Source: Methanothermococcus sp. Ax23 (lineage in GTDB: Archaea; AGJL01; Methanococci; Methanococcales; Methanococcaceae). From it: 64,000 nucleotides of DNA. The first letter of the stretch is position 1. Every line of letters starts with the position of its first letter. The translations under genes were made by a program, and so were the position numbers. The stretch spans positions 1,024,001 to 1,088,000 of the forward strand of contig NZ_CP157522.1 in assembly GCF_049075655.1 (NCBI RefSeq), in the 5' to 3' direction. Positions 1-64,000 of the stretch are shown here, piece by piece. The notes beneath the pieces are model-generated. The model was not told the origin of the DNA and ran no database searches. It saw only the letters and a list, made by a program, of their open reading frames with translations.

Positions 1-44
1 ATTATAACACTTATCGTAATTATAACAACTCTAAAGGTGATGTC

Positions 45-1214
45 GTGAAAAAAATATTAACATTGATCTTAGGGCTGTGTCTAATAGTCCCTATAGTATC
101 TATGGCAGGATGCATAGGGGGAGCTCAGTCATCAACTACAACAGCCACTACTCAAGAAAAACCTTCAACAACTACCACTAATGAAAAACCATCTACCATA
201 ATACTTAGAACTACAGGGGCAACATTTCCAAAATATCAAATCCAAAAATGGATTAATGATTATCAAGAAACTCATCCAAATGTTAAGATTGAGTATGAAG
301 GTGGAGGAAGCGGACACGGACAAGAGGCATTTTTAAAAGGATTAACTGACATTGGAAGAACTGACCCTCCTGTTAAAGAAAGCATGTGGAATAAATTTTT
401 AGAAACAGGAGATCAACCATTGCAATTCCCAGAAATTGTTGGGGCAGTTGTTATAACCTATAACATCCCAGAAATTGGAGATAAGACTTTAAAATTAAGT
501 AGAGGTGTTTTGGCAGATATATTCTTAGGTAAGATTGAATATTGGGATGATGATAAAATCAAAAAGATAAATCCTGATGTTGCTGATAAATTACCACACA
601 AGAAGATTATCGTTGTTCATAGAAGCGATGCAAGTGGAACAACTGCTATATTCACAACATACTTAAGTTTAATTGGCAAGGAATGGGCAGATAAGGTTGG
701 AGCTGGAAAGATTGTAGATTGGCCAGTCGATAAAATGGGCAGAGGTGTTGCTGGAAAAGGTAATTCAGGCGTTGTAGCTACATTAAAATCAACACCGTAT
801 TCAATTGCATACACTGAATTATCTTACGCAATCGAAGAAAAACTTCCAGTAGCGGCACTGGAAAACAAAAATGGTAAATTTGTTAAGCCAACAGATGATG
901 CAATAAAAGCAGCGGTTTCAGCCGTTAAAGCAAATATTCCAAATCCAACAGAAGGTTACAAAGAAGATTTAAAACAAATGTTGGATGCTTCCGGAGACAA
1001 CGCTTATTCAATAGTTGCATTTACTCACATATTAGTTTGGGAAAACAAAAATGGTAAGCACTACTCTTCACAAAAAGCTAAAGCTATAAAAGATTTCTTA
1101 ACATGGGCATTAACTGAGGGACAGAAATCATCACACTTAGCTCCCGGTTATGTAGGATTACCTGAAGATGTTGCTAAGATTGGATTAGATTCTGTAAATA
1201 TGATCAAAGAATAA
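45..1214 (+). CDS. pstS: Phosphate ABC transporter substrate-binding lipoprotein
   Basis: Lipobox-like MAGC, GATFP, GGGSG.G, HRSDASGTT and GKGNSGV motifs; followed by pstCAB-phoU. Confidence 0.97.
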   Translation: MKKILTLILGLCLIVPIVSMAGCIGGAQSSTTTATTQEKPSTTTTNEKPSTIILRTTGATFPKYQIQKWINDYQETHPNVKIEYEGGGSGHGQEAFLKGLTDIGRTDPPVKESMWNKFLETGDQPLQFPEIVGAVVITYNIPEIGDKTLKLSRGVLADIFLGKIEYWDDDKIKKINPDVADKLPHKKIIVVHRSDASGTTAIFTTYLSLIGKEWADKVGAGKIVDWPVDKMGRGVAGKGNSGVVATLKSTPYSIAYTELSYAIEEKLPVAALENKNGKFVKPTDDAIKAAVSAVKANIPNPTEGYKEDLKQMLDASGDNAYSIVAFTHILVWENKNGKHYSSQKAKAIKDFLTWALTEGQKSSHLAPGYVGLPEDVAKIGLDSVNMIKE

Positions 1215-1369
1215 ATATTTATTTTTTTATTTTTATTTTAAGATTAAAGATTTCTGCTTATTAATTTTAAGGGGTTGCCAAATAATTAAATGTTATTGTA
1301 TGAAATATAATATTCACACCAGTAAACCTTAATATTCTATATTTGTAGTATAAAAATTTTACATTGTCA

Positions 1370-1407
1370 TTATCGCTTGGAATGATATTTATAGCTTGGA
1401 ATGATAT
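1370..1407. repeat. 19-bp tandem direct repeat (2 copies, TTAT[C/A]GCTTGGAATGATAT) in the pstS-pstC intergenic region
   Basis: Units 1370-1388 and 1389-1407 differ by 1 nt. Confidence 0.8.
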
Positions 1408-1540
1408 ATATAATCGACTGCAAAGAATTCGATTTTTCGGCAACCTCCCAATTTAAGTAAGGTATAAATACTACTTACACCTATTTGATCTAAAATTAAT
1501 TCACAATTGATGCAATAAAATACCGACCTGGGTAGAAACT

Positions 1541-2479
1541 ATGGATTTGAGAAAGATTCTAAAAAAGATAGATAAATTTAAAATAATAACCTTACCAGCC
1601 ATATTTATTGTGTTTATATTATTTATTTTAATATTGGGCTTTTATTTCTTTAATGCACTCCCGGCTATTGAGAAATATGGTATTAATTTATTTATAACAA
1701 ATGTTTGGCATGCCGCAGAAGAAGTATCGAATGAAGTCTATGGATTATCGGCACCAATTTGGGGGAGCATATACACAGCAACAATTGCTGTTTTGATAGC
1801 TTTGCCTTTATCTATATGCTATGCAATATTTGTCAATGACTATGCCCCTAAAAAACTAAAATATCCTTTAATTATAATTTCAGACATTATGGCAGGACTT
1901 CCAACGATAATTTATGGGATATGGGGAGCTTTTATATTGGTTCCTCTGTTGAGAGACCACATTATGAAGTTTTTATACGAATACTTTTCATTCATTCCTC
2001 TCTTTGATTATCCGCCATTATCTGGTTATTGTTATTTGTCAGCAGGTATCTTATTAGGGATAATGGTTACGCCATTTGCAGCGGCTATTATTAGAGAAGC
2101 TTATGCAATGATTCCCTCTGTTTATAAAGAGGGTTTAGTTGCATTAGGTGCAACAAAATATGAAGCAACAAAGGTTTTAATAAAATATATAAGACCAGCC
2201 ATAATTTCTGGGACCATATTAGCTTTTGGTAGGGCTTTAGGGGAGACAGTTGCTGTTTCACTGGTTATAGGAAACTCCTTCAACCTAACTTACAAGCTCT
2301 TTGCTCCCGGATATACAATCTCATCATTAATAGCAAATCAGTTTGGAAATGCAGTTTTGTATGAATACATGACTTCAGTTCTTTACTCTGCTGGTTTGGT
2401 GCTATTTGTTATAGGATTGATCGTTAATTTCATTGGAATTTATTATTTGAAGAGGTGGAGAGAGCATGTCTCCCATTAA
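1541..2479 (+). CDS. pstC: Phosphate ABC transporter permease PstC
   Basis: Hydrophobic; LPTIIYG.WG, EAA-like loop ALGATKYE, GRALGET. Confidence 0.96.
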   Translation: MDLRKILKKIDKFKIITLPAIFIVFILFILILGFYFFNALPAIEKYGINLFITNVWHAAEEVSNEVYGLSAPIWGSIYTATIAVLIALPLSICYAIFVNDYAPKKLKYPLIIISDIMAGLPTIIYGIWGAFILVPLLRDHIMKFLYEYFSFIPLFDYPPLSGYCYLSAGILLGIMVTPFAAAIIREAYAMIPSVYKEGLVALGATKYEATKVLIKYIRPAIISGTILAFGRALGETVAVSLVIGNSFNLTYKLFAPGYTISSLIANQFGNAVLYEYMTSVLYSAGLVLFVIGLIVNFIGIYYLKRWREHVSH

Positions 2480-3311
2480 ATATAAAACTATTAGAATGGT
2501 CAAAGATAAGATATTCCTGTTTATTGTTGGAGCATTAACATTATTGGCAATACTCCCTTTATTCCATATTATTATTTCAATTGTTGAGAAGGGACTGCCA
2601 ATAATAATGGAGCGGGGATTAACTTTCATAACTGGGACGTTGAGCGAGGGAGGTATAGGTCCAGCAATAGTGGGGACGCTGATGCTAACATTCTTGGCAA
2701 ATTTGATAGGCTTACCTTTGGCTTTCTTAGCTGGAGCTTATGCCTATGAATTCCCAAATAGCCTTATTGGAAGAACCACAAAAATGCTATTACAGATAAT
2801 GTTGGAATTTCCAACTATACTGGTCGGTACGTTTGTTATGGGAGTCTTGGTAGTTCCAATGGGAACTTTTTCAGCGTTAGCTGGGGCTTTGGCTTTGGCT
2901 TTAATATTAACTCCTTATGTTGCTGTATATACAGAAGAAGCTATGGCAGAAGTTCCAAAAATTTATAAAGAAGGAGGTTATGCCTTAGGATGCACAAGGG
3001 CACAGGTTATATTTAAAGTCGTCACAAAGATGGCTAAAAAAGGAATCTTGACAGGAATTTTAATAGGCATGGCTAAAGTTGCAGGGGAAACAGCCCCTCT
3101 GCTATTTACTGCGGGTGGACTTTATGAGGTTTATCCAACAAACCCATTAGAGCCTGTTGGAGCAATCCCCCTCCTTATCTATACATTAGTTCAAAGCCCT
3201 TCGATAGAAGATCATCAGATGGCATGGGGGGCTGCCTTAGTCATGCTCATAATATTTTTGGCGATATTTGTTCCAATAAGATATGCGTTAAAAGATGACA
3301 TAAAGCTATAA
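2466..3311 (+). CDS. pstA: Phosphate ABC transporter permease PstA
   Basis: GGIGPAIVGT, AKVAGETAPLLFT; overlaps pstC end. Confidence 0.96.
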   Translation: MSPIKYKTIRMVKDKIFLFIVGALTLLAILPLFHIIISIVEKGLPIIMERGLTFITGTLSEGGIGPAIVGTLMLTFLANLIGLPLAFLAGAYAYEFPNSLIGRTTKMLLQIMLEFPTILVGTFVMGVLVVPMGTFSALAGALALALILTPYVAVYTEEAMAEVPKIYKEGGYALGCTRAQVIFKVVTKMAKKGILTGILIGMAKVAGETAPLLFTAGGLYEVYPTNPLEPVGAIPLLIYTLVQSPSIEDHQMAWGAALVMLIIFLAIFVPIRYALKDDIKL

Positions 3312-3332
3312 AACTCTAAAAAAGTGATAGGG

Positions 3333-4091
3333 ATGGCAAATATAAAGATGGAAACAAAAAACTTAAATTTATGGTATGGAGAGAAACAGGCGTTATTTGA
3401 CATAAACTTCCCAATCTATGAGAATAAAATCACCGCTTTAATAGGACCGAGTGGATGTGGTAAATCAACATTTTTAAGATGCTTAAATAGGCTAAATGAT
3501 TTAATTCCTAATGTTAAAATAGAGGGAGAGGTTTTATTGGATGGAAAAAATATCTATGATAAAGATGTCGATGTTTATGAGTTGAGAAAGAGATTAGGGA
3601 TGGCATTTCAAAAACCAAATCCTTTTGCCATGAGTATTTATGATAATATTGCATTTGGTCCAAGAATTCATGGAATTAGAGATAAAAAAGAATTAGATAA
3701 GATAGTTGAATGGGCTTTAAAAAAAGCTGCATTATGGAATGAGGTTAAGGATGAGCTGCATAAAAATGCCCTATCATTATCAGGAGGGCAGCAGCAAAGG
3801 TTGTGCATCGCAAGAGCTATAGCAGTTAAGCCAGATGTTTTATTAATGGATGAACCAACCTCTGCGTTAGACCCCATCTCTACATTAAAGATAGAGGAGT
3901 TGATGGTTGAGTTAGCTAAGGATTATACTATTGTTGTTGTCACTCACAACATGCAGCAAGCAAGTAGGATTTCAGACTACACAGGATTCTTTTTAATGGG
4001 GGAACTTGTGGAATTTGATAAAACAGAAAAGATATTCCTTGAACCATCTAAAAAGGAAACTGAGGACTATATAAGCGGCAGATTTGGATAA
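3333..4091 (+). CDS. pstB: Phosphate ABC transporter ATP-binding protein
   Basis: Walker [36 protein letters not shown]-terminal YISGRFG; ATG 3333 chosen over upstream GTG. Confidence 0.97.
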
Positions 4092-4119
4092 TTATAATTA
4101 TATTATTTATGGTGGTATT

Positions 4120-4794
4120 ATGGCAAGAGAATTATTATATTCTAAAATTGAAGAAGTAGAAAATGATGTTGTAGATATGGGAAATATGTGTATTGATTCA
4201 TTGAAAAAAGCAGTAGATGCATTTTTAAATTATGATAAAAAACTTGCAAAAGAAATAAGGGAAAATGACAATTTAATCGACTTGAAAGAGATGGAAATCG
4301 AAGAAAAATGTGTTTCCATCATAGCACTTCAACAGCCCGTAGCGTCAGATTTAAGGACGATATTGACAGTTATTAAAATCATATCAAAACTGGAAAAAAT
4401 AGGGGACAATGCTTCAAAAATTGCAAAGATAGTTTTAAAATCTGAATTAAATATGAAAAGGGAAAACGAAATAATTAATGTTATGCTCGAATATCTTGAA
4501 AAAATGTTAAAGGATGCATTGACAGCATTTAGGACTGGAAATGAGGAGCTCGCCAGGGATGTTTATAGTAGGGATAAAAAAATAGATAAACTCTATGAAC
4601 AATTATACCGGGAAATGATTAGTTATATAATTGAAAATCCAAAAAACACCACAATGGCAACAGAAACAATATTCGTGGCAAAGTATTTAGAAAGAAGTGG
4701 GAACTTAGTAGCTTCAATTGGGGATAGGGTAGTTTATATGATAACAGGAGAAAGAATAAAAGAAGAAGAATTTGACTATAAACATTTTAAATAA
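4120..4794 (+). CDS. phoU: Phosphate signalling protein PhoU
   Basis: [17 protein letters not shown] and LERSG repeats; RBS GGTGG before ATG 4120. Confidence 0.95.
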
Positions 4795-4808
4795 AAATAA
4801 TACAATAA

Positions 4809-6329
4809 TTAATATTTTTTAGAATAAAATATATCATTATTTTTTTTTCTTTTTTTCCATTCCTCAATAGGTATTGAATATTTATCTTCCAATTCTTGCC
4901 TATATATCGTGTTGTAAGTGCAGAATGGTATTATCTTGTTATCTGGCAATGCGTAATGTATAACACACCTTTGGACCCTTTTAGCATCAAAATTATATGG
5001 GTCCATAAAATGCATGCATCCAATTAAAATTGTATTAAAATGGAATTTCGAAAGGGCATTGTAATCTCCCTTTAATATTTTTATTAAAGTTTCCGTAAAT
5101 TTTACATTTGATGGCGTTTTTGAAGAATCCACTAAATTAGGCAGTTCTTTTGTGATTTTTAAAAGTATTTTTCCTTTTTCTATTCTGGATAATTCATTAG
5201 ATTTATTCTGATGGTCATCATAAACCTCTTTAAGAAGTTCTATAAAACCTTCAACGTCAAAGAATCTTGTTATAGGTATGAGCTCATCATTTTCTACAAA
5301 TACATAGGTTGCAGCTCCACAGTGTTGGTGAGCTCCTAATTTTACTACCTGTCTATTTTCCCAGAGCTCGACAAATAATGATATTGGCACCACAAATGGC
5401 ACAGGATAAAAATCCTCTCTTAGAATTTCTCCGTTCGTCTGTTCCTCTACAAGTTTGATAAAATCTGGAATGGTTATTCTTTGTTCCAATCTTTTATTTT
5501 CATCAATTCTTCCTGTGAATGAAACCGGTTGAACATTTACATTTCTGACAACATCTCTGTTTTTAGCGGCGAATCTTATAATATTCCCAATCTGGTCATC
5601 ATTAATCCCTTTTACAAGTGTTGGAACTAAAACAACACTATTAAAATTGGCTTTTCTACAATTTTCTATAACCTTTAATTTCAGTGGTAGCAGATTTTTA
5701 TTCCTTGCAATCAAATAGGGTTTTTCCGTCAAACCATCAAATTGTAAATAAATTGTGGATAATCCAGCTTCTTTTAATTTTTTAATATATGCGATATTCT
5801 TTAATTTTATGCCATTGGTGGCAACTTGGACATGGGTGAATCCAAGGTCCTTAGCTATTTTTATTAATTCTGGTAAATCATCTCTAACTGTTGGTTCTCC
5901 ACCGGCGAATTGTATTGCAGGGCAGGGGACCTCCTCGCTTCTCAAATTAATCATCATCTTTTTTATCTCTTCAATGGATGGTTCGTATATTTTTTTAGTT
6001 CTGTTTGCATTTGCAAAACATATGGGGCAGTTTAAATTACATCTATTTGTTACGTCTAAATTTGCAAGTATGGTTGTAGATTTGTGATTTGGGCATAATC
6101 CACAGTCAAAAGGACATCCCTCTTTAACCTCAGTATTTGGGTTTTTTATCCCATTTCCAATATATTCATACTTATTATATTTTTTATACAATTCACTATC
6201 ATTCCAATAAATATCTCTAAATTTCCCATGTTCTGGACACTCCTTTTCTATTATTATCTTATTATCCTCTTCAAATACCTCCGCATTTATTTTCTTTAAA
6301 CATGCGGGACATAAAGATATGGTTTTCAA
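4809..6329 (-). CDS. tes: Radical SAM tetraether lipid synthase (Tes/GDGT-MAS, MJ0619 family)
   Basis: N-terminal rubredoxin-like CPAC..CPEHG, CPFDCGLC, radical SAM CNLNCPIC, C-terminal MHFMDPYNFD..RC.IHY...PFC; TTG start after GGTGA. Confidence 0.9.
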   Translation of the reverse strand: MKTISLCPACLKKINAEVFEEDNKIIIEKECPEHGKFRDIYWNDSELYKKYNKYEYIGNGIKNPNTEVKEGCPFDCGLCPNHKSTTILANLDVTNRCNLNCPICFANANRTKKIYEPSIEEIKKMMINLRSEEVPCPAIQFAGGEPTVRDDLPELIKIAKDLGFTHVQVATNGIKLKNIAYIKKLKEAGLSTIYLQFDGLTEKPYLIARNKNLLPLKLKVIENCRKANFNSVVLVPTLVKGINDDQIGNIIRFAAKNRDVVRNVNVQPVSFTGRIDENKRLEQRITIPDFIKLVEEQTNGEILREDFYPVPFVVPISLFVELWENRQVVKLGAHQHCGAATYVFVENDELIPITRFFDVEGFIELLKEVYDDHQNKSNELSRIEKGKILLKITKELPNLVDSSKTPSNVKFTETLIKILKGDYNALSKFHFNTILIGCMHFMDPYNFDAKRVQRCVIHYALPDNKIIPFCTYNTIYRQELEDKYSIPIEEWKKRKKNNDIFYSKKY

Positions 6330-6406
6330 AATAATCACCCCACCATATAATTAAAATACTGAAATAATTATTACACACTAATGATTATCACATATATATT
6401 TATAAC

Positions 6407-6491
6407 ATGTGAATAATTTATTCACATATTAAGATAGTAACCATGATAATATTATATAATAATTTCTAAAATGTGCATAAATTACGCACAT
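6407..6491. promoter_or_regulatory. Two related 21-bp palindromes ATGTG-N11-CACAT upstream of tes (candidate operators)
   Basis: 6407-6427 ATGTGAATAATTTATTCACAT (perfect) and 6471-6491 ATGTGCATAAATTACGCACAT; TATA-like sequence at ~6392-6404. Confidence 0.5.
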
Positions 6492-6515
6492 GTCATTGTA
6501 GTATTTTAATAATAT

Positions 6516-7076
6516 TTAATCATTTCGCTCATCAATATCGTCATTGACAACTATTTTAACCGGTAAGAACGGTATCTTAATTTCTTTCTTTTTAATTTTT
6601 TTATCGAGCATTATTACTTCGTTTAATTTATTTTGGAGTCCTTTTGATAATTTTTTTACGAGCTCAGATGGAGACACCGCTGAGTAAATATAAGGTTTTT
6701 TACCCAACCCCTCTTTATCCAACTTTTCTCTGACTACAATTCCGCTTTTATACATTTCTAAAATTACCTCCCTAATAGTGGAAGGATATATTCCAGTTCC
6801 ATGGGCTATTTCATCCACTGTGCTTTTTCCATATTTTCTGAGGTAAATATATATCTTAGCCTTTACCTCACTTGATAAAAGGTTTGCTAAATTATCTATT
6901 AATGATTTGTCTATGTTTTCAATGGTTTTTTTGATTACAATTGATTTATTTTTTTCCTTGTTTTTGACCTTTTCTAAAATTTCTTTTACCTCATCTTCCA
7001 TATTTTTTTCTTCATTTTCTGGATTTTTCATATTTAAGTTATTTTCATTTGTATTAATTTCATTTTTATCGCACAT
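6516..7076 (-). CDS. Winged-HTH transcriptional regulator (TrmB/ArsR-like)
   Basis: KIYIYLRKYGKSTVDEIAHGTGIYPSTIRE...G.GKKPYIY winged-helix pattern. Confidence 0.85.
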   Translation of the reverse strand: MCDKNEINTNENNLNMKNPENEEKNMEDEVKEILEKVKNKEKNKSIVIKKTIENIDKSLIDNLANLLSSEVKAKIYIYLRKYGKSTVDEIAHGTGIYPSTIREVILEMYKSGIVVREKLDKEGLGKKPYIYSAVSPSELVKKLSKGLQNKLNEVIMLDKKIKKKEIKIPFLPVKIVVNDDIDERND

Positions 7077-7329
7077 ACCACCACCTCATGAAATACATAA
7101 TGTCCTTATCCATAGGTCATAATATAATTTTTATAATATATAAATATGTCCTATTATATTATAAAAGCAATAATAATTTAGAAAAATTTAAATATTAATA
7201 AATTTGAATAGTTAATTTGAATGGTTAAAATATTTAAAAAATATAATGTAAATTTATAAAATAGGGAAAACCTTCGGTTTTCTAAATTGGAGATTTTTAA
7301 TCTCTCACTACATTCAAGATGGTGAAAAT

Positions 7330-8568
7330 ATGGTTGAATTGCTGGCACCTGCACGGGATTTAACATGCTTAAAAACTGCCATTAATTATGGTGCAGATGC
7401 AGTTTATTGTGGTTTAAAAGAGTTAAACATGAGATTTACAGTTAAAAATTTTAACAGGGATGAATTAAAGGAAGGAATAAAATTTGCACACGAAAATAAC
7501 AAAAAAGTCTATTTATGCACAAATACCGTTGTTTATGAAAATGATTTGAAGAAATTAAATGATATTTTTGATTTTGCCAATTGTTCCGAAGTTGATGCAG
7601 TAATAGTCAGCGATTTGGGAGCAATGGAACTAGCAAAAGAGTATGGCCTTAGAATCCATGCAAGTGTTCAAACAAATATCACCAATTCATTAACTGCTAA
7701 ATTTTATTCAAAATTTGCAAAAAGGGTAATTTTATCGAGGGAATTAACCTTGAACCAGATAAAAGATATTAGAAACAATTTAAAAAATGATAATGATAAT
7801 GGCAAATATAACAATAGTTATTATAATTTAGAGCTCGAAGGATTTATACACGGAGCTCTCTGTGTGGCAATAAGTGGAAGATGTTTTTTAAGTTCATACT
7901 TATTTAATAAAAATGCAAACTGCGGGGACTGTCTTCAACCATGTAGAAGAAAGTGGAAATTAATAAATGAACATGTTGATGGCACACATGAGATAGTTTG
8001 TGAGGGAAAATACCTTCTTTCTCCAAAGGATATATGTATGATTGAACATGTGCCTGAGCTCATGGAGGTTTTAGATAGTTTTAAAATAGAAGGTAGGGCA
8101 AAAAATGCCGACTATGTAATGAGAACGGTTAAAACCTATCGAGAAGCTATTGATTCTGTGATTGATGGGACATATATTGAAAAAATTCCATACTTTAAGA
8201 AGGAGCTCCAAAAAGTGTATAATCGAGAATACGACACAGGGTTTTATTTTAGAGATTTAACTAATAACCACGATTTTCAGCATGAAATAGAAGGGAATGC
8301 TTCACCATATAGAAAGATAGAAGTTGGAACTGTTGTTAATTTCTATAAAAAAGTTGGAGTTGCAGAGATAAAGCTTATAGGTGATTTAAAAGTAGGGGAC
8401 GAAATATTGATTATAGGCAATAAAACAGGATGCATAGAGGAAAAAATAAATTCCATCCAAATAAACCACAAAACCGTGAATATTGGAAAAAAAGGGGAGA
8501 ATATCGGAGTAAAGTTAAACAATATTGTGAGGGAGAATGATAAAGTTTTCAAATTGATTAGAAATTAG
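7330..8568 (+). CDS. Peptidase U32 family protein (probable Fe-S/prephenate-dependent RNA hydroxylase)
   Basis: ELLAPA, GADAVY.G, HGALCVAISGRC, CLQPCR, SFKIEGR. Confidence 0.92.
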   Translation: MVELLAPARDLTCLKTAINYGADAVYCGLKELNMRFTVKNFNRDELKEGIKFAHENNKKVYLCTNTVVYENDLKKLNDIFDFANCSEVDAVIVSDLGAMELAKEYGLRIHASVQTNITNSLTAKFYSKFAKRVILSRELTLNQIKDIRNNLKNDNDNGKYNNSYYNLELEGFIHGALCVAISGRCFLSSYLFNKNANCGDCLQPCRRKWKLINEHVDGTHEIVCEGKYLLSPKDICMIEHVPELMEVLDSFKIEGRAKNADYVMRTVKTYREAIDSVIDGTYIEKIPYFKKELQKVYNREYDTGFYFRDLTNNHDFQHEIEGNASPYRKIEVGTVVNFYKKVGVAEIKLIGDLKVGDEILIIGNKTGCIEEKINSIQINHKTVNIGKKGENIGVKLNNIVRENDKVFKLIRN

Positions 8569-8665
8569 TTTTTTAAACATCATTAACATTATTAAGAACT
8601 TTTTTATATTATAAATATATATTATTGAAAAAATAAACTTTATAAAATTTCATTTTTGTGATACC

Positions 8666-9607
8666 ATGGATAATGAAAAAATGATTCATAAAAATCAAAA
8701 ACCTTTAACACCAGACGAAAAGAAAATGATGTCTAAATTTGCACATATAACAAAGGTTCATCCCTGCTATAATGAAAAATTACATGATAAAATAGGAAGG
8801 GTGCATTTACCAGTAGCACCAAAATGTAATATAGCATGTAAATTTTGTAAAAGAAGTGTAGGGCAGGAATCATGCTGTGAAGATAGGCCAGCTGTGGCAC
8901 ACCACATAATGAAACCAGAAGAGGTTGAGGATTATTTAAAAGATTTAATTAAAAAGATGCCAAATCTTAAAGTTGTAGGAATAGCAGGTCCGGGGGATAG
9001 TTTATTCAATAAAGAAACATTTGAAACATTGGAAATAATCGATGAAAAATTCCCTGATTTAGTAAAGTGTTTATCAACCAATGGTCTTTTACTCCCAAAA
9101 TATGCAAAAAAACTTGCTGATTTAAATGTAAAAACCCTGACTGTGACTGTTAATGCAGTTAAACCTGAAATACTTAAAAATATTGTAGATTGGGTTTATT
9201 ACGAAGGTAAAGTCCATAGGGGAGAAGAAGGAGCCAATATATTAATTAAAAATCAAATTGAAGGTGTTAAGAAGGCACATGATTTAGGCATAATTATAAA
9301 AATAAATAGTGTATTAATACCTGAGATAAATATGGAACATATTGTTGAAATTGCAAAAACCTTCAAAGACACGGCATATCTCCAAAATATCATCCCACTT
9401 ATTCCTATGTATAAAATGGAAAATCTTAGAAGACCTACCTGTGATGAAATTAGCAGAGTTAGGGATGAATGTGAAGAATATTTACAGCAGTTTAGGGCAT
9501 GTCAGCAGTGTAGGGCAGATGCAGCAGGATTGTTGTCAGAGAAAAAACATTTAGAAGGTAAAGGAAAAGAATTAAATATATTCGATTTGAAACATTTTTC
9601 ACATTAA
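8666..9607 (+). CDS. nifB: FeMo-cofactor biosynthesis radical SAM protein NifB (single-domain)
   Basis: HPC, RVHLPVAPKCNIACKFC, EDRPA, IAGPGD, CQQCRADA. Confidence 0.93.
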   Translation: MDNEKMIHKNQKPLTPDEKKMMSKFAHITKVHPCYNEKLHDKIGRVHLPVAPKCNIACKFCKRSVGQESCCEDRPAVAHHIMKPEEVEDYLKDLIKKMPNLKVVGIAGPGDSLFNKETFETLEIIDEKFPDLVKCLSTNGLLLPKYAKKLADLNVKTLTVTVNAVKPEILKNIVDWVYYEGKVHRGEEGANILIKNQIEGVKKAHDLGIIIKINSVLIPEINMEHIVEIAKTFKDTAYLQNIIPLIPMYKMENLRRPTCDEISRVRDECEEYLQQFRACQQCRADAAGLLSEKKHLEGKGKELNIFDLKHFSH

Positions 9608-9646
9608 AAATATTTCACTAAATCATTAAAATACGGTGGTGTTAAT

Positions 9647-9919
9647 ATGGAAAGAGCAGTTATAACAGTTACTGGAAAAGATAGAACAGGAATTGTAGCA
9701 AAAATAGCAAATGCACTTGCAAAAAGTGATGTAAATATTTTAGATATAAGACAATCCATTATGGATGATTTATTTACAATGATTATGCTCGTAGATATTT
9801 CGAAATCAAAAAAGGATTTTGAGGCATTAGGGCAAGAATTGGAAAATATTGGAGAAGAGATTGGTGTTAAAGTAATAATTCAACACGAAGATATATTTAA
9901 ATACATGCACAGAATTTAA
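9647..9919 (+). CDS. ACT-domain protein (UPF0237)
   Basis: VITVTGKDRTGIVA...NILDIRQ...IFKYMHRI. Confidence 0.92.
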   Translation: MERAVITVTGKDRTGIVAKIANALAKSDVNILDIRQSIMDDLFTMIMLVDISKSKKDFEALGQELENIGEEIGVKVIIQHEDIFKYMHRI

Positions 9920-9947
9920 TCAATATTATTAAATATTTATTATATTT

Positions 9948-10499
9948 TTAATTATTTTTTTCTAAATCTTCTTTTAATTCCAAAGCTTTTTTAATCCATT
10001 CTTCTGTAAATGGTTTTTCTGATGCTAACATAACCATGCTTTTTCCATAGAAGGTTTTTCTGACTCTCATGCCTTCGGGAAATACCCTGTTCATAAAATC
10101 AAGAACCTTTAATTTAAAATCATCTTTTGCATCATACACTATCATATCCATATCTATTGGAGAATCGGTTATTAATTCAAATCTTGAAGGCTGGTCAATA
10201 ATATTTATTATTTCAAATAGCTGTGGGGCATAGGTTTCGTCCTCTATTTTTAATTTGGTAATCGTTTTACCATCCTCTGTTTTTGTTTCCTCTATGGTCA
10301 CAAAATCCCTTAATTTTATAGGTTTTGATGTGGATTTTGGAAGAACGCCAATAATAAAAAACGGTTCTTTCTCTCTGCAAATCATTCTCACTTCAATTAA
10401 TGATTTTCCAAGTATTAAATCTTCAAGAGAGGTTTGAATAATTTTGTTGTATATATTTTTTCCAGCTTCATCTTCACAATCAATATATATCTTAGCCAT
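9948..10499 (-). CDS. Methanogenesis marker protein 17
   Basis: EPFFII, DETYAP, RVFPEGMRVR, ASE motifs recognised from the family. Confidence 0.8.
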   Translation of the reverse strand: MAKIYIDCEDEAGKNIYNKIIQTSLEDLILGKSLIEVRMICREKEPFFIIGVLPKSTSKPIKLRDFVTIEETKTEDGKTITKLKIEDETYAPQLFEIINIIDQPSRFELITDSPIDMDMIVYDAKDDFKLKVLDFMNRVFPEGMRVRKTFYGKSMVMLASEKPFTEEWIKKALELKEDLEKNN

Positions 10500-10612
10500 G
10501 TTATCCCTCCAGTTTTAATAATTTATTATTATTAAAAATATTTAAAAGTTCCTTTAATATAATTAAATATATGGATGGATTTTGGTTTAAAAAATAAAAT
10601 TTTTTAAAATAA

Positions 10613-10912
10613 TTAAAAATAATTGTTAATATTTAAAGTATCTAAATTCAAATGTAGTTTAGATGCTATCTTTTTAAATGTAATGGCTAATTTGGTTTTT
10701 AGTAATGGTTTTATATCAAAATTAATCTCAATAGGTTTAAACTCATAATCAAATTTGTAGGAGTTATAAACCATAATTTTATCCCCTACTTTTACATCTT
10801 CTGTTAAAGGTAATGGCATCTCTAAAATATTTCCACCGAGCTCTATGAGTGGAATCTTACAGTCGCATTTATAAACAAATCCTTTAATAGTTCCAACCTC
10901 GCCATAGCACAT
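10613..10912 (-). CDS. Small protein at the nifX position of the nif operon; HypC/HupF-like N-terminal region
   Basis: RBS GGTGA then ATG-TGC (MC...); LIELGG...EDVKVGDKIMV resembles HypC VDFGG...DVKVGDYVLV. Confidence 0.6.
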   Translation of the reverse strand: MCYGEVGTIKGFVYKCDCKIPLIELGGNILEMPLPLTEDVKVGDKIMVYNSYKFDYEFKPIEINFDIKPLLKTKLAITFKKIASKLHLNLDTLNINNYF

Positions 10913-10947
10913 AATATCACCCAACAGTATATTTAAGTTATTTATTA

Positions 10948-12264
10948 TTATTTGCCATCTATTGACACCAATAGGTTTGCAATATCATTTATTATAGTTA
11001 AAGCACCGTTGTATCCAATCATTGCCTTTTTAGTGTGCCCATATCTGTCAATTACAGGGAATCCCACTCTTAATAATGGAATATCCAAGGCATCAGCCAC
11101 ATACTTGCCCCTATAATCCCCTATCAATAAATCAACAGGATGGGATTTTAAAAAATTCTGGAAGTTGTATAAATCCCCCTCAATTACTGCTATGTTTCTA
11201 TTGTTATGTTTTGTAATGTTATTTATTTTTTTCGTAAAGTATTTAGTTTTAGTGTTTGAAAGCACAGCCACAACATTCATTCCCATTTCATGGGCAAAAT
11301 CCACAAGACCTATGACTTTATCGGGGTCCCCAAATATGGCAACCTTTTTGTTTTTAATAATATGATTTGTATCTACCATGGCATCTAATGCATATCCCCT
11401 ATCATCCCACAATTCATCAGGTATTTCCTTGTTTGATATTTTTGATAGGGTTTTTATAAAGTTATCAGTATTTTCTATACCTATTGGGAATTTTAAATTA
11501 TATGATTCCACATCAAACTTCTTCAAATATTCAGCTCCACCTACACCTTCCATTCCAAATGATATTGTAGCTTTTGAATTTATGGAGCTTTTAATATTTT
11601 CCACTGTTGTATCGCATCTTGGGTATTCCTCCTTTGGTAGTCGCAAAGGCCTATCCATTGCCTTTATATCCATCAATAAGTTATATTCAATATTTAATGT
11701 TTTAAATATATGTTCGAGCTCCCGCACATCTCCCGGATTTACAACTCCGTGAATTATATTTATTACTTCCTTTTTGGTAGTTTTGTTTCTTCTACTACTG
11801 TTCTTTTCTAAAATGCCTTCTATAATGCCTTTTACTGCATTGTTGTATCCATCGATATGAGTTCCAATATACGAAGGAGTATTTACTGCGACAATGTTTT
11901 TATTGGTGTAATTTTTTTTAATCACAGTTTTTATATCTTCCCCAATGGTTTCACTAAGTCCCGTAGTTAATACCACCATTAATTCTGGATTTTTGGCTAT
12001 TTCAATGTTTTCAATCGCCTTAATTAAATTATCAATTCCTCCATGTATTGCATCGGATTCATAGAATCCTGTCGTGGCTATTTCAAGGGGCTCTTTAAAA
12101 TGCTCCACAAGGATGTGTTTTACATAATTTGCACATCCCAATGAACCATGCACAAGTGGAATGGTTTTATATATTCCAAGGGATGCAAATACTCCACCCA
12201 TGAGCTGATTCATATATGGGGGATTTATTGTAATAGATTCTTTTAAATCTGCATTTGATTGCAT
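10948..12264 (-). CDS. nifN: Nitrogenase FeMo-co scaffold subunit NifN
   Basis: INP..MNQ..G, PLVHGSLGC, HFKEP, LSETIGED, GFPVIDRYG; follows nifE. Confidence 0.92.
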   Translation of the reverse strand: MQSNADLKESITINPPYMNQLMGGVFASLGIYKTIPLVHGSLGCANYVKHILVEHFKEPLEIATTGFYESDAIHGGIDNLIKAIENIEIAKNPELMVVLTTGLSETIGEDIKTVIKKNYTNKNIVAVNTPSYIGTHIDGYNNAVKGIIEGILEKNSSRRNKTTKKEVINIIHGVVNPGDVRELEHIFKTLNIEYNLLMDIKAMDRPLRLPKEEYPRCDTTVENIKSSINSKATISFGMEGVGGAEYLKKFDVESYNLKFPIGIENTDNFIKTLSKISNKEIPDELWDDRGYALDAMVDTNHIIKNKKVAIFGDPDKVIGLVDFAHEMGMNVVAVLSNTKTKYFTKKINNITKHNNRNIAVIEGDLYNFQNFLKSHPVDLLIGDYRGKYVADALDIPLLRVGFPVIDRYGHTKKAMIGYNGALTIINDIANLLVSIDGK

Positions 12265-12329
12265 AGCTGATTTGCTAATTATATTGTTAGCTGCATCGGT
12301 TGTTTTTATGATAGTTCCACCTCATTTAT

Positions 12330-12633
12330 CTAATGTCGGCGGGAAGTTTGATAAATTCCTTCGGAATTTATAAATGTCTTCGCTATCGCTCAGACATCCC
12401 CTTCCGTAAGGAGGGGATGAGGCCGACGAAAAATATAAATATTATGACATAATAAAATAAACGCATAAATGGGCGAAAACCAAGTCCATTCTATGCTATT
12501 TTCATGCACCTGCGGAAGGCGGGGGTGAGCCTGTGGAGAAGTGAGCCCCTACCTAGGTAGTTAATAACTACCGATGATGGCAAGCTCGTTCAGTGAAGCA
12601 GGAAGCCCCTTCCGTAAGGAAGGGTTACTTCAC
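12330..12633 (+). mobile_element. Non-autonomous IS200/IS605 derivative (family A, copy 1): left end, promoter-like region, omegaRNA-like scaffold and right end; no ORF
   Basis: Begins after TTTAT with CTAATGTCGGCGGGAAG; subterminal hairpins CCCCTTCCGTAAGGA(A)GGG; ends TTCAC; near-identical to 47337-47639. Confidence 0.88.
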
Positions 12634-13979
12634 CTTATTAGTCCCCATATTTTCGAATTTATAGCACCATAAACATCTTCTGCAAAGTTAATAAATCCAT
12701 CAAATCCAACATAAACAGTATCAGGAGCTCTACCATTTATGTATGGAATACCCATTTTATGAACCAATTCCTTAGTTTTACTATCGGATATAAACACATC
12801 TGGCTTACATTCCATCAGTGCCTTTTCCAATTCATAGGTATTTGGATTATCTATTATTATAGCACCTTTTGGAAGTTTTTTTACAATTTCTTCATAGTTT
12901 TCCTTATTTGCAAAGTATGTGGCAACACCCACCACTTCCATTCCGAGCTCATCCATTATTGGACCCATATAGTTGAGAGCTCTCTGAGCTCCGTGGCATA
13001 TAAATACCTTTTTGCCCTTTAATTCCTTTTTGTAAAAATTCAATTTTTCCTCGTTCTTTTTTAGATAGAAGTCAATTGTTTCGTTTATTTTTTCTTTATC
13101 AACATTTAGTATTTTTCCAATAGTTTCCAAAGCTTCACAGCAGTTCTTTATGCCGAAGAAGTTTGAAACAATGTATGGAACTTCATATACATTTCTCATC
13201 ATTTTGGCAAATTGTATGGAGCTCTTCATGCAATGGACAATATTTAATTTTGCATTATCCATAATTCTTATTTTATCGATTGTGGCATTTCCTGTAAATG
13301 AACATAAAACTCTTATTCCCATTTTGTTCAGCATATCTTCTATTACATTGGAACTTTTTACGCTGAAATCTCCTATTATATTCACATCATAGGGAGTAGG
13401 ATTTTTTAATTCCTTCGTAGCTATCAATTCGAAGAGCTTTTTATTTGCTATCATATGTCCCTTATTTTGAGTTTTTCCTTTAAATCCTGCACATTCAAAG
13501 GCGAGAACTGGTATATTTAATTTTGATTTTTTCAGCTCTTCATTGGCCTTTTTTACCACGGCATTTATATCATCTCCAATCAATGCAGGAAGGCAGGTTT
13601 CATAAACAAATATGGCATCTGGTTTAAATTCAGTGGCAACTTTAATTATGGCATCGTATAATTTTTTTTCACCGCCAAATATTACATTTTCTTCCTTCAT
13701 ATCTGTTGTAAAGCAATATGAATATGTGGAAGGTCTGTAATCCCATGAGTAATATGCACAACCGACATGGGAGTGAATAATATGGACCACATTTTTAATA
13801 TGGCTGTTAATGATAATCCTTGAACCGTGGAATGTGCATGACCTCTCTGAAAAGTCCCCCGGCTGCGTAGGTTCTTCACATGCAGGCACTATATTGTCAT
13901 TGCACTTAACGATACAATGGCCTATCCTGTCCTTTCTTCCTCCAATTTGATTCAATATTTCTGTGTCCATATTATTCAC
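12630..13979 (-). CDS. nifE: Nitrogenase FeMo-co scaffold subunit NifE
   Basis: ERSCTFHG, HSHVGCAYY, FTTDMKE..VIFGGEKKL, TCLPALIGDD, VHCMKS; stop codon supplied by the adjacent element. Confidence 0.93.
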   Translation of the reverse strand: MNNMDTEILNQIGGRKDRIGHCIVKCNDNIVPACEEPTQPGDFSERSCTFHGSRIIINSHIKNVVHIIHSHVGCAYYSWDYRPSTYSYCFTTDMKEENVIFGGEKKLYDAIIKVATEFKPDAIFVYETCLPALIGDDINAVVKKANEELKKSKLNIPVLAFECAGFKGKTQNKGHMIANKKLFELIATKELKNPTPYDVNIIGDFSVKSSNVIEDMLNKMGIRVLCSFTGNATIDKIRIMDNAKLNIVHCMKSSIQFAKMMRNVYEVPYIVSNFFGIKNCCEALETIGKILNVDKEKINETIDFYLKKNEEKLNFYKKELKGKKVFICHGAQRALNYMGPIMDELGMEVVGVATYFANKENYEEIVKKLPKGAIIIDNPNTYELEKALMECKPDVFISDSKTKELVHKMGIPYINGRAPDTVYVGFDGFINFAEDVYGAINSKIWGLIR

Positions 13980-14069
13980 CAGTGTAATTTAATTACCTTT
14001 TAAATTTTATTGGTCCTATACTACTTCAAAAATACAAAAAATACAAAAATAAATAAAAAAATTAAATAA

Positions 14070-14252
14070 TTAGTTAATTTTCACAGCCTCAGCAGGGCAG
14101 AAATCTTCACACATCTTGCAGAATGTGCATTCTTCTTCATTCACTATAACTATTTTTCCATCTTCAATTCCAAATACATCAGTAGGACATGCGTCCTTGC
14201 ATCCGGCACAATCTGGTCCTTCGCATAAATCATAATCAATTATAATCCCCAT
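14070..14252 (-). CDS. 2x[4Fe-4S] ferredoxin within the nif operon
   Basis: CEGPDCAGCKDACP and CTFCKMCEDFCP; RBS GGTGA before ATG 14252. Confidence 0.92.
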   Translation of the reverse strand: MGIIIDYDLCEGPDCAGCKDACPTDVFGIEDGKIVIVNEEECTFCKMCEDFCPAEAVKIN

Positions 14253-14266
14253 GCTTTCACCAAACA

Positions 14267-14590
14267 TTAAATCCAATCTATACCTTTTGAAGTGCATATT
14301 TCTTTTAATTCAGAAGAAACTTCCTTTAATGATTCAAAGCTTTTCTCTGCATCTTCTAGTGTAGGGAAGTCATGAGGTCTTCCAAAGTTTCCGCCAAATT
14401 CATTATCTTCATACTGTGCGACAATCACAGGGACTCCCTTAATCTTTGTTACCTGAACGAATAAATCACCATCTACTGGTTCTTTATCCTTCCCAATATT
14501 GAATGTAATGTATGTGAAGTCACTTTCGTCTTCTACTTTCTTTCCAATCTTATCATAATACCCAATTCTAACAATTTTTAATTCTGACAC
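14267..14590 (-). CDS. Hypothetical protein between nifK and ferredoxin
   Basis: Co-oriented ORF of 107 aa from GTG after RBS AGGTGA. Confidence 0.75.
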   Translation of the reverse strand: MSELKIVRIGYYDKIGKKVEDESDFTYITFNIGKDKEPVDGDLFVQVTKIKGVPVIVAQYEDNEFGGNFGRPHDFPTLEDAEKSFESLKEVSSELKEICTSKGIDWI

Positions 14591-14652
14591 ACTCTCACCT
14601 TTTACCCGTCCCAACTCCATCTATCAAAAATAAATAATAGGTGATATATTGA

Positions 14653-16065
14653 TTATTGCTGGAGTCTAGTATCAGGCATATTGTTTTCCAATATTGTATT
14701 TACTATATTATCAAAGAATCTTAAACTTCCCATATATCCCATTATTGGCCATCTCGAATATCCTATTCTGTCATATATTGGGAATCCTGTTCTTACAAGA
14801 CCTACTCCTAAATCCTTTGCTATTGGAACTCCTTTTGGATGTCCTATGAGTAAATCTACGCCTATTCTCTTTACGGCTTTTTCGAAATCCCAAAGGTCTG
14901 AGAATTGCACCTCTATGTTTATACCATACTCTTTTGCAATTTTCTCCATTTCCTTCTTGTAAATTCTTGAAGGGGTTTGTGTGTTGACTACCACAGGTTT
15001 CATACCGATTTCACAGCAGAATCTTGCAATGGCAACCACTTGGTCAGGGTCTCCAAATATACCGACCTTCTTATCCATGGTATAATGAACTGTATCGGCA
15101 ATGGCGTCTATTAATTTACCTCTTTCATCTAGGAGCTCATCAGGTATTTCCTTGCCCGTAAGTTTTGCAATGTTTATAAGGAAATCATCAGTATTTTTAA
15201 TTCCTATTGGCACACCATAGAAATCAGGTATTTTAAATTTCTTTCTTAATAGTAGAGCTCCTGCTCCACCTGCGGACTGGCAGAATGCGAATGTTGCCTT
15301 ACCATTTCCAGCATCTACAAATTCTTCAATTTTAGTTCCAGCAGTTGGGTAGTAAGGTATTTCTTCAAGTGGGTATCTTAAAGGTTTGTAAAGATTCTCA
15401 CTAATGTCAAACAATATTGAGAAATCTTCGCCTTCATCTAATCCCATAACTTTAAGCATCCTTTTTATTTCCAGTATATCTCCAGGGTTGGTTCCAAATC
15501 CTGGAATTATATTTATTTTCTTAGGTTCTACTTCTGGGTCTTTTTTAGCCAAATACATCATAAATGCCTTTGAAGCATTGTCATATCCTGTGGCATGGCT
15601 TCCTTGATATGCTGGACAGTGGATTGGGATTATAGGCAATTCTGCCTTTTCCTCTCCAAGTTCTTTTGCAATATTTTTCTTTGCCGCCCTGATGAATGCT
15701 TCAATGTCATCTCCAATGGTTTCTGATGAACAGGTTGTAATTACAGATATTATTTTTGGGTCATATCTTGCTACAAGATTTGTCAGTCCATCAACGAGGT
15801 TTTTCATACCACCATAAACAGCAGCGTGCTCGTGGAATGATGCTGATGCAATTGGCACCGGTTCCCTAAAATGCCTTGCAAACTGATACCTTGCATAAGT
15901 TGTGCAACCTTGACCCCCTTGGACAAATGGGATTGCTTCACAAACTCCTACTGTTGCCCACATTGCCCCAATTGGCTGACATATTTTGTTTGGATTTATT
16001 GTTCCCTTTCTGGTTTTTTTGAGGTATGTTATTTCACCACAATTACAAGTTTCGGTATCGCTCAT
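14653..16065 (-). CDS. nifK: Nitrogenase MoFe protein beta chain
   Basis: INPNKICQPIGA, QGGQGC, TTCSSETIGDD, GFPIYDR; overlaps nifD stop. Confidence 0.96.
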   Translation of the reverse strand: MSDTETCNCGEITYLKKTRKGTINPNKICQPIGAMWATVGVCEAIPFVQGGQGCTTYARYQFARHFREPVPIASASFHEHAAVYGGMKNLVDGLTNLVARYDPKIISVITTCSSETIGDDIEAFIRAAKKNIAKELGEEKAELPIIPIHCPAYQGSHATGYDNASKAFMMYLAKKDPEVEPKKINIIPGFGTNPGDILEIKRMLKVMGLDEGEDFSILFDISENLYKPLRYPLEEIPYYPTAGTKIEEFVDAGNGKATFAFCQSAGGAGALLLRKKFKIPDFYGVPIGIKNTDDFLINIAKLTGKEIPDELLDERGKLIDAIADTVHYTMDKKVGIFGDPDQVVAIARFCCEIGMKPVVVNTQTPSRIYKKEMEKIAKEYGINIEVQFSDLWDFEKAVKRIGVDLLIGHPKGVPIAKDLGVGLVRTGFPIYDRIGYSRWPIMGYMGSLRFFDNIVNTILENNMPDTRLQQ

Positions 16066-17492
16066 TGTTTCACCTTGTACTCTTCAAATTTAGCCTCTTT
16101 TTCCTGGATTGTATTCCAAATTGGGTGGCAAACAGCTTTATAAATGTCCCTTGCAAAATTCACAAATCCTCTAAATCCTGCATAAGGCCCTTCTTCATAA
16201 CTGTGTGAGTTTATGGTAGGAATTCCGAATTTTCTAAACAAATATCTTTCTTTCAATCCTATGAGCATGAAATCAGGTTTATATAACTCTGCTGCTTCTT
16301 CTAATTCTGGTTCATTTGGAGAATCTATTACAAGGACATCTTTTATGCCTGCCCTTTTAAGGTTTATATTTAATTTTTCATAGTCGTCATCATGTGAGAA
16401 TGTGCAACATGCCACTGCATAATCTATTCCCAGCTCTTTCATAGCCATAATCCAGTGCCAGGTTCTTGGACCCCCCACATAAACCATACATTTTTTACCT
16501 TCAAGTTTTGATTTATAGAAATCTAATTCTTCTTTTATTGCGGCTAATTCTTCTTCAACCACCTTATCTACTTTTTCCTTAGGTATTCCTAATCTCTCAG
16601 CTACATCGTATAGTGCTTCGGAAGTTTTTGTAATTCCAAAGAATGAAACTCTTGTAAATGGTATGTTGAATCCATCTTTAACCATGTGAGCGATATATTC
16701 AGCAGACCTCTGGCAATGAACGACATTCAATTTTACATCAGGTAATTTAAATAAATCTTCCATTGAAGCATTTCCTGTAAATGTTACGACATTCCTTACT
16801 CCAATTCTTTCGAATAAATCGTTAATTACTGCAACATCCCAATCCATGTTGTAGTCCCCAATTAATGCAACGTCATATGGGGTTTTTTCATCTTCTTTTA
16901 AACATTTTTCAGGGTATTCTTCTCTCTTCCTTTTCAACCATCTGTAAAACATGGTATTAAATACATGGTGCCCTTTTGACTGGGATACTCCTGCAAATCC
17001 TGGACAGTTTATTGGGAATATTGGCTTCTTCATATGTTCTTCAACTTTCCTAGCTACCGCATCTATGTTATCTCCAATAAGTGCCGTAGGACAGTTCGTA
17101 TATATTATCATACCATTGGCTTGTGGAAATTCTTCAATGGCTTCCAAACATGCTTTTTCTAATGTTTTTTCTCCACCATAAACAATATCTGACTCCTGTA
17201 AATCTGTTGTCCAACAGTATCTCCTATGGAGCTCATTATCAGATAAGTTTCTTCTTGTTCCCCACGTGTAGAATGCACAACCAACCGGTCCATGCACCAT
17301 GTGGATTACATCTTTAACAGGACCTCCTACCACACCACGAGCTCCTGCAAATGCACAACCTCTTTCAGTCATGTCTCCAGGAACTGTGTTTATATTACAT
17401 GCTGGGATTATCTTTTCTTCTGGGTCAAATACATAGGTATGTTTCATTCTTTCAGGGATTGGGTTATCACAATCCAGTAATACATAAGGCAT
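16062..17492 (-). CDS. nifD: Nitrogenase MoFe protein alpha chain
   Basis: PGDMTERGCAFAG, HGPVGC, VHCQRS (FeMo-co Cys) and SHSYE (FeMo-co His). Confidence 0.97.
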   Translation of the reverse strand: MPYVLLDCDNPIPERMKHTYVFDPEEKIIPACNINTVPGDMTERGCAFAGARGVVGGPVKDVIHMVHGPVGCAFYTWGTRRNLSDNELHRRYCWTTDLQESDIVYGGEKTLEKACLEAIEEFPQANGMIIYTNCPTALIGDNIDAVARKVEEHMKKPIFPINCPGFAGVSQSKGHHVFNTMFYRWLKRKREEYPEKCLKEDEKTPYDVALIGDYNMDWDVAVINDLFERIGVRNVVTFTGNASMEDLFKLPDVKLNVVHCQRSAEYIAHMVKDGFNIPFTRVSFFGITKTSEALYDVAERLGIPKEKVDKVVEEELAAIKEELDFYKSKLEGKKCMVYVGGPRTWHWIMAMKELGIDYAVACCTFSHDDDYEKLNINLKRAGIKDVLVIDSPNEPELEEAAELYKPDFMLIGLKERYLFRKFGIPTINSHSYEEGPYAGFRGFVNFARDIYKAVCHPIWNTIQEKEAKFEEYKVKQ

Positions 17493-17658
17493 TATTTCAC
17501 CTATTCTATTGTAAAATTCCTATTGTAAAATTAATTCATAATTTTGAAATCGAAGTTAATTCCTTGAACTCCTAACTTACAAACCTCGAAGGTTTTGTCA
17601 TTTAAGAGATAAAGGAAATGAATGATAAATTGAAGGAATATGCAATTTAAATTGAATA

Positions 17659-18045
17659 TTAATTTCCAACTGCAATATCTCCCGTTTCTCCGGTTCTAAT
17701 TCTTACAGCTTCTTCTGTTGGAACAACAAATATTTTTCCATCTCCGTATTTTCCAGTTCTATTGACTTTCATGATTATCCCAACAACCAAGGGGACATCG
17801 GCATCTTCAACAACTACGGAAATTAGCCTTTTAGGAATGTATTTTAAACACAAACCCATCTCTTCTCCTTCTTTTATTACTCTGTCCATATCGACAACAT
17901 CTGGCATATTTATTGCAAAATATCCCTTCTGTTTCCCCCTACCGAAGCATTCAGCCATAGTCATGGCAGGAAATCCCACGCTGGAAAGAGCCTCGGTGGT
18001 TTTCCTTACAAAATTTGGTCTTACTATTGCTATTATTTCTTTCAC
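17659..18045 (-). CDS. nifI2: PII-family nitrogenase regulator NifI2
   Basis: GRGKQKG, long T-loop, GDGKIFV, RIRTGE. Confidence 0.95.
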   Translation of the reverse strand: MKEIIAIVRPNFVRKTTEALSSVGFPAMTMAECFGRGKQKGYFAINMPDVVDMDRVIKEGEEMGLCLKYIPKRLISVVVEDADVPLVVGIIMKVNRTGKYGDGKIFVVPTEEAVRIRTGETGDIAVGN

Positions 18046-18065
18046 AATTTCACCTAAATATATAA

Positions 18066-18386
18066 TTAAATTCCTTTTTCGCCGGTTCTAATGGTGTATG
18101 CTTCTTCCAATGGCTGGATGAATATTTTTCCATCCCCAAAGCTTCCCGTTAATGCAGAGGATTTGATGATTCCTACAACTTCATCCACCTCGTCATCACC
18201 TACGGCAAGTAACAAAAGGGTTTTAGGTAATTCATCATAGTATATTTCTCCAACCTGCAATCCTCCCTGTTTCCCCCTTCCTACTACGTTTAATTTTGTG
18301 AAAGCAGGATATCCGGCTTCTTCGAGAGCATCTACTACATCATCTACTTTTTCAGGCCTAACAATAGCTTTTAATAATTTCATCAT
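18066..18386 (-). CDS. nifI1: PII-family nitrogenase regulator NifI1
   Basis: AIVRPEK, GRGKQGG...YYDELPK, GDGKIF, TIRTG. Confidence 0.95.
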   Translation of the reverse strand: MMKLLKAIVRPEKVDDVVDALEEAGYPAFTKLNVVGRGKQGGLQVGEIYYDELPKTLLLLAVGDDEVDEVVGIIKSSALTGSFGDGKIFIQPLEEAYTIRTGEKGI

Positions 18387-18444
18387 TTCACCTTTTTAAA
18401 TAATATGAAAATTTAAATTATAGTTAAATTAAATTTAAAGTAAA

Positions 18445-19371
<927 letters not shown>

Positions 19372-19395
19372 TTAATTTATTATTTATTAAATTTA

Positions 19396-19409
19396 GGAAA
19401 TATAATTCC
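19396..19409. promoter_or_regulatory. NrpR operator (GGAA-N6-TTCC), promoter-distal
   Basis: GGAAATATAATTCC upstream of nifH; matches the established methanococcal nitrogen operator. Confidence 0.9.
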
Positions 19410-19428
19410 TATGTTATTGTATTCATAA

Positions 19429-19442
19429 GGAAGTATATTTCC
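19429..19442. promoter_or_regulatory. NrpR operator (GGAA-N6-TTCC), promoter-proximal
   Basis: GGAAGTATATTTCC, 33 bp from the other operator, just downstream of the TATA box. Confidence 0.9.
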
Positions 19443-19473
19443 TGTTTCACAATCATTCCTTATGGTTTTATAA

Positions 19474-19493
19474 TATATAAAGCTTTTTATTTC
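19474..19493 (-). promoter_or_regulatory. nif operon BRE/TATA box
   Basis: Minus strand GAAATAAAAAGC-TTTATATA, ~32 bp upstream of the first operator. Confidence 0.7.
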
Positions 19494-19584
19494 AAAAATT
19501 TAAATTAATAAATAAAATAGTTTTTAAATTAAAAGAGTATATAATATAAAATAAATAAAAATAGAAAATTTTTATGTGATAATT

Positions 19585-20370
19585 ATGGGAAAAAAAGACA
19601 AAAGATGGGTTTTACAGAGAAAAAAAGATTTTTATTATAAACTTGCAAAGAAAAACAAATACCGTTCCAGAGCATCCTACAAGCTTCTTCAATTAAATGA
19701 AAAATTCAATATCATAAAAGAGAATAATGTAGTGGTTGATTTAGGGTGTGCTCCAGGTGGATGGTTGCAAGCGGCAAGGGATATTGTAGGAGAAGATGGA
19801 TTTGTGGCAGGTGTGGATTTACAAGCTGTAAAGCCTTTGGAATATGAAAATGTAGTGGCAATTAAGGGAGATATGACAAAAAAGGAAACTATTGAAAAAC
19901 TGATGGAGCTCATCCCTTCAAAAGCTGATGCCGTAATTTGTGATGCATCCCCCAACATAAGTGGAGTTTGGGAGGTAGACCATACAAGGTCCATAGAACT
20001 AACTACAATAGCACTTATGACCGCTACAAAATTATTAAAAAAGGATGGAAATTTTGTTGTTAAGGTATTTCAAGGTAGTTTATTTAATGATTATGTGGCC
20101 CTCTTAAAAAATTACTTTAAAAAAGTTCAAACAACGAAGCCAAAGGCTTCAAGGGATGTAAGTGCAGAGGTTTATGTTGTTGGAAAGAAATTTTTAGGAA
20201 AACCTTTCGATAGAAATTTAAAATCTCCAATATTAAAATTAATTGATTTTAAAGCAATTGACGGAGAAGAAAAAGACGAAGAAAAAATTAAAATAATCGA
20301 AGGAGTTCAGGAAGACAAAGGTCTTATGATAAAAAGAATAAAGGAGCTCCGAAAGGAGCGAAACAAATAA
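19585..20370 (+). CDS. rlmE: 23S rRNA Um2552 2'-O-methyltransferase RlmE/FtsJ
   Basis: [42 protein letters not shown]. Confidence 0.95.
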
Positions 20371-20395
20371 ATATTAAAATTAATAAATTATTATA

Positions 20396-20956
20396 TTATT
20401 TCCAGAGCTCTAACTCCCTTCTTTTAATATCCTGCCTATGCCTTTCAAGATACTTATACATCTTGGCATGAGAAGAACCTCTTAAAATCATAGATACTGC
20501 TTCTTTTGCTATTTGGACAGGTTCATATTCTCCAAGTATGGCAATGGTTTTTCCATAAACTGATAGGTCTGTATCTGTTAAGTCCTCAATATATCGTCTT
20601 GATTTTCCGCCACTGCCTATTACTCTTCCTTTAAGTCTTCTAATGGCATTATCTGAATGTGCATAGTCGGTAATATCAATTATTTCAAGAATATAATCGT
20701 CTGAAACTAATTTTAAAGCTTTTTCTGGATTGAATCCTCTTCCAATTGCCCTTATAATATCTCTTGCCTTCCATGTTGCCAAAGGGTCTTTCTGCTCTTC
20801 TGTGGAAAATACTGTAATCTCGCCGTCTTCATCAATATCAATCTCTACACCTAATTCTTTCTCGATTTTATTTTTGGTCTCTCCTTTTTTTCCAACTAAA
20901 ACCCCAATTCTATCTTTTGGGATTTTTAAAACTTCTATATTTCCTTCCATATCCAT
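20396..20956 (-). CDS. KH-domain RNA-processing protein (Pno1/Dim2 homologue)
   Basis: Two KH GxxG loops, AIGRGF, RLKGRVIG..GK; context next to rio1 and aIF-1A. Confidence 0.93.
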   Translation of the reverse strand: MDMEGNIEVLKIPKDRIGVLVGKKGETKNKIEKELGVEIDIDEDGEITVFSTEEQKDPLATWKARDIIRAIGRGFNPEKALKLVSDDYILEIIDITDYAHSDNAIRRLKGRVIGSGGKSRRYIEDLTDTDLSVYGKTIAILGEYEPVQIAKEAVSMILRGSSHAKMYKYLERHRQDIKRRELELWK

Positions 20957-21057
20957 AATCTCACATTTTATAGTTTATTAAATATAACTAGTTAATGATA
21001 ATATAATAAAAATAAAATAATATAAAATAATAATAGAATTTATTAATTTTAATTTAT

Positions 21058-21933
21058 TTAATAATTATTTGCGAGCTCCTCATCTATTGGTTGGAGCTCC
21101 TCTCCTGTGATGTATTTATATAATTCTTTATAGTTGCATGCTATTCCTTTCCTTTTAAAGAAATTACATATATTCTTTATATCTCTAATTAAAAGGGATT
21201 TTGATAATGGATGCTGAACAACAACGCCCTGTGAAAAGTCAATATATACTGGTTCGTTATCTTTAACCAATATATTATATTCCGATAAATCACCATGAAC
21301 AAGCTGGGCATCATTATAAAGTGTTTTTAAATCCTCTCTTATTAATTCATAAAATTTGCTATAATCAACATCAACAGCATCCTTTAATCTTGGTGAAGGA
21401 GCTCCTTCATCATCACTTATGAGCTCCATAAGAAGTATGTTTTCCCTTCTTAATATTGCCTTAGGACTATTGACATAATTATTTGCCCGTTTTAAATTTC
21501 TATATTCTTTCTCAACCCATGCGTGTATGATTTGTCTTGTAGAGCTCTTCCTTAAATGGAATCTTGGGTCTCCTTGAATATATTTCCACATGGTTTTAAA
21601 ATCACAGGTGGAAACTCGATATACCTTTACAGCAAAATATTTGTTTTCCTTAATTGCTGAAAAAACTATTGATTCCTTTCCAGAGTTGATTATCCCAAGA
21701 AATTCATCAATATGCTTTCCATTCAATAATCCATGAAGTGTTAAAAGAGTTCTATTGTCGAACACTCCATCTTCTGTTTTTAAATCTTCTAAAAACCTTT
21801 TTTTTCTTTCCACTATTTTCTTTTGATATTCTCTATCGAGACGTTTTTCCTGTTTTAATTTTGACACTTCATCGTTATTATTATTTCCTTTATTATTGAT
21901 ATTTTTATTACCAATATTTTGCTGTTTATTCAT
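21058..21933 (-). CDS. rio1: Rio1 serine/threonine kinase
   Basis: SGKES.VF, AVKVY, YIQGDPRF, LVHGDLSEYN, IDFSQ. Confidence 0.95.
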   Translation of the reverse strand: MNKQQNIGNKNINNKGNNNNDEVSKLKQEKRLDREYQKKIVERKKRFLEDLKTEDGVFDNRTLLTLHGLLNGKHIDEFLGIINSGKESIVFSAIKENKYFAVKVYRVSTCDFKTMWKYIQGDPRFHLRKSSTRQIIHAWVEKEYRNLKRANNYVNSPKAILRRENILLMELISDDEGAPSPRLKDAVDVDYSKFYELIREDLKTLYNDAQLVHGDLSEYNILVKDNEPVYIDFSQGVVVQHPLSKSLLIRDIKNICNFFKRKGIACNYKELYKYITGEELQPIDEELANNY

Positions 21934-21943
21934 TATATCACAA

Positions 21944-22252
21944 TTAATAGAGCTCTTTCAAATATCCTTTTTTAGCTAACCAGCTAACTTGTCCTTTTGT
22001 GTATCTCCATATTATATCGCATTTTTCATCGGATTGAACTTCCCATGGGACTACTATTACAACATCTCCTTCCCTTACCCATATTTTTCTTTTTAATTTT
22101 CCAGGGATTCTGCCCATTCTTGTTTTTCCATCCATACATCTTACTCTTACTCTACTTGCTCCTAACATCTGTTCAATTACTCCCAAAATTTCATTCTGGT
22201 CTTTTCTTGGAGTCCTAACTCTTGTAGGTTGTTCTTGACTCTGGTTTTGCAC
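21944..22252 (-). CDS. eif1a: Translation initiation factor aIF-1A
   Basis: [29 protein letters not shown]. Confidence 0.96.
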
Positions 22253-22514
22253 GATTTCACCTTCTATTTTATTTTTCTGTTTTATTTTTTTATTTTTTAT
22301 ATAATACGATTATTAAATTTAAATTACATAAAATATTATATTTTCATTCAATGAGATGTATTAATCTAAATTTTTTAAAGTTCTTTTTAAATGAGTCATA
22401 ATATATAAATTTAAATAATCGACATTATCTTTTAGTTGCTGAATGAATATATTAAGTGGTTATTTATATATATAGTTATTTACAATTTATTATTAGATAC
22501 GGTGGTGATGCATT

Positions 22515-22910
22515 ATGTGTATATTTTGCAAAATAGTAAATAAGGAAATTCCTGCAAAAATAATATATGAAGACGAAAATACTCTGGCGTTTTTAGATAT
22601 AAATCCAAGAAGTAAGGGGCATACTCTTGTAATACCAAAGGAACACTATGAAACATTTGATGAGCTCCCAGAAGAAACTGCTGTAAATCTGACAAAAACT
22701 ATCAAAAAAGTTGTTAATATATTAAAATCACTTAATCCCGATGGATACAATATATTAAATAATAATAAACCAATAGCAGGACAGGAAGTCCCTCATGTTC
22801 ATTTCCACATAATTCCAAGATATAATGACGAAAAGGAAGCAGTAATAAAGTTCTCTGAACCTGTAAATGTTGATTTAGATGAAGTTTCAAAAGAACTGAA
22901 TATAGAATAA
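22515..22910 (+). CDS. HIT family nucleotide hydrolase
   Basis: CIFCKI, GHTLVIPK, HVHFHIIPR. Confidence 0.95.
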   Translation: MCIFCKIVNKEIPAKIIYEDENTLAFLDINPRSKGHTLVIPKEHYETFDELPEETAVNLTKTIKKVVNILKSLNPDGYNILNNNKPIAGQEVPHVHFHIIPRYNDEKEAVIKFSEPVNVDLDEVSKELNIE

Positions 22911-23009
22911 CATAACTAAAATCATTTTATATTAAATCTATTATTTTATAAAAAAATTGGAAATGCATAAAAAATTTCCTATTAATTAAAAGAAAAAAAG
23001 GTGGGAAAA

Positions 23010-23342
23010 ATGATAATCACTACAACACCTAATATTGAGGGAAAAAGAATTGTAAAATATTTAGGATTAGTTAATGGGGATGCAATAATGGGGGTAAATG
23101 TATTTAAAGACTTATTTGCTGGAATAAGAGACATCGTTGGGGGAAGGGCTGGAGCTTATGAGCGAGAGCTCGCAAAAGCGAAAGAAATAGCATTAAATGA
23201 AATGATTGAAGAAGCGAAAAAATTAGGTGCAAATGCAATCGTTGGGGTTGATTTAGATTACGAAACCGTTGGAGCAAATGGAAGTATGTTGATGGTGTCA
23301 ATAAATGGAACTGCTGTTGTGGTTGAAGATGAAAATGAATAA
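23010..23342 (+). CDS. YbjQ/UPF0145 family protein
   Basis: ITTTP.IEG, RDIVGGR...[14 protein letters not shown]. Confidence 0.93.
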
Positions 23343-23364
23343 AAAAGAAAAATAAATTATTAAA

Positions 23365-24207
23365 TTATTCCTTTAAAAATTTAGGAACTGCCAAAAATAC
23401 CCCCTTATGAACATCTTCGTCATAGTATTTTGTTTCCATATTATTAAGTTTTTCTTTAATTTTTTCAGAATCTACTTCCAATGGATTGTATTTCTTTGAA
23501 GCTAATGTGAAGCTCCAAAATCCACTTGGATATGTTGGAATGGCATATACCAATGGTTTGATTATGCTAAATCCAGCTTCTTTTAAGTAGGTCTGAATAT
23601 CTTTTATTAAATCTTTGTTAAACAGTGGGCTTTCTGTCTGCTGAACCATTACCCCGTCATCTGTTAAACATTTATATACATTTTTGTAAAATTCCTTTTC
23701 AAAAAGTCCCTTTGCAGGTCCAACTGGGTCGGGGCAATCCACAATAATTACATCGTATTTTTCCTCGGTTTCAGCAACATACTTTATTCCATCTGTGAAT
23801 ATGGTATTTACCTTTTCATTGTCGATTTCACAGCTCAATGTTGGCATGTATTTTTTACACACCTCAACAACTTTTTCATCGAGCTCTACAAAATCAACCT
23901 TTTCAACAGTCTCGTGTTTAACAACTTCTCTAACTGTTCCACCGTCCCCTCCTCCAATTACCAATACCTTTTTTGGATTTGGGTGTGTAAATAATGCAGG
24001 GTGGGATATTAACTCATGGTATATAAATTCATCCCTTTCTGTTGTTTGGTATGTGTTGTCTAATATGAGAGCTCTCCCAAACTCCTCGGTGTCTAATATC
24101 TGAATCTCCTGATATTCTGAATTTCCAGTATATAAAACATCCTTTATCTTTGTGGATAATTTAAGTGCCTTTGTTTGATACTCTGAAAACCATAATTCAC
24201 ATTTCAT
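23365..24207 (-). CDS. speE: Polyamine aminopropyltransferase (spermidine synthase)
   Basis: DEFIYHE, VLVIGGGDGG, DVIIVD.PDP, PTYPSG.W. Confidence 0.96.
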   Translation of the reverse strand: MKCELWFSEYQTKALKLSTKIKDVLYTGNSEYQEIQILDTEEFGRALILDNTYQTTERDEFIYHELISHPALFTHPNPKKVLVIGGGDGGTVREVVKHETVEKVDFVELDEKVVEVCKKYMPTLSCEIDNEKVNTIFTDGIKYVAETEEKYDVIIVDCPDPVGPAKGLFEKEFYKNVYKCLTDDGVMVQQTESPLFNKDLIKDIQTYLKEAGFSIIKPLVYAIPTYPSGFWSFTLASKKYNPLEVDSEKIKEKLNNMETKYYDEDVHKGVFLAVPKFLKE

Positions 24208-24245
24208 AATATATCCCTCTTAAAATTATATAAAAAACTTATTAA

Positions 24246-24338
24246 ATTAGATGAAATCACTTCGTGATTTCGTTGCTTTTCCGGATGATAGGGGGAAAAT
24301 TTAAAACCGTAGGTTTTAGGTCGCTTGTTACTGCAAGC
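24246..24338. repeat. Cluster of micro-element-type hairpins between speH and speE
   Basis: ATTAGATGAAATCACTTCGTGATTTCGTTGCT (reverse complement of the element right half), AAAACCGTAGGTTTT, GCTTGTTACTGCAAGC. Confidence 0.7.
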
Positions 24339-24376
24339 AAAATGAAAATAAATTATATGCTAAATATATAAATGAC

Positions 24377-24730
24377 TTAATCTACAATATTTCCTCTTTT
24401 AATGTCAATAACTTCAAAATTATCAGGCTTTAAAAAAGACCTTATTGTTGGAATAGCATCCTCTGGATTCACATGCTCTCCGCAGGTGAATATGTCCATT
24501 GCAGCATATCCGAGCTCAGGCCATGTGTGTATTGATATATGACTTTCGGCAAGAACGGCAACTCCGGTAACGCCCTGTGGTGAAAATTTATGGGTTTTTA
24601 CACATATCAAAGTTGCTCCGCAAGAATCAACAGCATCTACGAGCATATTTTCAATGCCTATTTGGTCATCTAAGGCCTTGCTCTCGCATCCCCATAACTC
24701 TAAAATCAAGTGTTTTCCTAAGTGTTTCAA
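24377..24730 (-). CDS. speH: S-adenosylmethionine decarboxylase proenzyme
   Basis: [27 protein letters not shown]. Confidence 0.95.
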
Positions 24731-24846
24731 TTATTTTCACCTCCTAATGTATTAAGCAGTTATTTAAATTTTTATGAAAGTTTTATTAAATGGCATATAT
24801 TTATTGAATATTATAATAGTATGTATAATAAATATTATTTATCAAA

Positions 24847-25368
24847 TTATGATTTATACCATAATGCTGCTGCGGCAAATGCACATCCTATGTTTTCTAC
24901 TGTATGTTCAGAAGCTATTGAAATGATTTTATCGATTTCCCAGCCTCTCATTTCAAATCCTTCCTTAGCCATATTTCTAACAGTATCTTCCGCCTCTTTT
25001 TTGCCGCAAACTCCTTCGTATTCCATGATAAGTCCGCACAATTCTTTATCTTTCGGAATGGCAATACTGATGGCAGCCGCTATTGTTTCTCCTTTTACAT
25101 CACTTATTTGATATCCGTATGCTGTTGGAACCAATGAACCCATTGGAATCTTTGGCAATGGTATAATATCTGCTTTTGGAGGCATGATGCTGCTGATTCT
25201 AATTAGATTTAAATTACCTATTCCTGCATCTAAAAGTGCCATGTCAAATGCATTTAATGGATTGTTTGCATCACCGACACCTGCAACAAGTGAAACTGTA
25301 TTTGGAACTTCAAATGGGGAATGAATAGGACTTTTCATGCTTGAACATCCACAAGTTTTATTATCCAT
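24847..25368 (-). CDS. pdaD: Pyruvoyl-dependent arginine decarboxylase
   Basis: [26 protein letters not shown] (SS cleavage site); ATG 25368 after RBS GGAGGTG. Confidence 0.95.
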
Positions 25369-25534
25369 AAAATAAAACACCTCCTATATATTGTAAATTC
25401 TAATGATTTAAATAAATTTAATAAATATTAAAAATAATTAATTTTTTAAATTGGTATATTTTTTCACATAGAATAAAATTTTCTCATATATAAAGTATTC
25501 GGTTTGGTAAAAAATGGATTATTATTGTGATATT

Positions 25535-27124
25535 ATGAAAATAATGGTAATTACTGGGAAGCAGGCGTATCAGAAAGTAAAGAACGCTGTAAAAAAATAT
25601 GATTTTATAGATGTTCATAAAACAGATATATCAATAGCTGCTTTTTTAACTCCAAATATGATTATTAATGAAATTAAATCATTGGAAAAAGAAAAAAACA
25701 TGAGATTATCAAAAATTTATGATTTCATACTAGTTACTGGATTAATTAGGCATGATTTAAAAAAAGTGGAAGAAGAAACTGGAATAAAATGTTATAAATC
25801 AACAAGAGAAGCGTCAGACATCCCTCTTTTGATAGACAACCTTAAAGATATAACATTATCTACAAAAGATTATGCCGATAACCAAATTGTAAAGTTTGTA
25901 AAGCAGAAGTCTGAGGAAGAAATAAAAAAAGCAGAGGAAAAACCAATAGATTCTAAATCAAAAAGAAATATTAAGATAGGGACTCTAAAAGTAGGGGATG
26001 ATTATCCCATGAGAGTTTTAGGTGAGATTGTCCATACTCCATGGTTAAGCGACAAAGAACTGGAAGAAAAGATAATATACTACCTAAACAGCGGTGCAGA
26101 TATGATTGATTTGGGGATGGTATCAAATGAAGACCACTCCAAAGATTTAAAAAGAATAATAACTATTGCACGAGATATAACTGATAAGCCCATAAGTGTG
26201 GATACTCTTAATACAAAGGAATTGATTGAGGCAATAAATCTTGGGATAGATATGGTATTAAGTGTTGATGCAGGGAACATTGAGGAGCTCACCCCATATT
26301 TAAAAGATGGAGACACAACAGCAGTGGTTCTCCCAACGAATTATAAAATAAATTACGTTCCTGAAACAATAGATGATAAAATAAAAAGTTTAGAGGAGAA
26401 CATAAATAAATTAATTGAAAATGATATAAAAGTCGTTGGAGACCCAATATTAGAGCCGATAAATAACAATGGATGTAATTTTACAGAAAGTGTGATTGCA
26501 TGCAAAATATTTAAGGAAAGGAATAATATTCCAATGTTTTTTGGAATAGGAAATGTTACTGAGTTATTTGATGTAGATAGCAACGGAGCTCATGCAACCC
26601 TTACTGCAATAGGTTCTGAAATTGGTGCAAATATTTTATTTACTCCTGAGGCTTCATCAAAATGTAAATTTTCAATAAAAGAGTTGAAGATTGCTACAAA
26701 AATGATGTTTTTAGCAAAAAAAAGAAATTCACTTCCAAAAGATGTTGGATTTGATTTAATTAATTACAAGGATAAGAAATTTGATGAGCTCACCACCTAT
26801 CATAACTATAAAGATATTCCCGTAATAATGGCGGAAGAAAATGAGAAGCAGATTTTAGATGAAGGTAGCTTTAAAATTGAATTAGACCGAAAAAATAAAT
26901 TGATTGTTGTCATTTACTTCGATAGAAGAAAAAATCCAAAATACATTATTAAGGGAAAAACAGCAAAGGAAATATATGAAACGGCCATAAGATACAACCT
27001 AATTAAAAAAATGGACCATGCATCATATTTAGGTAAAGAACTGCAAAAGGCTGAAATTGCTTTGAAGATTGGAAAAAAGTATAATCAGGACTTTGAATTG
27101 TTCTATAATGAGTTTTGGAAATAA
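25535..27124 (+). CDS. Dihydropteroate synthase-like protein (methanopterin pathway, MJ0107/MptH family) with C-terminal DUF4346
   Basis: GADMIDLG, PISVDT, DPILEP, GNVTELFDVDS.G, HASYLGKELQKAE. Confidence 0.88.
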   Translation: MKIMVITGKQAYQKVKNAVKKYDFIDVHKTDISIAAFLTPNMIINEIKSLEKEKNMRLSKIYDFILVTGLIRHDLKKVEEETGIKCYKSTREASDIPLLIDNLKDITLSTKDYADNQIVKFVKQKSEEEIKKAEEKPIDSKSKRNIKIGTLKVGDDYPMRVLGEIVHTPWLSDKELEEKIIYYLNSGADMIDLGMVSNEDHSKDLKRIITIARDITDKPISVDTLNTKELIEAINLGIDMVLSVDAGNIEELTPYLKDGDTTAVVLPTNYKINYVPETIDDKIKSLEENINKLIENDIKVVGDPILEPINNNGCNFTESVIACKIFKERNNIPMFFGIGNVTELFDVDSNGAHATLTAIGSEIGANILFTPEASSKCKFSIKELKIATKMMFLAKKRNSLPKDVGFDLINYKDKKFDELTTYHNYKDIPVIMAEENEKQILDEGSFKIELDRKNKLIVVIYFDRRKNPKYIIKGKTAKEIYETAIRYNLIKKMDHASYLGKELQKAEIALKIGKKYNQDFELFYNEFWK

Positions 27125-27229
27125 AGACCCTATTTTATAAATTATAATTTTTTATATGTTCTATCAAATTCCACATCAAATTATATCAATTATAAAATTA
27201 ACAATATATGAATTATATCAAAACAGTAG

Positions 27230-27603
27230 CTGACCTACTCCAACGAGTGAACTCGTTGGGTTCTCGCTTACGGTAGTAAGCGAGCAACGAAATCACGAAG
27301 TGATTTCGTCTAATTTTAGTAGGGTTTAACCCTACACGGGTGGCCAAACCACTACCCCTATCCCCGTTTAGGAGATTCAGGGCTACCTTTTGAACTTCCA
27401 ACCACTACCAGCGGTAGAGTTTTCACTAACCCTACCCATAGATACTTGGACTGGTAGCGTTACTTACTATTAATCTTCTCATATTTATATTTTACTACTT
27501 ACTAGCCGATATAATGTCCGCCTCTCATCCAATCTCGTAAGAGATTTTACAAAACTATGTTTTGTATAACGATTAAAATCGTTGGCTTTCTCGGCGGTTT
27601 ATC
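27230..27603 (-). mobile_element. Non-autonomous, internally deleted derivative of the tnpB element at 50446-51905 (family B)
   Basis: Left end after TTAC nearly identical to 51820-51905; retains a tnpB internal fragment, the tnpB 3'/omegaRNA region and a right end ...GAGTAGGTCAG. Confidence 0.9.
27264..27314 (+). repeat. Double-hairpin micro-element nested in the right end of the family B element
   Basis: CGCTTACGGTAGTAAGCGAGCAACGAAATCACGAAGTGATTTCGTCTAATT is absent from the equivalent position at ~50480. Confidence 0.85.
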
Positions 27604-27655
27604 GTAAAAATAGCAAACCCTAACCTAAAAAACTAAAAAAAGGAAATATTTAAAT

Positions 27656-28111
27656 TTATTCTACTAACAACCTTGCGGTTTCTGGTGAATATCTCCATTT
27701 TGCAGGCAATACTTTCGTGTTTCTGTAGTATTTTACTAACCTTCTAATTTTTGATTCAATCAATTGTAATCCTCTTCTTGAATGTATATCTCTTGGATTC
27801 TGTTCAAGGTGGTTTCTTAAATTAATTGCTCTTTTCATTAAGTTTAACAAATCTTCTGGAATTTCAGGATAAACATTGTTTTCCTTCATTATCTGGCTTA
27901 TGCTTTTTCCTGTGATTAATTTTACATCAGGAACTCCGTAGGAATCTCTTAAAATTGTTCCTATAAGTGCGGATTGTTTCCCTTCTTTAGCCATTTCTAC
28001 GATTTTGTTTTCAATTTCCTCAGCTGTCAAATTAACCCATTTAGGAGCTTCTGTCCTTAAAGGTTTCTTTGAACCGGAGGAACCTCTTTTTCTTGAATGT
28101 AGCCTTGCCAT
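27656..28111 (-). CDS. rps15: 30S ribosomal protein uS15 (S15P/S13e)
   Basis: [32 protein letters not shown]. Confidence 0.98.
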
Positions 28112-28425
28112 AGTATCACGCTCATCATTTTATTTTAGTTCATTCCGATGATTCCCAGTTCAAAGTCATTACGACTTCATCAAAATTATAATAATATATT
28201 ATATATAGTTTATGGTCTTAATGGTTAGTTTAATTTTAAGGTATTATGTTTATTAATAAGCAGTATTATAATTATTGTTTGATAATACTATATTAATATT
28301 GTTTTAGAATATATCTGCTATTAATAATACGCATTGCCATAACATACCTATAAAAAATGCAAATATACAATATATTAAATATATATGCTAAAATCATATT
28401 TTTAACAAATGGAGGATGTGGTTTT

Positions 28426-29730
28426 ATGGGGAATAAAATTGCTGAATATTTTGAATTTGAAAAATATAGAACAAATTTTAAAGTCGAAACATTGGCAGGG
28501 ATAACAACATTTATGACAATGGCATACATCATCTTTGTGAATCCGCAGATATTGAGCATTGCAGGAATGGATTTTGGGGCAGTTATGGTGGCAACCTGTA
28601 TAGCTTCCGCAATTGCCTCATTGATTATGGGTCTTTTTGCAAGATACCCCTTTGCACTTGCTCCGGGTATGGGATTAAATGCCTACTTCACCTTTGGTGT
28701 GTGCTTAGGTATGGGAGTTGATTGGAGAGTTGCTTTGGGGGCTGTATTTATATCTGGAATATTGTTTATAATTTTAACACTCACAAAAATAAGAACTGTG
28801 ATATTTAACGCAATTCCAAATGCCATAAAATATGGAACTGCTGTGGGTATTGGTTTGTTTATTGCGTTTATTGGATTGAAAAGTGCAGGAATTATTGTTA
28901 GTAGTGAGGCAACTTTGGTTACATTGGGTAATTTATTGGAACCTCAAACCTTGTTAGCAATGTTTGGTATATTTTTAATAGGTATTTTACTATGTAGAAA
29001 GGTAGTTGGGGCTATTTTGTGGGGTATTATAGCAATATCTTTAATTGGGATGATTCTTGGCATTTCCCCATTTCCAGAGGGTATTGTTTCGATGCCACCT
29101 TCAATAGCACCAACATTTATGCAGTTGGATGTTATGGGAGCTCTGAATTTAGGGCTACTGACAATAATATTGTCATTCTTCTTTATAGATTTATTTGATA
29201 CATTGGGAACATTAAGTGCCCTGAGCTCTCAGGCAGGTTATTTAGAGGATGGAAAATTGCCAAGGGCTGAGAAGGCATTGATGTCAGATTCCATAGGAAC
29301 AACTATCGGCTCATTGCTGGGGACTTCAACGGTTACCACATATATTGAATCTGCATCAGGTATAGCGGTTGGAGGAAGGACAGGGTTTGTTTCAGTAATT
29401 GTGGCTCTGTTGTTTTTACTTGCCATCTTTTTCCATCCAATAGTAAGTGCAATCCCAGTCTATGCAACAGCTCCTGCATTGGTTATTGTTGGAACATTGA
29501 TGATGAGCCATGTAAAAAACATAAATTGGGATGATGTTTCAGATGCTATTCCTGCATTTATAACCTTAATCACCATCCCATTAACTTACAGCATAGCAAC
29601 TGGTTTAGCGTTAGGGTTCATATCCTATCCAATATTGAAAATTGCCAGTGGAAAAGCAAAAGAAGTCCATTGGATTGTTTATATATTGGCAGCAGTCTTT
29701 GCTTTGAGATTCGTCTATTTATCAGGATAA
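28426..29730 (+). CDS. NCS2/AzgA-family purine permease
   Basis: AGITTFMTMAYIIFVNP, LAPGMGLNAYF, YIESASG...GGRTG. Confidence 0.94.
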   Translation: MGNKIAEYFEFEKYRTNFKVETLAGITTFMTMAYIIFVNPQILSIAGMDFGAVMVATCIASAIASLIMGLFARYPFALAPGMGLNAYFTFGVCLGMGVDWRVALGAVFISGILFIILTLTKIRTVIFNAIPNAIKYGTAVGIGLFIAFIGLKSAGIIVSSEATLVTLGNLLEPQTLLAMFGIFLIGILLCRKVVGAILWGIIAISLIGMILGISPFPEGIVSMPPSIAPTFMQLDVMGALNLGLLTIILSFFFIDLFDTLGTLSALSSQAGYLEDGKLPRAEKALMSDSIGTTIGSLLGTSTVTTYIESASGIAVGGRTGFVSVIVALLFLLAIFFHPIVSAIPVYATAPALVIVGTLMMSHVKNINWDDVSDAIPAFITLITIPLTYSIATGLALGFISYPILKIASGKAKEVHWIVYILAAVFALRFVYLSG

Positions 29731-29911
29731 TATCTTATTTATATTTTTTTAGAGCATGGCATAACATAAATTGATTAAAAATTAAAAAAATTAAAGTTAA
29801 AAATCTATTATTATATTATTTTATTAATAAAATGATTTAAAAAAATAGGATGAGCTCTCACATAATATTAAATTTTCATATAGGTGAATTATAATTCATC
29901 ACCAATTGAAA

Positions 29912-30751
29912 TTACTCCTCATCTACTGTTGGCCTAACTCTTGCGAAGGTGATATATCCAGTATGGCCTATCATCCTCGTAGATGGTCGAGCTCCCTTTT
30001 CAGTAATTTCAATATTTCTTACAATACACTCAACAGTTTGAATATCTAAAAAGCCATGTTCCTTTAAGGCATCCACACTCTTTTTAGCCTGTTCAATGTA
30101 TGGAACATATATAGCAATTCTCCCCTTTGCCTTATTCAGTGAGTTTTTGGCATGTTCAACAACATTCCATGGGTCAGGCATATCTAAAACTATTACATCT
30201 ACATCTTTTTCTTCAATACCTTCTGTAATATCTCCGATTTTTTGAATTACATTGTATAATCCGTTATCGTTGTTATCGTTATCGGATACTTCATTTTCAT
30301 CTTCTTCATCTAATCCGATGATTTTCTGATTCTTTTTCACAGCTCCAACAATTTCTAAATTTTTTCTCGCTATCTTTGCAAATTCTGGTCTTTTTTCATA
30401 GGTAATTACTTTTCCATTCTTTCCCACAGCATTTGCAAGGTATATTGTCAGAGCTCCGGAACCTGTCCCTGCCTCTACAACAGTTTCCCCATCTTCTATT
30501 CCACAGTAGGTTAATATCATACCTATATCCTTTGGTAAAAGGGTAGTTACGCTTCTTTTCATCTTTTTTACAATGTCATAAACTGTTGGTTCAACGAGAT
30601 AAAATGTATGGTTGTTATGTGAGGTTATTGCTGTTCCCTCTTCTACATTTTCCAAATCGATTACGCCTAAATCATTTCCAAAGTTATTCACATCCTTTTT
30701 TATAAGGTATTTTTTTTCTCTTTCATCGATTATGAGCTTTTTAGTCTTCAA
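29912..30751 (-). CDS. trmI: tRNA (adenine-57/58-N1)-methyltransferase
   Basis: PKD, VVEAGTGSGALT, LDMPDPW, RP..RMIGHTGY. Confidence 0.95.
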   Translation of the reverse strand: MKTKKLIIDEREKKYLIKKDVNNFGNDLGVIDLENVEEGTAITSHNNHTFYLVEPTVYDIVKKMKRSVTTLLPKDIGMILTYCGIEDGETVVEAGTGSGALTIYLANAVGKNGKVITYEKRPEFAKIARKNLEIVGAVKKNQKIIGLDEEDENEVSDNDNNDNGLYNVIQKIGDITEGIEEKDVDVIVLDMPDPWNVVEHAKNSLNKAKGRIAIYVPYIEQAKKSVDALKEHGFLDIQTVECIVRNIEITEKGARPSTRMIGHTGYITFARVRPTVDEE

Positions 30752-30798
30752 AGTTTCACCATGTATTTAATTTTATTTTATGATTTTATATATTTTAT

Positions 30799-31100
30799 CT
30801 AATGTCGGCGGGAAGACACCTCCCGTAAGGGGGATGAAGGTTCCGACAGAAAATTATAAATATCGCTATCTAAATATAACATAACTGTTGCTACTTGTGA
30901 TTAACTAAAACTACAAACCATTTAGATTTGGACTGGCTCCATAAGGAGTTTCAGGTATGCTAGATGTGGTAAGCATAGCTCGGGATTCCAATAATGGATA
31001 CTGAGTAATGGGCTTGTGAATAGCCCAGTGAGGGTGAGGATAGTATAACTCCGATGACAGACCTCACGAAGCCCATCCCGTAAGGGAAGGGGTGATTCAC
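30799..31100 (+). mobile_element. Non-autonomous IS200/IS605 derivative (family A ends, different internal scaffold)
   Basis: TTTAT|CTAATGTCGGCGGGAAG left end, CCCGTAAGGG hairpins, ends TTCAC; interior unrelated to copies 1 and 3. Confidence 0.85.
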
Positions 31101-31888
31101 ATTAACTTCATTTGTATAGATTTTTTATTTTTATTATTCTTATTAGCTTTATTATTTCTATTGCTTTTATTTTCATCTTCAAATTCTTTCAATATGTTTT
31201 TGGAAGTTTTCCAACTTTTTCGAGCTATCTCAGGGAGTTCCCCATGTTCTTTAACATAATTTTTTAAATAATTTAGGGTAATTTTATCACTGGGGTATCC
31301 ACTACCTATCTCGCCGTATATTTTTTTGTAATTGTCAATGATTCTATCTCTAATAACCTTTGCTATGATTGACGCCGCAGAGACGATTTTATATTTATCA
31401 TCCGCTTTATGTTCGGCTATTATTTTAATGTTTTCATTATATACTACCAATTTAGATTTTATTTGGTTTGAAAATGCCTTTTCATTACTACTACATGCGT
31501 CAATGTATATATTTATTTTTTTATTGTTATCTACCTTATAGTTTTTATCCTTATAGTCCTTATATTCTTCCTTTAAAACGCTGTTTATCAGTTTTGAAAA
31601 TGCCATCAATTCAATTTTATTTAAGTTGGTTTTCTCCATCATTTTGTCTATGTCCTTTGCTTCAAGGATTATGCTCTTAACTTCATAATTATTCATAATG
31701 ATTTTGTAGAGCTCCTCTCTTCTATTCTTACTCAATCTCTTACTATCCTTTAATCCCAATTCATCAAGTTTTTTTAAGTCCTTTTCAGTAGCTTTAACAA
31801 GTGCAACCACCATGGGACCTAAAACAGGACCTCTTCCAGCTTCATCTAAACCTATTATTATCCCATTATTTTCATTGCCATTATACAT
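31097..31888 (-). CDS. rnhB: Ribonuclease HII
   Basis: GLDEAGRGPVLGPM, LKDSK, VSAASIIAKV.RD, GSGYPSD; C-terminal PIP-box-like QMKL; stop supplied by the element. Confidence 0.96.
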   Translation of the reverse strand: MYNGNENNGIIIGLDEAGRGPVLGPMVVALVKATEKDLKKLDELGLKDSKRLSKNRREELYKIIMNNYEVKSIILEAKDIDKMMEKTNLNKIELMAFSKLINSVLKEEYKDYKDKNYKVDNNKKINIYIDACSSNEKAFSNQIKSKLVVYNENIKIIAEHKADDKYKIVSAASIIAKVIRDRIIDNYKKIYGEIGSGYPSDKITLNYLKNYVKEHGELPEIARKSWKTSKNILKEFEDENKSNRNNKANKNNKNKKSIQMKLM

Positions 31889-32218
31889 TTTAGACCTCAT
31901 TAATAATAAATAAAATTAAAAATACAAAAAATTAATATACTTTAAGATAATATTATAATTTGCAGTTGATTTGGTGATACTGCATTAGACAATCCCACCT
32001 ATAAGGCGGTCGTATGGAGTAGCCATCAGGTTTCAATGAACATGCGATTTTCCAATGGTGGGTATATTTTATGTCTTAGTAATTTATTAATTTTATATGA
32101 TATAATTATAGCACAATTACAATTTATTATCAATCATCACTTTTTTATAAAGACTTTATTATGTTATTTTTATTTCTATTAAAAATATTAAAATCCATTT
32201 ACAAATAGAGGTGAAACT

Positions 32219-33511
32219 TTGTTAAAAAACATGGACGATTCATTTGATATATATGATATTAAAGCAAGAGAAGTAATCGATTCAAGAGGAAATCCAACAG
32301 TAGAGGTTGAGGTTTTAACAGCTGGTGGTGGATACGGTAGTGCAATAGTTCCAAGCGGAGCTTCAACAGGAACTCATGAAGCTGTGGAGCTCAGAGATAA
32401 AGACATAAGGTTTGGAGGGAAAGGTGTATTATTGGCAGTAGATAATGTAAATAGCATTATAAAACCAGAATTAATAGGCTACGATTCAAGAATGCAGAGA
32501 GAAATCGATATAATAATGAGAGAATTGGACAACACAGAAAATAAGGGAAAACTTGGAGCAAATGCAATACTCGCTGTTTCATTGGCTGTGGCAAAGGCAG
32601 CGGCTGATACTGCATCATTACCACTATACAAATACATTGGAGGATGCAACTCATATGTAATGCCTGTTCCAATGATGAATGTTTTAAACGGTGGGGAGCA
32701 CGCAGGTAATGAGCTCGACTTCCAAGAGTTTATGATTATGCCAGTTGGTGCCGACTCAATAGCAGAAGCAATAAGAATGTGTGCGGAAACCTACCATACA
32801 TTAAAAAAGGTAATATTAGAAAAATACGGAAAAGACGCTGTAAATGTTGGGGATGAGGGAGGATTTGCACCACCAGTAAATGACATTAGAGAAGCATTGG
32901 ATTTATTAAATGACGCTGTAAAAAATGCAGGGTATGAGGATAAAATTGTATTTGCATTGGACTGTGCGGCAAGTGAGTTCTACGATGCAGAAAAAGGAAA
33001 TTATGTTGTAAAAGGAAATGACATGACTACTGATGAGCTCATATCATTATACAAAGAAATAGTAAATGAATACCCAATAGCATCAATTGAGGACCCACTT
33101 CATGAAGAGGATTTCGAAGGATTTGCAACAATTACAAAGGAATTAAAAGGTATCCAGATAGTTGGAGATGACTTATTTGTTACAAATACAAAGAGATTAA
33201 GAGAAGGTATTAAATCTGGAGCAGGAAATGCTCTATTGTTGAAGGTAAATCAGATCGGAACACTATCGGAATCAATAGATGCGGCAAATCTCGCATTTAG
33301 AAACGGATACGGTGTTGTAGTATCCCACAGAAGCGGTGAATCAGAGGATTCCACAATAGCAGATTTATCAGTTGCATTAAACGCAGGTCAGATAAAAACC
33401 GGAGCTCCTGCAAGGGGGGAAAGAACTGCAAAATACAACCAACTTATAAGAATTGAGGAGGAGCTCGGATACCCAAAATACGCAGGAAAAGATTTCAGAT
33501 GTCCTTTTTAA
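32219..33511 (+). CDS. eno: Enolase
   Basis: [37 protein letters not shown]. Confidence 0.98.
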
Positions 33512-33692
33512 ATAAATAGTTCTTTTTTATTTTTTTAATTATAATTTTTTACCTTTTTTTATTTATTTTTACAATAATTATATTAATTTCGGAGCTCACT
33601 ATAAACACTATATCGAATAATTTATATATAATCAAAAACATAAAAGGCATAATAAAAACAATAAAGGCACATGGAAATAATCTGGTGATGTT

Positions 33693-34163
33693 ATGGCTAC
33701 AACCTATGAATTAAAAATATACGGTAAAATTCAGCATGTGGGATTTAGGGATAGAATAGAGGATATCGGAAGAGGTTTGGGAATTGATGGGGTAGTTTAT
33801 AATTATAAAGATGGAACAGTCAGAATTTTGGCAAATTTTGATGATGAAGAATTAAAAGAATTTTTTAAAAGAAGTATAAAGTTTTTAGAGAAAAAAGACA
33901 ATTTAATTAAAATAGAAGGGATTGAGGAGAAAGAACTAAATACATTTATTGAATTTCCAAGTGGGATAAACAGGATTTCAGCGGATGATTTACTAGAACT
34001 TAATAAAAAACTTGATGAAGGAGTTAAATATATTAAAATGATTTTTGGAGTTTTGGAAGAAGTTAAAAAGGGACAGGATGAATTACTAAAAGGACAGAAT
34101 GAAATAAAAGAAATACAATTAAAAATGTTAAATATATTGGAAAAAATTGAAAGAAAACTTTAA
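33693..34163 (+). CDS. Acylphosphatase-domain protein with C-terminal coiled coil
   Basis: GKIQHVGFR and N..DGTV motifs; heptad-like tail. Confidence 0.8.
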
Positions 34164-34262
34164 GATTTTTATATTATCGGAAGCCAGTAAGTTGGAAGAA
34201 AAGATTTTAGATGTCCTTTTTAATTAAATAAATGATATTTTTTTATAATTTTAGGGGGGATT

Positions 34263-36481
34263 ATGGTAAAAAAAGAAATTACTAATAAAGATTTTTATAA
34301 AGAATTCATAGAATGTTTGGAAAAAGGGGAAGATTTCGAACTACAAAAATATATATCAGATGATAAATTAATTGTTGAAGAAAATATCAATATTTTAAAA
34401 ATTTATGAAGAGATTAGAAATAAAGAATTAAAAGGAGCAACTATTGAAGAAAATGACCAAGAAATAATAATGACTATAAATATAAATATATATATATTTA
34501 TAAAATTGAATTTAAAAATAATTTTACATTTGGAACTTTTGGCATTAAAACTTCGAAAAACACCAAAAATGTTAAAGTAAAAGACCGCAAACCTCTTAAA
34601 ATAATATTTAATGGAGATGTCTGTTTTTGGAGCTCCACATTTAATGGAGAAGTTGATTTCAAAAATGCCATATTTAATGGAGAAGTTGAATTTATAAACA
34701 CAATCTTTAACGGAACGGCAAATTTTAGCGATGCAGAATTTAATAAAATTAAATTTTGGAATGGCTTCCTTTCTGGTGTTTATGATTATCCACTTTGGGA
34801 GTATAGGGCATATACCACCACATTTAATCAGGATGTTGCATTTAATGAAACTAAATTTAAAAAGGCAGATTTTAGCAATACAATATTTGGGAAAAATGTT
34901 TATTTTATTGGTGCAACTTTTGAAGGAGAAGTTGATTTTAAGAATGTTACTTTTAATGAGCAGGTGAAATTTAAATTTACTTTTAAAGATACAATATCAT
35001 TTGGAGAAACAAATTTTAATAATGGCGTTATTTTTGAGAATATTAAATTTACAATTAATGGTGAGGGAAATAAGGAGGATAGGGAAGATAACATCATATT
35101 TATTAAAACAAAGTTTAAAAACGCTGATTTTAGAGGGAATAAATTTAAAAGTTTATCTTTTGAATTTTGTGAGAGTGAGGGGTATTTTCAATTTATGGGA
35201 AATAATGTTGAGAAAAAATTTTGTATAAATGGTTGCTCTTTTGATGGTAATGTTATATTTACTGGAAATTTTGAAGGAGATGTTGAAATTTTTAATTGTA
35301 ATTTTAAAGAAAAAAGTTCTGTTAAATTTGAAAATGTTGAATCCAATGGAGAAAAATCAGAATTTAAAAACATAACATTTGAAGGGATAACAGAATTTTC
35401 AGAAGTTGAGTCTAAAAATATCAAATTCGAAAAATTAATATTTAAATCTGCTACAAAATTTATGAATATTTCATTTAGTCAAATATTCTTTTTAGAATCT
35501 GTTTTTGAAGACCTTGCATTTTTTAAAAAGAAAGAAGAAAACAAAGATGAAGGAATAGCAATTTTCAATTTAGTTAATTTTAAAGAACCAGAGAATACAA
35601 CATTTATAGACTTTCCATTATCAAAAACATCTTTTTTATTAACTGATGTAAAAGAAATAACAATAATTGCAAAAGCAGAGAAAATTTTAAGTGAATATCT
35701 TTTAGATTATTTAGATAAAAAGAATAACGAAGAAATAAAGGAGGACAATAAAGATGAACTTTATGAAAAAGCGTTGGAAATACTTAAACCATATTTAAGA
35801 CAGGAAACAGTTTTAAAAGAATACAGAGACATGAGAAAATCTTTTGAAAATAATAGGACTTATGTTGAAGCGTCAGAATTGTTTATTTACGAAATGGATT
35901 TAATAAGAAGAATAGCAACATTTGATGAAAGAAAATTTATTGAAAAAATTAAACCAGCGTTGGAATATGGTTTATGGGGTATTTACTTTTACTTGCCATA
36001 CTTAGTCTTATTTGAATTTTGGATATGTTTAAAAACTGAAAGTTATCTGATTTTTTTAATTACAATTATAATAGTATTATATGCCATGTGGAAAGGTAGA
36101 GTGATAACATCGCTTACATTTTGGATTTATAAACTCACATCAAACTATGGGGAATCAATAACAAAACCAATATTTATTTCATTTTTTATAATATTGGTGT
36201 TTCCATATATTATTGATTTTTTAAATTGGATATGGTTTTTTGTTTCTAACTTTCCCTTGTTAAACGAACTTTTAAATAAAAATGGTTCAGCATACGAGCA
36301 AATATTAAGAGCATTTTTCCAATTAGGAATTGATAAAGATGTTATAAATTCAACAACTAATCCAATACAAAAAGAACAATTAAAAACATTAGCAAGTTAT
36401 GAATGGCTAATAAGAATCATCTCTTTAATTTTAATCGGTAATATCCTAATAGCAATTAAAAGAAGATTAGAACGAAAATAA
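34263..36481 (+). pseudogene. Pentapeptide-repeat membrane protein (~738 aa) split by a frameshift in an (AT)6 tract
   Basis: Deleting one AT at 34486-34497 fuses ORF 34263 to an open frame of F..A.F.G.V.F repeats that continues into ORF 34964-36481, which has C-terminal TM helices. Confidence 0.85.
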
Positions 36482-36565
36482 TAATTATAGAATTTTTATT
36501 CATTTTAACAAAATCAATATATATGTATCATGACAAAAATATAATAAAAATTAGGTGGTGAGCTC

Positions 36566-36826
36566 ATGGCAACAAATCCTTCAAAACTAAGAATCAGCCC
36601 AACATTAGATAACATCATATTAGTTGAGAATGTTTTAAAAGAAGATTCAATAATTACAATTGATGAACTATCTAAAAAAACAAACATTCAGATGCCTATA
36701 TTAAAAGAAATTCTTGATTATTTAGAGCAATCCAATAAAATTGTAATATCAAAAAAAGGCATTTCTTGGATATACAATAACAATGAAAAACTACAAAAGG
36801 TAATTACAGAAGGGTTTGAACTATGA
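36566..36826 (+). CDS. Small winged-HTH protein, putative antitoxin
   Basis: SPTLD...TIDELSKKT...ILDYLEQSNKI; overlaps the next gene by 4 nt. Confidence 0.65.
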   Translation: MATNPSKLRISPTLDNIILVENVLKEDSIITIDELSKKTNIQMPILKEILDYLEQSNKIVISKKGISWIYNNNEKLQKVITEGFEL

Positions 36827-37167
36827 AAAAAATTAGGGTAATTTTATCCCCTGATGCATTTGAAGTTTATAATTATCTAAAAAACAATTGCAACAACAAA
36901 CAAAATGCTTCTTTATATAATGCTATAAATGATAAAGTCGAAATTCTTAAAAATAATGTTCATTATGGGGATGCAATAGGTAAAAAACTGATTCCAAAAG
37001 AATATATTGCCAATTATGGAATTTCTAATTTATTTAGAGTCGAATTACCGCAGTTTTGGAGAATGCTCTATACAATTACCAACGATGGAATAAATATTGT
37101 CGTGGTTATTTTGGATATTTTAGACCATAGGAAATATAATAAAAAATTTGGTTATAAAAATAGATAG
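36823..37167 (+). CDS. Putative RelE/ParE-superfamily toxin
   Basis: Basic 114 aa; LFRVELPQFWRMLYTI..ILDILDHRKY pattern; coupled to the upstream small gene. Confidence 0.65.
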   Translation: MKKIRVILSPDAFEVYNYLKNNCNNKQNASLYNAINDKVEILKNNVHYGDAIGKKLIPKEYIANYGISNLFRVELPQFWRMLYTITNDGINIVVVILDILDHRKYNKKFGYKNR

Positions 37168-37324
37168 TAAAATAATTATTGCATCATTGACCATTGTTTA
37201 GTTAAATTATTATCACTTTTCTTTTAATTAATTTTATAAACGAAAGATTTTTAAATATTTATTATATATTTCTAAAAAACTATCACTCCTATTTATTTTT
37301 ATTTAATATAAAAAAGGTGTTCTT

Positions 37325-40030
37325 ATGGAAATAAACCATGATTATAATGTTGAGTTGTTTGAAAAAAAAGGATTCATGAGAAAAAAATGTAAAGAATGCG
37401 GACAGTATTTTTGGACATTAGACCCTGAGAGAGAAACCTGCGGAGACAGCCCATGCGATAAATACTCATTTATCGGAGCTCCGATTACAGATAAAAAATA
37501 CACATACACCGAGATGGTGAAGGAATTTTTAAACTTCTTTGAGGAAAATGAGCACACACCAATAAAAAGGTATCCAGTAACTGCGAGAAGATGGAGAAAC
37601 GATATTCTTTTAACAATTGCATCTATTGCAGTATTTCAGCCGTGGGTAACAAAGGGAGTTGTAGAACCAATTGCAAATCCTCTTGTAATAGCTCAGCCAT
37701 GTATTAGATTAAACGATATAGACAATGTTGGAAGAACGGGAAGGCATTTAACATGCTTTACAATGGGAGGACACCACGCATTCAATAAAGTAGATGATTT
37801 TAAATATTGGACAGATAGAACTGTCGAATTATGCTTCAACTTCATGAAAAAGCTCGGCATAGATGAAAAATCCATTACATTCATAGAAAGCTGGTGGGAA
37901 GGTGGAGGAAACGCTGGACCTTGCTATGAGGTAATAACTCATGGTGTAGAGCTCGCCACACTTGTGTTTATGCAGTATGAAAAAGTCGGAGATGAATATA
38001 GAGAAATGCCTTTAAAAATCATAGATACTGGCTACGGTATAGAGAGGTTTGTTTGGGCATCACAGGGAACACCAACTGTTTATGATGCAATATTTGGAAA
38101 TATCGTTGAAAAATTGAAGGAAAATGTAGGCATTGACTATATTGAAAATATTGATGATAGAATACTTGCAGAAAGTGCCACACTTGCTGGGCTTATGGAT
38201 ATTGAAAATGTTGGAGATTTAAGAGTTTTAAGGCAGAAGGTTGCTGAAAAGCTGAAAATGGATGTGGAAGAGCTGGATAAACTACTTACGCCACTAGAAA
38301 ATATATATGCCATAGCAGACCATACAAGATGCCTTGCATTTATGTTTGGGGACGGTATCGTTCCATCAAATGTAAAGGACGGATATTTGGCACGATTACT
38401 TGTAAGAAAAACATTGAGATACATGAAAAATGTTGGAATTACAATGTCTTTAAAGGACATTATAAATTTACAGCTTGAAGAGTTAAAGGAATTATATCCA
38501 GAATTACTTGAAATGAAAGATTATATAATGGATGTAATTGACGAGGAAGAGAGAAAATACATTCAAACAATTAACAAAGGAAGGGGAATTGTCGAAAGGC
38601 TGGCTAAGTCCAAAGATGAAATATCACTTGATGATTTGATAGAGCTCTACGATAGTAAAGGGCTTCCACCAGAGGTTGTTGAGGAAATTGTAAAGGAAAT
38701 AAATGAGAAAAATAAAACCAAAAAAACCATAAAACTAAATATTCCTGATAATTTCTATACAATAGTTGCCGAAAGACACGAGCAGAAGAAGATGGAAGAA
38801 AGTGAAGAAACAGAAGAAAATCAGAAAAAAGCACTTCCAGAAGTGAATGACATTCCAAAAACCGAGTTATTATTCTATAAAAATCCAAAACAGAAAGAAT
38901 TTGAAGCTAAAATCTTAAAAATAGTTGATGATTATGTAATTCTTGACAAAACCATATTCTATCCAGAAGGTGGTGGTCAAAAATACGATATTGGAGTTAT
39001 CAACGGCAAACAAGTTGTTGAGGTTCAGAAGAAAGACGATATCGTATATCACAAGCTCTCAGATGTAGAAGGTCTTAATGAAGGGGATATTGTAAAAGGA
39101 ACAATAAATTGGGAACAGAGAATCAATTTAATGAGAAACCACACAGCTACACACATAATAAATGCCGCAGCTCAGAAGGTTTTAGGAAAACATGTTTGGC
39201 AGACAGGTTCAAATGTTGAACCAGATAAGGCAAGGTTGGATATTACGCACTACAAGAGAATAACCAGGAATGAAATAAAGGAAATAGAAAAAATTGCAAA
39301 TGAGATTGTTTTAGAAAACATTCCTGTAAAGAGTTCCTTCATGGATAGGAACGAGGCAGAGCAGAAATATGGATTTAGAATATATCAAGGTGGAGTTGTT
39401 CCAGGGAATGTGCTAAGGATAATAAATATAGAAGGTGTAGATGTTGAGGCGTGTGGTGGAACGCACTGTGAAAATACTTCGGAAGTTGGATATATAAAGA
39501 TATTAAGAACTGAAAGAATCCAAGATGGTGTTGAAAGGCTCGAATACACAAGCGGAATAAACTCAGTTAAAGAAGTAAGTGCAATGGAGGATATTTTACT
39601 AAACTCTTCGGAGATATTGGGAGTTCCAGCTGAAAATCTTCCAAAAACTGTTAAAAGATTCTTTGAAGAATGGAAGGAGCAGAAGAAAACAATTGAAGAG
39701 CTCCAAAAGAAAATGGGAGAATACAAAAAGTATGAGCTCGCAAATAAATTTGAAAAAGTTGGAAGCTACGATGTTTTAGTTGAAATGGTTGAAGGAAATC
39801 CAAAGGAATTAATGTCAATTGCAGATAATTTGGTAAAAGAAGGTTCAATTGTGGTTCTATTAAATAACAACGGATATATTTTGTGTAAAAGAGGAGATGG
39901 TGTTGAGCTCAGCATGGGAGAGCTACTGAGGAAAATAGCAAAAGGTGGAGGAAAGGACAACTTAGCACAGGGTAAGTGTTTAGATGATATTAAAACTCTC
40001 AGAAATAAAGTATTTGAAGAATTGAAATAA
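37325..40030 (+). CDS. alaS: Alanine-tRNA ligase
   Basis: [25 protein letters not shown], editing HTATH..CGGTH, GGGK. Confidence 0.98.
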
Positions 40031-40103
40031 ATTTTTATATTTTTTTATTAATAACTCATATTACTATTTTATTTTTCATTTAAAATTTTAAATAGGTGTA
40101 TTT

Positions 40104-40973
40104 ATGTTTATACCAGGTCATATTACCGGTTTTTTTAAGATATATAAGGATAAAAATATATTAAAAACAGGCTCAACCGGAGCAGGTATTACGCTAAATA
40201 AAGGAGTATATACTGATGTAATTGACGGAAAATCAGATGAATTCCTTCGGAATTCATTACTCGAAATCAGAGATTTCGATGGAGAAATATATTTTAATGG
40301 CGATAAGATAGAATTATGCTCAACAATTGAAGTGGTTAAAAACTATCTGAATTACAACGAATCGGATGAATTTAATTACAATATCATCCATAAATCAGAT
40401 TTTCCATTGGGCTGTGGATTGGGCACATCAGGTTCCTGTGCATTGGGTGCATCATATGAGCTCAGCAAAATTTACAACATAAACAAAGTTTTGGAATTTG
40501 CACATACTGCTGAGGTAAAATGCGGAACTGGACTTGGAGACGTGGTGGCACAATATACAAGAGGTTTTGTAATAAGGAAAAAACCCGGGCTCCCCATAGA
40601 TGTGAAAAAAATAAATATAGATGATATTAATAACTATTATGTAGTTGTTGAAATACTTGGAAAAAAAGAAACTGGCACGATTATCAACAATCCTGAATGG
40701 ATAGATAAAATAAATAAAATGTCTGATGAGCTCCTACAAAAACTATTAAAAAGTCCTACATTGGAAAACTTCATGAGTTTGTCCTATAAATTTGCAAAAG
40801 ATACAGGTCTTGCAAGTGATGAAATAATCGAACTATGCGATGATTTGAGTTTTACCATTGGGAGCTCACAGGCGATGCTTGGAAATACCGTATTTTGTAT
40901 ATGTGAAGATAAAGATTTAAATGATGTATTGTCTATATTAAATAAACCTATTGTATGTAAAATTTATCAATGA
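40104..40973 (+). CDS. Archaeal pantoate kinase (GHMP family) with a 16-aa insertion
   Basis: [44 protein letters not shown]. Confidence 0.92.
40232..40279 (-). repeat. Double-hairpin micro-element inserted in-frame in pantoate kinase
   Basis: Minus strand TCGAAATCTCTGATTTCGAGTAATGAATTCCGAAGGAATTCATCTGAT follows the family consensus; 48 bp. Confidence 0.8.
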
Positions 40974-40981
40974 GGGAAATC

Positions 40982-43033
40982 ATGAGTGAAAAATACTTAT
41001 TAACAACAGCTTTGGCATATACAAATGGACCACTTCATTTAGGACATGCGAGAAGCACATATATTCCTGCTGACATTATGAAAAAATACCTGAAATTAAA
41101 AGGTAAGGATGTAATCCATGTTGGTGGAACAGACAACCACGGAGTTCCTATCACACTTACAGCAGAAAAAGAGGGCGTAAAACCTGAGGATATTGTAAAT
41201 AAATATCACAATGAGATAAAGAGAGATTTAGACAATTTAAATGTAGAGTTTGACAGCTACGGAAAAACTCACAGCGATATCCATATAGAAACTGCTCAGG
41301 AGTTTTACAAAAAACTTAAAGAAAATGGATACATTTATGAAAAAGACATAGAGCAGTTTTACTGCCCGAAATGTGATAGATTTTTGGCAGATAGGTATGT
41401 TGAAGGAACATGTCCGTTCTGTGGCGGTGAGGCAAGAGGAGACCACTGCGAAGTTTGTGGAAGACATCTTGAACCAACCGAGCTCATAAATCCATACTGT
41501 ATAAACTGCAACACTACGCCTGAGCTCAGAAAAACAACACATAGGTTCTTTAAATTAAGTGCATTATCCGACGATTTAAGAAATTATGTTGAGAGCTCAG
41601 ACATGCCTGAGCATGTTAAGAATATGGCATACAGCTGGATAAAGGAGCTCCATGACTGGGATATTTCAAGGGATATAAAATGGGGTGTTCCAATACCTGA
41701 CAGCGAAAACCAAGTAATGTATGTATGGTTGGAAGCACCAATTGGTTATATTTCATTTACAAAGCAGTTGGGAGATGTTTGGAAGGATTATTGGTTAAAG
41801 AAAGATAAAAACGAAAATGATAGCGATGTAAAAATATGGCATTTTATTGGAAAGGACATTACAGTTCATCACTCAGTATTTTGGCCAGGCATGTTAATTG
41901 CTAATGGTGAATATAACCTTCCTTCGTCAGTGATAAGCGGCGGTTATTTAACACTTGAAGGAAGAAAGATGAGCACAAGTAAAAAATGGGTTGTTTGGGT
42001 AGATGATTTTGTTAAATACTTTGATTCCGATTATTTGAGATATTTCTTAATGGTAAATGCACCGTTAAATAGGGACTGTGATTTTTCATTTGATGAATTC
42101 CAAAAGAGAATAAACACAGAGTTAATTGCTATCATTGGAAACTTCACACATAGAGCTCTTGTATTTTCACACAGGAAATTTAAGGCTATTCCTGTTGTTG
42201 ATGAAGATAGCTTAAAAGAAGAAGATAAAGAACTGATAAACAAATGTAAAGAAACTGTTGAAAAAGTAGATAAACACATAATGGAATTTAACTTTAAGGA
42301 TGCTATAATGGATATTATTCACCTTGCAAAAGAGGGGAATAATTACTTCCAGAAGATGGAGCCTTGGACTGTTGAGGATGAAAACAGGTTGAAAGAAATA
42401 TTATACACCTGTGCAGTGGTTGTAAAATATATAGTTTATTTGCTTTATCCATTTATGCCAAATAAAACCATGAAACTTCTTGATTTAATGAATGAAGAAC
42501 TTGATTTGGAAATTAGGGGAAATACTTTGAAAAAGCCGAAGGTTGTATTTACAAAAATTGAAGATGACCAAATCAAGATGGTTAAAGGAAAACTATTAAA
42601 ATCAGAAGAAGCTAAGGAAAAGAAGAAAAATAAAAACAAAAAAGATAAAAAAGAAAAAAACAATAAAGACGAAAATAAAAACAACAAAGAAAATGAAAAA
42701 GGTGATTCTATGGATTTAATAAGCATTGATGACTTTGCTAAAATTGAGTTGAGAGTTGCACAGATTTTAGAAGCTGAGGAGGTTCCTAAATCCAAAAAAT
42801 TGTTGAAATTAATTGTAGATATTGGGGATGAAAAGAGACAGGTCGTTGCAGGTATAAAGGGACACTATGAACCATCGGAGCTCGTAGGTAAAAAAATTGT
42901 ATTATTATGCAACTTAAAACCTGCTAAATTATGCGGTGTAGAATCACAAGGTATGGTTTTAGCCGCAGGGGATGAGGTTGTAGCTCTTTTAACACCAGAT
43001 AAGGATGTTCCAGTAGGAAGCAAAATCTGCTAA
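40982..43033 (+). CDS. metG: Methionine-tRNA ligase with C-terminal tRNA-binding domain
   Basis: HLGH, zinc-knuckle CxxC motifs, KMSTS, C-terminal Trbp111-like domain. Confidence 0.98.
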
Positions 43034-43166
43034 TAAACTTTTCTTTTTATATCTTTATTCTAAATTAGATGTATTTTCATTTTATATATTTATTTTTTAT
43101 TTTTTTATATTTTAAACTTTATATATCATATAAAACAAATAAGTATATATTATAAAACAGGAGGGG

Positions 43167-44687
43167 ATGTTTATGCTATTTTTAAAAGTCAAATTTTTAG
43201 ATTTAGACCTGGAAACAAATGCAGTTATTGTAAATGAAGAGGATTTAAAGGGGACTGCATATTATCCTCATGATAGGGTTTTAATAGAAAGTTCGGGAGG
43301 TTCTTTCGTGGGAACTCTATATTCAACAAAAACAATGGTAAATCCAGGGGAAGTTGGTGTTAGTAAGGCAGTTATACCAATACCTTTAAACGAAGGCGAG
43401 GAGGTTAGGATAAGGCATGCTCAAAAACCAGCTTCTTTAAACTATATTAAGAAAAAGATGGACGGCCAGATATTAAAACCTCATGAAATACATACCATTG
43501 TAGATGAGATAGTATCAAGAAAACTATCAAACATAGAATTATCTGCATTTGTGGTTTCAACCTATGTAAATGGGATGGAAACCAATGAAATTGTTGAAAT
43601 GACAAAGAGAATGGCAGAAACCGGAGAAACGCTCGAATGGGATAAAAGTCCAGTTGTAGATGTCCATAGTATAGGAGGAGTTCCAGGAAATAAATACGCA
43701 CTTTTAACAATTCCAATAGTGGCATCAGCTGGAATTACCATTCCAAAAACTTCATCAAGAGCTATTACCTCAGCAGCTGGGACAGCAGACGTTGTTGAAG
43801 TGCTTGCAAATGTAAATTTAGATGCAGAAGAGATAAAAAGAGTAGTTAAGACCACAAATGGATGTCTGGTTTGGGGTGGTGCGGTAAATCTGGCACCTGC
43901 GGATGATATTATAATAAATGTGGAAAGACCACTAGCAATAGACCCTAAACCTCAGTTATTAGCAAGTGTTATGGCTAAAAAGATTGCAACAGGTATTAAC
44001 TATACTGTAATTGATATCCCCATAGGATATGGTGTAAAGATAAAGAATGAAAAAGAAGGAAACCAGCTTGCAAGAAAATTTATAGAGCTCGGCGACTTAC
44101 TGGGCATTCGTGTTGAGTGTGTTCTGACATATGGGGGACAGCCAATAGGTAGGGCGATTGGTCCAGCACTTGAAGCAAGAGAGGCGTTGATGGCGTTAAA
44201 TGACCCAAAATCTGCACCAAAAAGTTTGATTGAGAAATCCCTTTCCCTTGCAGGAGTTTTGTTAGAACTTGGAGGAGCCGCGCAACCTGGAAAAGGTAAT
44301 GAAGTGGCATGGGAAATACTCACATCTGGAAAAGCACTTGAAAAATTTAATGAAATAATAACTGAACAGGGAGGGGAAGAGACAAAACCTGATGAGATTG
44401 AAATAGGAGAGTATAGTGCAGAAATAACTTCTTCAAAATATGGTTATGTAACAGGCGTATCAAATAAACTAATTACAAATATAGCAAAGGAGGCAGGAGC
44501 TCCGAAGGATAAAAAGGCGGGAGTTCTCCTACATGCAAAAACAGGAAATAAGGTAGAAAAAGGAGATGCATTATATACAATTTATTCGAGCTCAGAGGAG
44601 AGATTGAATGCCGCAGTTAATCTTGCAAGAAGAACATACCCTGTGAGAGTTGAAGGTATGCTTCTTAAAAGAATTAGCAGATTCTAA
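43167..44687 (+). CDS. AMP phosphorylase (thymidine phosphorylase family)
   Basis: DVHSIGGVPGNK, PKTSSRAITSAAGTAD, QPIGRAIGPALEA, GAPKDK.AG. Confidence 0.95.
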   Translation: MFMLFLKVKFLDLDLETNAVIVNEEDLKGTAYYPHDRVLIESSGGSFVGTLYSTKTMVNPGEVGVSKAVIPIPLNEGEEVRIRHAQKPASLNYIKKKMDGQILKPHEIHTIVDEIVSRKLSNIELSAFVVSTYVNGMETNEIVEMTKRMAETGETLEWDKSPVVDVHSIGGVPGNKYALLTIPIVASAGITIPKTSSRAITSAAGTADVVEVLANVNLDAEEIKRVVKTTNGCLVWGGAVNLAPADDIIINVERPLAIDPKPQLLASVMAKKIATGINYTVIDIPIGYGVKIKNEKEGNQLARKFIELGDLLGIRVECVLTYGGQPIGRAIGPALEAREALMALNDPKSAPKSLIEKSLSLAGVLLELGGAAQPGKGNEVAWEILTSGKALEKFNEIITEQGGEETKPDEIEIGEYSAEITSSKYGYVTGVSNKLITNIAKEAGAPKDKKAGVLLHAKTGNKVEKGDALYTIYSSSEERLNAAVNLARRTYPVRVEGMLLKRISRF

Positions 44688-45085
44688 ATCAATTCGAATT
44701 TTATCTGCTTTCCTTCCCCTATTAGTTCTTTAAAATCCGTAGCAATGGGGCATATTTTATAATAATCCAACGAATAGTTTTTTCCAGAAGTTGTTAAAAG
44801 ATGTGGATTTATAAACAAAATTTTTCCATTCATCTTCAATGCAATATATGGATGAGCTCCGAAGGTTTCTGAAAAACCTATCAGCTTATCCACATCCTCC
44901 TTTGAGATGTAAAATTTCTCTTTTGATGTAGTTTTGCACTCAAATGCGTAAATTTTTCCTTTTTTTCCTACAATCAAATCAATACCATGACTTCCAGCAC
45001 TTCTAACCACTGCAAACCCTTTATTTTCAAACATTTTTTTGAGCTCTCTTTCAAAGTTGGAACCTTTTTTATATTTATATCCCAT
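44684..45085 (-). CDS. hjc: Holliday junction resolvase Hjc
   Basis: KGSNFEREL, GFAVVRSAGS, DLIV, FECK. Confidence 0.95.
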   Translation of the reverse strand: MGYKYKKGSNFERELKKMFENKGFAVVRSAGSHGIDLIVGKKGKIYAFECKTTSKEKFYISKEDVDKLIGFSETFGAHPYIALKMNGKILFINPHLLTTSGKNYSLDYYKICPIATDFKELIGEGKQIKFELI

Positions 45086-45215
45086 CAAAACAGACACCAT
45101 TTAAATAGATACCATTTAAATAAAGTTGAAATAAAATAAAAAAGGAAAATTATCGTCAATCCACATAAGATGTCATGGATAAATCATGAGTGTTCGTAGA
45201 TTGACTATACTTAAA

Positions 45216-45662
45216 TTACTCAATACTTTCAACAATCTCTTTGAATTTATTAATGTCAAGTCTTTTATATTTTTCCAATATGGAATTATATTTGCTGTCA
45301 ATTTCTTCAATATTTAATCCATCTTCTTTTTCAACTTCTTCTAAACCCTTTGAAATTAACTCCAAAGCCTTCTGCTCTGCTTCAAGCTGGTGAAATCCTT
45401 CCCTTGGACCTCCTTTTCTAAATGCCCTACATCTTCTCTTATCCCATATTGGAAATCCCCTATCTTTACAGAATATTTTATTTTTTTCAAGGTTTCTAAC
45501 AATATTCGCTATTTCATCAACAACTTCATCTTCCCCTTCGATATATGCCCCAAAACATGTTTCTTTAACTTTTATATTGTAATCCAATGAATTTAGAAAC
45601 CTAAACAATTTTGAAGGAGATGTTTTTGCATCCTCTGATAAAACTATCACTTTTGTTTTCAT
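45216..45662 (-). CDS. Methanogenesis marker protein 6
   Basis: VKETCFG, IFCKDRGFP.WD.RRCRA..GGPREGFHQLEAE. Confidence 0.88.
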   Translation of the reverse strand: MKTKVIVLSEDAKTSPSKLFRFLNSLDYNIKVKETCFGAYIEGEDEVVDEIANIVRNLEKNKIFCKDRGFPIWDKRRCRAFRKGGPREGFHQLEAEQKALELISKGLEEVEKEDGLNIEEIDSKYNSILEKYKRLDINKFKEIVESIE

Positions 45663-45809
45663 GCTACCACCTATTATTTTTATATATTATATTTTTCATT
45701 TATTTTATACCTTTTCGAAGTTCCTATGTCCTCTTTTATTCTCAAGTTCTTTAGATGTTATTTTTTCAATATCATTATAAAGCATTTGGTGAGCTCATAC
45801 TCCTAAATC

Positions 45810-46880
45810 CTATTTATTCACATTAAACCATCTATAATAATTTCTCTCAACGTATTCTCTTACTTCATCAGGGTTTAATCCGTTTGCATAGGAGTATATC
45901 GAAATTCCCCCAGCTCCTACGCCCTCTTTTACAGAACCTTTGCAGTATGATTTTAAACCATCGAGCTCCGATTTATCGTAGTTAAATTTTGATGCAAATA
46001 TTGGGACATTCTCATTTATTTGTTCAACAATCCCCTTCAAATCTGCATTTTTATCATTTAAGACAAATTCAGTTGTTCCTATTGATATTAATCCTGACTT
46101 TAATATATTTTCTTTTTTATAGTTTTTATCTATTTCGCCTATCACGGAAAGCACAGAAGCCATCTGAGTTCCTCCCGCCAATATGACAGGTCTCCCCCGT
46201 TTAGCTGATGAGAACGCCATTCCTGCAACAACAGGCATCATCTTGTCCCCAACTGCATTTAAAACATCAAATACATCCTTTGATTTTGCATATTTTAAAC
46301 CATTTTCAACAACATTCAACTTTAATTCCTTTGGATTTTCAACAGAGCCGGAGCTTATTTTATCCTTTGCATCGTATCCCAATCCCAACAATACTCCCAA
46401 AGCCGTGGTAGTTCCACCAGGGACACTTTCACCGATTATAAGGGTATCACATGTTAAATTTTTTCCGATAATCTCCCCCATTTTAAATAACTCTTTTGAG
46501 TTGTCCATCGCCTTACCTTTATAAATATCCCCCGTCGATTTGTCATCAACGGAGATATATGGTATTTTTGGTTTTACAGCACTTCCAGCATCTATTGTTA
46601 AAACAGGAATGTCCTTTAAATCAACATTTGCTCTTGTTATGGTGGCTGGGCTTGGGCATCCTGTGGCATCTATCGGCGGTGTTGAAATGGATAGACTTTT
46701 GCCCAATACCACGAGCTCCATATCTGCGGCTGGCGTGTATTCAATCACTTTTTTATTAACTCCTGATATTGGGATGTATTTTGTAGTTTCTATTGACGAA
46801 ATTACACAGGAAAATTGGACGTTTTTATTTTTTATCTTATCTAAAAATCCATCGTTATCATTTACAGAGATTATTGACAT
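45810..46880 (-). CDS. Archaeal CobT-type nicotinate-nucleotide phosphoribosyltransferase (TIGR00303/UPF0284)
   Basis: TPAADME, GCPSPATIT, GESVPGGTTTA, LAGGTQM, VKEGVGAGG. Confidence 0.9.
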   Translation of the reverse strand: MSIISVNDNDGFLDKIKNKNVQFSCVISSIETTKYIPISGVNKKVIEYTPAADMELVVLGKSLSISTPPIDATGCPSPATITRANVDLKDIPVLTIDAGSAVKPKIPYISVDDKSTGDIYKGKAMDNSKELFKMGEIIGKNLTCDTLIIGESVPGGTTTALGVLLGLGYDAKDKISSGSVENPKELKLNVVENGLKYAKSKDVFDVLNAVGDKMMPVVAGMAFSSAKRGRPVILAGGTQMASVLSVIGEIDKNYKKENILKSGLISIGTTEFVLNDKNADLKGIVEQINENVPIFASKFNYDKSELDGLKSYCKGSVKEGVGAGGISIYSYANGLNPDEVREYVERNYYRWFNVNK

Positions 46881-46910
46881 GACATACACCTTTTTATGGG
46901 CAATAAATAT

Positions 46911-47262
46911 TTAGCAAGCGATTTCCATTTCACCTTCATTTAATCCATTGTAATTTAAACCTTTTATGGTAGATTCTCTAACTATCTCTTTATTTCTTTT
47001 TAATACTTCCAATTTCATATTTAATTTAATTACATCCTTTGTTATTTTAATTACAAGCTTCAAATTTAATTAAATTTTTTAATAAATCGTATTTATCAAC
47101 TTTGAATATCTTTGAAGCGTCCAATATCTCTATCCCTACAATATCTTTGCTGTCAAAATCCAATAAAACATTATCTAAATCAATAGTTATTTTTGATTTT
47201 GCACCTTTTTTATATATAAATAAGTCATCATTTTCAAAATCATAATCAACACTAACAGTCAT
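46911..47262 (-). pseudogene. DUF2283-family putative antitoxin, frameshifted
   Basis: YDFENDDLFI..LLDFD..IVGIEILDAS; removing 1 nt near 47056 extends the frame (VIKITKDVIKL...MEIAC) to a stop at 46911. Confidence 0.7.
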
Positions 47263-47873
47263 TATTTTTCCCTCCGTTTCCTATTTTGTGGATATATTGT
47301 GATTAAATTAATAGACAATGGTTCTACTGATTTTATCTAATGTCGGCGGGAAGACCCTTCCGTAAGGGATTGAATAAAAATCCTGAAGGGATTTTTATAG
47401 CCCTCCACTTCGCTACGGGGGATGAGAGCCGACAAAAAATATAAATATTATGACGTAATAAAATAAACATATAAATGGGCGAAAACCAAGCTCATTCTAC
47501 ACTATTTTCATGCACCTGCGGAAGGCGGGGGTGAGCCTGTGGAGAAGTGAGCCCCTACCTAGGTAGTTAATAACTACTGGTGATGGCAAGCTCGTTCAGT
47601 GAAGCAGGAAGCCCCTTCCGTAAGGAAGGGGCACTTCACACTAATAACTACTACAATATCATGCTCCTCGCTGTTCTCATAATATACTTTAAATTTTCCA
47701 TCCTTTTGTTTTAGTATTCCCACGGGTTTATTTTCAGTTATGATTTTAAGTATTTCTTCTTCATCAGGTAAATCCTCTTCCCTAAGTTCCAATCTTGTTT
47801 CATAGTGTTTAGTTTTATTAAAATTCTTCTTTTTAGAAGTAAATAGATAAGATAATACCTCATCAATATCCAT
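47262..47873 (-). pseudogene. DUF4258-like putative toxin interrupted by the family A element
   Basis: TKHYETR motif; excising 47337-47639 gives ...VVVIS-IKSVEPLSINLITIYPQNRKRREK*, with its TAA overlapping the next ATG. Confidence 0.75.
47337..47639 (+). mobile_element. Non-autonomous IS200/IS605 derivative (family A, copy 3)
   Basis: TTTAT|CTAATGTCGGCGGGAAG ... GCACTTCAC; near-identical to 12330-12633; no target duplication. Confidence 0.9.
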
Positions 47874-47931
47874 CCTTTCACCATAAACCGGAGCTCCTAT
47901 ACCAACCTAAAAATAAAATATTAAATTATAT

Positions 47932-49098
47932 TTATAAATCAATATCCTCATCCTCATCTAAATACAATCTATACTGCTCTATATCGTCGCCTAATTTATT
48001 TACAATTGCCCTTGCAACTCTTCCAGGGTCTCTTGATTTTGTAATTCCCCTTCCAACAACTAAAATATCGTATTTGGTTTTTAATTCATCAATGTTATCT
48101 ATTGAAACTCCGCCGGCAACTCCCAATATTAATTTTTTGTCATCGTCCGCATTCGTGTTTGTATTGACTATATTTAACCTATTCCTATTAAATGTTTCTT
48201 CATCAATTCCCCTATGCACCATTAAAACATCCGGTTTTAGTTCCAAGGAGTTGTATAATTTTAAAGGGTCGTCAATGTTTATGGTATCCAAATAACTCAT
48301 TATTCCGCATTTTTCACATTCATGAATACCTTTTAAAATTGTGGCTTTTGGGGCAATACCACTTAAAACCACAGCATTTGCCGTGCATTCAAAAGCCATT
48401 CTAACTTCTATTCTACCTGTATCAAGTGTTTTTAAATCTGCAACTATGTATCCATCGTAGAGCTCCCTTATATGTTCTATAACTTCGATGCCGTATTTTT
48501 TAATAAGTGGTGTTCCTGCTTCAATTATTATCCTATCGCTTTTTGGAAGGGAATCAATTATAAATTCCATATTTTCAATTGTTGGAACATCAAGGGCAAC
48601 CTGTAAATATGGTGGTCTTTCCAATCTTATGTCTCTGAATCCCACCAATGGATGTAGAGCTCTGTATTTTTCCTTTTTTATTTTTTCTTTTGATGGGTAT
48701 TCATTCAGAGCTCTGGTGATGGCAAGTTTTGTTGCACCATAGTAGTAATGAAACAGCTTTCTTTTATTTAGTGTGGTATATGGAATATCTGGGACAGAAA
48801 CAGTAATTACTGCCTTTAAGTCTTCGTCAAGGTCTAAATCTGCAATTGCCTTTGCTACGCCGTATTGAATTACTCCATGTAGGAGCTCATCCTGAATTTC
48901 ATTGTTTAGGTTATGTCTTGGAACAACAATTGATAATGGTTTTACGATTAAATTATCCCTTAGATTTGCAAATATTGGAGATGGAGTTCTCGTAAGTGCG
49001 TTTGTAAATGCAATATCTATTTCATTCCCTTTTCCAATAATTACATTAACAATGGCATTTATATCCTTCCCAAGGACTGCTTCACCAAATTTTATCAT
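47932..49098 (-). CDS. Bifunctional Fae/Hps-family protein (formaldehyde-activating enzyme domain fused to hexulose-6-phosphate synthase domain)
   Basis: FGEAVLG, VKPLSI.VP, QYGVAKA, LQVALD, EAGTPLIK, ADLKTLDTG, VVGRGIT. Confidence 0.9.
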   Translation of the reverse strand: MIKFGEAVLGKDINAIVNVIIGKGNEIDIAFTNALTRTPSPIFANLRDNLIVKPLSIVVPRHNLNNEIQDELLHGVIQYGVAKAIADLDLDEDLKAVITVSVPDIPYTTLNKRKLFHYYYGATKLAITRALNEYPSKEKIKKEKYRALHPLVGFRDIRLERPPYLQVALDVPTIENMEFIIDSLPKSDRIIIEAGTPLIKKYGIEVIEHIRELYDGYIVADLKTLDTGRIEVRMAFECTANAVVLSGIAPKATILKGIHECEKCGIMSYLDTINIDDPLKLYNSLELKPDVLMVHRGIDEETFNRNRLNIVNTNTNADDDKKLILGVAGGVSIDNIDELKTKYDILVVGRGITKSRDPGRVARAIVNKLGDDIEQYRLYLDEDEDIDL

Positions 49099-49145
49099 AA
49101 TATCCTCAAATTAATCTTTTATTTTTTATTTTTTATCTTTTATTT

Positions 49146-50074
49146 TAGTGTGGGTCATATTACACTCTAACCTCTAATACCTTCATATAAGGATAACCTC
49201 TGGTAATGAGATTATATAGTGCTAAAACCTGTGCAGAAACTACTGCACAGAGACAGAATACTTTTTTACGAATATAACCTTTGATATTAATCCAAAACTT
49301 ATTCATAAATCGGTTCTTTAATATTGAATTGGTGTGCTCTATTTTAACTCTTATCTTAGAAACTTCCGAAGGAAGTTTCTTTTTATTTTTCCTACCCAAT
49401 CTCCGTGGATTATGTGCTGTTATTAGTTCATTTTTGTATAATTCTATCGCTTTTTTTTAAATCTTTTGAATCATAGCCTGCATCTGCACAGGACTTTTTG
49501 GTAGGTACTAATAATTTATCAGCTACTTTACAATCGTGAGTATTTGCTGTGGTAAATTCTGCTCTTAATGGTATTCCTAACTTATCTACTGCTAAATGTA
49601 ATTTAAAGCCTTTAAACATTCCTACACTGTTATATCCTATCTTTCCCTCAATATCTGTTTCGTCTTTTATTGGAGTGCTATCGTATATTGACCATTCAGG
49701 ATTATTTAGTTCAATATATTTATCACCTAATAAAGTAATTATTGCATGCAATTCTTCATCTAGGGATTTTTTCCATCTATCGATGGTTCTTCTACCAGGG
49801 CAGGATTTAAATCCTAATGCAGTTAAAATCTGTGGATTATTTTGTAAGTGTAATACTAACGCTCTATTTGAATGTATGCCTTTTAAAAAGGCATACACTA
49901 ATAGTTTAAGCCTCAACTCTAAATTATATCCTTTTCTCCCTACCTTTCTTCGTTTAGGGATTCGGTCAATTAAATCTGATGTAATTATCTCATTTACCAC
50001 TTCCTCAGCCTTCATATTATCGTCTTTTTTATAATATTATATTTAGTATAGGTTATATATTTTGACCCATACTA
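49146..50074 (-). mobile_element. DDE insertion sequence (IS5/IS4-like superfamily), 929 bp
   Basis: TIRs TAGTGTGGGTCA / TAGTATGGGTCA; 14-bp direct repeat TTTATCTTTTATTT at 49132-49145 and 50075-50088. Confidence 0.88.
49160..50015 (-). pseudogene. DDE transposase split at an A8 run
   Basis: YDSTP, GFKLH, ADAGYD, R.KIEH motifs; dropping one A at 49451-49458 joins the two ORFs. Confidence 0.85.
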
Positions 50075-50168
50075 TTTATCTTTTATTTTATTTTTTATAA
50101 TTTTTTTATAAATCATGTCTCTTTATTGGTTTTACCTTTTTCTATTTTTATTTTTTATTATTTTATCG

Positions 50169-50444
50169 TTATTCAAAAGTCTTTTTTAATGGCTCTAAAT
50201 GTGTAGATAGTGTGTTAATTACATCATTTAGCTTTTCAAAGATTGACTCTTTATCTACCTTATTTGAACTAATGAATTTGTTTAAATCAACAATATAGGA
50301 AGTTTCTGCAATTATATAATTTAAATCATGATTAACCTTTACACTTCCAAACATGGGCACTTTAAACATGTTTTTAAAATCCGTATGATACATTTTTATA
50401 ATATCCTCAGGCTCTACAACTTCATTTTTAATTATTGCCTGCAT
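50169..50444 (-). pseudogene. Probable 3' remnant of a gene disrupted by the tnpB element
   Basis: ORF starts 2 nt after the right end, with no RBS; degenerate coding-like sequence lies beyond the left end (51906-52015). Confidence 0.45.
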
Positions 50445-50480
50445 TCTGACCTACTCCCACGACTAAAGTCGTGGGGTTCT

Positions 50481-51742
50481 TTAGCAGGGTCTAACCCTAC
50501 ATGGGTTGCCAAGCCCACTACCCCTATCTCCGTTTAGGAGATTCAGGGCTACCTTATGCGATACTTTTTTTAAAATATTCAAAGCCCCGTTAATGTCTGC
50601 ATTCAAAACCATGCCACACTCACTACACACATACAAACCCCTATACTTCCTATTACTCTTTTTAACTACACCACAATTACTGCAAGTTTGAGAAGTATAA
50701 GCTTCATTAACCTGTTCTACTGTTAATCCCTTTTCCTCTGCCTTATATGTTATCATACTTACTAACCTACCAAAAGGTATTCTATGCAATTGCTGATTAA
50801 CCCTATCTCCAATGTCAATACTTGAAATGCCTTTGTTTAACTCGCCGATTACAATCCTTGAAACTTTGTTATCCACTGCAAAATCGATAATCATTTTACT
50901 TATTTTATGTAGATAATCCTTAGTATAATTCTTTTCCCTTACTGTTAAGCGGGATAATCGTTTATTATATTTTAACTCTTGCTTTGTTAGGGTAGATTGG
51001 ATTTTTCCTTTACTTTTAGCAAACCATCGGAATTTAGAAATTAACCTTCTTCCATCGTAGATTACTGCACTGCCCGTATTGGTTACTACTGTTGCTAAAT
51101 TCTTAATTCCTAAATCAATACTTAGTATATTACCTTCTTTGATAGGTTCTTGAATTACTGGTTTCTTATGGATTAAGTGAAGTATGTAGTAGGTTATCCC
51201 ATAGATGGTCTGCGGAACTATCTCAACTTCTTTAACCTGCATGGTATCAAGCGGTAGAGTTTTCGATAAATCTACCCATAAGTACTTGGACTTGATACCA
51301 TGCTTCTCTTTGAGATAGTTTTTAGTTTGTTTAGATAATGATAACCTTAACTTATTGCCTATGATTTTGAAACCTTGCTTCTTCCATTTTACGGGAAAGT
51401 GTCCATCTTTTGGTTGGTATCGTGGTCTTTTAGTGTGCTGTTTGAAGTAGTTTTGCCATGCAATCGCTTGCGTAGCAAGCGAGCAACGAAAACCGAAGGT
51501 TTTCGTCTAATTTGAAGTTTTTGACATACTGCCTGTGCTGACTGTGAGTGCAGGTTTTTAAACCAGAAGTTGTTCTTCATTTGAACATCTATTTTATTTG
51601 GTTTAATATTTCGCTGTATTACTTCGTAGTTGGATGTATTCCAGAGTTTTGATGCTGAATAGGTTAAATGGTTTATGATTGTTAATTGTTCATTATTTAA
51701 ACTTCTGGTTAGGTTTATTGTCAGCACTCTGGTTACTTGCAT
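50481..51742 (-). pseudogene. tnpB: RNA-guided endonuclease TnpB (~404 aa) frameshifted by a 47-bp insertion
   Basis: RuvC motifs IDLG, IGEL and NADING; Zn finger CSNC..CSEC; removing 51465-51511 restores ...KLQIAWQNYFK... Confidence 0.93.
51465..51511 (+). repeat. Double-hairpin micro-element inserted in tnpB
   Basis: CGCTTGCGTAGCAAGCGAGCAACGAAAACCGAAGGTTTTCGTCTAAT. Confidence 0.9.
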
Positions 51743-52192
51743 GGAATTCACCAAATTTATATATGCCATTATTCTAATTACACTCATATTATGTAGTGAA
51801 GTATATAAAAAAATGATGTCCGCCTATCATCCAATCTCATAAGAGATTTTACAAAACCTTGTTTTGTATAACGATTAAAATCGTTGGCTTTCTCGGCGGT
51901 TTATCGTAAAAAATTAATTTCTTTGAAATTTTATGTCACCATACGCTTCGCACACTATAATTTAGAATATCTCTAATATTCATTTTTCCGAATAAGACTC
52001 AGCTTATATATTCCATCCTATGAATTGAGAATATTTTTTTATTAATGTTAATAAATTTGACGAAAATAATAACGTATATATAATACTATTTATTTATTCC
52101 GTAATATATGATATTATTTAATATTACACTGTTGCAACATGTGCATGTCTTTTCATTATATACTTGATGTTATTTATAAAACTGGTGGTTGT

Positions 52193-52603
52193 ATGGCTGA
52201 AAGAATAACCATGACTATTCAAAAAAGTCTTTTGAAAGACTTAGAGGACGTCATTAAGGAATCAAATAAATCAAGGTCTGAGGTAATTAGAGATGCATTA
52301 ATTGAGTATATAAAAAAATATGAGTGGCTTCATCAAATAGGTTCAAGAGCTGGAGAAATCACCCTAATATATCCATTAAATGTCCATAAAAAAGTTTTGG
52401 ATGTTGAGCAGGGGTATAGGAATATTATAGTAACCTCAATTAATTACATTATAAATAACGAATTTTTAAGAGTAATGGTTTTAAAAGGTCCAAAGGAAGA
52501 AATTATTAAATTAACAGAGAATCTAAAAAGTATCAATGATATAAAATATGCGAAATTGGCAACAGTGGGTTTTGAAAATAAGAATAAAAATAAAAAATCA
52601 TAA
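52193..52603 (+). CDS. NikR-like ribbon-helix-helix (CopG) regulator
   Basis: RITMTI..LLKDL..SRSEVIRDAL plus ACT-like C-terminal domain (MVLKGPKEEI). Confidence 0.85.
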   Translation: MAERITMTIQKSLLKDLEDVIKESNKSRSEVIRDALIEYIKKYEWLHQIGSRAGEITLIYPLNVHKKVLDVEQGYRNIIVTSINYIINNEFLRVMVLKGPKEEIIKLTENLKSINDIKYAKLATVGFENKNKNKKS

Positions 52604-52788
52604 ATTAGGCGCAAACATTTATTTGTGGGCCAATACCATAACATACTCTAACTACCAATGATTAAAACTCTTTATTTTTATAAAAACATAATCTATATAT
52701 ACCAATAAACTTTTATAATTATATTCATTAAATATATAAAAATATAACTATGTAATGGTAATGCATAAAATTTTTCAAAGGTGAGGGA

Positions 52789-53205
52789 ATGCACATATCC
52801 GGCGCACAGGGGAAGACTTTGGTTCCTGAATATAAAGATGGTTTAGTTATATTAACACTAACAAATGAAGATAATGAAGAAATAGAATCTGTAAATATGG
52901 ATGAAGAAACCACATCATTATTAATAACTCTATTAAACAGTGGTGTAATAACCGCAGAAAATATAAACAAAAAATTCAAAAGAGAGGGCGTAAAATTACA
53001 GAAAATACAAGATGTTGGAACTTGTTTTGCAAATGAAAGCAGTAGAATTTCGATAGCAATACTTCCAGCAGATGAAAGAAGAACTGCATCTATATTGGTG
53101 GGATTCCACAAAGAAGATAGGCACTCCTCAATAATCGTAAAACCAAAGAGAGCTGCTTATTTGAGTATGATATTAACAAAAATTATTATTTCGAATATTG
53201 AATAA
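52789..53205 (+). CDS. Hypothetical protein
   Basis: 138-aa ORF with RBS AGGTGA. Confidence 0.75.
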   Translation: MHISGAQGKTLVPEYKDGLVILTLTNEDNEEIESVNMDEETTSLLITLLNSGVITAENINKKFKREGVKLQKIQDVGTCFANESSRISIAILPADERRTASILVGFHKEDRHSSIIVKPKRAAYLSMILTKIIISNIE

Positions 53206-53367
53206 GCAAATAATTTAACTATTTTTCTCTTTTTAATATTGACATATTTTTTATGTTTTTAATATTATAATCCAAAAATTTAAATACATAACATTAATTT
53301 TTTTAATGATAATGTTTATATAATCTAATACATAATATAAAGATTAATTATTTAGACGGTGATTTTT

Positions 53368-54072
53368 ATGCTCGGTGTTTGTATGCGTTCAAAGTTGAAG
53401 GAAATGCCCTGGCATTCATTGGTTGAAAATTCGGTTCGAAATCCTACTGATGTAAATTTCAAATACATTGACTGGGGACTTCATTACTATCCAAAAATAA
53501 TAAAAAACGAATTTATCGTAGGATTCCACGCACCAATAATTGATTTAGGAAATCCAAAAGATAAAAATAAAACCTGTTTAATAGCTTTAAAAAATATAAT
53601 TGATGAAATAAAAGGATATGATTATCTAACAATTCATTTGCACAATGGAAGAGAACCTGATAAGGATACATTGATAAATAATTTATTAGAAATAAGCAAT
53701 TATGCAAAAAGGAACAATATAACGTTATGTATTGAAAATTTAAGGACAGGATTTTCATCAAACCCCAACAATGTAGTTGAAATGGCAGATATTTGCGACT
53801 GCAACATAACTTTTGATATCGGTCATGTGGGCTATAATGATAGGGAGGAATTCATTGATTTGTTTTCCGACAGGATATATAACGTTCATGTGTATGAGCT
53901 CGAAAAGGATAACATAGGGCATATTGCACCGGATAATCTGGATAATTTAAGACCAATTTTGGACAAACTATTAGACAATAAATGTGATTTCTGGCTCATT
54001 GAACTTATGAAACTGGATGAAATCATACATACAAAAAATCTGTTGAAAAATTATTTAAATGACCACAAATAA
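53368..54072 (+). CDS. Sugar-phosphate isomerase/epimerase / AP-endonuclease-2 TIM-barrel metalloprotein
   Basis: FHAP, TIHL, CIENL, TFDIGH, HVYE...H..P, IEL metal-ligand pattern. Confidence 0.85.
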   Translation: MLGVCMRSKLKEMPWHSLVENSVRNPTDVNFKYIDWGLHYYPKIIKNEFIVGFHAPIIDLGNPKDKNKTCLIALKNIIDEIKGYDYLTIHLHNGREPDKDTLINNLLEISNYAKRNNITLCIENLRTGFSSNPNNVVEMADICDCNITFDIGHVGYNDREEFIDLFSDRIYNVHVYELEKDNIGHIAPDNLDNLRPILDKLLDNKCDFWLIELMKLDEIIHTKNLLKNYLNDHK

Positions 54073-54107
54073 GATACTTAAAAATATAGAAATATAATGG
54101 TGAAATC

Positions 54108-54941
54108 TTGAACATAATTGATTATAATGATAATTTTATCGATTTCAAAAGGTCATTTAAAGAATTGGAACTTTCAAAAGAAACCATGGATATAATTAAT
54201 AATGAGAGTATGGATTTGAAAGATATAGTAATTGGGGAATTTTCAGGGAGGGACAGTGCCGCAGCAATAATAAAGGCGATGGAAAGTAATGATATAAATA
54301 TTGTTCTTCCAATAGTGGCATTTACTGGAACAGACTATGGGGACATGGATATATTTTATAAAAATTGGAAACTTTTAAACAAGAGAATCAATCAACTGTA
54401 TGAAAATAAAACTCTTTTGCCACTTCACTTCATGTTTGAGCCAAAACTTTGGAATGCATTGAATGGCAGGTTTGCAGTGATGATATCAAAGAAATACAAC
54501 TATTATACACCATGTATTGGATGCCATGCATATTTAAGGATTATACGAATTCCTATTGCAAAGCAATTGAGTGGAAAGATAATAAGTGGGGAGAGAATCC
54601 ACCACAACGAAGATTTTAAAATCGACCAGTTTAAAGAAGTTTTGGAGACATATCATAAACTATGTAGTGAGTTTGATGTAGAGCTCCTATTATCTGTAAA
54701 GGATGTAAAAGAAGGGGAAGAGATAAAAGAAATTATCGGCTACAAATGGGAGCAGGGGAAAAATCAATTTTCATGCGTATTCAGCGGAAATTACCGGGAT
54801 AAGGATGGGAAGGTTATTTTTGATAAAGAAAATATATTGGGCATATTGAATGAATTTATATATCCATCATCAGTTGAGATTTTAAAAAAAGGTTATGAAG
54901 GGGATTTTAGATATATTGAGATTGTAAAAAACTTTATTTAA
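54108..54941 (+). CDS. Hypothetical PP-loop-like (adenine nucleotide alpha-hydrolase) protein with CxxC
   Basis: GEFSGRDSAAA, TPCIGCH, ISGER, distal SCVFSGNY. Confidence 0.7.
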   Translation: MNIIDYNDNFIDFKRSFKELELSKETMDIINNESMDLKDIVIGEFSGRDSAAAIIKAMESNDINIVLPIVAFTGTDYGDMDIFYKNWKLLNKRINQLYENKTLLPLHFMFEPKLWNALNGRFAVMISKKYNYYTPCIGCHAYLRIIRIPIAKQLSGKIISGERIHHNEDFKIDQFKEVLETYHKLCSEFDVELLLSVKDVKEGEEIKEIIGYKWEQGKNQFSCVFSGNYRDKDGKVIFDKENILGILNEFIYPSSVEILKKGYEGDFRYIEIVKNFI

Positions 54942-55006
54942 GTATTTATTATTTAGTATGTGTTGTTTTATATTTATTTGCATTATTTTTTAATTTTGGT
55001 GATATT

Positions 55007-56305
55007 ATGAGAACCATTTTGATACTTCTTGATGGGTTGGGTGATAGGAGCTCGGAAATTTTAGGGGGAAAAACACCACTTGAATATTCCGAAACTCCAA
55101 ATTTGGATAAGCTTGCGGAAAAAGGAATGACTGGACTAATGGTCCCATATAGGGAAGGCATTCCATTGGGGACAGAGATTGCCCATTTTTTACTGTGGGG
55201 GTATTCCATTGAGGACTTTCCTGGAAGGGGTGTTATTGAAGCACTTGGGGAAGATATGGTGATGGAGGATAATGCTATTTATTTAAGGGCATCCCTTGGA
55301 TTTGTAAAATCTGATGAAAAGGGATATTATGTGATGGACCGGAGAACAAAAAACATATCCGAAGGAGAAATAAAAAAACTAATCAATTCACTTCCAAATT
55401 TTGTTGATGGCTATGAATTTGAATTAAAGTATTCTTATGATGTGCATTTTATATTAAAAATAAAAGAGGAAAATGGATGGATTTCAGATAAAATTTCTGA
55501 TTCCGACCCGTTCTACAAAGATAGGCATGTAATGAAGGTATCTCCTGTAAAGGAATTATGTAAAAATGACATGGAATATAGAAAAGCAGAAAGCACATGC
55601 AATGCATTAAATAAATATCTGCTAAAATGTCATAAAATCCTTGAAAACCACGATATAAATATTAAGAGAAGGAGGAAACAAAAACAACCTGCAAACTTTC
55701 TGCTGACAAAATGGGCTGGGAAATATGAGGATGATATTCCATCATTTAAAGAAAAATGGGGGATGAATGGAATTATTATAGCAAATAGTGCTGTTTTTAA
55801 AGGACTATCAAAACTTTTGAAAATGGATTACATGGCTATTGAGGACTTTGAAACTGCGGTAAATACTGGAATAAAGTTAATGGATTATGATTTTATCCAC
55901 ATTCATACAAAAGAAACAGATGAAGCTGCACACACAAAAAATCCTATGAATAAGGTTAAAGTAATTGAAAAGATTGATAAATATTTAGCCCCACTTTTAA
56001 ACATTAATTTGGATGAAAATTTAGTAGTAATTACCGCCGACCACTCAACACCTTCTGTTGGAAGTCTTATTCATTCGGGGGAAAGCGTTCCCATAGTGGT
56101 TGTTGGAAAAAATATCCGATTTGATGATGTTAAAGAATTTAACGAAAGAGTATGCTCAAAAGGTCATTTAAGGATATTTTCAAAAGATTTGATGAATGTT
56201 ATTTTGAACTATACTGACAGAGCTCTGCTTTATGGTTTGAGAAGTGGGAGCTCTATTTTAAGATATATTCCAAATGATGATGATATTGAGCATTTAAAAG
56301 AATAA
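55007..56305 (+). CDS. Archaeal-type cofactor-independent phosphoglycerate mutase-like protein (alkaline phosphatase superfamily)
   Basis: LLDGLGD, TPLE...TPNLD, GTEIAH, FPGRG..EALG, HTKETDEAAH, TADHSTP, HSGESVP. Confidence 0.9.
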   Translation: MRTILILLDGLGDRSSEILGGKTPLEYSETPNLDKLAEKGMTGLMVPYREGIPLGTEIAHFLLWGYSIEDFPGRGVIEALGEDMVMEDNAIYLRASLGFVKSDEKGYYVMDRRTKNISEGEIKKLINSLPNFVDGYEFELKYSYDVHFILKIKEENGWISDKISDSDPFYKDRHVMKVSPVKELCKNDMEYRKAESTCNALNKYLLKCHKILENHDINIKRRRKQKQPANFLLTKWAGKYEDDIPSFKEKWGMNGIIIANSAVFKGLSKLLKMDYMAIEDFETAVNTGIKLMDYDFIHIHTKETDEAAHTKNPMNKVKVIEKIDKYLAPLLNINLDENLVVITADHSTPSVGSLIHSGESVPIVVVGKNIRFDDVKEFNERVCSKGHLRIFSKDLMNVILNYTDRALLYGLRSGSSILRYIPNDDDIEHLKE

Positions 56306-56316
56306 TAAGTGAAAAA

Positions 56317-56889
56317 ATGCCCAATGCATATGCCCATTTGGTTTTTGGAAAATTATTTTTGGAAAATCATAAAATCACAGATTTTAATATCGCAAATAAT
56401 AAAAAAATAATAAATAGTATTGATTTGGACAACTTTTATTTTGGCTGTGTGATTCCAGATATAAACCATATTTCTAAATTAGAGAGAAGGATTACTCATT
56501 TTTATGACAATAATGTTTTTGAATTCTTCGAACCAAAAAATAGTGTAGAATATTCCTTTTGTTTGGGGTATGATATACACATAAAAATTGATAACTTATG
56601 GAAATACAACATACGATTAAAATACAACATACCTCTTGAAGAAAATTTGAAAATATACAACTATCTTGATTATTTTTTGAAAAAAGAATATGGGGTTGAT
56701 TATAACTATTTTAAAGACCATATTTTTAGGGGCAATTGTGATTTGCTGAAAGAATTAAATATAAACAAAAAATTATGCGAAGAATGGAAAAAAAGATGTA
56801 TAAATGATAAAATTGAACTTGAAAACAAAAATAATAAAAATAATGCCTATGAAAAACTGATAAAAGAGTTTTTAAATATTCTGGGTTAA
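56317..56889 (+). CDS. Zn-dependent phospholipase C / S1-P1-like metallohydrolase
   Basis: MP...H N-terminus, FYFG.VIPD, THF, LGY.IH..ID.LW. Confidence 0.75.
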   Translation: MPNAYAHLVFGKLFLENHKITDFNIANNKKIINSIDLDNFYFGCVIPDINHISKLERRITHFYDNNVFEFFEPKNSVEYSFCLGYDIHIKIDNLWKYNIRLKYNIPLEENLKIYNYLDYFLKKEYGVDYNYFKDHIFRGNCDLLKELNINKKLCEEWKKRCINDKIELENKNNKNNAYEKLIKEFLNILG

Positions 56890-57861
56890 TTTTAAAATAC
56901 TATCTTTTTTAATATTAAATGAAACCTCATCCCCTTCTTTTAACATCATTTTTGTATTATGAATTTCAGAAATTAATATATTATCCCTATATTTTATGGC
57001 ATATCTCACAAGGTTGCCAAGATATTCAATATCTACTATTTTTCCAGTAAAATCTCCCTTTCCCACAGTTATATTCTCGGGTCTCACAAAATATTTATAT
57101 TCCTTATCATAGGGCATATTTAAATAAGTTAGAATATTTTTTGGAACCTCATTTATATTTCCTATAAAGTTTGCGATGAATTCTGTTTTTGGGCAGGCAT
57201 ATATATTTTCGGGCATATCCAACTGTTCAATTTTGCCGTTATTCATAACCCCTATTCTATCGGATATTGCCAATGCCTCCTCCTGGTCATGCGTAACATA
57301 TATGGAAGGTATATTTAAGTCCCTTTGAAGTTTTTTTAACTCTTTCCTCATCTTTATTCTCAATTTTGCATCTAAATTGCTAAGGGGTTCGTCAAGTAGT
57401 AATACTTCTGGTTCGATTACCAATGCCCGAGCTACTGCCACCCTTTGCTGCATCCCACCGCTTAACTCATTTATATTGTAATTCTCAAATCCTTCTAAAT
57501 TAACCATATTCAATGCATCTTTAACCTTTTCTTTTATCTCATTCTTTTTTAATTTTTTTATTTTTAAACCATAGGCTACGTTTTCATAAACGTTTAGATG
57601 GGGAAAAAGTGCGTAGTTTTGAAACACCATGCCTATATTTCTCTTATTTGGTGGAATGTTAGTAATATCCTTCCCATTTAAAAAAATCTTCCCATTATCG
57701 GGCATTTCAAAACCTGCTATTGTCCTTAGGCAGGTGGTCTTCCCACACCCACTTGGTCCCAGTAATGAGATGAGCTCATTTTCACATTCAAAATTTATGT
57801 TGTCCAAAATTTTTATGTTGGAATATGACTTTGATACATTGGCGAGTTTTAGAATTGCCAT
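56872..57861 (-). CDS. ABC transporter ATPase (PotA/FbpC/AfuC type)
   Basis: GPSGCGKTT, VFQNYALFPH, LSGGMQQR, LDEPLSNLDA, TOBE tail. Confidence 0.95.
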   Translation of the reverse strand: MAILKLANVSKSYSNIKILDNINFECENELISLLGPSGCGKTTCLRTIAGFEMPDNGKIFLNGKDITNIPPNKRNIGMVFQNYALFPHLNVYENVAYGLKIKKLKKNEIKEKVKDALNMVNLEGFENYNINELSGGMQQRVAVARALVIEPEVLLLDEPLSNLDAKLRIKMRKELKKLQRDLNIPSIYVTHDQEEALAISDRIGVMNNGKIEQLDMPENIYACPKTEFIANFIGNINEVPKNILTYLNMPYDKEYKYFVRPENITVGKGDFTGKIVDIEYLGNLVRYAIKYRDNILISEIHNTKMMLKEGDEVSFNIKKDSILKLTQNI

Positions 57862-57920
57862 TTTATCACCTTATTAAAATTAGATTTGATTTATGAGGTG
57901 TATTTTTATGGAGCATGGCA

Positions 57921-59549
57921 TTAATCAGCAATAAAATTTTTACCTTTTAGCTTCCAGATTAATAGCACACCAACAACTGACAAAATTATCATCATTAGGG
58001 AATAACAGGCTGCAACTCCAAATTCATCGTTAATTGTAGCTTCAAACACCATGGCAGACAAAACCTTTGTGTTTGCAGTTATAAGGAATATAATTGAACC
58101 CAAAGTTTTTACCGTGGCAATAAATGTATATATCATGCTGAAAATTATTGCAGGCTTTAACATAGGCAAAACAATCTTATAAAATGTTTTTAATTTGTCT
58201 GCACCTAAATTAAGAGATGCTTCTTCTATGGATTTTTCTATTTGAGAAAGTGTGGTATATCCAGTTTTATATGAAAACGGAAGTTTTCTAACAACACAAT
58301 TTAAAATAATAATTAAAGATGTCCCAGTCAATAACAGGGGTTGAGTATTGAAAGCCAGTAGATAGCCAATACCCATAAATGTTCCCGGAATGGCAAAAGG
58401 AAGTAATATTATTAAATCCAGCATTTTTCGCCCAAAAAATCTATCTCTTACAATCATATATGCAAAAACCATGCCCATCAATCCAACCAATATACTTGAT
58501 GATAGTGCAAATATTACGGTATTTTTTAATGCAGGCATGCCCTTCTGTAATGCTTCTATAAGATAATTCAACGTGAATGTGTAGTTGTATCCAAAACTCT
58601 TTGTAAATGCGGCTAGAAATACCGCTGAAAATAACATACAAACTACAACGGCAAAAACCATAGGTGGTAGAGATAGTAATAGTTTGTATCTCCCCTTTAT
58701 TGAATAAGGTTTTATTTTCATGGTTTTTTGACCATGCTCTTTGTAAAGTCTGTTGTATAATGCAAACAATATTAAAGAAGGTATTAACAAGATTACGCTC
58801 AATGTTGAAGCCATGGCCGTATTAAAGTTGCCTATTATTTCAAAATAAGAAGCTGTTGCAAGGGTGTTGAAATTTCCACCAACTATAATGGGAGTTCCAA
58901 AATCTGCCATAGAGCTCATAAATATTAAAAGCCCAGCACTTAATATTCCCGGGAGAAGTAGGGGAAATGTGATATTTTTGAAAACCTTAAATTCGTTGGA
59001 ACCTAAATTTCTAGCGGCGTCTTCTAAATTGGAAGATATGCCCAGCAAAACAGCGGATATTATTAAAAATGCCGTGGTGGTATAATCAATTGATTGAAGA
59101 ATAACTACACTTTTCCAGCCGTATATGTTTGGTTCCAATCCCAAAAGCCCGTAGGTTATTAATCCATGCCTTCCAAATAGAAATACATAAGCCAGTGAAT
59201 CTATAAATCCGGGGGTAATTATTGGGAGCAATACGGCAATTTTTAAAAAAATCTTTCCTTTAATATCTGTTTTAAAAATAAGCAATGAAAACAATAATCC
59301 CATAAATAATGATAATGTAGTCGATAAACATGCTACCATTAAACTGTTTTTTAAAATACTGTAATAGTATGGGTTTTTAATAAATTCTATGTAGTTTCTT
59401 AATGTAAATCCGTCATCATAAAATGACTGTATAAGAACGGAGGATATGGGAAATGCCACAAATATTAATAAAAAAATAAATCCTATCAGATGGGACAAAT
59501 ATTTTGTAAATTTTATACTTGCCATCTTTTCGAATCTTTTGTAATCCAT
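57921..59549 (-). CDS. ABC transporter permease (FbpB/AfuB type, two domains)
   Basis: Two EAA motifs (EDAARNLG, EEASLNLGA), DFGTP. Confidence 0.94.
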   Translation of the reverse strand: MDYKRFEKMASIKFTKYLSHLIGFIFLLIFVAFPISSVLIQSFYDDGFTLRNYIEFIKNPYYYSILKNSLMVACLSTTLSLFMGLLFSLLIFKTDIKGKIFLKIAVLLPIITPGFIDSLAYVFLFGRHGLITYGLLGLEPNIYGWKSVVILQSIDYTTTAFLIISAVLLGISSNLEDAARNLGSNEFKVFKNITFPLLLPGILSAGLLIFMSSMADFGTPIIVGGNFNTLATASYFEIIGNFNTAMASTLSVILLIPSLILFALYNRLYKEHGQKTMKIKPYSIKGRYKLLLSLPPMVFAVVVCMLFSAVFLAAFTKSFGYNYTFTLNYLIEALQKGMPALKNTVIFALSSSILVGLMGMVFAYMIVRDRFFGRKMLDLIILLPFAIPGTFMGIGYLLAFNTQPLLLTGTSLIIILNCVVRKLPFSYKTGYTTLSQIEKSIEEASLNLGADKLKTFYKIVLPMLKPAIIFSMIYTFIATVKTLGSIIFLITANTKVLSAMVFEATINDEFGVAACYSLMMIILSVVGVLLIWKLKGKNFIAD

Positions 59550-59867
59550 ACAAACACCAAAAAAGTATTAGTATATTAATATAGAGAGAGTGGTAGATAT
59601 GATAATTATGAATTAAGGTGTTATTTTGTTATTATTGATTGATATCTATTTTTCCACTCATTTAAAACTTCATCCCTATGCTCTCCCCAATATACAAAGT
59701 CCATGTCTATGAAATCTAATTCACTAGGATTTGGAACTCCTTCAAGGGTTTTTATATCACTTCTTACGGGAACTCTTGGACTTGCATTCATTAAAACTTC
59801 TTGCCCTCTTTTTGACAATACCCAATCCACAAATTTCTTTGCATTGTTTGGATGTTTGCAGTCTTTA

Positions 59868-61022
59868 CTGACAGTGTGAATTAACAATACCATCTTTAAA
59901 ATCAAAAAATAGAAATAGGTAGTAGTTAAATATCTCATTAAAAAACGGTGAATTCAGCATGCTAAAGACATTAAGTAATATGCTCACTAATTCTATAAAT
60001 AGTTTAGGATTTAACTGTTCGGAAGAATTATCTAAGTTTGCATTGGTTAGAACGTTAACGCCGATAAAAACTATTAAAGCATTTTCAGAAAGTATTTCAA
60101 AAATCCACAGAACAACTATCGTTAAAAACTTGCAAAAACTCTTCGAAGAAGAGTTTTACTTATACGCTCAATTATTAAACCTTCCCGACATTTTGAATGA
60201 CAATAGATTTAAATACGCTGCAATAATCGATTCAACATTATTAAGAAGATGGAGTGAAAACATTTATGGTTGTAGTATTAGATACAATTACATCGAAAAT
60301 CATAGCAAACTATATCAAGAGCAAATAAACTGCTGTATCTATCACAAAAAAAAGGGCTTTATACTATTCACACTACGATAAAACCACTCGACAAAAAATC
60401 CACAAACATATTTATTGAAATCATTGAATTTTTATCTCAAACTAACATCAGGACGGTTATAGGGGACAGTTTTATCACAACAAAGAAAATTCTAAAGGTA
60501 TGTAAGGAATTGGGAATCGAATACATTGGCAAACTTAGGAAAAACATTATAATCGAGTTTTTCAGTAAGAAGGTTAAAGTGGAAGAATTGTTCGAAAAGG
60601 ATTTTCAAAAAAGAAAGTTCAAATTAAGGACGATTAATGGAATAGAGTTCAAATTATCCGATAGGATTGTGAATATTCCAAATGTTGGCAAGGTTAAAAT
60701 CGTTGCTGTGCAAATGGAAAATCAGAAAAAACCTAAGTATTTAGTCTCTACAAACTATAAAAAGAAGGCGGAGAACATTATAATCGAGTATATGAAGAGA
60801 CCAAAGATAGAAGAAAAACATAAAAGGGATAAATCGATTTTAGAAGTTGAAGGGAATTACATAACTTCTGAAAAGAGTAATATTGGATTCATTAGATTTA
60901 TGGCGGTAGTATCAAACTGCATCGAATACTTAAGCTACAACTATGGATTATCGTTTTATGAAATCGTTAAAAAGTGTGGTAAAGAACTAATAAAGAAAGG
61001 AATATCATAATCACACTGTCAG
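59868..61022 (+). mobile_element. IS701/ISH3-like DDE insertion sequence, 1155 bp
   Basis: Perfect 12-bp TIR CTGACAGTGTGA; 7-bp TSD GTCTTTA at 59861-59867 and 61023-61029. Confidence 0.93.
59959..61010 (+). CDS. DDE transposase in two frames joined by a -1 shift at A-AAA-AAG (~350 aa)
   Basis: IIDST, IGDS, LVSTN, Y.KRPKIEE motifs; A8G tract at 60346-60354. Confidence 0.82.
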
Positions 61023-62011
61023 GTCTTTAACTATTGCAACTGGTGAAGGCCACCAAACCACTTTATCAAGATATACTGATTTTATTGGTGCATTAGGATT
61101 TTTCATTTGAGCAATATGTGGGTCAGGAGATACTCCAAAAGTATATTCTCCTGAAATAACAACATTACCGGGTCCAGAACCTCTTTTTGTTAAAAAGGGG
61201 GTATTTTCATAAAATTTATCAAGGTATTTCCAACCTTCATCTTTTCCTTTCATTTGGAGTATTCCGCATATTGTGAAATATGCTGTTCCAGATATTGTTG
61301 GATTTGATGCTATGAGTTCCCCCTTATATTCTGGTTTTATCAAATCATCCCATGTTTTTGGTTCTGGAAGATTTTTATCTTTGAGTAATTTGGTGTTTTC
61401 CAAAACTCCAATTGTAACAAGGGATACGCCAGTCCAGTAATGCTCTTTATCTACAAATTTACTATCTATATACTTTGCATTTGGAGATTTATAAGGCATC
61501 AATAAACCTTCATTTTTAGCCTTTATGAAGGCATCAATACCCCCACCGAACCATACATCACATGAAGGATTGTTTTTTTCTGCCATAAGTCGAGATAACG
61601 CTTCTCCTGATGACATCGAAACATAATTTACTTTTATGCCAGTATCTTTTTCAAATTCTTTTGCAATTGTATCCAATCCACCGTAGGCAGCATAGATATT
61701 GATAACCTTTTCTTCTGTTGGATTACTTTTTGATGGTGTGGATGTAGAGCTCTGGTCATTAATACATCCGCAGACACTCAAAGACAAAATTATCCCAAGT
61801 ATGGCAAGAATAGGCACGTATTTTTTCACAATTTCACCTTATTTACTGATGTATGGTGTGTTCTTAATTGAGATTAATATTTATAATTTATTATTTAGAT
61901 TTTTTAATGGCATGAGGTTTATGTGAGCTCATATCAAAAATAATATATACTAAAATGGGAATAATTATATTGTAAATAATAAAAGAATTAAAATAAAAAA
62001 GAGGGGAAACT

Positions 62012-62326
62012 ATGAAAAATGAAGTCTTTGTAGGAGAAGGAATGAAGTATGTTAAAGAAGATTGTCCAGACATATATGAGGCAATTGTTAAATTAAACAA
62101 CGCGGTATATTCTGGAAAGGTCTTGGATTACAAAACCCAAAAGTTGATAGCAATCGGCATTGCAGCATCAACAGGAGATGAAAAAGCAACTAAAAAACAG
62201 ATGAAAAGTGGAATGGCTGAGCTCGGTATTACAAAAGAGGAAATATGTGATGTATTAAGAGTAGTATTATTAACATCAGGTATGCCTGCATTCACAAAAG
62301 CTATAAAAATATTGTATGAGCTATAA
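62012..62326 (+). CDS. Carboxymuconolactone decarboxylase (CMD/AhpD-like) family protein
   Basis: LDYKTQKLIAIGIAA, GITKEEI, SGMPA. Confidence 0.9.
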   Translation: MKNEVFVGEGMKYVKEDCPDIYEAIVKLNNAVYSGKVLDYKTQKLIAIGIAASTGDEKATKKQMKSGMAELGITKEEICDVLRVVLLTSGMPAFTKAIKILYEL

Positions 62327-62442
62327 TCGCATTATTTCTTAATTATTTGACGAAATTCGAAGGGTCAAATATTTATGAAATATACTACATATATATTTGT
62401 ATAATTTGTTTAATACATTTAGCAACAAAAGTAAGGGGTAGT

Positions 62443-62799
62443 ATGAGTTGTATTGATGCAAAAACCATGGTAGAAGGAACTGATTTTGAGAAAAAACATA
62501 CTCCAATGATTGAGTGTAATGATGTAGTTAAAGCAGGGGAAATTTTTGAAGTTAAAATTCACACCGCGGGGGTTGAACATCCAATGGAGGATGGACACTT
62601 TATCCAATTTATAGGACTTAGGATAGGGGATATTCCTTTGGCAAGAGCTGATTTAACGCAGTATGCTAAACCAGAGGTGGCATTTCATATAAAAGCTCCA
62701 TCTGAAGGTCATGAAGGCACTGTCATGAAATTAACTGCATTTATGTACTGTAATTTGCATGGAATTTGGAAGTATGAAAAAGAGGTAAAAATAGAATAA
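62443..62799 (+). CDS. Superoxide reductase (1Fe-SOR/neelaredoxin)
   Basis: EKKHTP, HPMEDGHFIQFI, YCNLHG.W. Confidence 0.94.
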   Translation: MSCIDAKTMVEGTDFEKKHTPMIECNDVVKAGEIFEVKIHTAGVEHPMEDGHFIQFIGLRIGDIPLARADLTQYAKPEVAFHIKAPSEGHEGTVMKLTAFMYCNLHGIWKYEKEVKIE

Positions 62800-62900
62800 C
62801 ACCAATATGGGATATTTCAAGAAGGACATAAGAGAATCTCCATAAATAATGAAAATAAAAAAATAAAAAAATAATATTAAAAATAAAAATAAAAATAAAA

Positions 62901-63050
62901 AATCGATGATACTATCCGCTAAAAATCTCTTTGAGATTTTTAGACTAGTATCATCTAAAAAAAGAGAAATCGGTGATACTATCAGATGAATTTCACAGAA
63001 TGAAATTCATTACTAGTATCATCTAAAAAAAGAGAAATCGGTGATACTAT
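62901..63050 (+). repeat. Mini array: two exact 39-bp direct repeats plus a partial one, separated by different palindromic spacers
   Basis: ACTAGTATCATCTAAAAAAAGAGAAATCGGTGATACTAT at 62944-62982 and 63012-63050. Confidence 0.9.
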
Positions 63051-63204
63051 GGCAAAATATCAATGTATGTGTGGATGGATATATGATGAAAATGTTGGAG
63101 AGCCTTCTCAAAATATAGCACCAAATACCAAGTTTGAAGATTTGCCAGATACATTTAAATGCCCTCAGTGTGGTTTGGGAAAAAACGCATTCAAAAAAAT
63201 TTAA
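63049..63204 (+). CDS. Rubredoxin (51 aa, below the ORF-track cutoff)
   Basis: Manual translation MAKYQCMCGWIYDENVGEPSQNIAPNTKFEDLPDTFKCPQCGLGKNAFKKI; RBS GGTGA. Confidence 0.95.
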   Translation: MAKYQCMCGWIYDENVGEPSQNIAPNTKFEDLPDTFKCPQCGLGKNAFKKI

Positions 63205-63236
63205 TCCTTTAATATTTTTATAAAAGAGGTGGAAAT

Positions 63237-63494
63237 ATGTTAATTGAAGTAATCACTTCCCCACAATGCCCTCACTGTCCTGCTGCTAAAAGAGTAGTTG
63301 AAGAAGTTGTAAAAAAGGTAAGCTGTGATGACATTGAAGTAAAATATATCGATGCAACAGAAGACCCTGGAACTGTGGAAAAATACAGCATAATGGCAGT
63401 TCCAGCTATCGTCGTAGATGGGGAGGTAGCATTTGTAGGAGCTCCTTCAAGTGAGCAACTTGAAAACTACCTGAGAGAAAAATTGAATAGGTGA
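63237..63494 (+). CDS. Thioredoxin/glutaredoxin-like protein (MJ0307 type)
   Basis: CPHC active site, MAVP cis-Pro, FVGAP. Confidence 0.94.
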   Translation: MLIEVITSPQCPHCPAAKRVVEEVVKKVSCDDIEVKYIDATEDPGTVEKYSIMAVPAIVVDGEVAFVGAPSSEQLENYLREKLNR

Positions 63495-63503
63495 ATTATA
63501 TCC

Positions 63504-64000
63504 ATGATTAAGGACAAAATGCTAAAAGCTTTAAACGAACAGATAAATAAAGAGCTCTTTTCGGCATATCTCTACTTATCCATGTCTGCTTATGCCGAAT
63601 CCATAGGATTAAAAGGATTTGCTCAGTGGCTCAAAGTTCAATATCAAGAGGAGCTCGACCACGCCATGAAATTCTATACTTATGTGATAGAACGGGGAGG
63701 AAAAGTAGAATTGGAGTCCATCGATAAGCCAAAAAATGAATGGTCATCAATATTAGAAGTTTTTGAAGACGGATACGAGCATGAGCAGTTTATATCAGAA
63801 TCCATCAATAATCTAATGGATTTAGCAGTTTCTGAAAAGGATTATGCTACAATGAATATGCTTCAATGGTTCATAAATGAGCAGGTTGAGGAGGAATCTT
63901 CATTCTTGGAAATTGTGGATAAATTAAAGCTATTGGATGGAGACAAAAGAGGCTTATTCATGCTCGACAAAGATTTGGGTCAAAGAACCTATGTTCCATT
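63504..64000 (+). CDS. Ferritin (3'-truncated by the window edge)
   Basis: Manual translation MIKDKMLKALNEQINKELFSAYLYLSM...QEELDHAMKF...HEQ...LQWFINEQVEEE. Confidence 0.93.
   Translation, partial: MIKDKMLKALNEQINKELFSAYLYLSMSAYAESIGLKGFAQWLKVQYQEELDHAMKFYTYVIERGGKVELESIDKPKNEWSSILEVFEDGYEHEQFISESINNLMDLAVSEKDYATMNMLQWFINEQVEEESSFLEIVDKLKLLDGDKRGLFMLDKDLGQRTYVP

Follow-up and report, generated by a model that had tools for sequence, protein, structure and literature searches.

GAGCTC as a hyper-abundant palindrome with helically phased flanks in an archaeal genome, and a candidate self-DNA recognition word

Exact words that are hyper-abundant in a genome are rare, and so far the only ones with an understood role are the uptake signals of two bacterial families. 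For these words, the USS of Pasteurellaceae and the DUS of Neisseriaceae, biased uptake or recombination is the known source of the bias, and the same source is now proposed for the cyanobacterial palindrome HIP1 (GCGATCGC), whose role has been argued over for thirty years. Chi hotspots are asymmetric, strand-oriented and modestly enriched, and are read by RecBCD or AddAB; the Dcm/Vsr effect concerns one position only and brings small enrichments; and the extended binding motif of gyrase has flanks that are periodic at about 10.5 bp. HIP1 itself is reported to be over-represented 15-300x, with a distribution periodic at 10-90 kb (Xu 2018), and a cognate (orphan) methyltransferase is described as co-occurring with HIPs (Elhai 2015). 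Literature searches found no description of an archaeal word with such HIP-like or uptake-sequence behavior.

The archaeal DNA considered here is a window of 64,000 nt (the whole stretch analyzed) that contains 94 copies of GAGCTC, one per 681 bp, spread throughout (Table 1). In 100 dinucleotide-preserving shuffles of the window the mean was 4.59 copies (sd 2.17, largest 10), and none of the 100 reached 94. A sequence-only reading of the window had tallied 85-95 sites where about 4 were expected, an estimate that proved sound. Its example positions lie within 1 base of actual starts (12945/12977/12986, 21073/21094 and 41480/41522/41593/41645), except that there is no site at 41500, the site in question being at 41480. 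The three sites that it had placed between genes (29852, 33592 and 61925) do all fall outside called ORFs.

Table 1. GAGCTC sites and selected genes in the 64,000-nt window
Feature	Position	Strand	Remarks
GAGCTC starts, 1-13 kb	121, 4546, 5280, 5330, 5364, 6660, 7831, 7853, 8056, 8203, 10838, 11716, 12725, 12945, 12977, 12986		
GAGCTC starts, 13-22 kb	13219, 15133, 15255, 17229, 17339, 18937, 19906, 20344, 20405, 21073, 21094, 21399, 21421, 21542, 21950		
GAGCTC starts, 22-31 kb	22662, 23166, 23881, 24069, 24512, 26285, 26586, 26786, 29138, 29223, 29852, 29989, 30451		
GAGCTC starts, 31-41 kb	31709, 32387, 32711, 33035, 33402, 33461, 33592, 34630, 36560, 37476, 37949, 38642, 39698, 39734, 39905, 40458, 40728, 40862		
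GAGCTC starts, 41-47 kb	41480, 41522, 41593, 41645, 42153, 42878, 44085, 44497, 44588, 44854, 45041, 45791, 45963, 46713		
GAGCTC starts, 47-64 kb	47891, 48460, 48657, 48708, 48883, 53896, 54681, 55048, 56220, 56248, 57772, 58912, 61747, 61925, 62219, 63439, 63552, 63651		
Three-site cluster (12945, 12977, 12986)	12945..12991		Within ORF 12630-13970 (-), 5 sites in total
Four sites (41480, 41522, 41593, 41645)	41480..41650		Within ORF 40970-43033 (+), 6 sites in total
Nine sites outside called ORFs	21950, 29852, 33592, 34630, 36560, 45791, 47891, 61747, 61925		
Alanyl-tRNA synthetase gene	37325..40030	+	tRNA-synt_2c, E 1.2e-145; 6 sites; tree marker
pstC-pstA-pstB	1541..4088	+	Conserved core block; zero sites
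pstS	102-1211		One site, at 121
phoU	4120-4791		One site, at 4546
DDE transposase	49431-50015	-	DDE_Tnp_1; zero sites
TnpB	50484-51242	-	OrfB_IS605, Cas12f1-like_TNB; zero sites
Low-G+C block (0.19-0.27)	33693..37167	+	Five ORFs, no G005 homologues

The earlier reading had seen none in the IS/tnpB elements and only one in pstSCAB, and both observations hold: the two mobile-element genes are free of sites, and the one in pstS is the only one in the four pst genes. The site-free pst block is not an island, since its genes are 79-83% identical to their orthologues in a motif-poor congener (G005). Within the low-G+C block no ORF carries a site, and two sites lie in its spacers (34630 and 36560). 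Genome-wide, the multi-copy mobile-element ORFs (41 ORFs, 24.4 kb) contain 0 sites where 33 would be expected, and ORFs without a G005 homologue carry 0.98 sites per kb, compared with 1.46.

The hyper-abundance of GAGCTC is confirmed at the scale of the chromosome. A genome-wide comparison of observed and expected counts, proposed as a check in the earlier reading, gives 2,089 copies against about 106 expected (Markov-1) for the whole genome (G000). The word is about 13-20x over-represented and is the top hexamer of the genome by a wide margin; the runner-up among palindromic hexamers has an observed/expected ratio (O/E) of 1.8, and the other 15 NAGCTN words have 126-325 copies each. A maximal-order Markov model gives a ratio of 1.6, an unfair null because the pentamers GAGCT and AGCTC sit mostly within the hexamer. 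Mean spacing is 797 bp, or about 1 site per 800 bp, and counts per 100 kb are Poisson-uniform (mean 125.8, variance 127.3). Spacing is near exponential, with a repulsion of only about 7% at +-1 kb and a slight excess only of gaps longer than 3 kb (3.0% vs 2.3% under the exponential). A periodogram, which is a simpler test than that of Xu 2018, revealed no long-range periodicity between 5 and 200 kb, the top spectral peak (14,784) being below the null 95th percentile (20,514).

A frequent word in coding DNA might be a mere by-product, arising from codon, dipeptide or codon-pair usage or from a dispersed repeat element, and slightly more than half of the sites (1,074 of 2,085) are indeed Glu-Leu codon pairs. 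The genome-wide split by frame is 1,074 GAG-CTC, 614 xGA-GCT-Cxx, 220 xxG-AGC-TCx and 178 in non-ORF DNA. Enrichment is 7-18x across all three frames, and O/E stays at 13.5, 7.3 and 9.3, not near 1, once synonymous codons are shuffled. Non-ORF DNA has its 178 sites where 6.0 (Markov-1) or 15.7 (Markov-2) would be expected, an enrichment of 11-30x. The sites occupy several reading frames, as the sequence-only reading had claimed, and are not confined to one. The enrichment is a DNA-level effect, alike in coding and non-coding DNA. In the poor congener G005, moreover, the same proteins are encoded with 14 sites. The flanks in G000 hold <0.25 bit per position beyond the hexamer, which means that no repeat element has been copied to give these sites. 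The codon shuffles in three frames and the non-ORF enrichment refute the by-product explanation, to which we give practically no credence. Dipeptides encoded by the word are over-represented: Glu-Leu has an O/E of 1.10-1.26 in 4 motif-rich genomes and of 0.91 in G005, the single poor genome serving as reference. Residues encoded by sites are no less conserved than others (97/182 vs 214/418), and site density is unrelated to gene conservation (Spearman rho 0.02), with no drop in well-conserved genes.

Every synonymous one-step neighbor of GAGCTC, including those that differ by a transversion, is depleted, whichever of the six positions is changed, with ln(odds) of about 3-4. The ln(odds ratio) against neighbors is 3.2-5.8 in G000 and 1.6-4.6 in three other rich genomes (G012, G010 and G013), and xGA-GCN-Cxx is GCT in 614 of 619 cases. 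The best explanation is a strong, still-active fixation bias that favors the complete hexamer over every near-miss.

Such a bias might arise by mutation, as the earlier reading had proposed in suggesting a methylation-linked drive. On this account a GAGCTC methyltransferase, together with strand-directed or very-short-patch repair, would turn near-misses into sites, after the model of either Elhai's HIP ratchet or the Dcm/Vsr effect on CCWGG. Elhai 2015 shows how a ratchet of this kind could level off near one site per kb, which is the density of GAGCTC. At least one DNA methyltransferase, of one family or another, is present in every rich genome, and some congeners avoid the AGCT core (G005 O/E 0.14), a sign that enzymes reading this core do circulate in the group. 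That said, the bias extends to all six positions rather than to one methylated base, and gene content lends no support. C5 methyltransferase (PF00145) has no match in G000 or G003 and sub-threshold matches only in G010 and G012; none of the 5 rich genomes yielded a Vsr, and the search of 15 genomes from the family gave neither MutS (MutS_V) nor NucS. Nor did the search for a methyltransferase that the earlier reading had called for yield one common to all 5 rich genomes in PF00145, PF01555, PF02384 or PF02086, although non-orthologous enzymes of the same specificity may exist. The N6_N4 enzyme has no strong match in G012 and N6 none in G010, while strong D12 matches are limited to G012 and G003. 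Since the rich genomes have no methyltransferase in common and no mismatch repair of a known kind, the leading repair-based explanation is removed, and mutational drive appears improbable.

The DNA around the sites has a structure of its own. Each GAGCTC is the center of a stretch of about 150 bp with an A/T-G/C rhythm of 10.5-10.8 bp, extending about 70-80 bp on each side. The rhythm, carried by AA/TT/AT, has an amplitude of 0.012 (null mean 0.002, null maximum 0.0044), the largest among the 287 hexamers that occur 1,500 times or more. Amplitude and phase are equal in the three reading frames, and the signal persists after sites with a neighbor within 110 bp are dropped; around Glu-Leu in other codons it is weak (0.0038). 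At a given position, only those genomes that carry the site there show the rhythm (pooled 0.0133 with the site, 0.0029 without). The amplitude at the 178 non-ORF sites is 0.0125, within the null range and with a different phase, and in G013 the period looks longer, at about 12 bp. These helically phased flanks are a DNA-level feature newly found here. They are not predicted by mutational drive, and they are compatible with either an uptake/recombination signal or a chromatin-protein site; a protein may read the word on bent or wrapped DNA.

The main rival of an uptake reading draws on this rhythm, taking the sites as binding or nucleation sites of a putative DNA-wrapping nucleoid or chromatin protein, selected for chromosome organization. 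Candidates would be a sequence-specific factor that acts together with archaeal histones, and a multimer resembling histones. Three histone-fold genes are present in all four rich genomes examined and one in G005, and Xu et al. 2018 argue for selection and a nucleoid role in the case of HIP1. However, the near-exponential spacing and lack of long-range periodicity do not favor an organizing role, and 7 of 15 poor genomes tested carry the extended histone variant as well. Gyrase (GyrA, PF00521) had its only match in the out-group G040 and none in the 40 genomes of the order; thus no wrapping protein tracks the motif. An ln(odds) of 3-4 at each of some 2,000 sites would also be a heavy selective demand, and no nucleoid protein is known to have an exact word with a 20-130x enrichment in coding DNA. 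On balance a chromatin-protein site seems unlikely, if far from negligible.

Comparison with relatives reveals a patchy distribution. Only 5 of 41 related genomes are motif-rich, and in a one-gene tree (alanyl-tRNA synthetase) they do not form a single clade. One of them, G010, has a dialect: the 8-mer GGAGCTCC accounts for 1,259 of its 1,645 sites (77%), compared with 13-16% in the other four, and is 130x over-represented (Markov-2). G012 keeps 78% of the sites of G000 (76-83%), where other hexamers have a median of 40%, and GAGCTC conservation ranks 6/990, 1/998 and 5/969 among hexamers. In the distant rich genomes G010 and G013 the fraction kept is 0.17-0.34, which in frames 0 and 2 does not exceed the value for the median hexamer. 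Sites are therefore well kept between close relatives and mostly different between distant rich genomes. A 4.5 kb block has 97.5% identity between G010 and G013 and 92% identity with G000, where the genome-wide figure is about 75%, which shows that DNA moves between these lineages. No gene was found whose presence matches the five rich genomes.

Our preferred reading, offered tentatively and somewhat short of probable, is that GAGCTC is a self-DNA recognition word like USS, DUS and HIP1, kept by an ongoing whole-motif fixation bias. The hexamer would be the core of a recognition site for a putative lineage-specific factor, extended to the 8-mer in one related lineage, and the roughly 2,000 copies per genome would be maintained by fixation bias on the complete hexamer. 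The source thought most likely is that cells preferentially take up, or recombine, word-bearing DNA; word-gaining alleles would then spread and word-losing alleles be replaced, and in this way uptake or recombination would turn recognition into fixation bias. Natural transformation is present in the family, where it has been shown in a motif-poor genus (Fonseca 2023). Genes of the transformation module (TctA-like, OB-fold) occur in the four rich genomes examined (G000, G010, G013 and G012). The TctA-like gene of G012 is split into two ORFs; should this be genuine, G012 would be deficient in uptake although it is rich and has the bias at full strength. The OB-fold protein occurs in 25 of 29 genomes, motif-poor ones included, which counts against the uptake reading. 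A fuller version, about which we are more hesitant, would make this the first archaeal uptake or self-recognition word: a palindrome with two dialects, recognized over some 150 bp of bent or wrapped DNA, perhaps as histone-bound chromatin, and spread by preferential uptake or recombination without a methylation system.

A different route to self-marking would be a Chi-like signal in a many-copy genome, in which the word halts or tames end-resection and gains a gene-conversion advantage. A broken copy with the word would be preserved, whereas one without it would be resected further and recopied from a word-bearing sister. Polyploidy and gene conversion occur in this order, and the idea would lead one to expect whole-word recognition, an effect on every class of DNA, an even density, a dialect, and a lack of sites in incoming mobile DNA. 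But known Chi sites are oriented with replication, as GAGCTC cannot be because it is a palindrome, and they are asymmetric and much less enriched; the flank rhythm is not predicted, and no archaeal Chi is known. Such a signal, working through resection, is a poor candidate.

The likeness to HIP1 and uptake sequences noted in the sequence-only reading thus stands as to the palindrome, its 13-20x enrichment in all frames and non-coding DNA, its conservation in close relatives, its lineage specificity and its dialect. Of the mechanisms it offered, methylation drive gains no support from gene content, and the uptake/recombination and chromatin-site ideas survive. Because close relatives are rich, neutral or core-avoiding, they provide the contrast for a comparative search for the responsible gene, and the 6-mer and 8-mer dialects permit a clean cross-preference comparison. 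The nucleosome-sized flank rhythm is a new handle and predicts a footprint. If uptake is the cause, the word would be the first evidence of self-DNA discrimination in archaeal transformation.

Among known systems, the CCWGG sites of E. coli are likewise more frequent, there as a methyltransferase site acted on by biased repair, but that effect needs a C5 methyltransferase and Vsr, neither of which was found here. Chi hotspots are similar in being over-represented short words that mark self DNA for the recombination machinery. The extended gyrase motif and nucleosome positioning sequences share with GAGCTC a center and a periodic G+C content of about 10.5 bp over some 130-150 bp, the signature of wrapped DNA; however, GyrA was found in none of the 40 genomes of the order, and histones are found in rich and poor genomes alike. 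HIP1 and the alternate HIPs of cyanobacteria resemble GAGCTC as exact, hyper-abundant palindromes, genic and intergenic, conserved in related genomes, missing from some lineages, replaced by variant words in others, and debated as to function. Unlike HIP1, GAGCTC has an archaeal host, is 6 nt long (8 nt in one lineage) and has no 5-200 kb periodicity; GAGCTC also has a helical flank rhythm of about 150 bp. HIP1 has DmtA and DmtC, whereas the rich archaeal genomes have no shared cognate methyltransferase. USS and DUS resemble GAGCTC in their density of about one copy per kb, their lineage dialects and their whole-word fixation bias. They likewise inflate the encoded peptides without loss of conservation and are scarce in homologue-less genes (Findlay and Redfield 2009), as well as in mobile DNA. 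They differ as asymmetric bacterial words of 9-12 nt with pilin-type receptors, where GAGCTC is a palindrome of 6-8 nt, and USS density drops in well-conserved genes, while that of GAGCTC is independent of conservation. USS also have helically phased A/T flanks, but where these consist of two T-tracts the phasing of GAGCTC continues for 6-7 turns on both sides, which looks more like wrapping by a chromatin protein.

GAGCTC occurs 94 times in the window, against 4.59 expected from dinucleotide-preserving shuffles (sd 2.17, maximum 10), and none of 100 such shuffles attains that count. The sequence-only reading had put the tally by eye at roughly 85-95 and the expectation at about 4 per 64 kb, and both estimates proved sound. 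The abundance extends to the whole genome of Methanothermococcus sp. Ax23 (G000; a chromosome of 1,662,948 bp at 31.9% G+C and a second contig of 7,732 bp), which holds 2,089 copies where about 125 are expected from base composition, 106 from a Markov-1 model and 160 from a Markov-2 model. No other hexamer in G000 is as over-represented, and those that come closest overlap it. The second-ranking word of the 64 palindromic hexamers has an observed/expected ratio (O/E) of only 1.8, and the remaining fifteen words of the form NAGCTN are present in 126-325 copies each. The maximal-order Markov ratio is 1.6, because the pentamers GAGCT and AGCTC mostly sit inside the hexamer itself. A dispersed repeat element as the source is ruled out, since the flanks of the sites carry little information (G at -1 and C at +1 in 38% of sites).

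Many other palindromic hexamers of G000 are 10-50 times under-represented relative to Markov-1, including TGATCA (13 copies vs 683 expected), AGATCT (11 vs 459), GGATCC (11 vs 270), CTTAAG (20 vs 483), GTTAAC (22 vs 342) and CTGCAG (18 vs 130). Such scarcity suggests that this genome, for all its wealth of GAGCTC, is under strong restriction pressure of several kinds.

The word is not a by-product of protein coding. With ORFs called crudely (longest, at least 80 aa, greedy choice; 1,583 ORFs making up 84% of the chromosome), 1,907 of the 2,085 chromosomal sites fall within ORFs and 178 outside. All three frames are used (1,074 GAG|CTC, 614 xGA|GCT|Cxx and 220 xxG|AGC|TCx), and the three O/E values are still 13.5, 7.3 and 9.3 after synonymous codons are shuffled within genes, or 17.9, 15.9 and 13.7 after codon order is shuffled (30 shuffles each). 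Glu-Leu is encoded as GAG-CTC in 1,074 of 3,871 dipeptides, where codon usage predicts 65.5. GAGCTC is also the top hexamer of non-ORF DNA (260 kb at 26% G+C), whose 178 sites compare with 6.0 (Markov-1) or 15.7 (Markov-2) expected. The earlier observation that sites lie in several reading frames and between genes thus stands under the Markov and codon-shuffled nulls that it had called for, with no frame near a ratio of 1, and a coding artefact is ruled out.

The preference is for the complete word. Where they are synonymous, its one-step neighbours are depleted at each of the six positions (O/E 0.29 for GAA-CTC and 0.32 for GAG-CTT); GCT is chosen in 614 of 619 xGA-GCN-Cxx contexts and AGC in 220 of 234 xxG-AGY-TCx contexts. 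Measured against background codon usage, ln(OR) ranges from 3.2 to 5.8 in G000 and from 1.6 to 4.6 in the related genomes G012, G010 and G013 (400 kb each). Read as a balance of mutation and fixation, these values would correspond to a population-scaled advantage of the complete word of about 3-4. A process repairing a single base would not produce depletion at all six positions. A Chi-like conversion drive would be another source of bias towards the word; it ranks after a chromatin-protein site, considered below, and seems improbable.

Along the G000 chromosome the sites are scattered nearly at random, with a mean spacing of 797 bp (CV 1.09) and Poisson counts per 100 kb (mean 125.8, variance 127.3). 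No periodicity is found between about 4 and 200 kb (top peak 14,784 vs a null 95th percentile of 20,514) and no mutual repulsion within 100-300 bp; repulsion within +-1 kb is slight (2.50 vs 2.70 neighbours, p = 0.0008). Density does not depend on gene conservation (rho 0.02). ORFs with a homologue in G005, a motif-poor congener, carry 1.46 sites per kb, and the 336 of 1,583 ORFs lacking one carry 0.98. The absence of sites from insertion sequences and tnpB genes, noticed earlier by eye, holds for the transposase and TnpB ORFs of the window and genome-wide: 41 multi-copy ORFs (transposases, TnpB and similar; 24.4 kb, though less than 24 kb of independent sequence as the copies are near-identical) have 0 sites vs 33 expected. 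In these ORFs AGCT has an O/E of 0.24 and the one-step neighbours of GAGCTC are about 15 times rarer than in other ORFs; GATC (0), CTAG (0.18) and GTAC (0.20) are avoided as well. The second contig contains four sites. The 570-aa ORF that opens this contig and the 668-aa ORF that closes it share about 28 identical residues where they overlap, and would appear to be a single gene split where a circular record was linearised.

Five of the 41 genomes searched are rich in the word: G000, its close relative G012 (2,070), G003 (1,321) and the more distant G010 (1,645) and G013 (1,515). The remaining 36 have 4-490 copies, the maximum being in the out-group G040, where a control word also reaches 340. 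Four congeners are depleted (4 in G007, 9 in G008, 14 in G005 and 16 in G002). The complete G005 genome avoids the whole tetramer AGCT (O/E 0.14 in 400 kb; 535 copies in 1.5 Mb), the mark of AGCT-specific restriction pressure, and no alternative hyper-abundant word was found in it. Opposite G000 sites, G005 has GAACTT in 35% of cases (background 12%) and GAACTC in 15% (background 5%).

Richness does not follow a single lineage. An alanyl-tRNA synthetase tree (one marker, quick IQ-TREE, 26 rows, fragments from G001, G007 and G011 omitted) groups the rich G013 with the poor G014 and G016 (SH-aLRT 99), and G010 and the G000/G003/G012 group with the poor G002, G004, G005, G006, G008 and G009 (SH-aLRT 99). 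With the five-genome rich group fixed from site counts before tree building, an AU test of this one gene (19 rows, seven more distant genomes being dropped additionally) rejects a single rich clade (delta lnL 76, p = 7.5e-7). Genus codes likewise set G013 outside the genus of G000. If the one-gene tree holds, richness would have arisen on two or three occasions or disappeared on two or more. The word also has a dialect: in G010 the 8-mer GGAGCTCC accounts for 1,259 of the 1,645 sites, compared with 333/2,089 in G000, 184/1,321 in G003, 335/2,070 in G012 and 191/1,515 in G013. G at -1 is found in 83% of G010 sites (1.68 bits) vs 30-38% in the other rich genomes, and the 8-mer is denser in non-ORF DNA of G010 than in its ORFs.

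Turnover was followed in reciprocal best hits with at least 70% of length covered (295 gene pairs for G012, 278 for G010, 307 for G013 and 248 for G005), skipping sites within alignment gaps and sampling G010, G012 and G013 at 400 kb each. G000 sites are kept in 287 of 366 cases in G012 (78%), in 95/391 in G010 and 89/378 in G013 (24% each), and in 1/332 in G005. In the comparison with G012, few hexamers are retained as well as GAGCTC (0.76-0.83 vs a median of 0.40; ranks 6/990, 1/998 and 5/969), which is lost at about one quarter of the typical hexamer's rate (-ln 0.78 vs -ln 0.40). This agrees with a bias active now in both lineages. Towards G010 and G013 its retention is unremarkable among hexamers. 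Where a conserved Glu-Leu carries the word in G000, the other genome has it in 88%, 34% and 33% of cases in three comparisons; where G000 lacks the word, the figures are 5%, 10% and 12%. Given this low sharing, the sites in the distant rich genomes are mostly independent. Sites of G000 with both flanking G and C are common to G010 in 33 of 59 cases, compared with 62/325 of the remainder. The word has also left a trace in proteins: Glu-Leu has O/E values of 1.21, 1.26, 1.25 and 1.10 in four rich genomes and 0.91 in G005, and Ser-Ser 1.16-1.33 vs 1.05, with G005 as the sole poor genome compared. Glu-Leu is conserved towards G005 alike when encoded by GAG-CTC (97/182) and by other codons (214/418).

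One class of explanation holds that a repair or methylation process drives the word. The available portion of Elhai (2015) connects highly iterated palindromes (HIPs) with methyltransferases and puts forward a MutS/MutL-dependent ratchet. The C5 methyltransferase family (PF00145) has no match in G000 and G003, sub-threshold ones in G010 and G012 and real ones in G013; in G012 the N6_N4 family (PF01555) has no more than a marginal match, in G010 the N6 family (PF02384) no more than weak, housekeeping-like matches, and the D12 family (PF02086), among rich genomes, strong matches just in G012 and G003. None of these distributions follows the motif. Vsr is found in none of the five rich genomes, and MutS_V and NucS in none of the 15 searched genomes of the G000 family, both being present in some sister-family genomes. 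Such a drive also ranks after the chromatin-protein site, and appears unlikely.

Other candidates fared no better. The GyrA family does not track the motif. The RE_SacI profile was silent in all 23 genomes, control genomes included, and is therefore uninformative. Two restriction-modification-like pairs of G000, one a PF01555 methyltransferase adjoining a 245-aa ORF that has no Pfam family and another of Eco57I type, have likely orthologues in G003 only and are rejected as drivers. Ten candidates examined by eye among G000 ORFs lacking a homologue in G005, an imperfect negative in that its AGCT purge could mask a driver still carried, comprise surface, metabolic, membrane and transposon proteins and a winged-helix protein (see table).

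Features of G000 and related genomes referred to in the text
Feature	Location	Strand	Remarks
186-aa protein with winged-helix-like segment	window 6516-7076	-	by eye; no G005 homologue; 86% identical to a G010 protein
Low-G+C block (0.19-0.27)	window 33693-37167		five ORFs lacking G005 homologues
First ORF of the low-G+C block	window 33693-34163		near-copy at C1:126022-126387; homologues in G012, G010 and G013
Transposase and TnpB ORFs	window 49431-51242		no GAGCTC
99-aa histone-fold protein, third histone gene of G000	G000 C1:184386-184685 (outside window)		C-terminal helical extension
Seven-ORF cluster (about 5 kb) with NifH-like ATPase	G000 C1:1516644-1521521 (outside window)
TctA-like gene divided into two ORFs	G012 C1:516935-518076		intact in G000, G010, G013 and G005

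The sequence around the sites is itself patterned. Around G000 sites, G+C rises and falls every 10.5-10.8 bp: counted from the edge of the site, its maxima (3-bp smoothing) lie at about 11, 23, 33, 43, 52 and 65 bp, and counted from the centre, the A/T-rich troughs recur about every 10.5 bp. AA, TT and AT make up the rhythm, opposite in phase to G and C, and it fades by 70-80 bp. Its amplitude is 0.012, compared with 0.0020 (maximum 0.0044) at random coding positions, and exceeds that of every other hexamer present 1,500 times or more (287 in all; median 0.0027, 95th percentile 0.0050); of 1,154 hexamers tested, six rarer and noisier words exceed it. The phase is the same in every frame (amplitude 0.0115 in frame 0, 0.0146 in frame 1 and 0.012-0.020 in frame 2) and the rhythm is weak where Glu-Leu is encoded otherwise (0.0038); the 3.6-residue repeat of protein helices is thus excluded as its cause. 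It remains in the 1,523 sites that have no other site within 110 bp.

The rhythm accompanies the word in other rich genomes (0.0155 in G012, 0.0104 in G010, and 0.0149 in G013 at about 12 bp). At orthologous positions it is present in both genomes where both have the site, and absent from the other genome where that lacks it (0.0029 vs 0.0133 in G000; 1,456 flanks pooled). The 178 non-ORF sites have an amplitude of 0.0125, with a differing phase and inside the null range, and the 8-mer sites of G010 one of 0.0114, barely above the null 95th percentile of 0.0099. Phased flanks of this kind are the classical signature of DNA that would be bent or wrapped on protein over about 150 bp, and a chromatin-protein site ranks second among the explanations, a possibility of rather modest likelihood. 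Histone-fold genes number three each in G000, G012, G010 and G013 and one in G005. The extended variant listed in the table is found in 12 of 20 genomes tested, namely all five rich ones and 7 of 15 poor ones (G007, G014, G015, G016, G017, G023 and G026), and not in G005, G001, G002, G004, G006, G008, G009 or G011. As a driver it fails on those seven poor genomes; at most it is permissive for the motif.

The favoured reading, tentative as it is, takes GAGCTC as a self-DNA recognition word spread by a bias in uptake or recombination. According to the available part of Fonseca et al. (2023), transformation in a related methanogen that is motif-poor depends on three components: type IV-like pili, a membrane protein with an OB fold and a TctA-like transporter; the phrase "uptake sequence" does not occur in that part. 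G000, G010, G013 and G012 each have a TctA-like gene and, upstream of it, one encoding a protein that combines transmembrane, OB-fold and Cys-rich segments; the TctA-like gene of G012 is divided. The OB-fold protein occurs in both rich and poor genomes (25 of 29), follows phylogeny and not the motif, and is rejected as a receptor candidate.

Evidence of DNA exchange comes from the seven-ORF cluster. G000 is about 91-92% identical to G010 and G013 across this block, and these two are 97.5% identical to each other, compared with about 75% for whole genomes. Nine sites are identical in G010 and G013, seven of them common to G000. In G010 just one of the nine has the 8-mer form; the block is therefore in the 6-mer dialect there and looks like a recent import between lineages. 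As a correlate of the motif the cluster fails: it is also in the poor G017 (88% identity) and is absent from G005 and from the rich G012.

A literature search returned no report of GAGCTC as an archaeal genomic feature, nor, among the matches listed, of GGAGCTCC, and the available text of Elhai (2015) mentions neither "archaea" nor "GAGCTC". The proposal of a HIP-like word in an archaeon is borne out as real and very strong, in all frames and non-ORF DNA. The word shows dialect variation, is phylogenetically labile and sits in a phased context of nucleosome size, and no methyltransferase or mismatch-repair correlate accompanies it. Among known systems, the cyanobacterial palindrome HIP1 is described in the accessible part of Xu, Lawrence and Durand (2018) as 15-300 times enriched, conserved and periodic at 10-90 kb, with a suggested nucleoid role. 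In the portion available of Rodriguez-Cruz et al. (2026), HIP1 abundance tracks pilus and competence genes, and methyltransferases not significantly, and an uptake watermark is proposed; a 2024 preprint, likewise available in part, has transformation improved by HIP1. For the bacterial uptake sequences (USS and DUS), the available excerpt of Mell et al. (2012) gives a USS of a 9 bp core and two helically phased T-tracts, and that of Findlay and Redfield (2009) reports that the encoded peptides are inflated, that the words are missing from genes without homologues and that residues are conserved as well as elsewhere. GAGCTC is a hyper-abundant word of this HIP- and USS-like kind in an archaeon.

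Follow-up and report, generated by a model that had tools for sequence, protein, structure and literature searches.

Gene-less IS200/IS605-type elements with candidate TnpB guide-RNA genes in the methanogen Methanothermococcus sp. Ax23

Gene-less IS200/IS605 elements that encode guide RNAs, and stand-alone guides that act in trans, have already been published. The PATEs of Geobacillus stearothermophilus "often encode" guide RNAs, which are used in trans by TnpB, according to the available text of Meers et al. (PMC10055086). A PATE with IStron ends has been described in Clostridioides difficile, as far as the accessible part of that report goes (10.1101/2023.11.20.567912). The part of PMC10691335 that summarises Altae-Tran et al. 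2021 reports mobilised guide RNAs that stand alone and were demonstrated to function in trans, together with compatible effectors. In archaea, SisTnpB1 of Sulfolobus islandicus is an IS200/IS605-type TnpB with a 5'-TTTAA motif (10.1101/2023.03.06.531077, available text). In Methanococcales, a literature search for TnpB guide RNAs brought up no such elements in the texts available.

The genome here considered is that of Methanothermococcus sp. Ax23 (G000; 1.67 Mb, 32% G+C, two contigs). The window, i.e. the whole stretch of 64,000 nucleotides that was analysed, is G000:C1:1024001-1088000. It contains three protein-free cassettes, e1, e2 and e3, which are non-autonomous IS200/IS605 elements. We take them, with a probability of about 0.7, to be PATE-type elements in which a promoter-driven guide RNA would be loaded in trans by TnpB. 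To the extent that the PATEs are described in the sources available, the likeness is fourfold: no open reading frame, IS200/IS605 ends that also occur on tnpB elements of the genome in question, scarless insertion beside a fixed motif, and a retained guide-RNA scaffold. A scaffold that is kept without tnpB, in the PATEs as in the mini-elements ("minis") described here, implies that TnpB must act in trans. Unlike the PATEs, the present minis have an archaeal host and an archaeal BRE/TATA promoter inherited from tnpB, their genome lacks a Y1 TnpA, their left ends are expanded by nested hairpin modules of 20-50 nt, and they outnumber the tnpB-bearing copies 8 to 6. With the stand-alone omegaRNAs of the OMEGA systems, as summarised in the source available, they have in common that guide-RNA loci without effector or transposase occur in genomes that also hold effector-bearing loci; in contrast, the matching effector copies for e1 and e3 are broken, and the action of the minis in trans is a prediction. 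SisTnpB1, which can be likened by its description only, has its TTTAA motif in common with some elements of the present family (the F1308-type and the minis m334 and x497, see below), yet it belongs to a different phylum, and the accessible account of it deals with a nuclease-bearing element, not with minis.

The features of the three cassettes, and of e1 in particular, are the following.

12330..12633, plus strand: e1, protein-free mini of the IS200/IS605 type, 304 bp, with the scaffold here called e1-type
30799..31100, plus strand: e2, mini of a subtype other than e1, 302 bp; scaffold core at 31004-31100 (match of the covariance model R1)
47337..47639, plus strand: e3, mini with e1-type scaffold, 303 bp; scaffold at 47509-47639
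~47430-47447, plus strand: BRE/TATA box of e3
12325..12329, plus strand: TTTAT, target-adjacent motif of e1, kept in the empty site of the congener G003
12330..12427, plus strand: left end of e1, with an outer stem of GTCGGC (12335-12340) and GCCGAC (12422-12427)
12347-12393, plus strand: nested 47-nt hairpin module of e1, enclosed by the outer stem, as set against uninterrupted left ends
12398-12416, plus strand: left subterminal hairpin of e1, also within the outer stem
12427..12441, plus strand: BRE/TATA-like box of e1, CGAAAAATATAAATA
12442..12467, plus strand: hypervariable spacer of e1 between the TATA box and the position where the transcript is predicted to start; variable in 20 of 26 columns in the alignment of five copies
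12468..12490, plus strand: 5' hairpin of the predicted e1 RNA; all three variable stem positions (3/3) still pair via G-U on this strand
12503..12633, plus strand: predicted core of the guide-RNA (omegaRNA-like) scaffold of e1
12509-12523, plus strand: stem-loop SL-a of e1
12530-12533 with 12599-12602, plus strand: closing stem of e1, which encloses a kink-turn-like motif and a variable hairpin
12602-12605, plus strand: guide tetranucleotide GAAG of e1
12606-12624, plus strand: right-end hairpin of e1
12629-12633, plus strand: cleavage motif TTCAC of e1
12634..12653, plus strand: would-be guide of e1 (position only), in the 3' flank, antisense to the final codons of the nifE-like gene; its 16-mer is unique in the genome

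All three cassettes have TTTAT upstream, start with CTAATGTCGGCGGGAAG and end in TTCAC. Their first ~25 nt are common (repeat family D6), and the right 219 nt of e1 and e3 are 93% identical (repeat family D1); the interior of e2 is unlike theirs, the common part being the ends only. The longest open frames on the element strand of the eight minis of this genome measure 27-79 aa, and none is TnpB-like; an ORF of more than 60 aa is absent from all eight. The G+C content of the scaffolds is 0.52-0.57 versus 0.32 genome-wide. Subterminal imperfect palindromes are found at both ends of e1 (12398-12416 and 12606-12624); the right-end hairpin has lost its closing pair. A sequence-only reading of the window had described three elements of 302-304 bp, inserted 3' of TTTAT without target duplication and ending in TTCAC, which is confirmed, also by the empty sites in congeners; its description of the cassettes as protein-free, with hairpins at both ends, a BRE/TATA-like motif and a GC-rich structured segment, holds as well. 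Its coordinates are exact for e1 and e2, while the end it gave for e3 was one base too long (47639 is correct).

In IS608, cleavage and guide tetranucleotides form pairs, the guide lying 5' of the foot of each hairpin. These pairs are TTAC/AAAG at the left and TCAA/GAAT at the right end (PMC3201880, PMC5934647; from the portions available). The cleavage and guide tetranucleotides of the minis stand in the same register as those reported there: TCAC/GAAG on the right, and TTAT/AAGA on the left wherever the left end is uninterrupted, as in e2 and e3. The earlier claim that these pairs fit the IS608 rules is thus correct as to register and fails for the left end of e1, where the bases adjoining the hairpin are CAGA or AGAC, not AAGA. 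There the guide tetranucleotide is displaced because the 47-nt hairpin module is nested in the left end. Unlike in IS608 and ISDra2, the target motif is TTTAT or TTTAA, and the right cleavage site is 4 nt, not 10 nt as in the ISDra2/IS608 type, from the hairpin foot.

The insertions can be dated by comparison with congeners. The empty site of e1 in G003 reads ...CATTTAT/CTTATCAATCTCC... (the slash marks the point of entry), that of e3 in G012 reads ...GATTTTAT/ACTAATAAC..., and the flanks of e2 meet without a gap at G003:C9 16522/16523. The empty sites keep TTTAT and have no target duplication. The exactness of these sites implies precise insertion without target duplication; e1, e2 and e3 are real, precise and fairly recent insertions that occurred after the split from the congeners. 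Of the 12 family members in which the left end could be placed, 9 follow TTTAT, a pentamer with a share of just 0.6% in the genome (binomial tail 2e-18); among the same 12, TTTAA is seen before 3 and TATAT before 1.

Each of the three cassettes touches the 3' end of a host gene:

12630..13979, minus strand: nifE-like gene; its present TGA stop (12630-12632) comes from the TTCAC of e1, the empty-site end being AGA TAA
31097-31900, minus strand: RNase HII gene; its stop is supplied by the TTCAC end of e2
47574-47873, minus strand: ORF of 99 aa; e3 lies within its 3' part and replaces the C-terminus

The entry point of e1 is the last sense codon of the nifE-like gene, where AG/A TAA is changed to AG/G TGA; the TTCAC end therefore provides a new stop, and the nifE-like protein is unchanged. 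The TTTAT at 12325..12329 contains, on the minus strand, the original TAA stop of this gene. The insertion of e2 shortens RNase HII by a few residues. Three odd intergenic repeats of the annotation are explained by these elements.

The nif cluster beside e1 lies on the minus strand and comprises nifH, two small ORFs and nifD-, nifK-, nifE- and nifN-like genes; the nifH and nifD-like products score above curated cut-offs, and the E/N assignments are based on family-level scores and gene order. The orientation previously proposed for e1, antisense into the nifE 3' end, is correct for the nifE-like gene. Its location inside the operon, between the nifE-like and the nifN-like gene, and its antisense orientation could be taken to mean that the host has recruited e1 as a regulatory RNA, be it an antisense or a terminator element; in the nif-sense direction, the operon indeed gains strong hairpins and one T5 run from e1. 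The insertion is, however, absent from the congeners examined, with the exact empty site in G003, and sister copies reside at unrelated genes such as those of RNase HII and the small ORF. Moreover, the design of e1 is that of the whole transposon family, and none of the TnpBs examined looks nuclease-dead. We therefore regard such a recruitment as extremely improbable.

The family is larger than the window reveals. Instead of the three such elements originally claimed, the genome contains eight minis among 14 loci with this right end, on which BLAST, motif scan and covariance model agree; the other six bear tnpB. The minis and the six tnpB elements have the left-end start and the right end ...TTCAC in common. 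The copies that matter here are listed below.

e1, e3, C1:706041-706346, C1:986427-986782 and C1:1154320-1154574: five minis with e1-type scaffold
C1:334642-334980 (m334) and C1:497440-497761 (x497): two minis of a second type
G000:C1:1424256-1425745: F1424, tnpB element with an intact frame of 411 aa

The tnpB frames are also open in three copies of another element, the F1308-type. The remaining two, F438 and F913, have a 50-nt double-hairpin insert in common that breaks tnpB into parts of 279 and 130 aa. Altogether, 21 TnpB-domain (PF07282) matches were found in the genome, of which the six mentioned have the ...TTCAC-type right end and 15 belong to other families.

In alignments, the scaffolds of the minis match the 3' ends of the tnpB elements F1424, F1308-type and F438/F913. 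The proposal that the GC-rich interior is an omegaRNA-type region is supported by this homology with the 3' part of tnpB elements from the genome itself, the region that encodes TnpB guide RNAs. The last ~130 nt of e2 are 81.5% identical to the end of F1424, beginning inside the last ~65 nt of the tnpB frame. The second-type minis m334 and x497 match the F1308-type 3' end from the codons ...NILKSGLGE on, with a shortened variable hairpin, and have the TTTAA motif in common with it. The e1-type minis and F438/F913 have a common 29-nt block with SL-a, plus the terminal hairpin; their variable hairpins are unlike each other. Neither the own genome nor the 40 relatives searched yielded a full-length parental element that carries the e1-type scaffold. 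What has remained in each of the three mini subtypes is the parental left end, the BRE/TATA box and a 3' segment that, in the parent, spans the tnpB stop codon or lies downstream of it. Promoter and scaffold have been kept in at least three independent deletion lineages.

The TnpBs of the two intact types, F1424 and F1308-type, exceed the NCBIfam cut-off for guided_TnpB. The F1308-type protein can be aligned with ISDra2 TnpB (PDB 8bf8/8exa) over nearly the full length (E 3e-48); DLG, EDLN and DRD motifs are present, and the three RuvC motifs and the zinc-finger cysteines are visible in this alignment. As in ISDra2, the scaffold overlaps the 3' end of tnpB. The F1424 protein reaches 184 bits with guided_TnpB and passes the Pfam and NCBIfam TnpB models; it has no match among PDB sequences. 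An intact cognate TnpB is therewith present in the genome for e2 (F1424) and for m334/x497 (three F1308-type copies). The closest TnpB of e1 and e3, that of F438 and F913, is split in both copies (2/2). The sequence-only reading had advised looking for the cognate tnpA and tnpB elsewhere in the genome: the tnpB for e2 is there in intact form, that for e1/e3 is split, and a Y1 tnpA is absent.

All scaffold types have the same architecture: a 5-bp SL-a stem-loop, a closing stem (CCUG/CAGG or equivalent) that surrounds the kink-turn-like motif and the variable hairpin, then AAGC, the right-end hairpin, 3-4 nt and TTCAC. A MAFFT alignment of the 14 scaffolds misaligned the 5' half across subtypes; an alignment of seven sequences, i.e. 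the five e1-type copies, F438 and F913, was used instead to build the covariance model R1 with its 17 pairs. In the own genome, R1 recovers the other seven scaffolds, which are of different subtypes, at E 3e-12 to 4e-3, and no further match below E 0.01. Among the 40 relatives it yields 29 matches at E <= 0.001 in five genomes (11 in G003, 10 in G010, 5 in G012, 2 in G013 and 1 in G001). For a covariation test, 37 matches were collected, which gave 34 distinct rows. In these, 93.1% of the cells are paired, versus 75.9% after shuffling (0/500 reach the observed value) and versus 40-60% if the partners are slid; 10 of the 17 pairs, and all five of SL-a, are changed on both sides. These figures lean towards structure, since the alignment was fitted to the R1 structure and the rows are related; nevertheless, three scaffold helices covary. 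A structured scaffold, for which a covariance model had been suggested as a check, is thus supported by constraint and covariation alike. The right-end hairpin is paired to 92% over the 34 sequences, with 4 of its 8 pairs changed on both sides. This hairpin would covary from TnpA binding alone.

Could the segment act as DNA only, folding as single strand for excision and integration by TnpA, and not as RNA? IS200/IS605 ends do work as ssDNA hairpins, as the sources available describe, and ssDNA also tolerates G-T pairs; the compensatory changes in the right-end hairpin would fit such a role. Yet the RE45 of IS608, which consists of guide tetranucleotide, hairpin and cleavage site, still forms a robust complex, according to the accessible text, whereas the minis retain 95-170 nt. 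Covariation is also seen in SL-a and the kink-turn stem, which lie outside the minimal end; they resemble a known guide-RNA core, and a conserved promoter box is retained upstream. A role confined to DNA is therefore very improbable.

The resemblance just mentioned deserves a comment. In the whole window, Rfam gives no match at the gathering score. A relaxed threshold brings up two, RAGATH-18 at E 0.09 and a C/D-box sRNA at E 7.4, the latter regarded as a chance match. RAGATH-18 is the core of the guide RNA (reRNA) of IS607 TnpB (RF03064; PMC11061315, text available). The closing stem and the kink-turn-like motif (CCUGUGGAG ... UGAAGCAGGAA) align to both ends of its consensus; the scores, however, are sub-threshold, 22 bits in e1 and up to 28.8-29 elsewhere, versus a gathering score of 44.9. 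It is because of this match that membership in the RAGATH-18/IS607 reRNA family was considered. It was rejected: the match is sub-threshold, the ends are of the IS200/IS605 type, and the serine-recombinase loci are other elements. The match is kept as a lead, not as a membership.

In the relatives, 23 of the R1 matches have a stored locus with up to 1.5 kb upstream. A substantial upstream TnpB match is seen in 5 of them, a C-terminal match of just 41-47 aa in 4 and none in 14, to be read with the proviso that three of the 23 loci, one of them among the 14, have just 175-660 nt upstream. One family of minis, found in G003, G010, G012 and G013, has a scaffold of 87 nt, TTTAA as its motif and a TTTATATA box that is perfect; from promoter to TTCAC it is almost identical across the four genomes, while the left ends differ by nested hairpin modules. 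By these comparisons, the promoter-plus-scaffold design of the minis appears to be genus-wide.

A weak point of the system is its transposase. In the own genome, which is 98.9% complete, a search for Y1 TnpA (PF01797) gives 0 matches; there are only two IS607-type serine recombinases (C1:46898, C1:1511943), and these lie beside other TnpBs with other 3' ends. Y1 matches are found in 7 of the 40 relatives, including two of the five that bear the scaffold, and both of these are broken: split frames in G010 and a 44-aa frame in G003. Open Y1 frames, of 144 aa, exist in G024, G032 and G015. The case of G010 is instructive nonetheless. It has a tnpA(Y1)-tnpB element with these very ends, its tnpA being interrupted after the HUH motif, and this makes the family a true IS200/IS605 lineage. 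No intact Y1 transposase was seen in the own genome or in the five scaffold-bearing relatives. Because the own genome has no Y1 TnpA, present mobility and any need for homing are doubtful; going by gene content, the minis are probably immobile in this genome at present. What had been called mobile cassettes are thus transposon members that did insert in the past, but hardly cassettes that move today. Without excision, homing has nothing to repair.

A BRE/TATA box such as that of e1 is found at the inner edge of the left end in every member. In full-length elements, tnpB starts ~50 nt downstream of this box, which identifies the box as the tnpB promoter that was fused to the scaffold by deletion. 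Of the 36 regions upstream of tRNAs, 9 contain CGAAA and, a few bases after it at most, a TATA box (TTTATATA or GTATATATA); by this count of our own, the e1 box appears to resemble the tRNA promoter consensus of the own genome. The A-rich BRE/TATA-like motif noticed at the outset is thereby substantiated on both grounds.

Alignment of the five e1-type copies from TATA to TTCAC (205 columns) reveals how unevenly the variation is distributed:

TATA box: 0 of 13 columns variable
Spacer: 20 of 26 columns variable
5' hairpin and linker: 8 of 40 columns variable
Scaffold core: 5 of 95 columns variable
Right-end hairpin and tip: 7 of 31 columns variable

The difference between spacer and scaffold core is significant (Fisher p = 2.6e-13). 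All stem substitutions among the five copies (5/5) keep pairing via G-U; this holds for the plus strand only. A stem pair is lost through one single-base deletion, and one copy has a full compensatory swap in its right-end hairpin. A fixed promoter, a free spacer and a fixed RNA form the pattern that one would expect of a promoter-driven RNA gene, and it argues against simple decay. From this pattern it can be argued that the guide RNA would still be under selection after loss of the nuclease gene. Gene conversion between copies could, however, contribute to this pattern.

This bears on the view that the cassettes are inert deletion relics, i.e. dead MITE-like remnants in which the scaffold was spared by chance and is neither transcribed nor used. 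The lack of a Y1 TnpA in the own genome, the disrupted cognate TnpB of e1/e3 and the weakened right-end hairpin of e1 all speak for it. Against it speak the invariant TATA box and the nearly constant scaffold core, between which the spacer is free to vary, and the stem changes that are wobble-compatible on one strand only; moreover, the promoter-plus-scaffold design is kept in three or more independent lineages and in a cross-species family. That the cassettes are mere relics is, in our opinion, unlikely.

We thus return to the reading as PATE-type elements with a trans-loaded guide RNA. By internal deletion, tnpB-only (IS1341-like) elements of the same family would have given rise to the minis. 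Each mini keeps the two subterminal hairpins with the cleavage and guide tetranucleotides that a Y1 TnpA needs, further the parental tnpB promoter, whose archaeal BRE/TATA box lies where the left end borders on the interior, and a structured right-end segment of ~95-170 nt that presumably is the TnpB guide-RNA scaffold of the parent. Insertion 3' of TTTAT followed the scarless peel-and-paste route. Once inserted, the promoter would drive an RNA of ~170-190 nt, which in e1 is predicted to start near 12463-12465, to run through the scaffold and to end in the flank; the first ~16-20 nt past TTCAC would be the guide. TnpB from a full-length element could load this RNA in trans. So loaded, it would cut unoccupied copies of the locus at TTTAT + guide, after which the element would be regained by recombination with a chromosome copy that carries it, in line with the homing model published for TnpB. 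For e2, the intact cognate TnpB of the genome might fulfil this task; e1 and e3 would have to rely on their disrupted cognate or on a related intact TnpB subtype.

If so, the minis represent a clean archaeal case of a known class: the empty sites are exact, parental elements reside in the same genome, and the native promoter is conserved. Scaffold, target motif (TTTAT/TTTAA) and candidate nucleases are herewith defined for a thermophile-like methanogen lineage and could be tried as compact editors. The minis also raise the question how they stay polymorphic between species without a visible intact transposase. One answer, which we consider unlikely, would be that the minis act as "guide-only gene drives" and need no transposase to persist and to spread. 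A few master copies would then supply the TnpB, which together with the guides of the minis would cut unoccupied alleles, and recombination would convert these alleles; the targets could be other chromosome copies of a polyploid methanogen or incoming DNA. In the genus, cassettes with a guide only are at least as numerous as the nuclease genes; they are conserved across species, and their insertions differ between species.

What the guides could target can be read from the 3' flanks. Every guide 16-mer is unique in the genome and matches its own flank only, and for none of the guides does the genome contain a second site of motif plus guide. This fits homing of each element at its own site, not a repertoire against other targets; the dispersed guide repertoire that the sequence-only reading had envisaged thus has to give way to a homing logic. 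The first 12 nt of one guide have 11 genomic matches, which were considered as off-targets and dismissed as low-complexity chance matches.

A fourth protein-free mini is present in the window. It belongs to a second TnpB element family, which is more abundant than that of the three IS200/IS605 minis e1-e3 and has other ends (...GGAGTAGGTCAG). Its full-length relative lies 23 kb away:

Window 27230-27610, minus strand: fourth protein-free mini
Window about 50440-51912, minus strand: full-length tnpB relative of this mini

The left ends of the two are 95% identical and their 3' scaffolds 90% identical. The AAAATATAAATA box is also retained in the mini. In the own genome, the left-end motif of this second family occurs 25 times versus 16 right ends of its type. 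The mini keeps box and scaffold; the promoter-plus-scaffold design of minis therefore recurs in another family.

In a relative's genome, G010, an IS605-type element shares its ends with the family of e1-e3:

L074 (G010:C1:317642-320842), about 235-2045, minus strand: IS605-type element

It comprises, in this order, a Y1 tnpA broken after the HUH motif by a stop and frameshifts, an open tnpB of 424 amino acids and the scaffold. This tnpA is the only one found linked to the ends of the family. The own genome also harbours two IS607-type loci:

G000:C1:46898-48455: serine recombinase and 438-aa TnpB frame
G000:C1:1510781-1512338: serine recombinase and 438-aa TnpB frame

One of the two recombinases contains an in-frame TAG.

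Read on the opposite strand, the right end TTCAC is GTGAA, which takes the place of the target's ATAAA (window 12629-12633 and 31096-31100). In consequence, a minus-strand gene with its TAA stop in the TTTAT motif acquires an in-frame TGA instead. This swap leaves the nifE-like gene at the right end of e1 unaltered, and the RNase HII gene at that of e2 loses a few C-terminal residues.

The mini e1 (12330-12633) sits in an apparent operon, where it separates the nifE-like from the nifN-like gene; the insertion is absent from the related genome G003. Read on the minus strand, its 304 nt contain strong hairpins and a single T5 run, which might attenuate downstream nif expression.

Very small, AT-rich modules that fold into hairpins were also seen. 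They measure roughly 20-50 nt, and their loops include CTTCGG, CGAAG and CAAAG. Examples lie at:

Window 12347-12393
Window 47368-47417
G000:C1:195881-195976
G000:C1, about 439350-439400, inside the tnpB of F438
Locus L115 of G010

They sit nested within left ends of elements and, in a single case, in the loop of the scaffold's 5-bp stem-loop SL-a. In the own-genome elements F438 and F913 they interrupt the tnpB frame, which causes a frameshift; elsewhere they are solitary or form tandem units of about 50 nt. Perfect hairpins (stem of at least 9 with at least 2 G/C, loop of 3-6) number 241 in the own genome versus 49 in a Markov-1 control.
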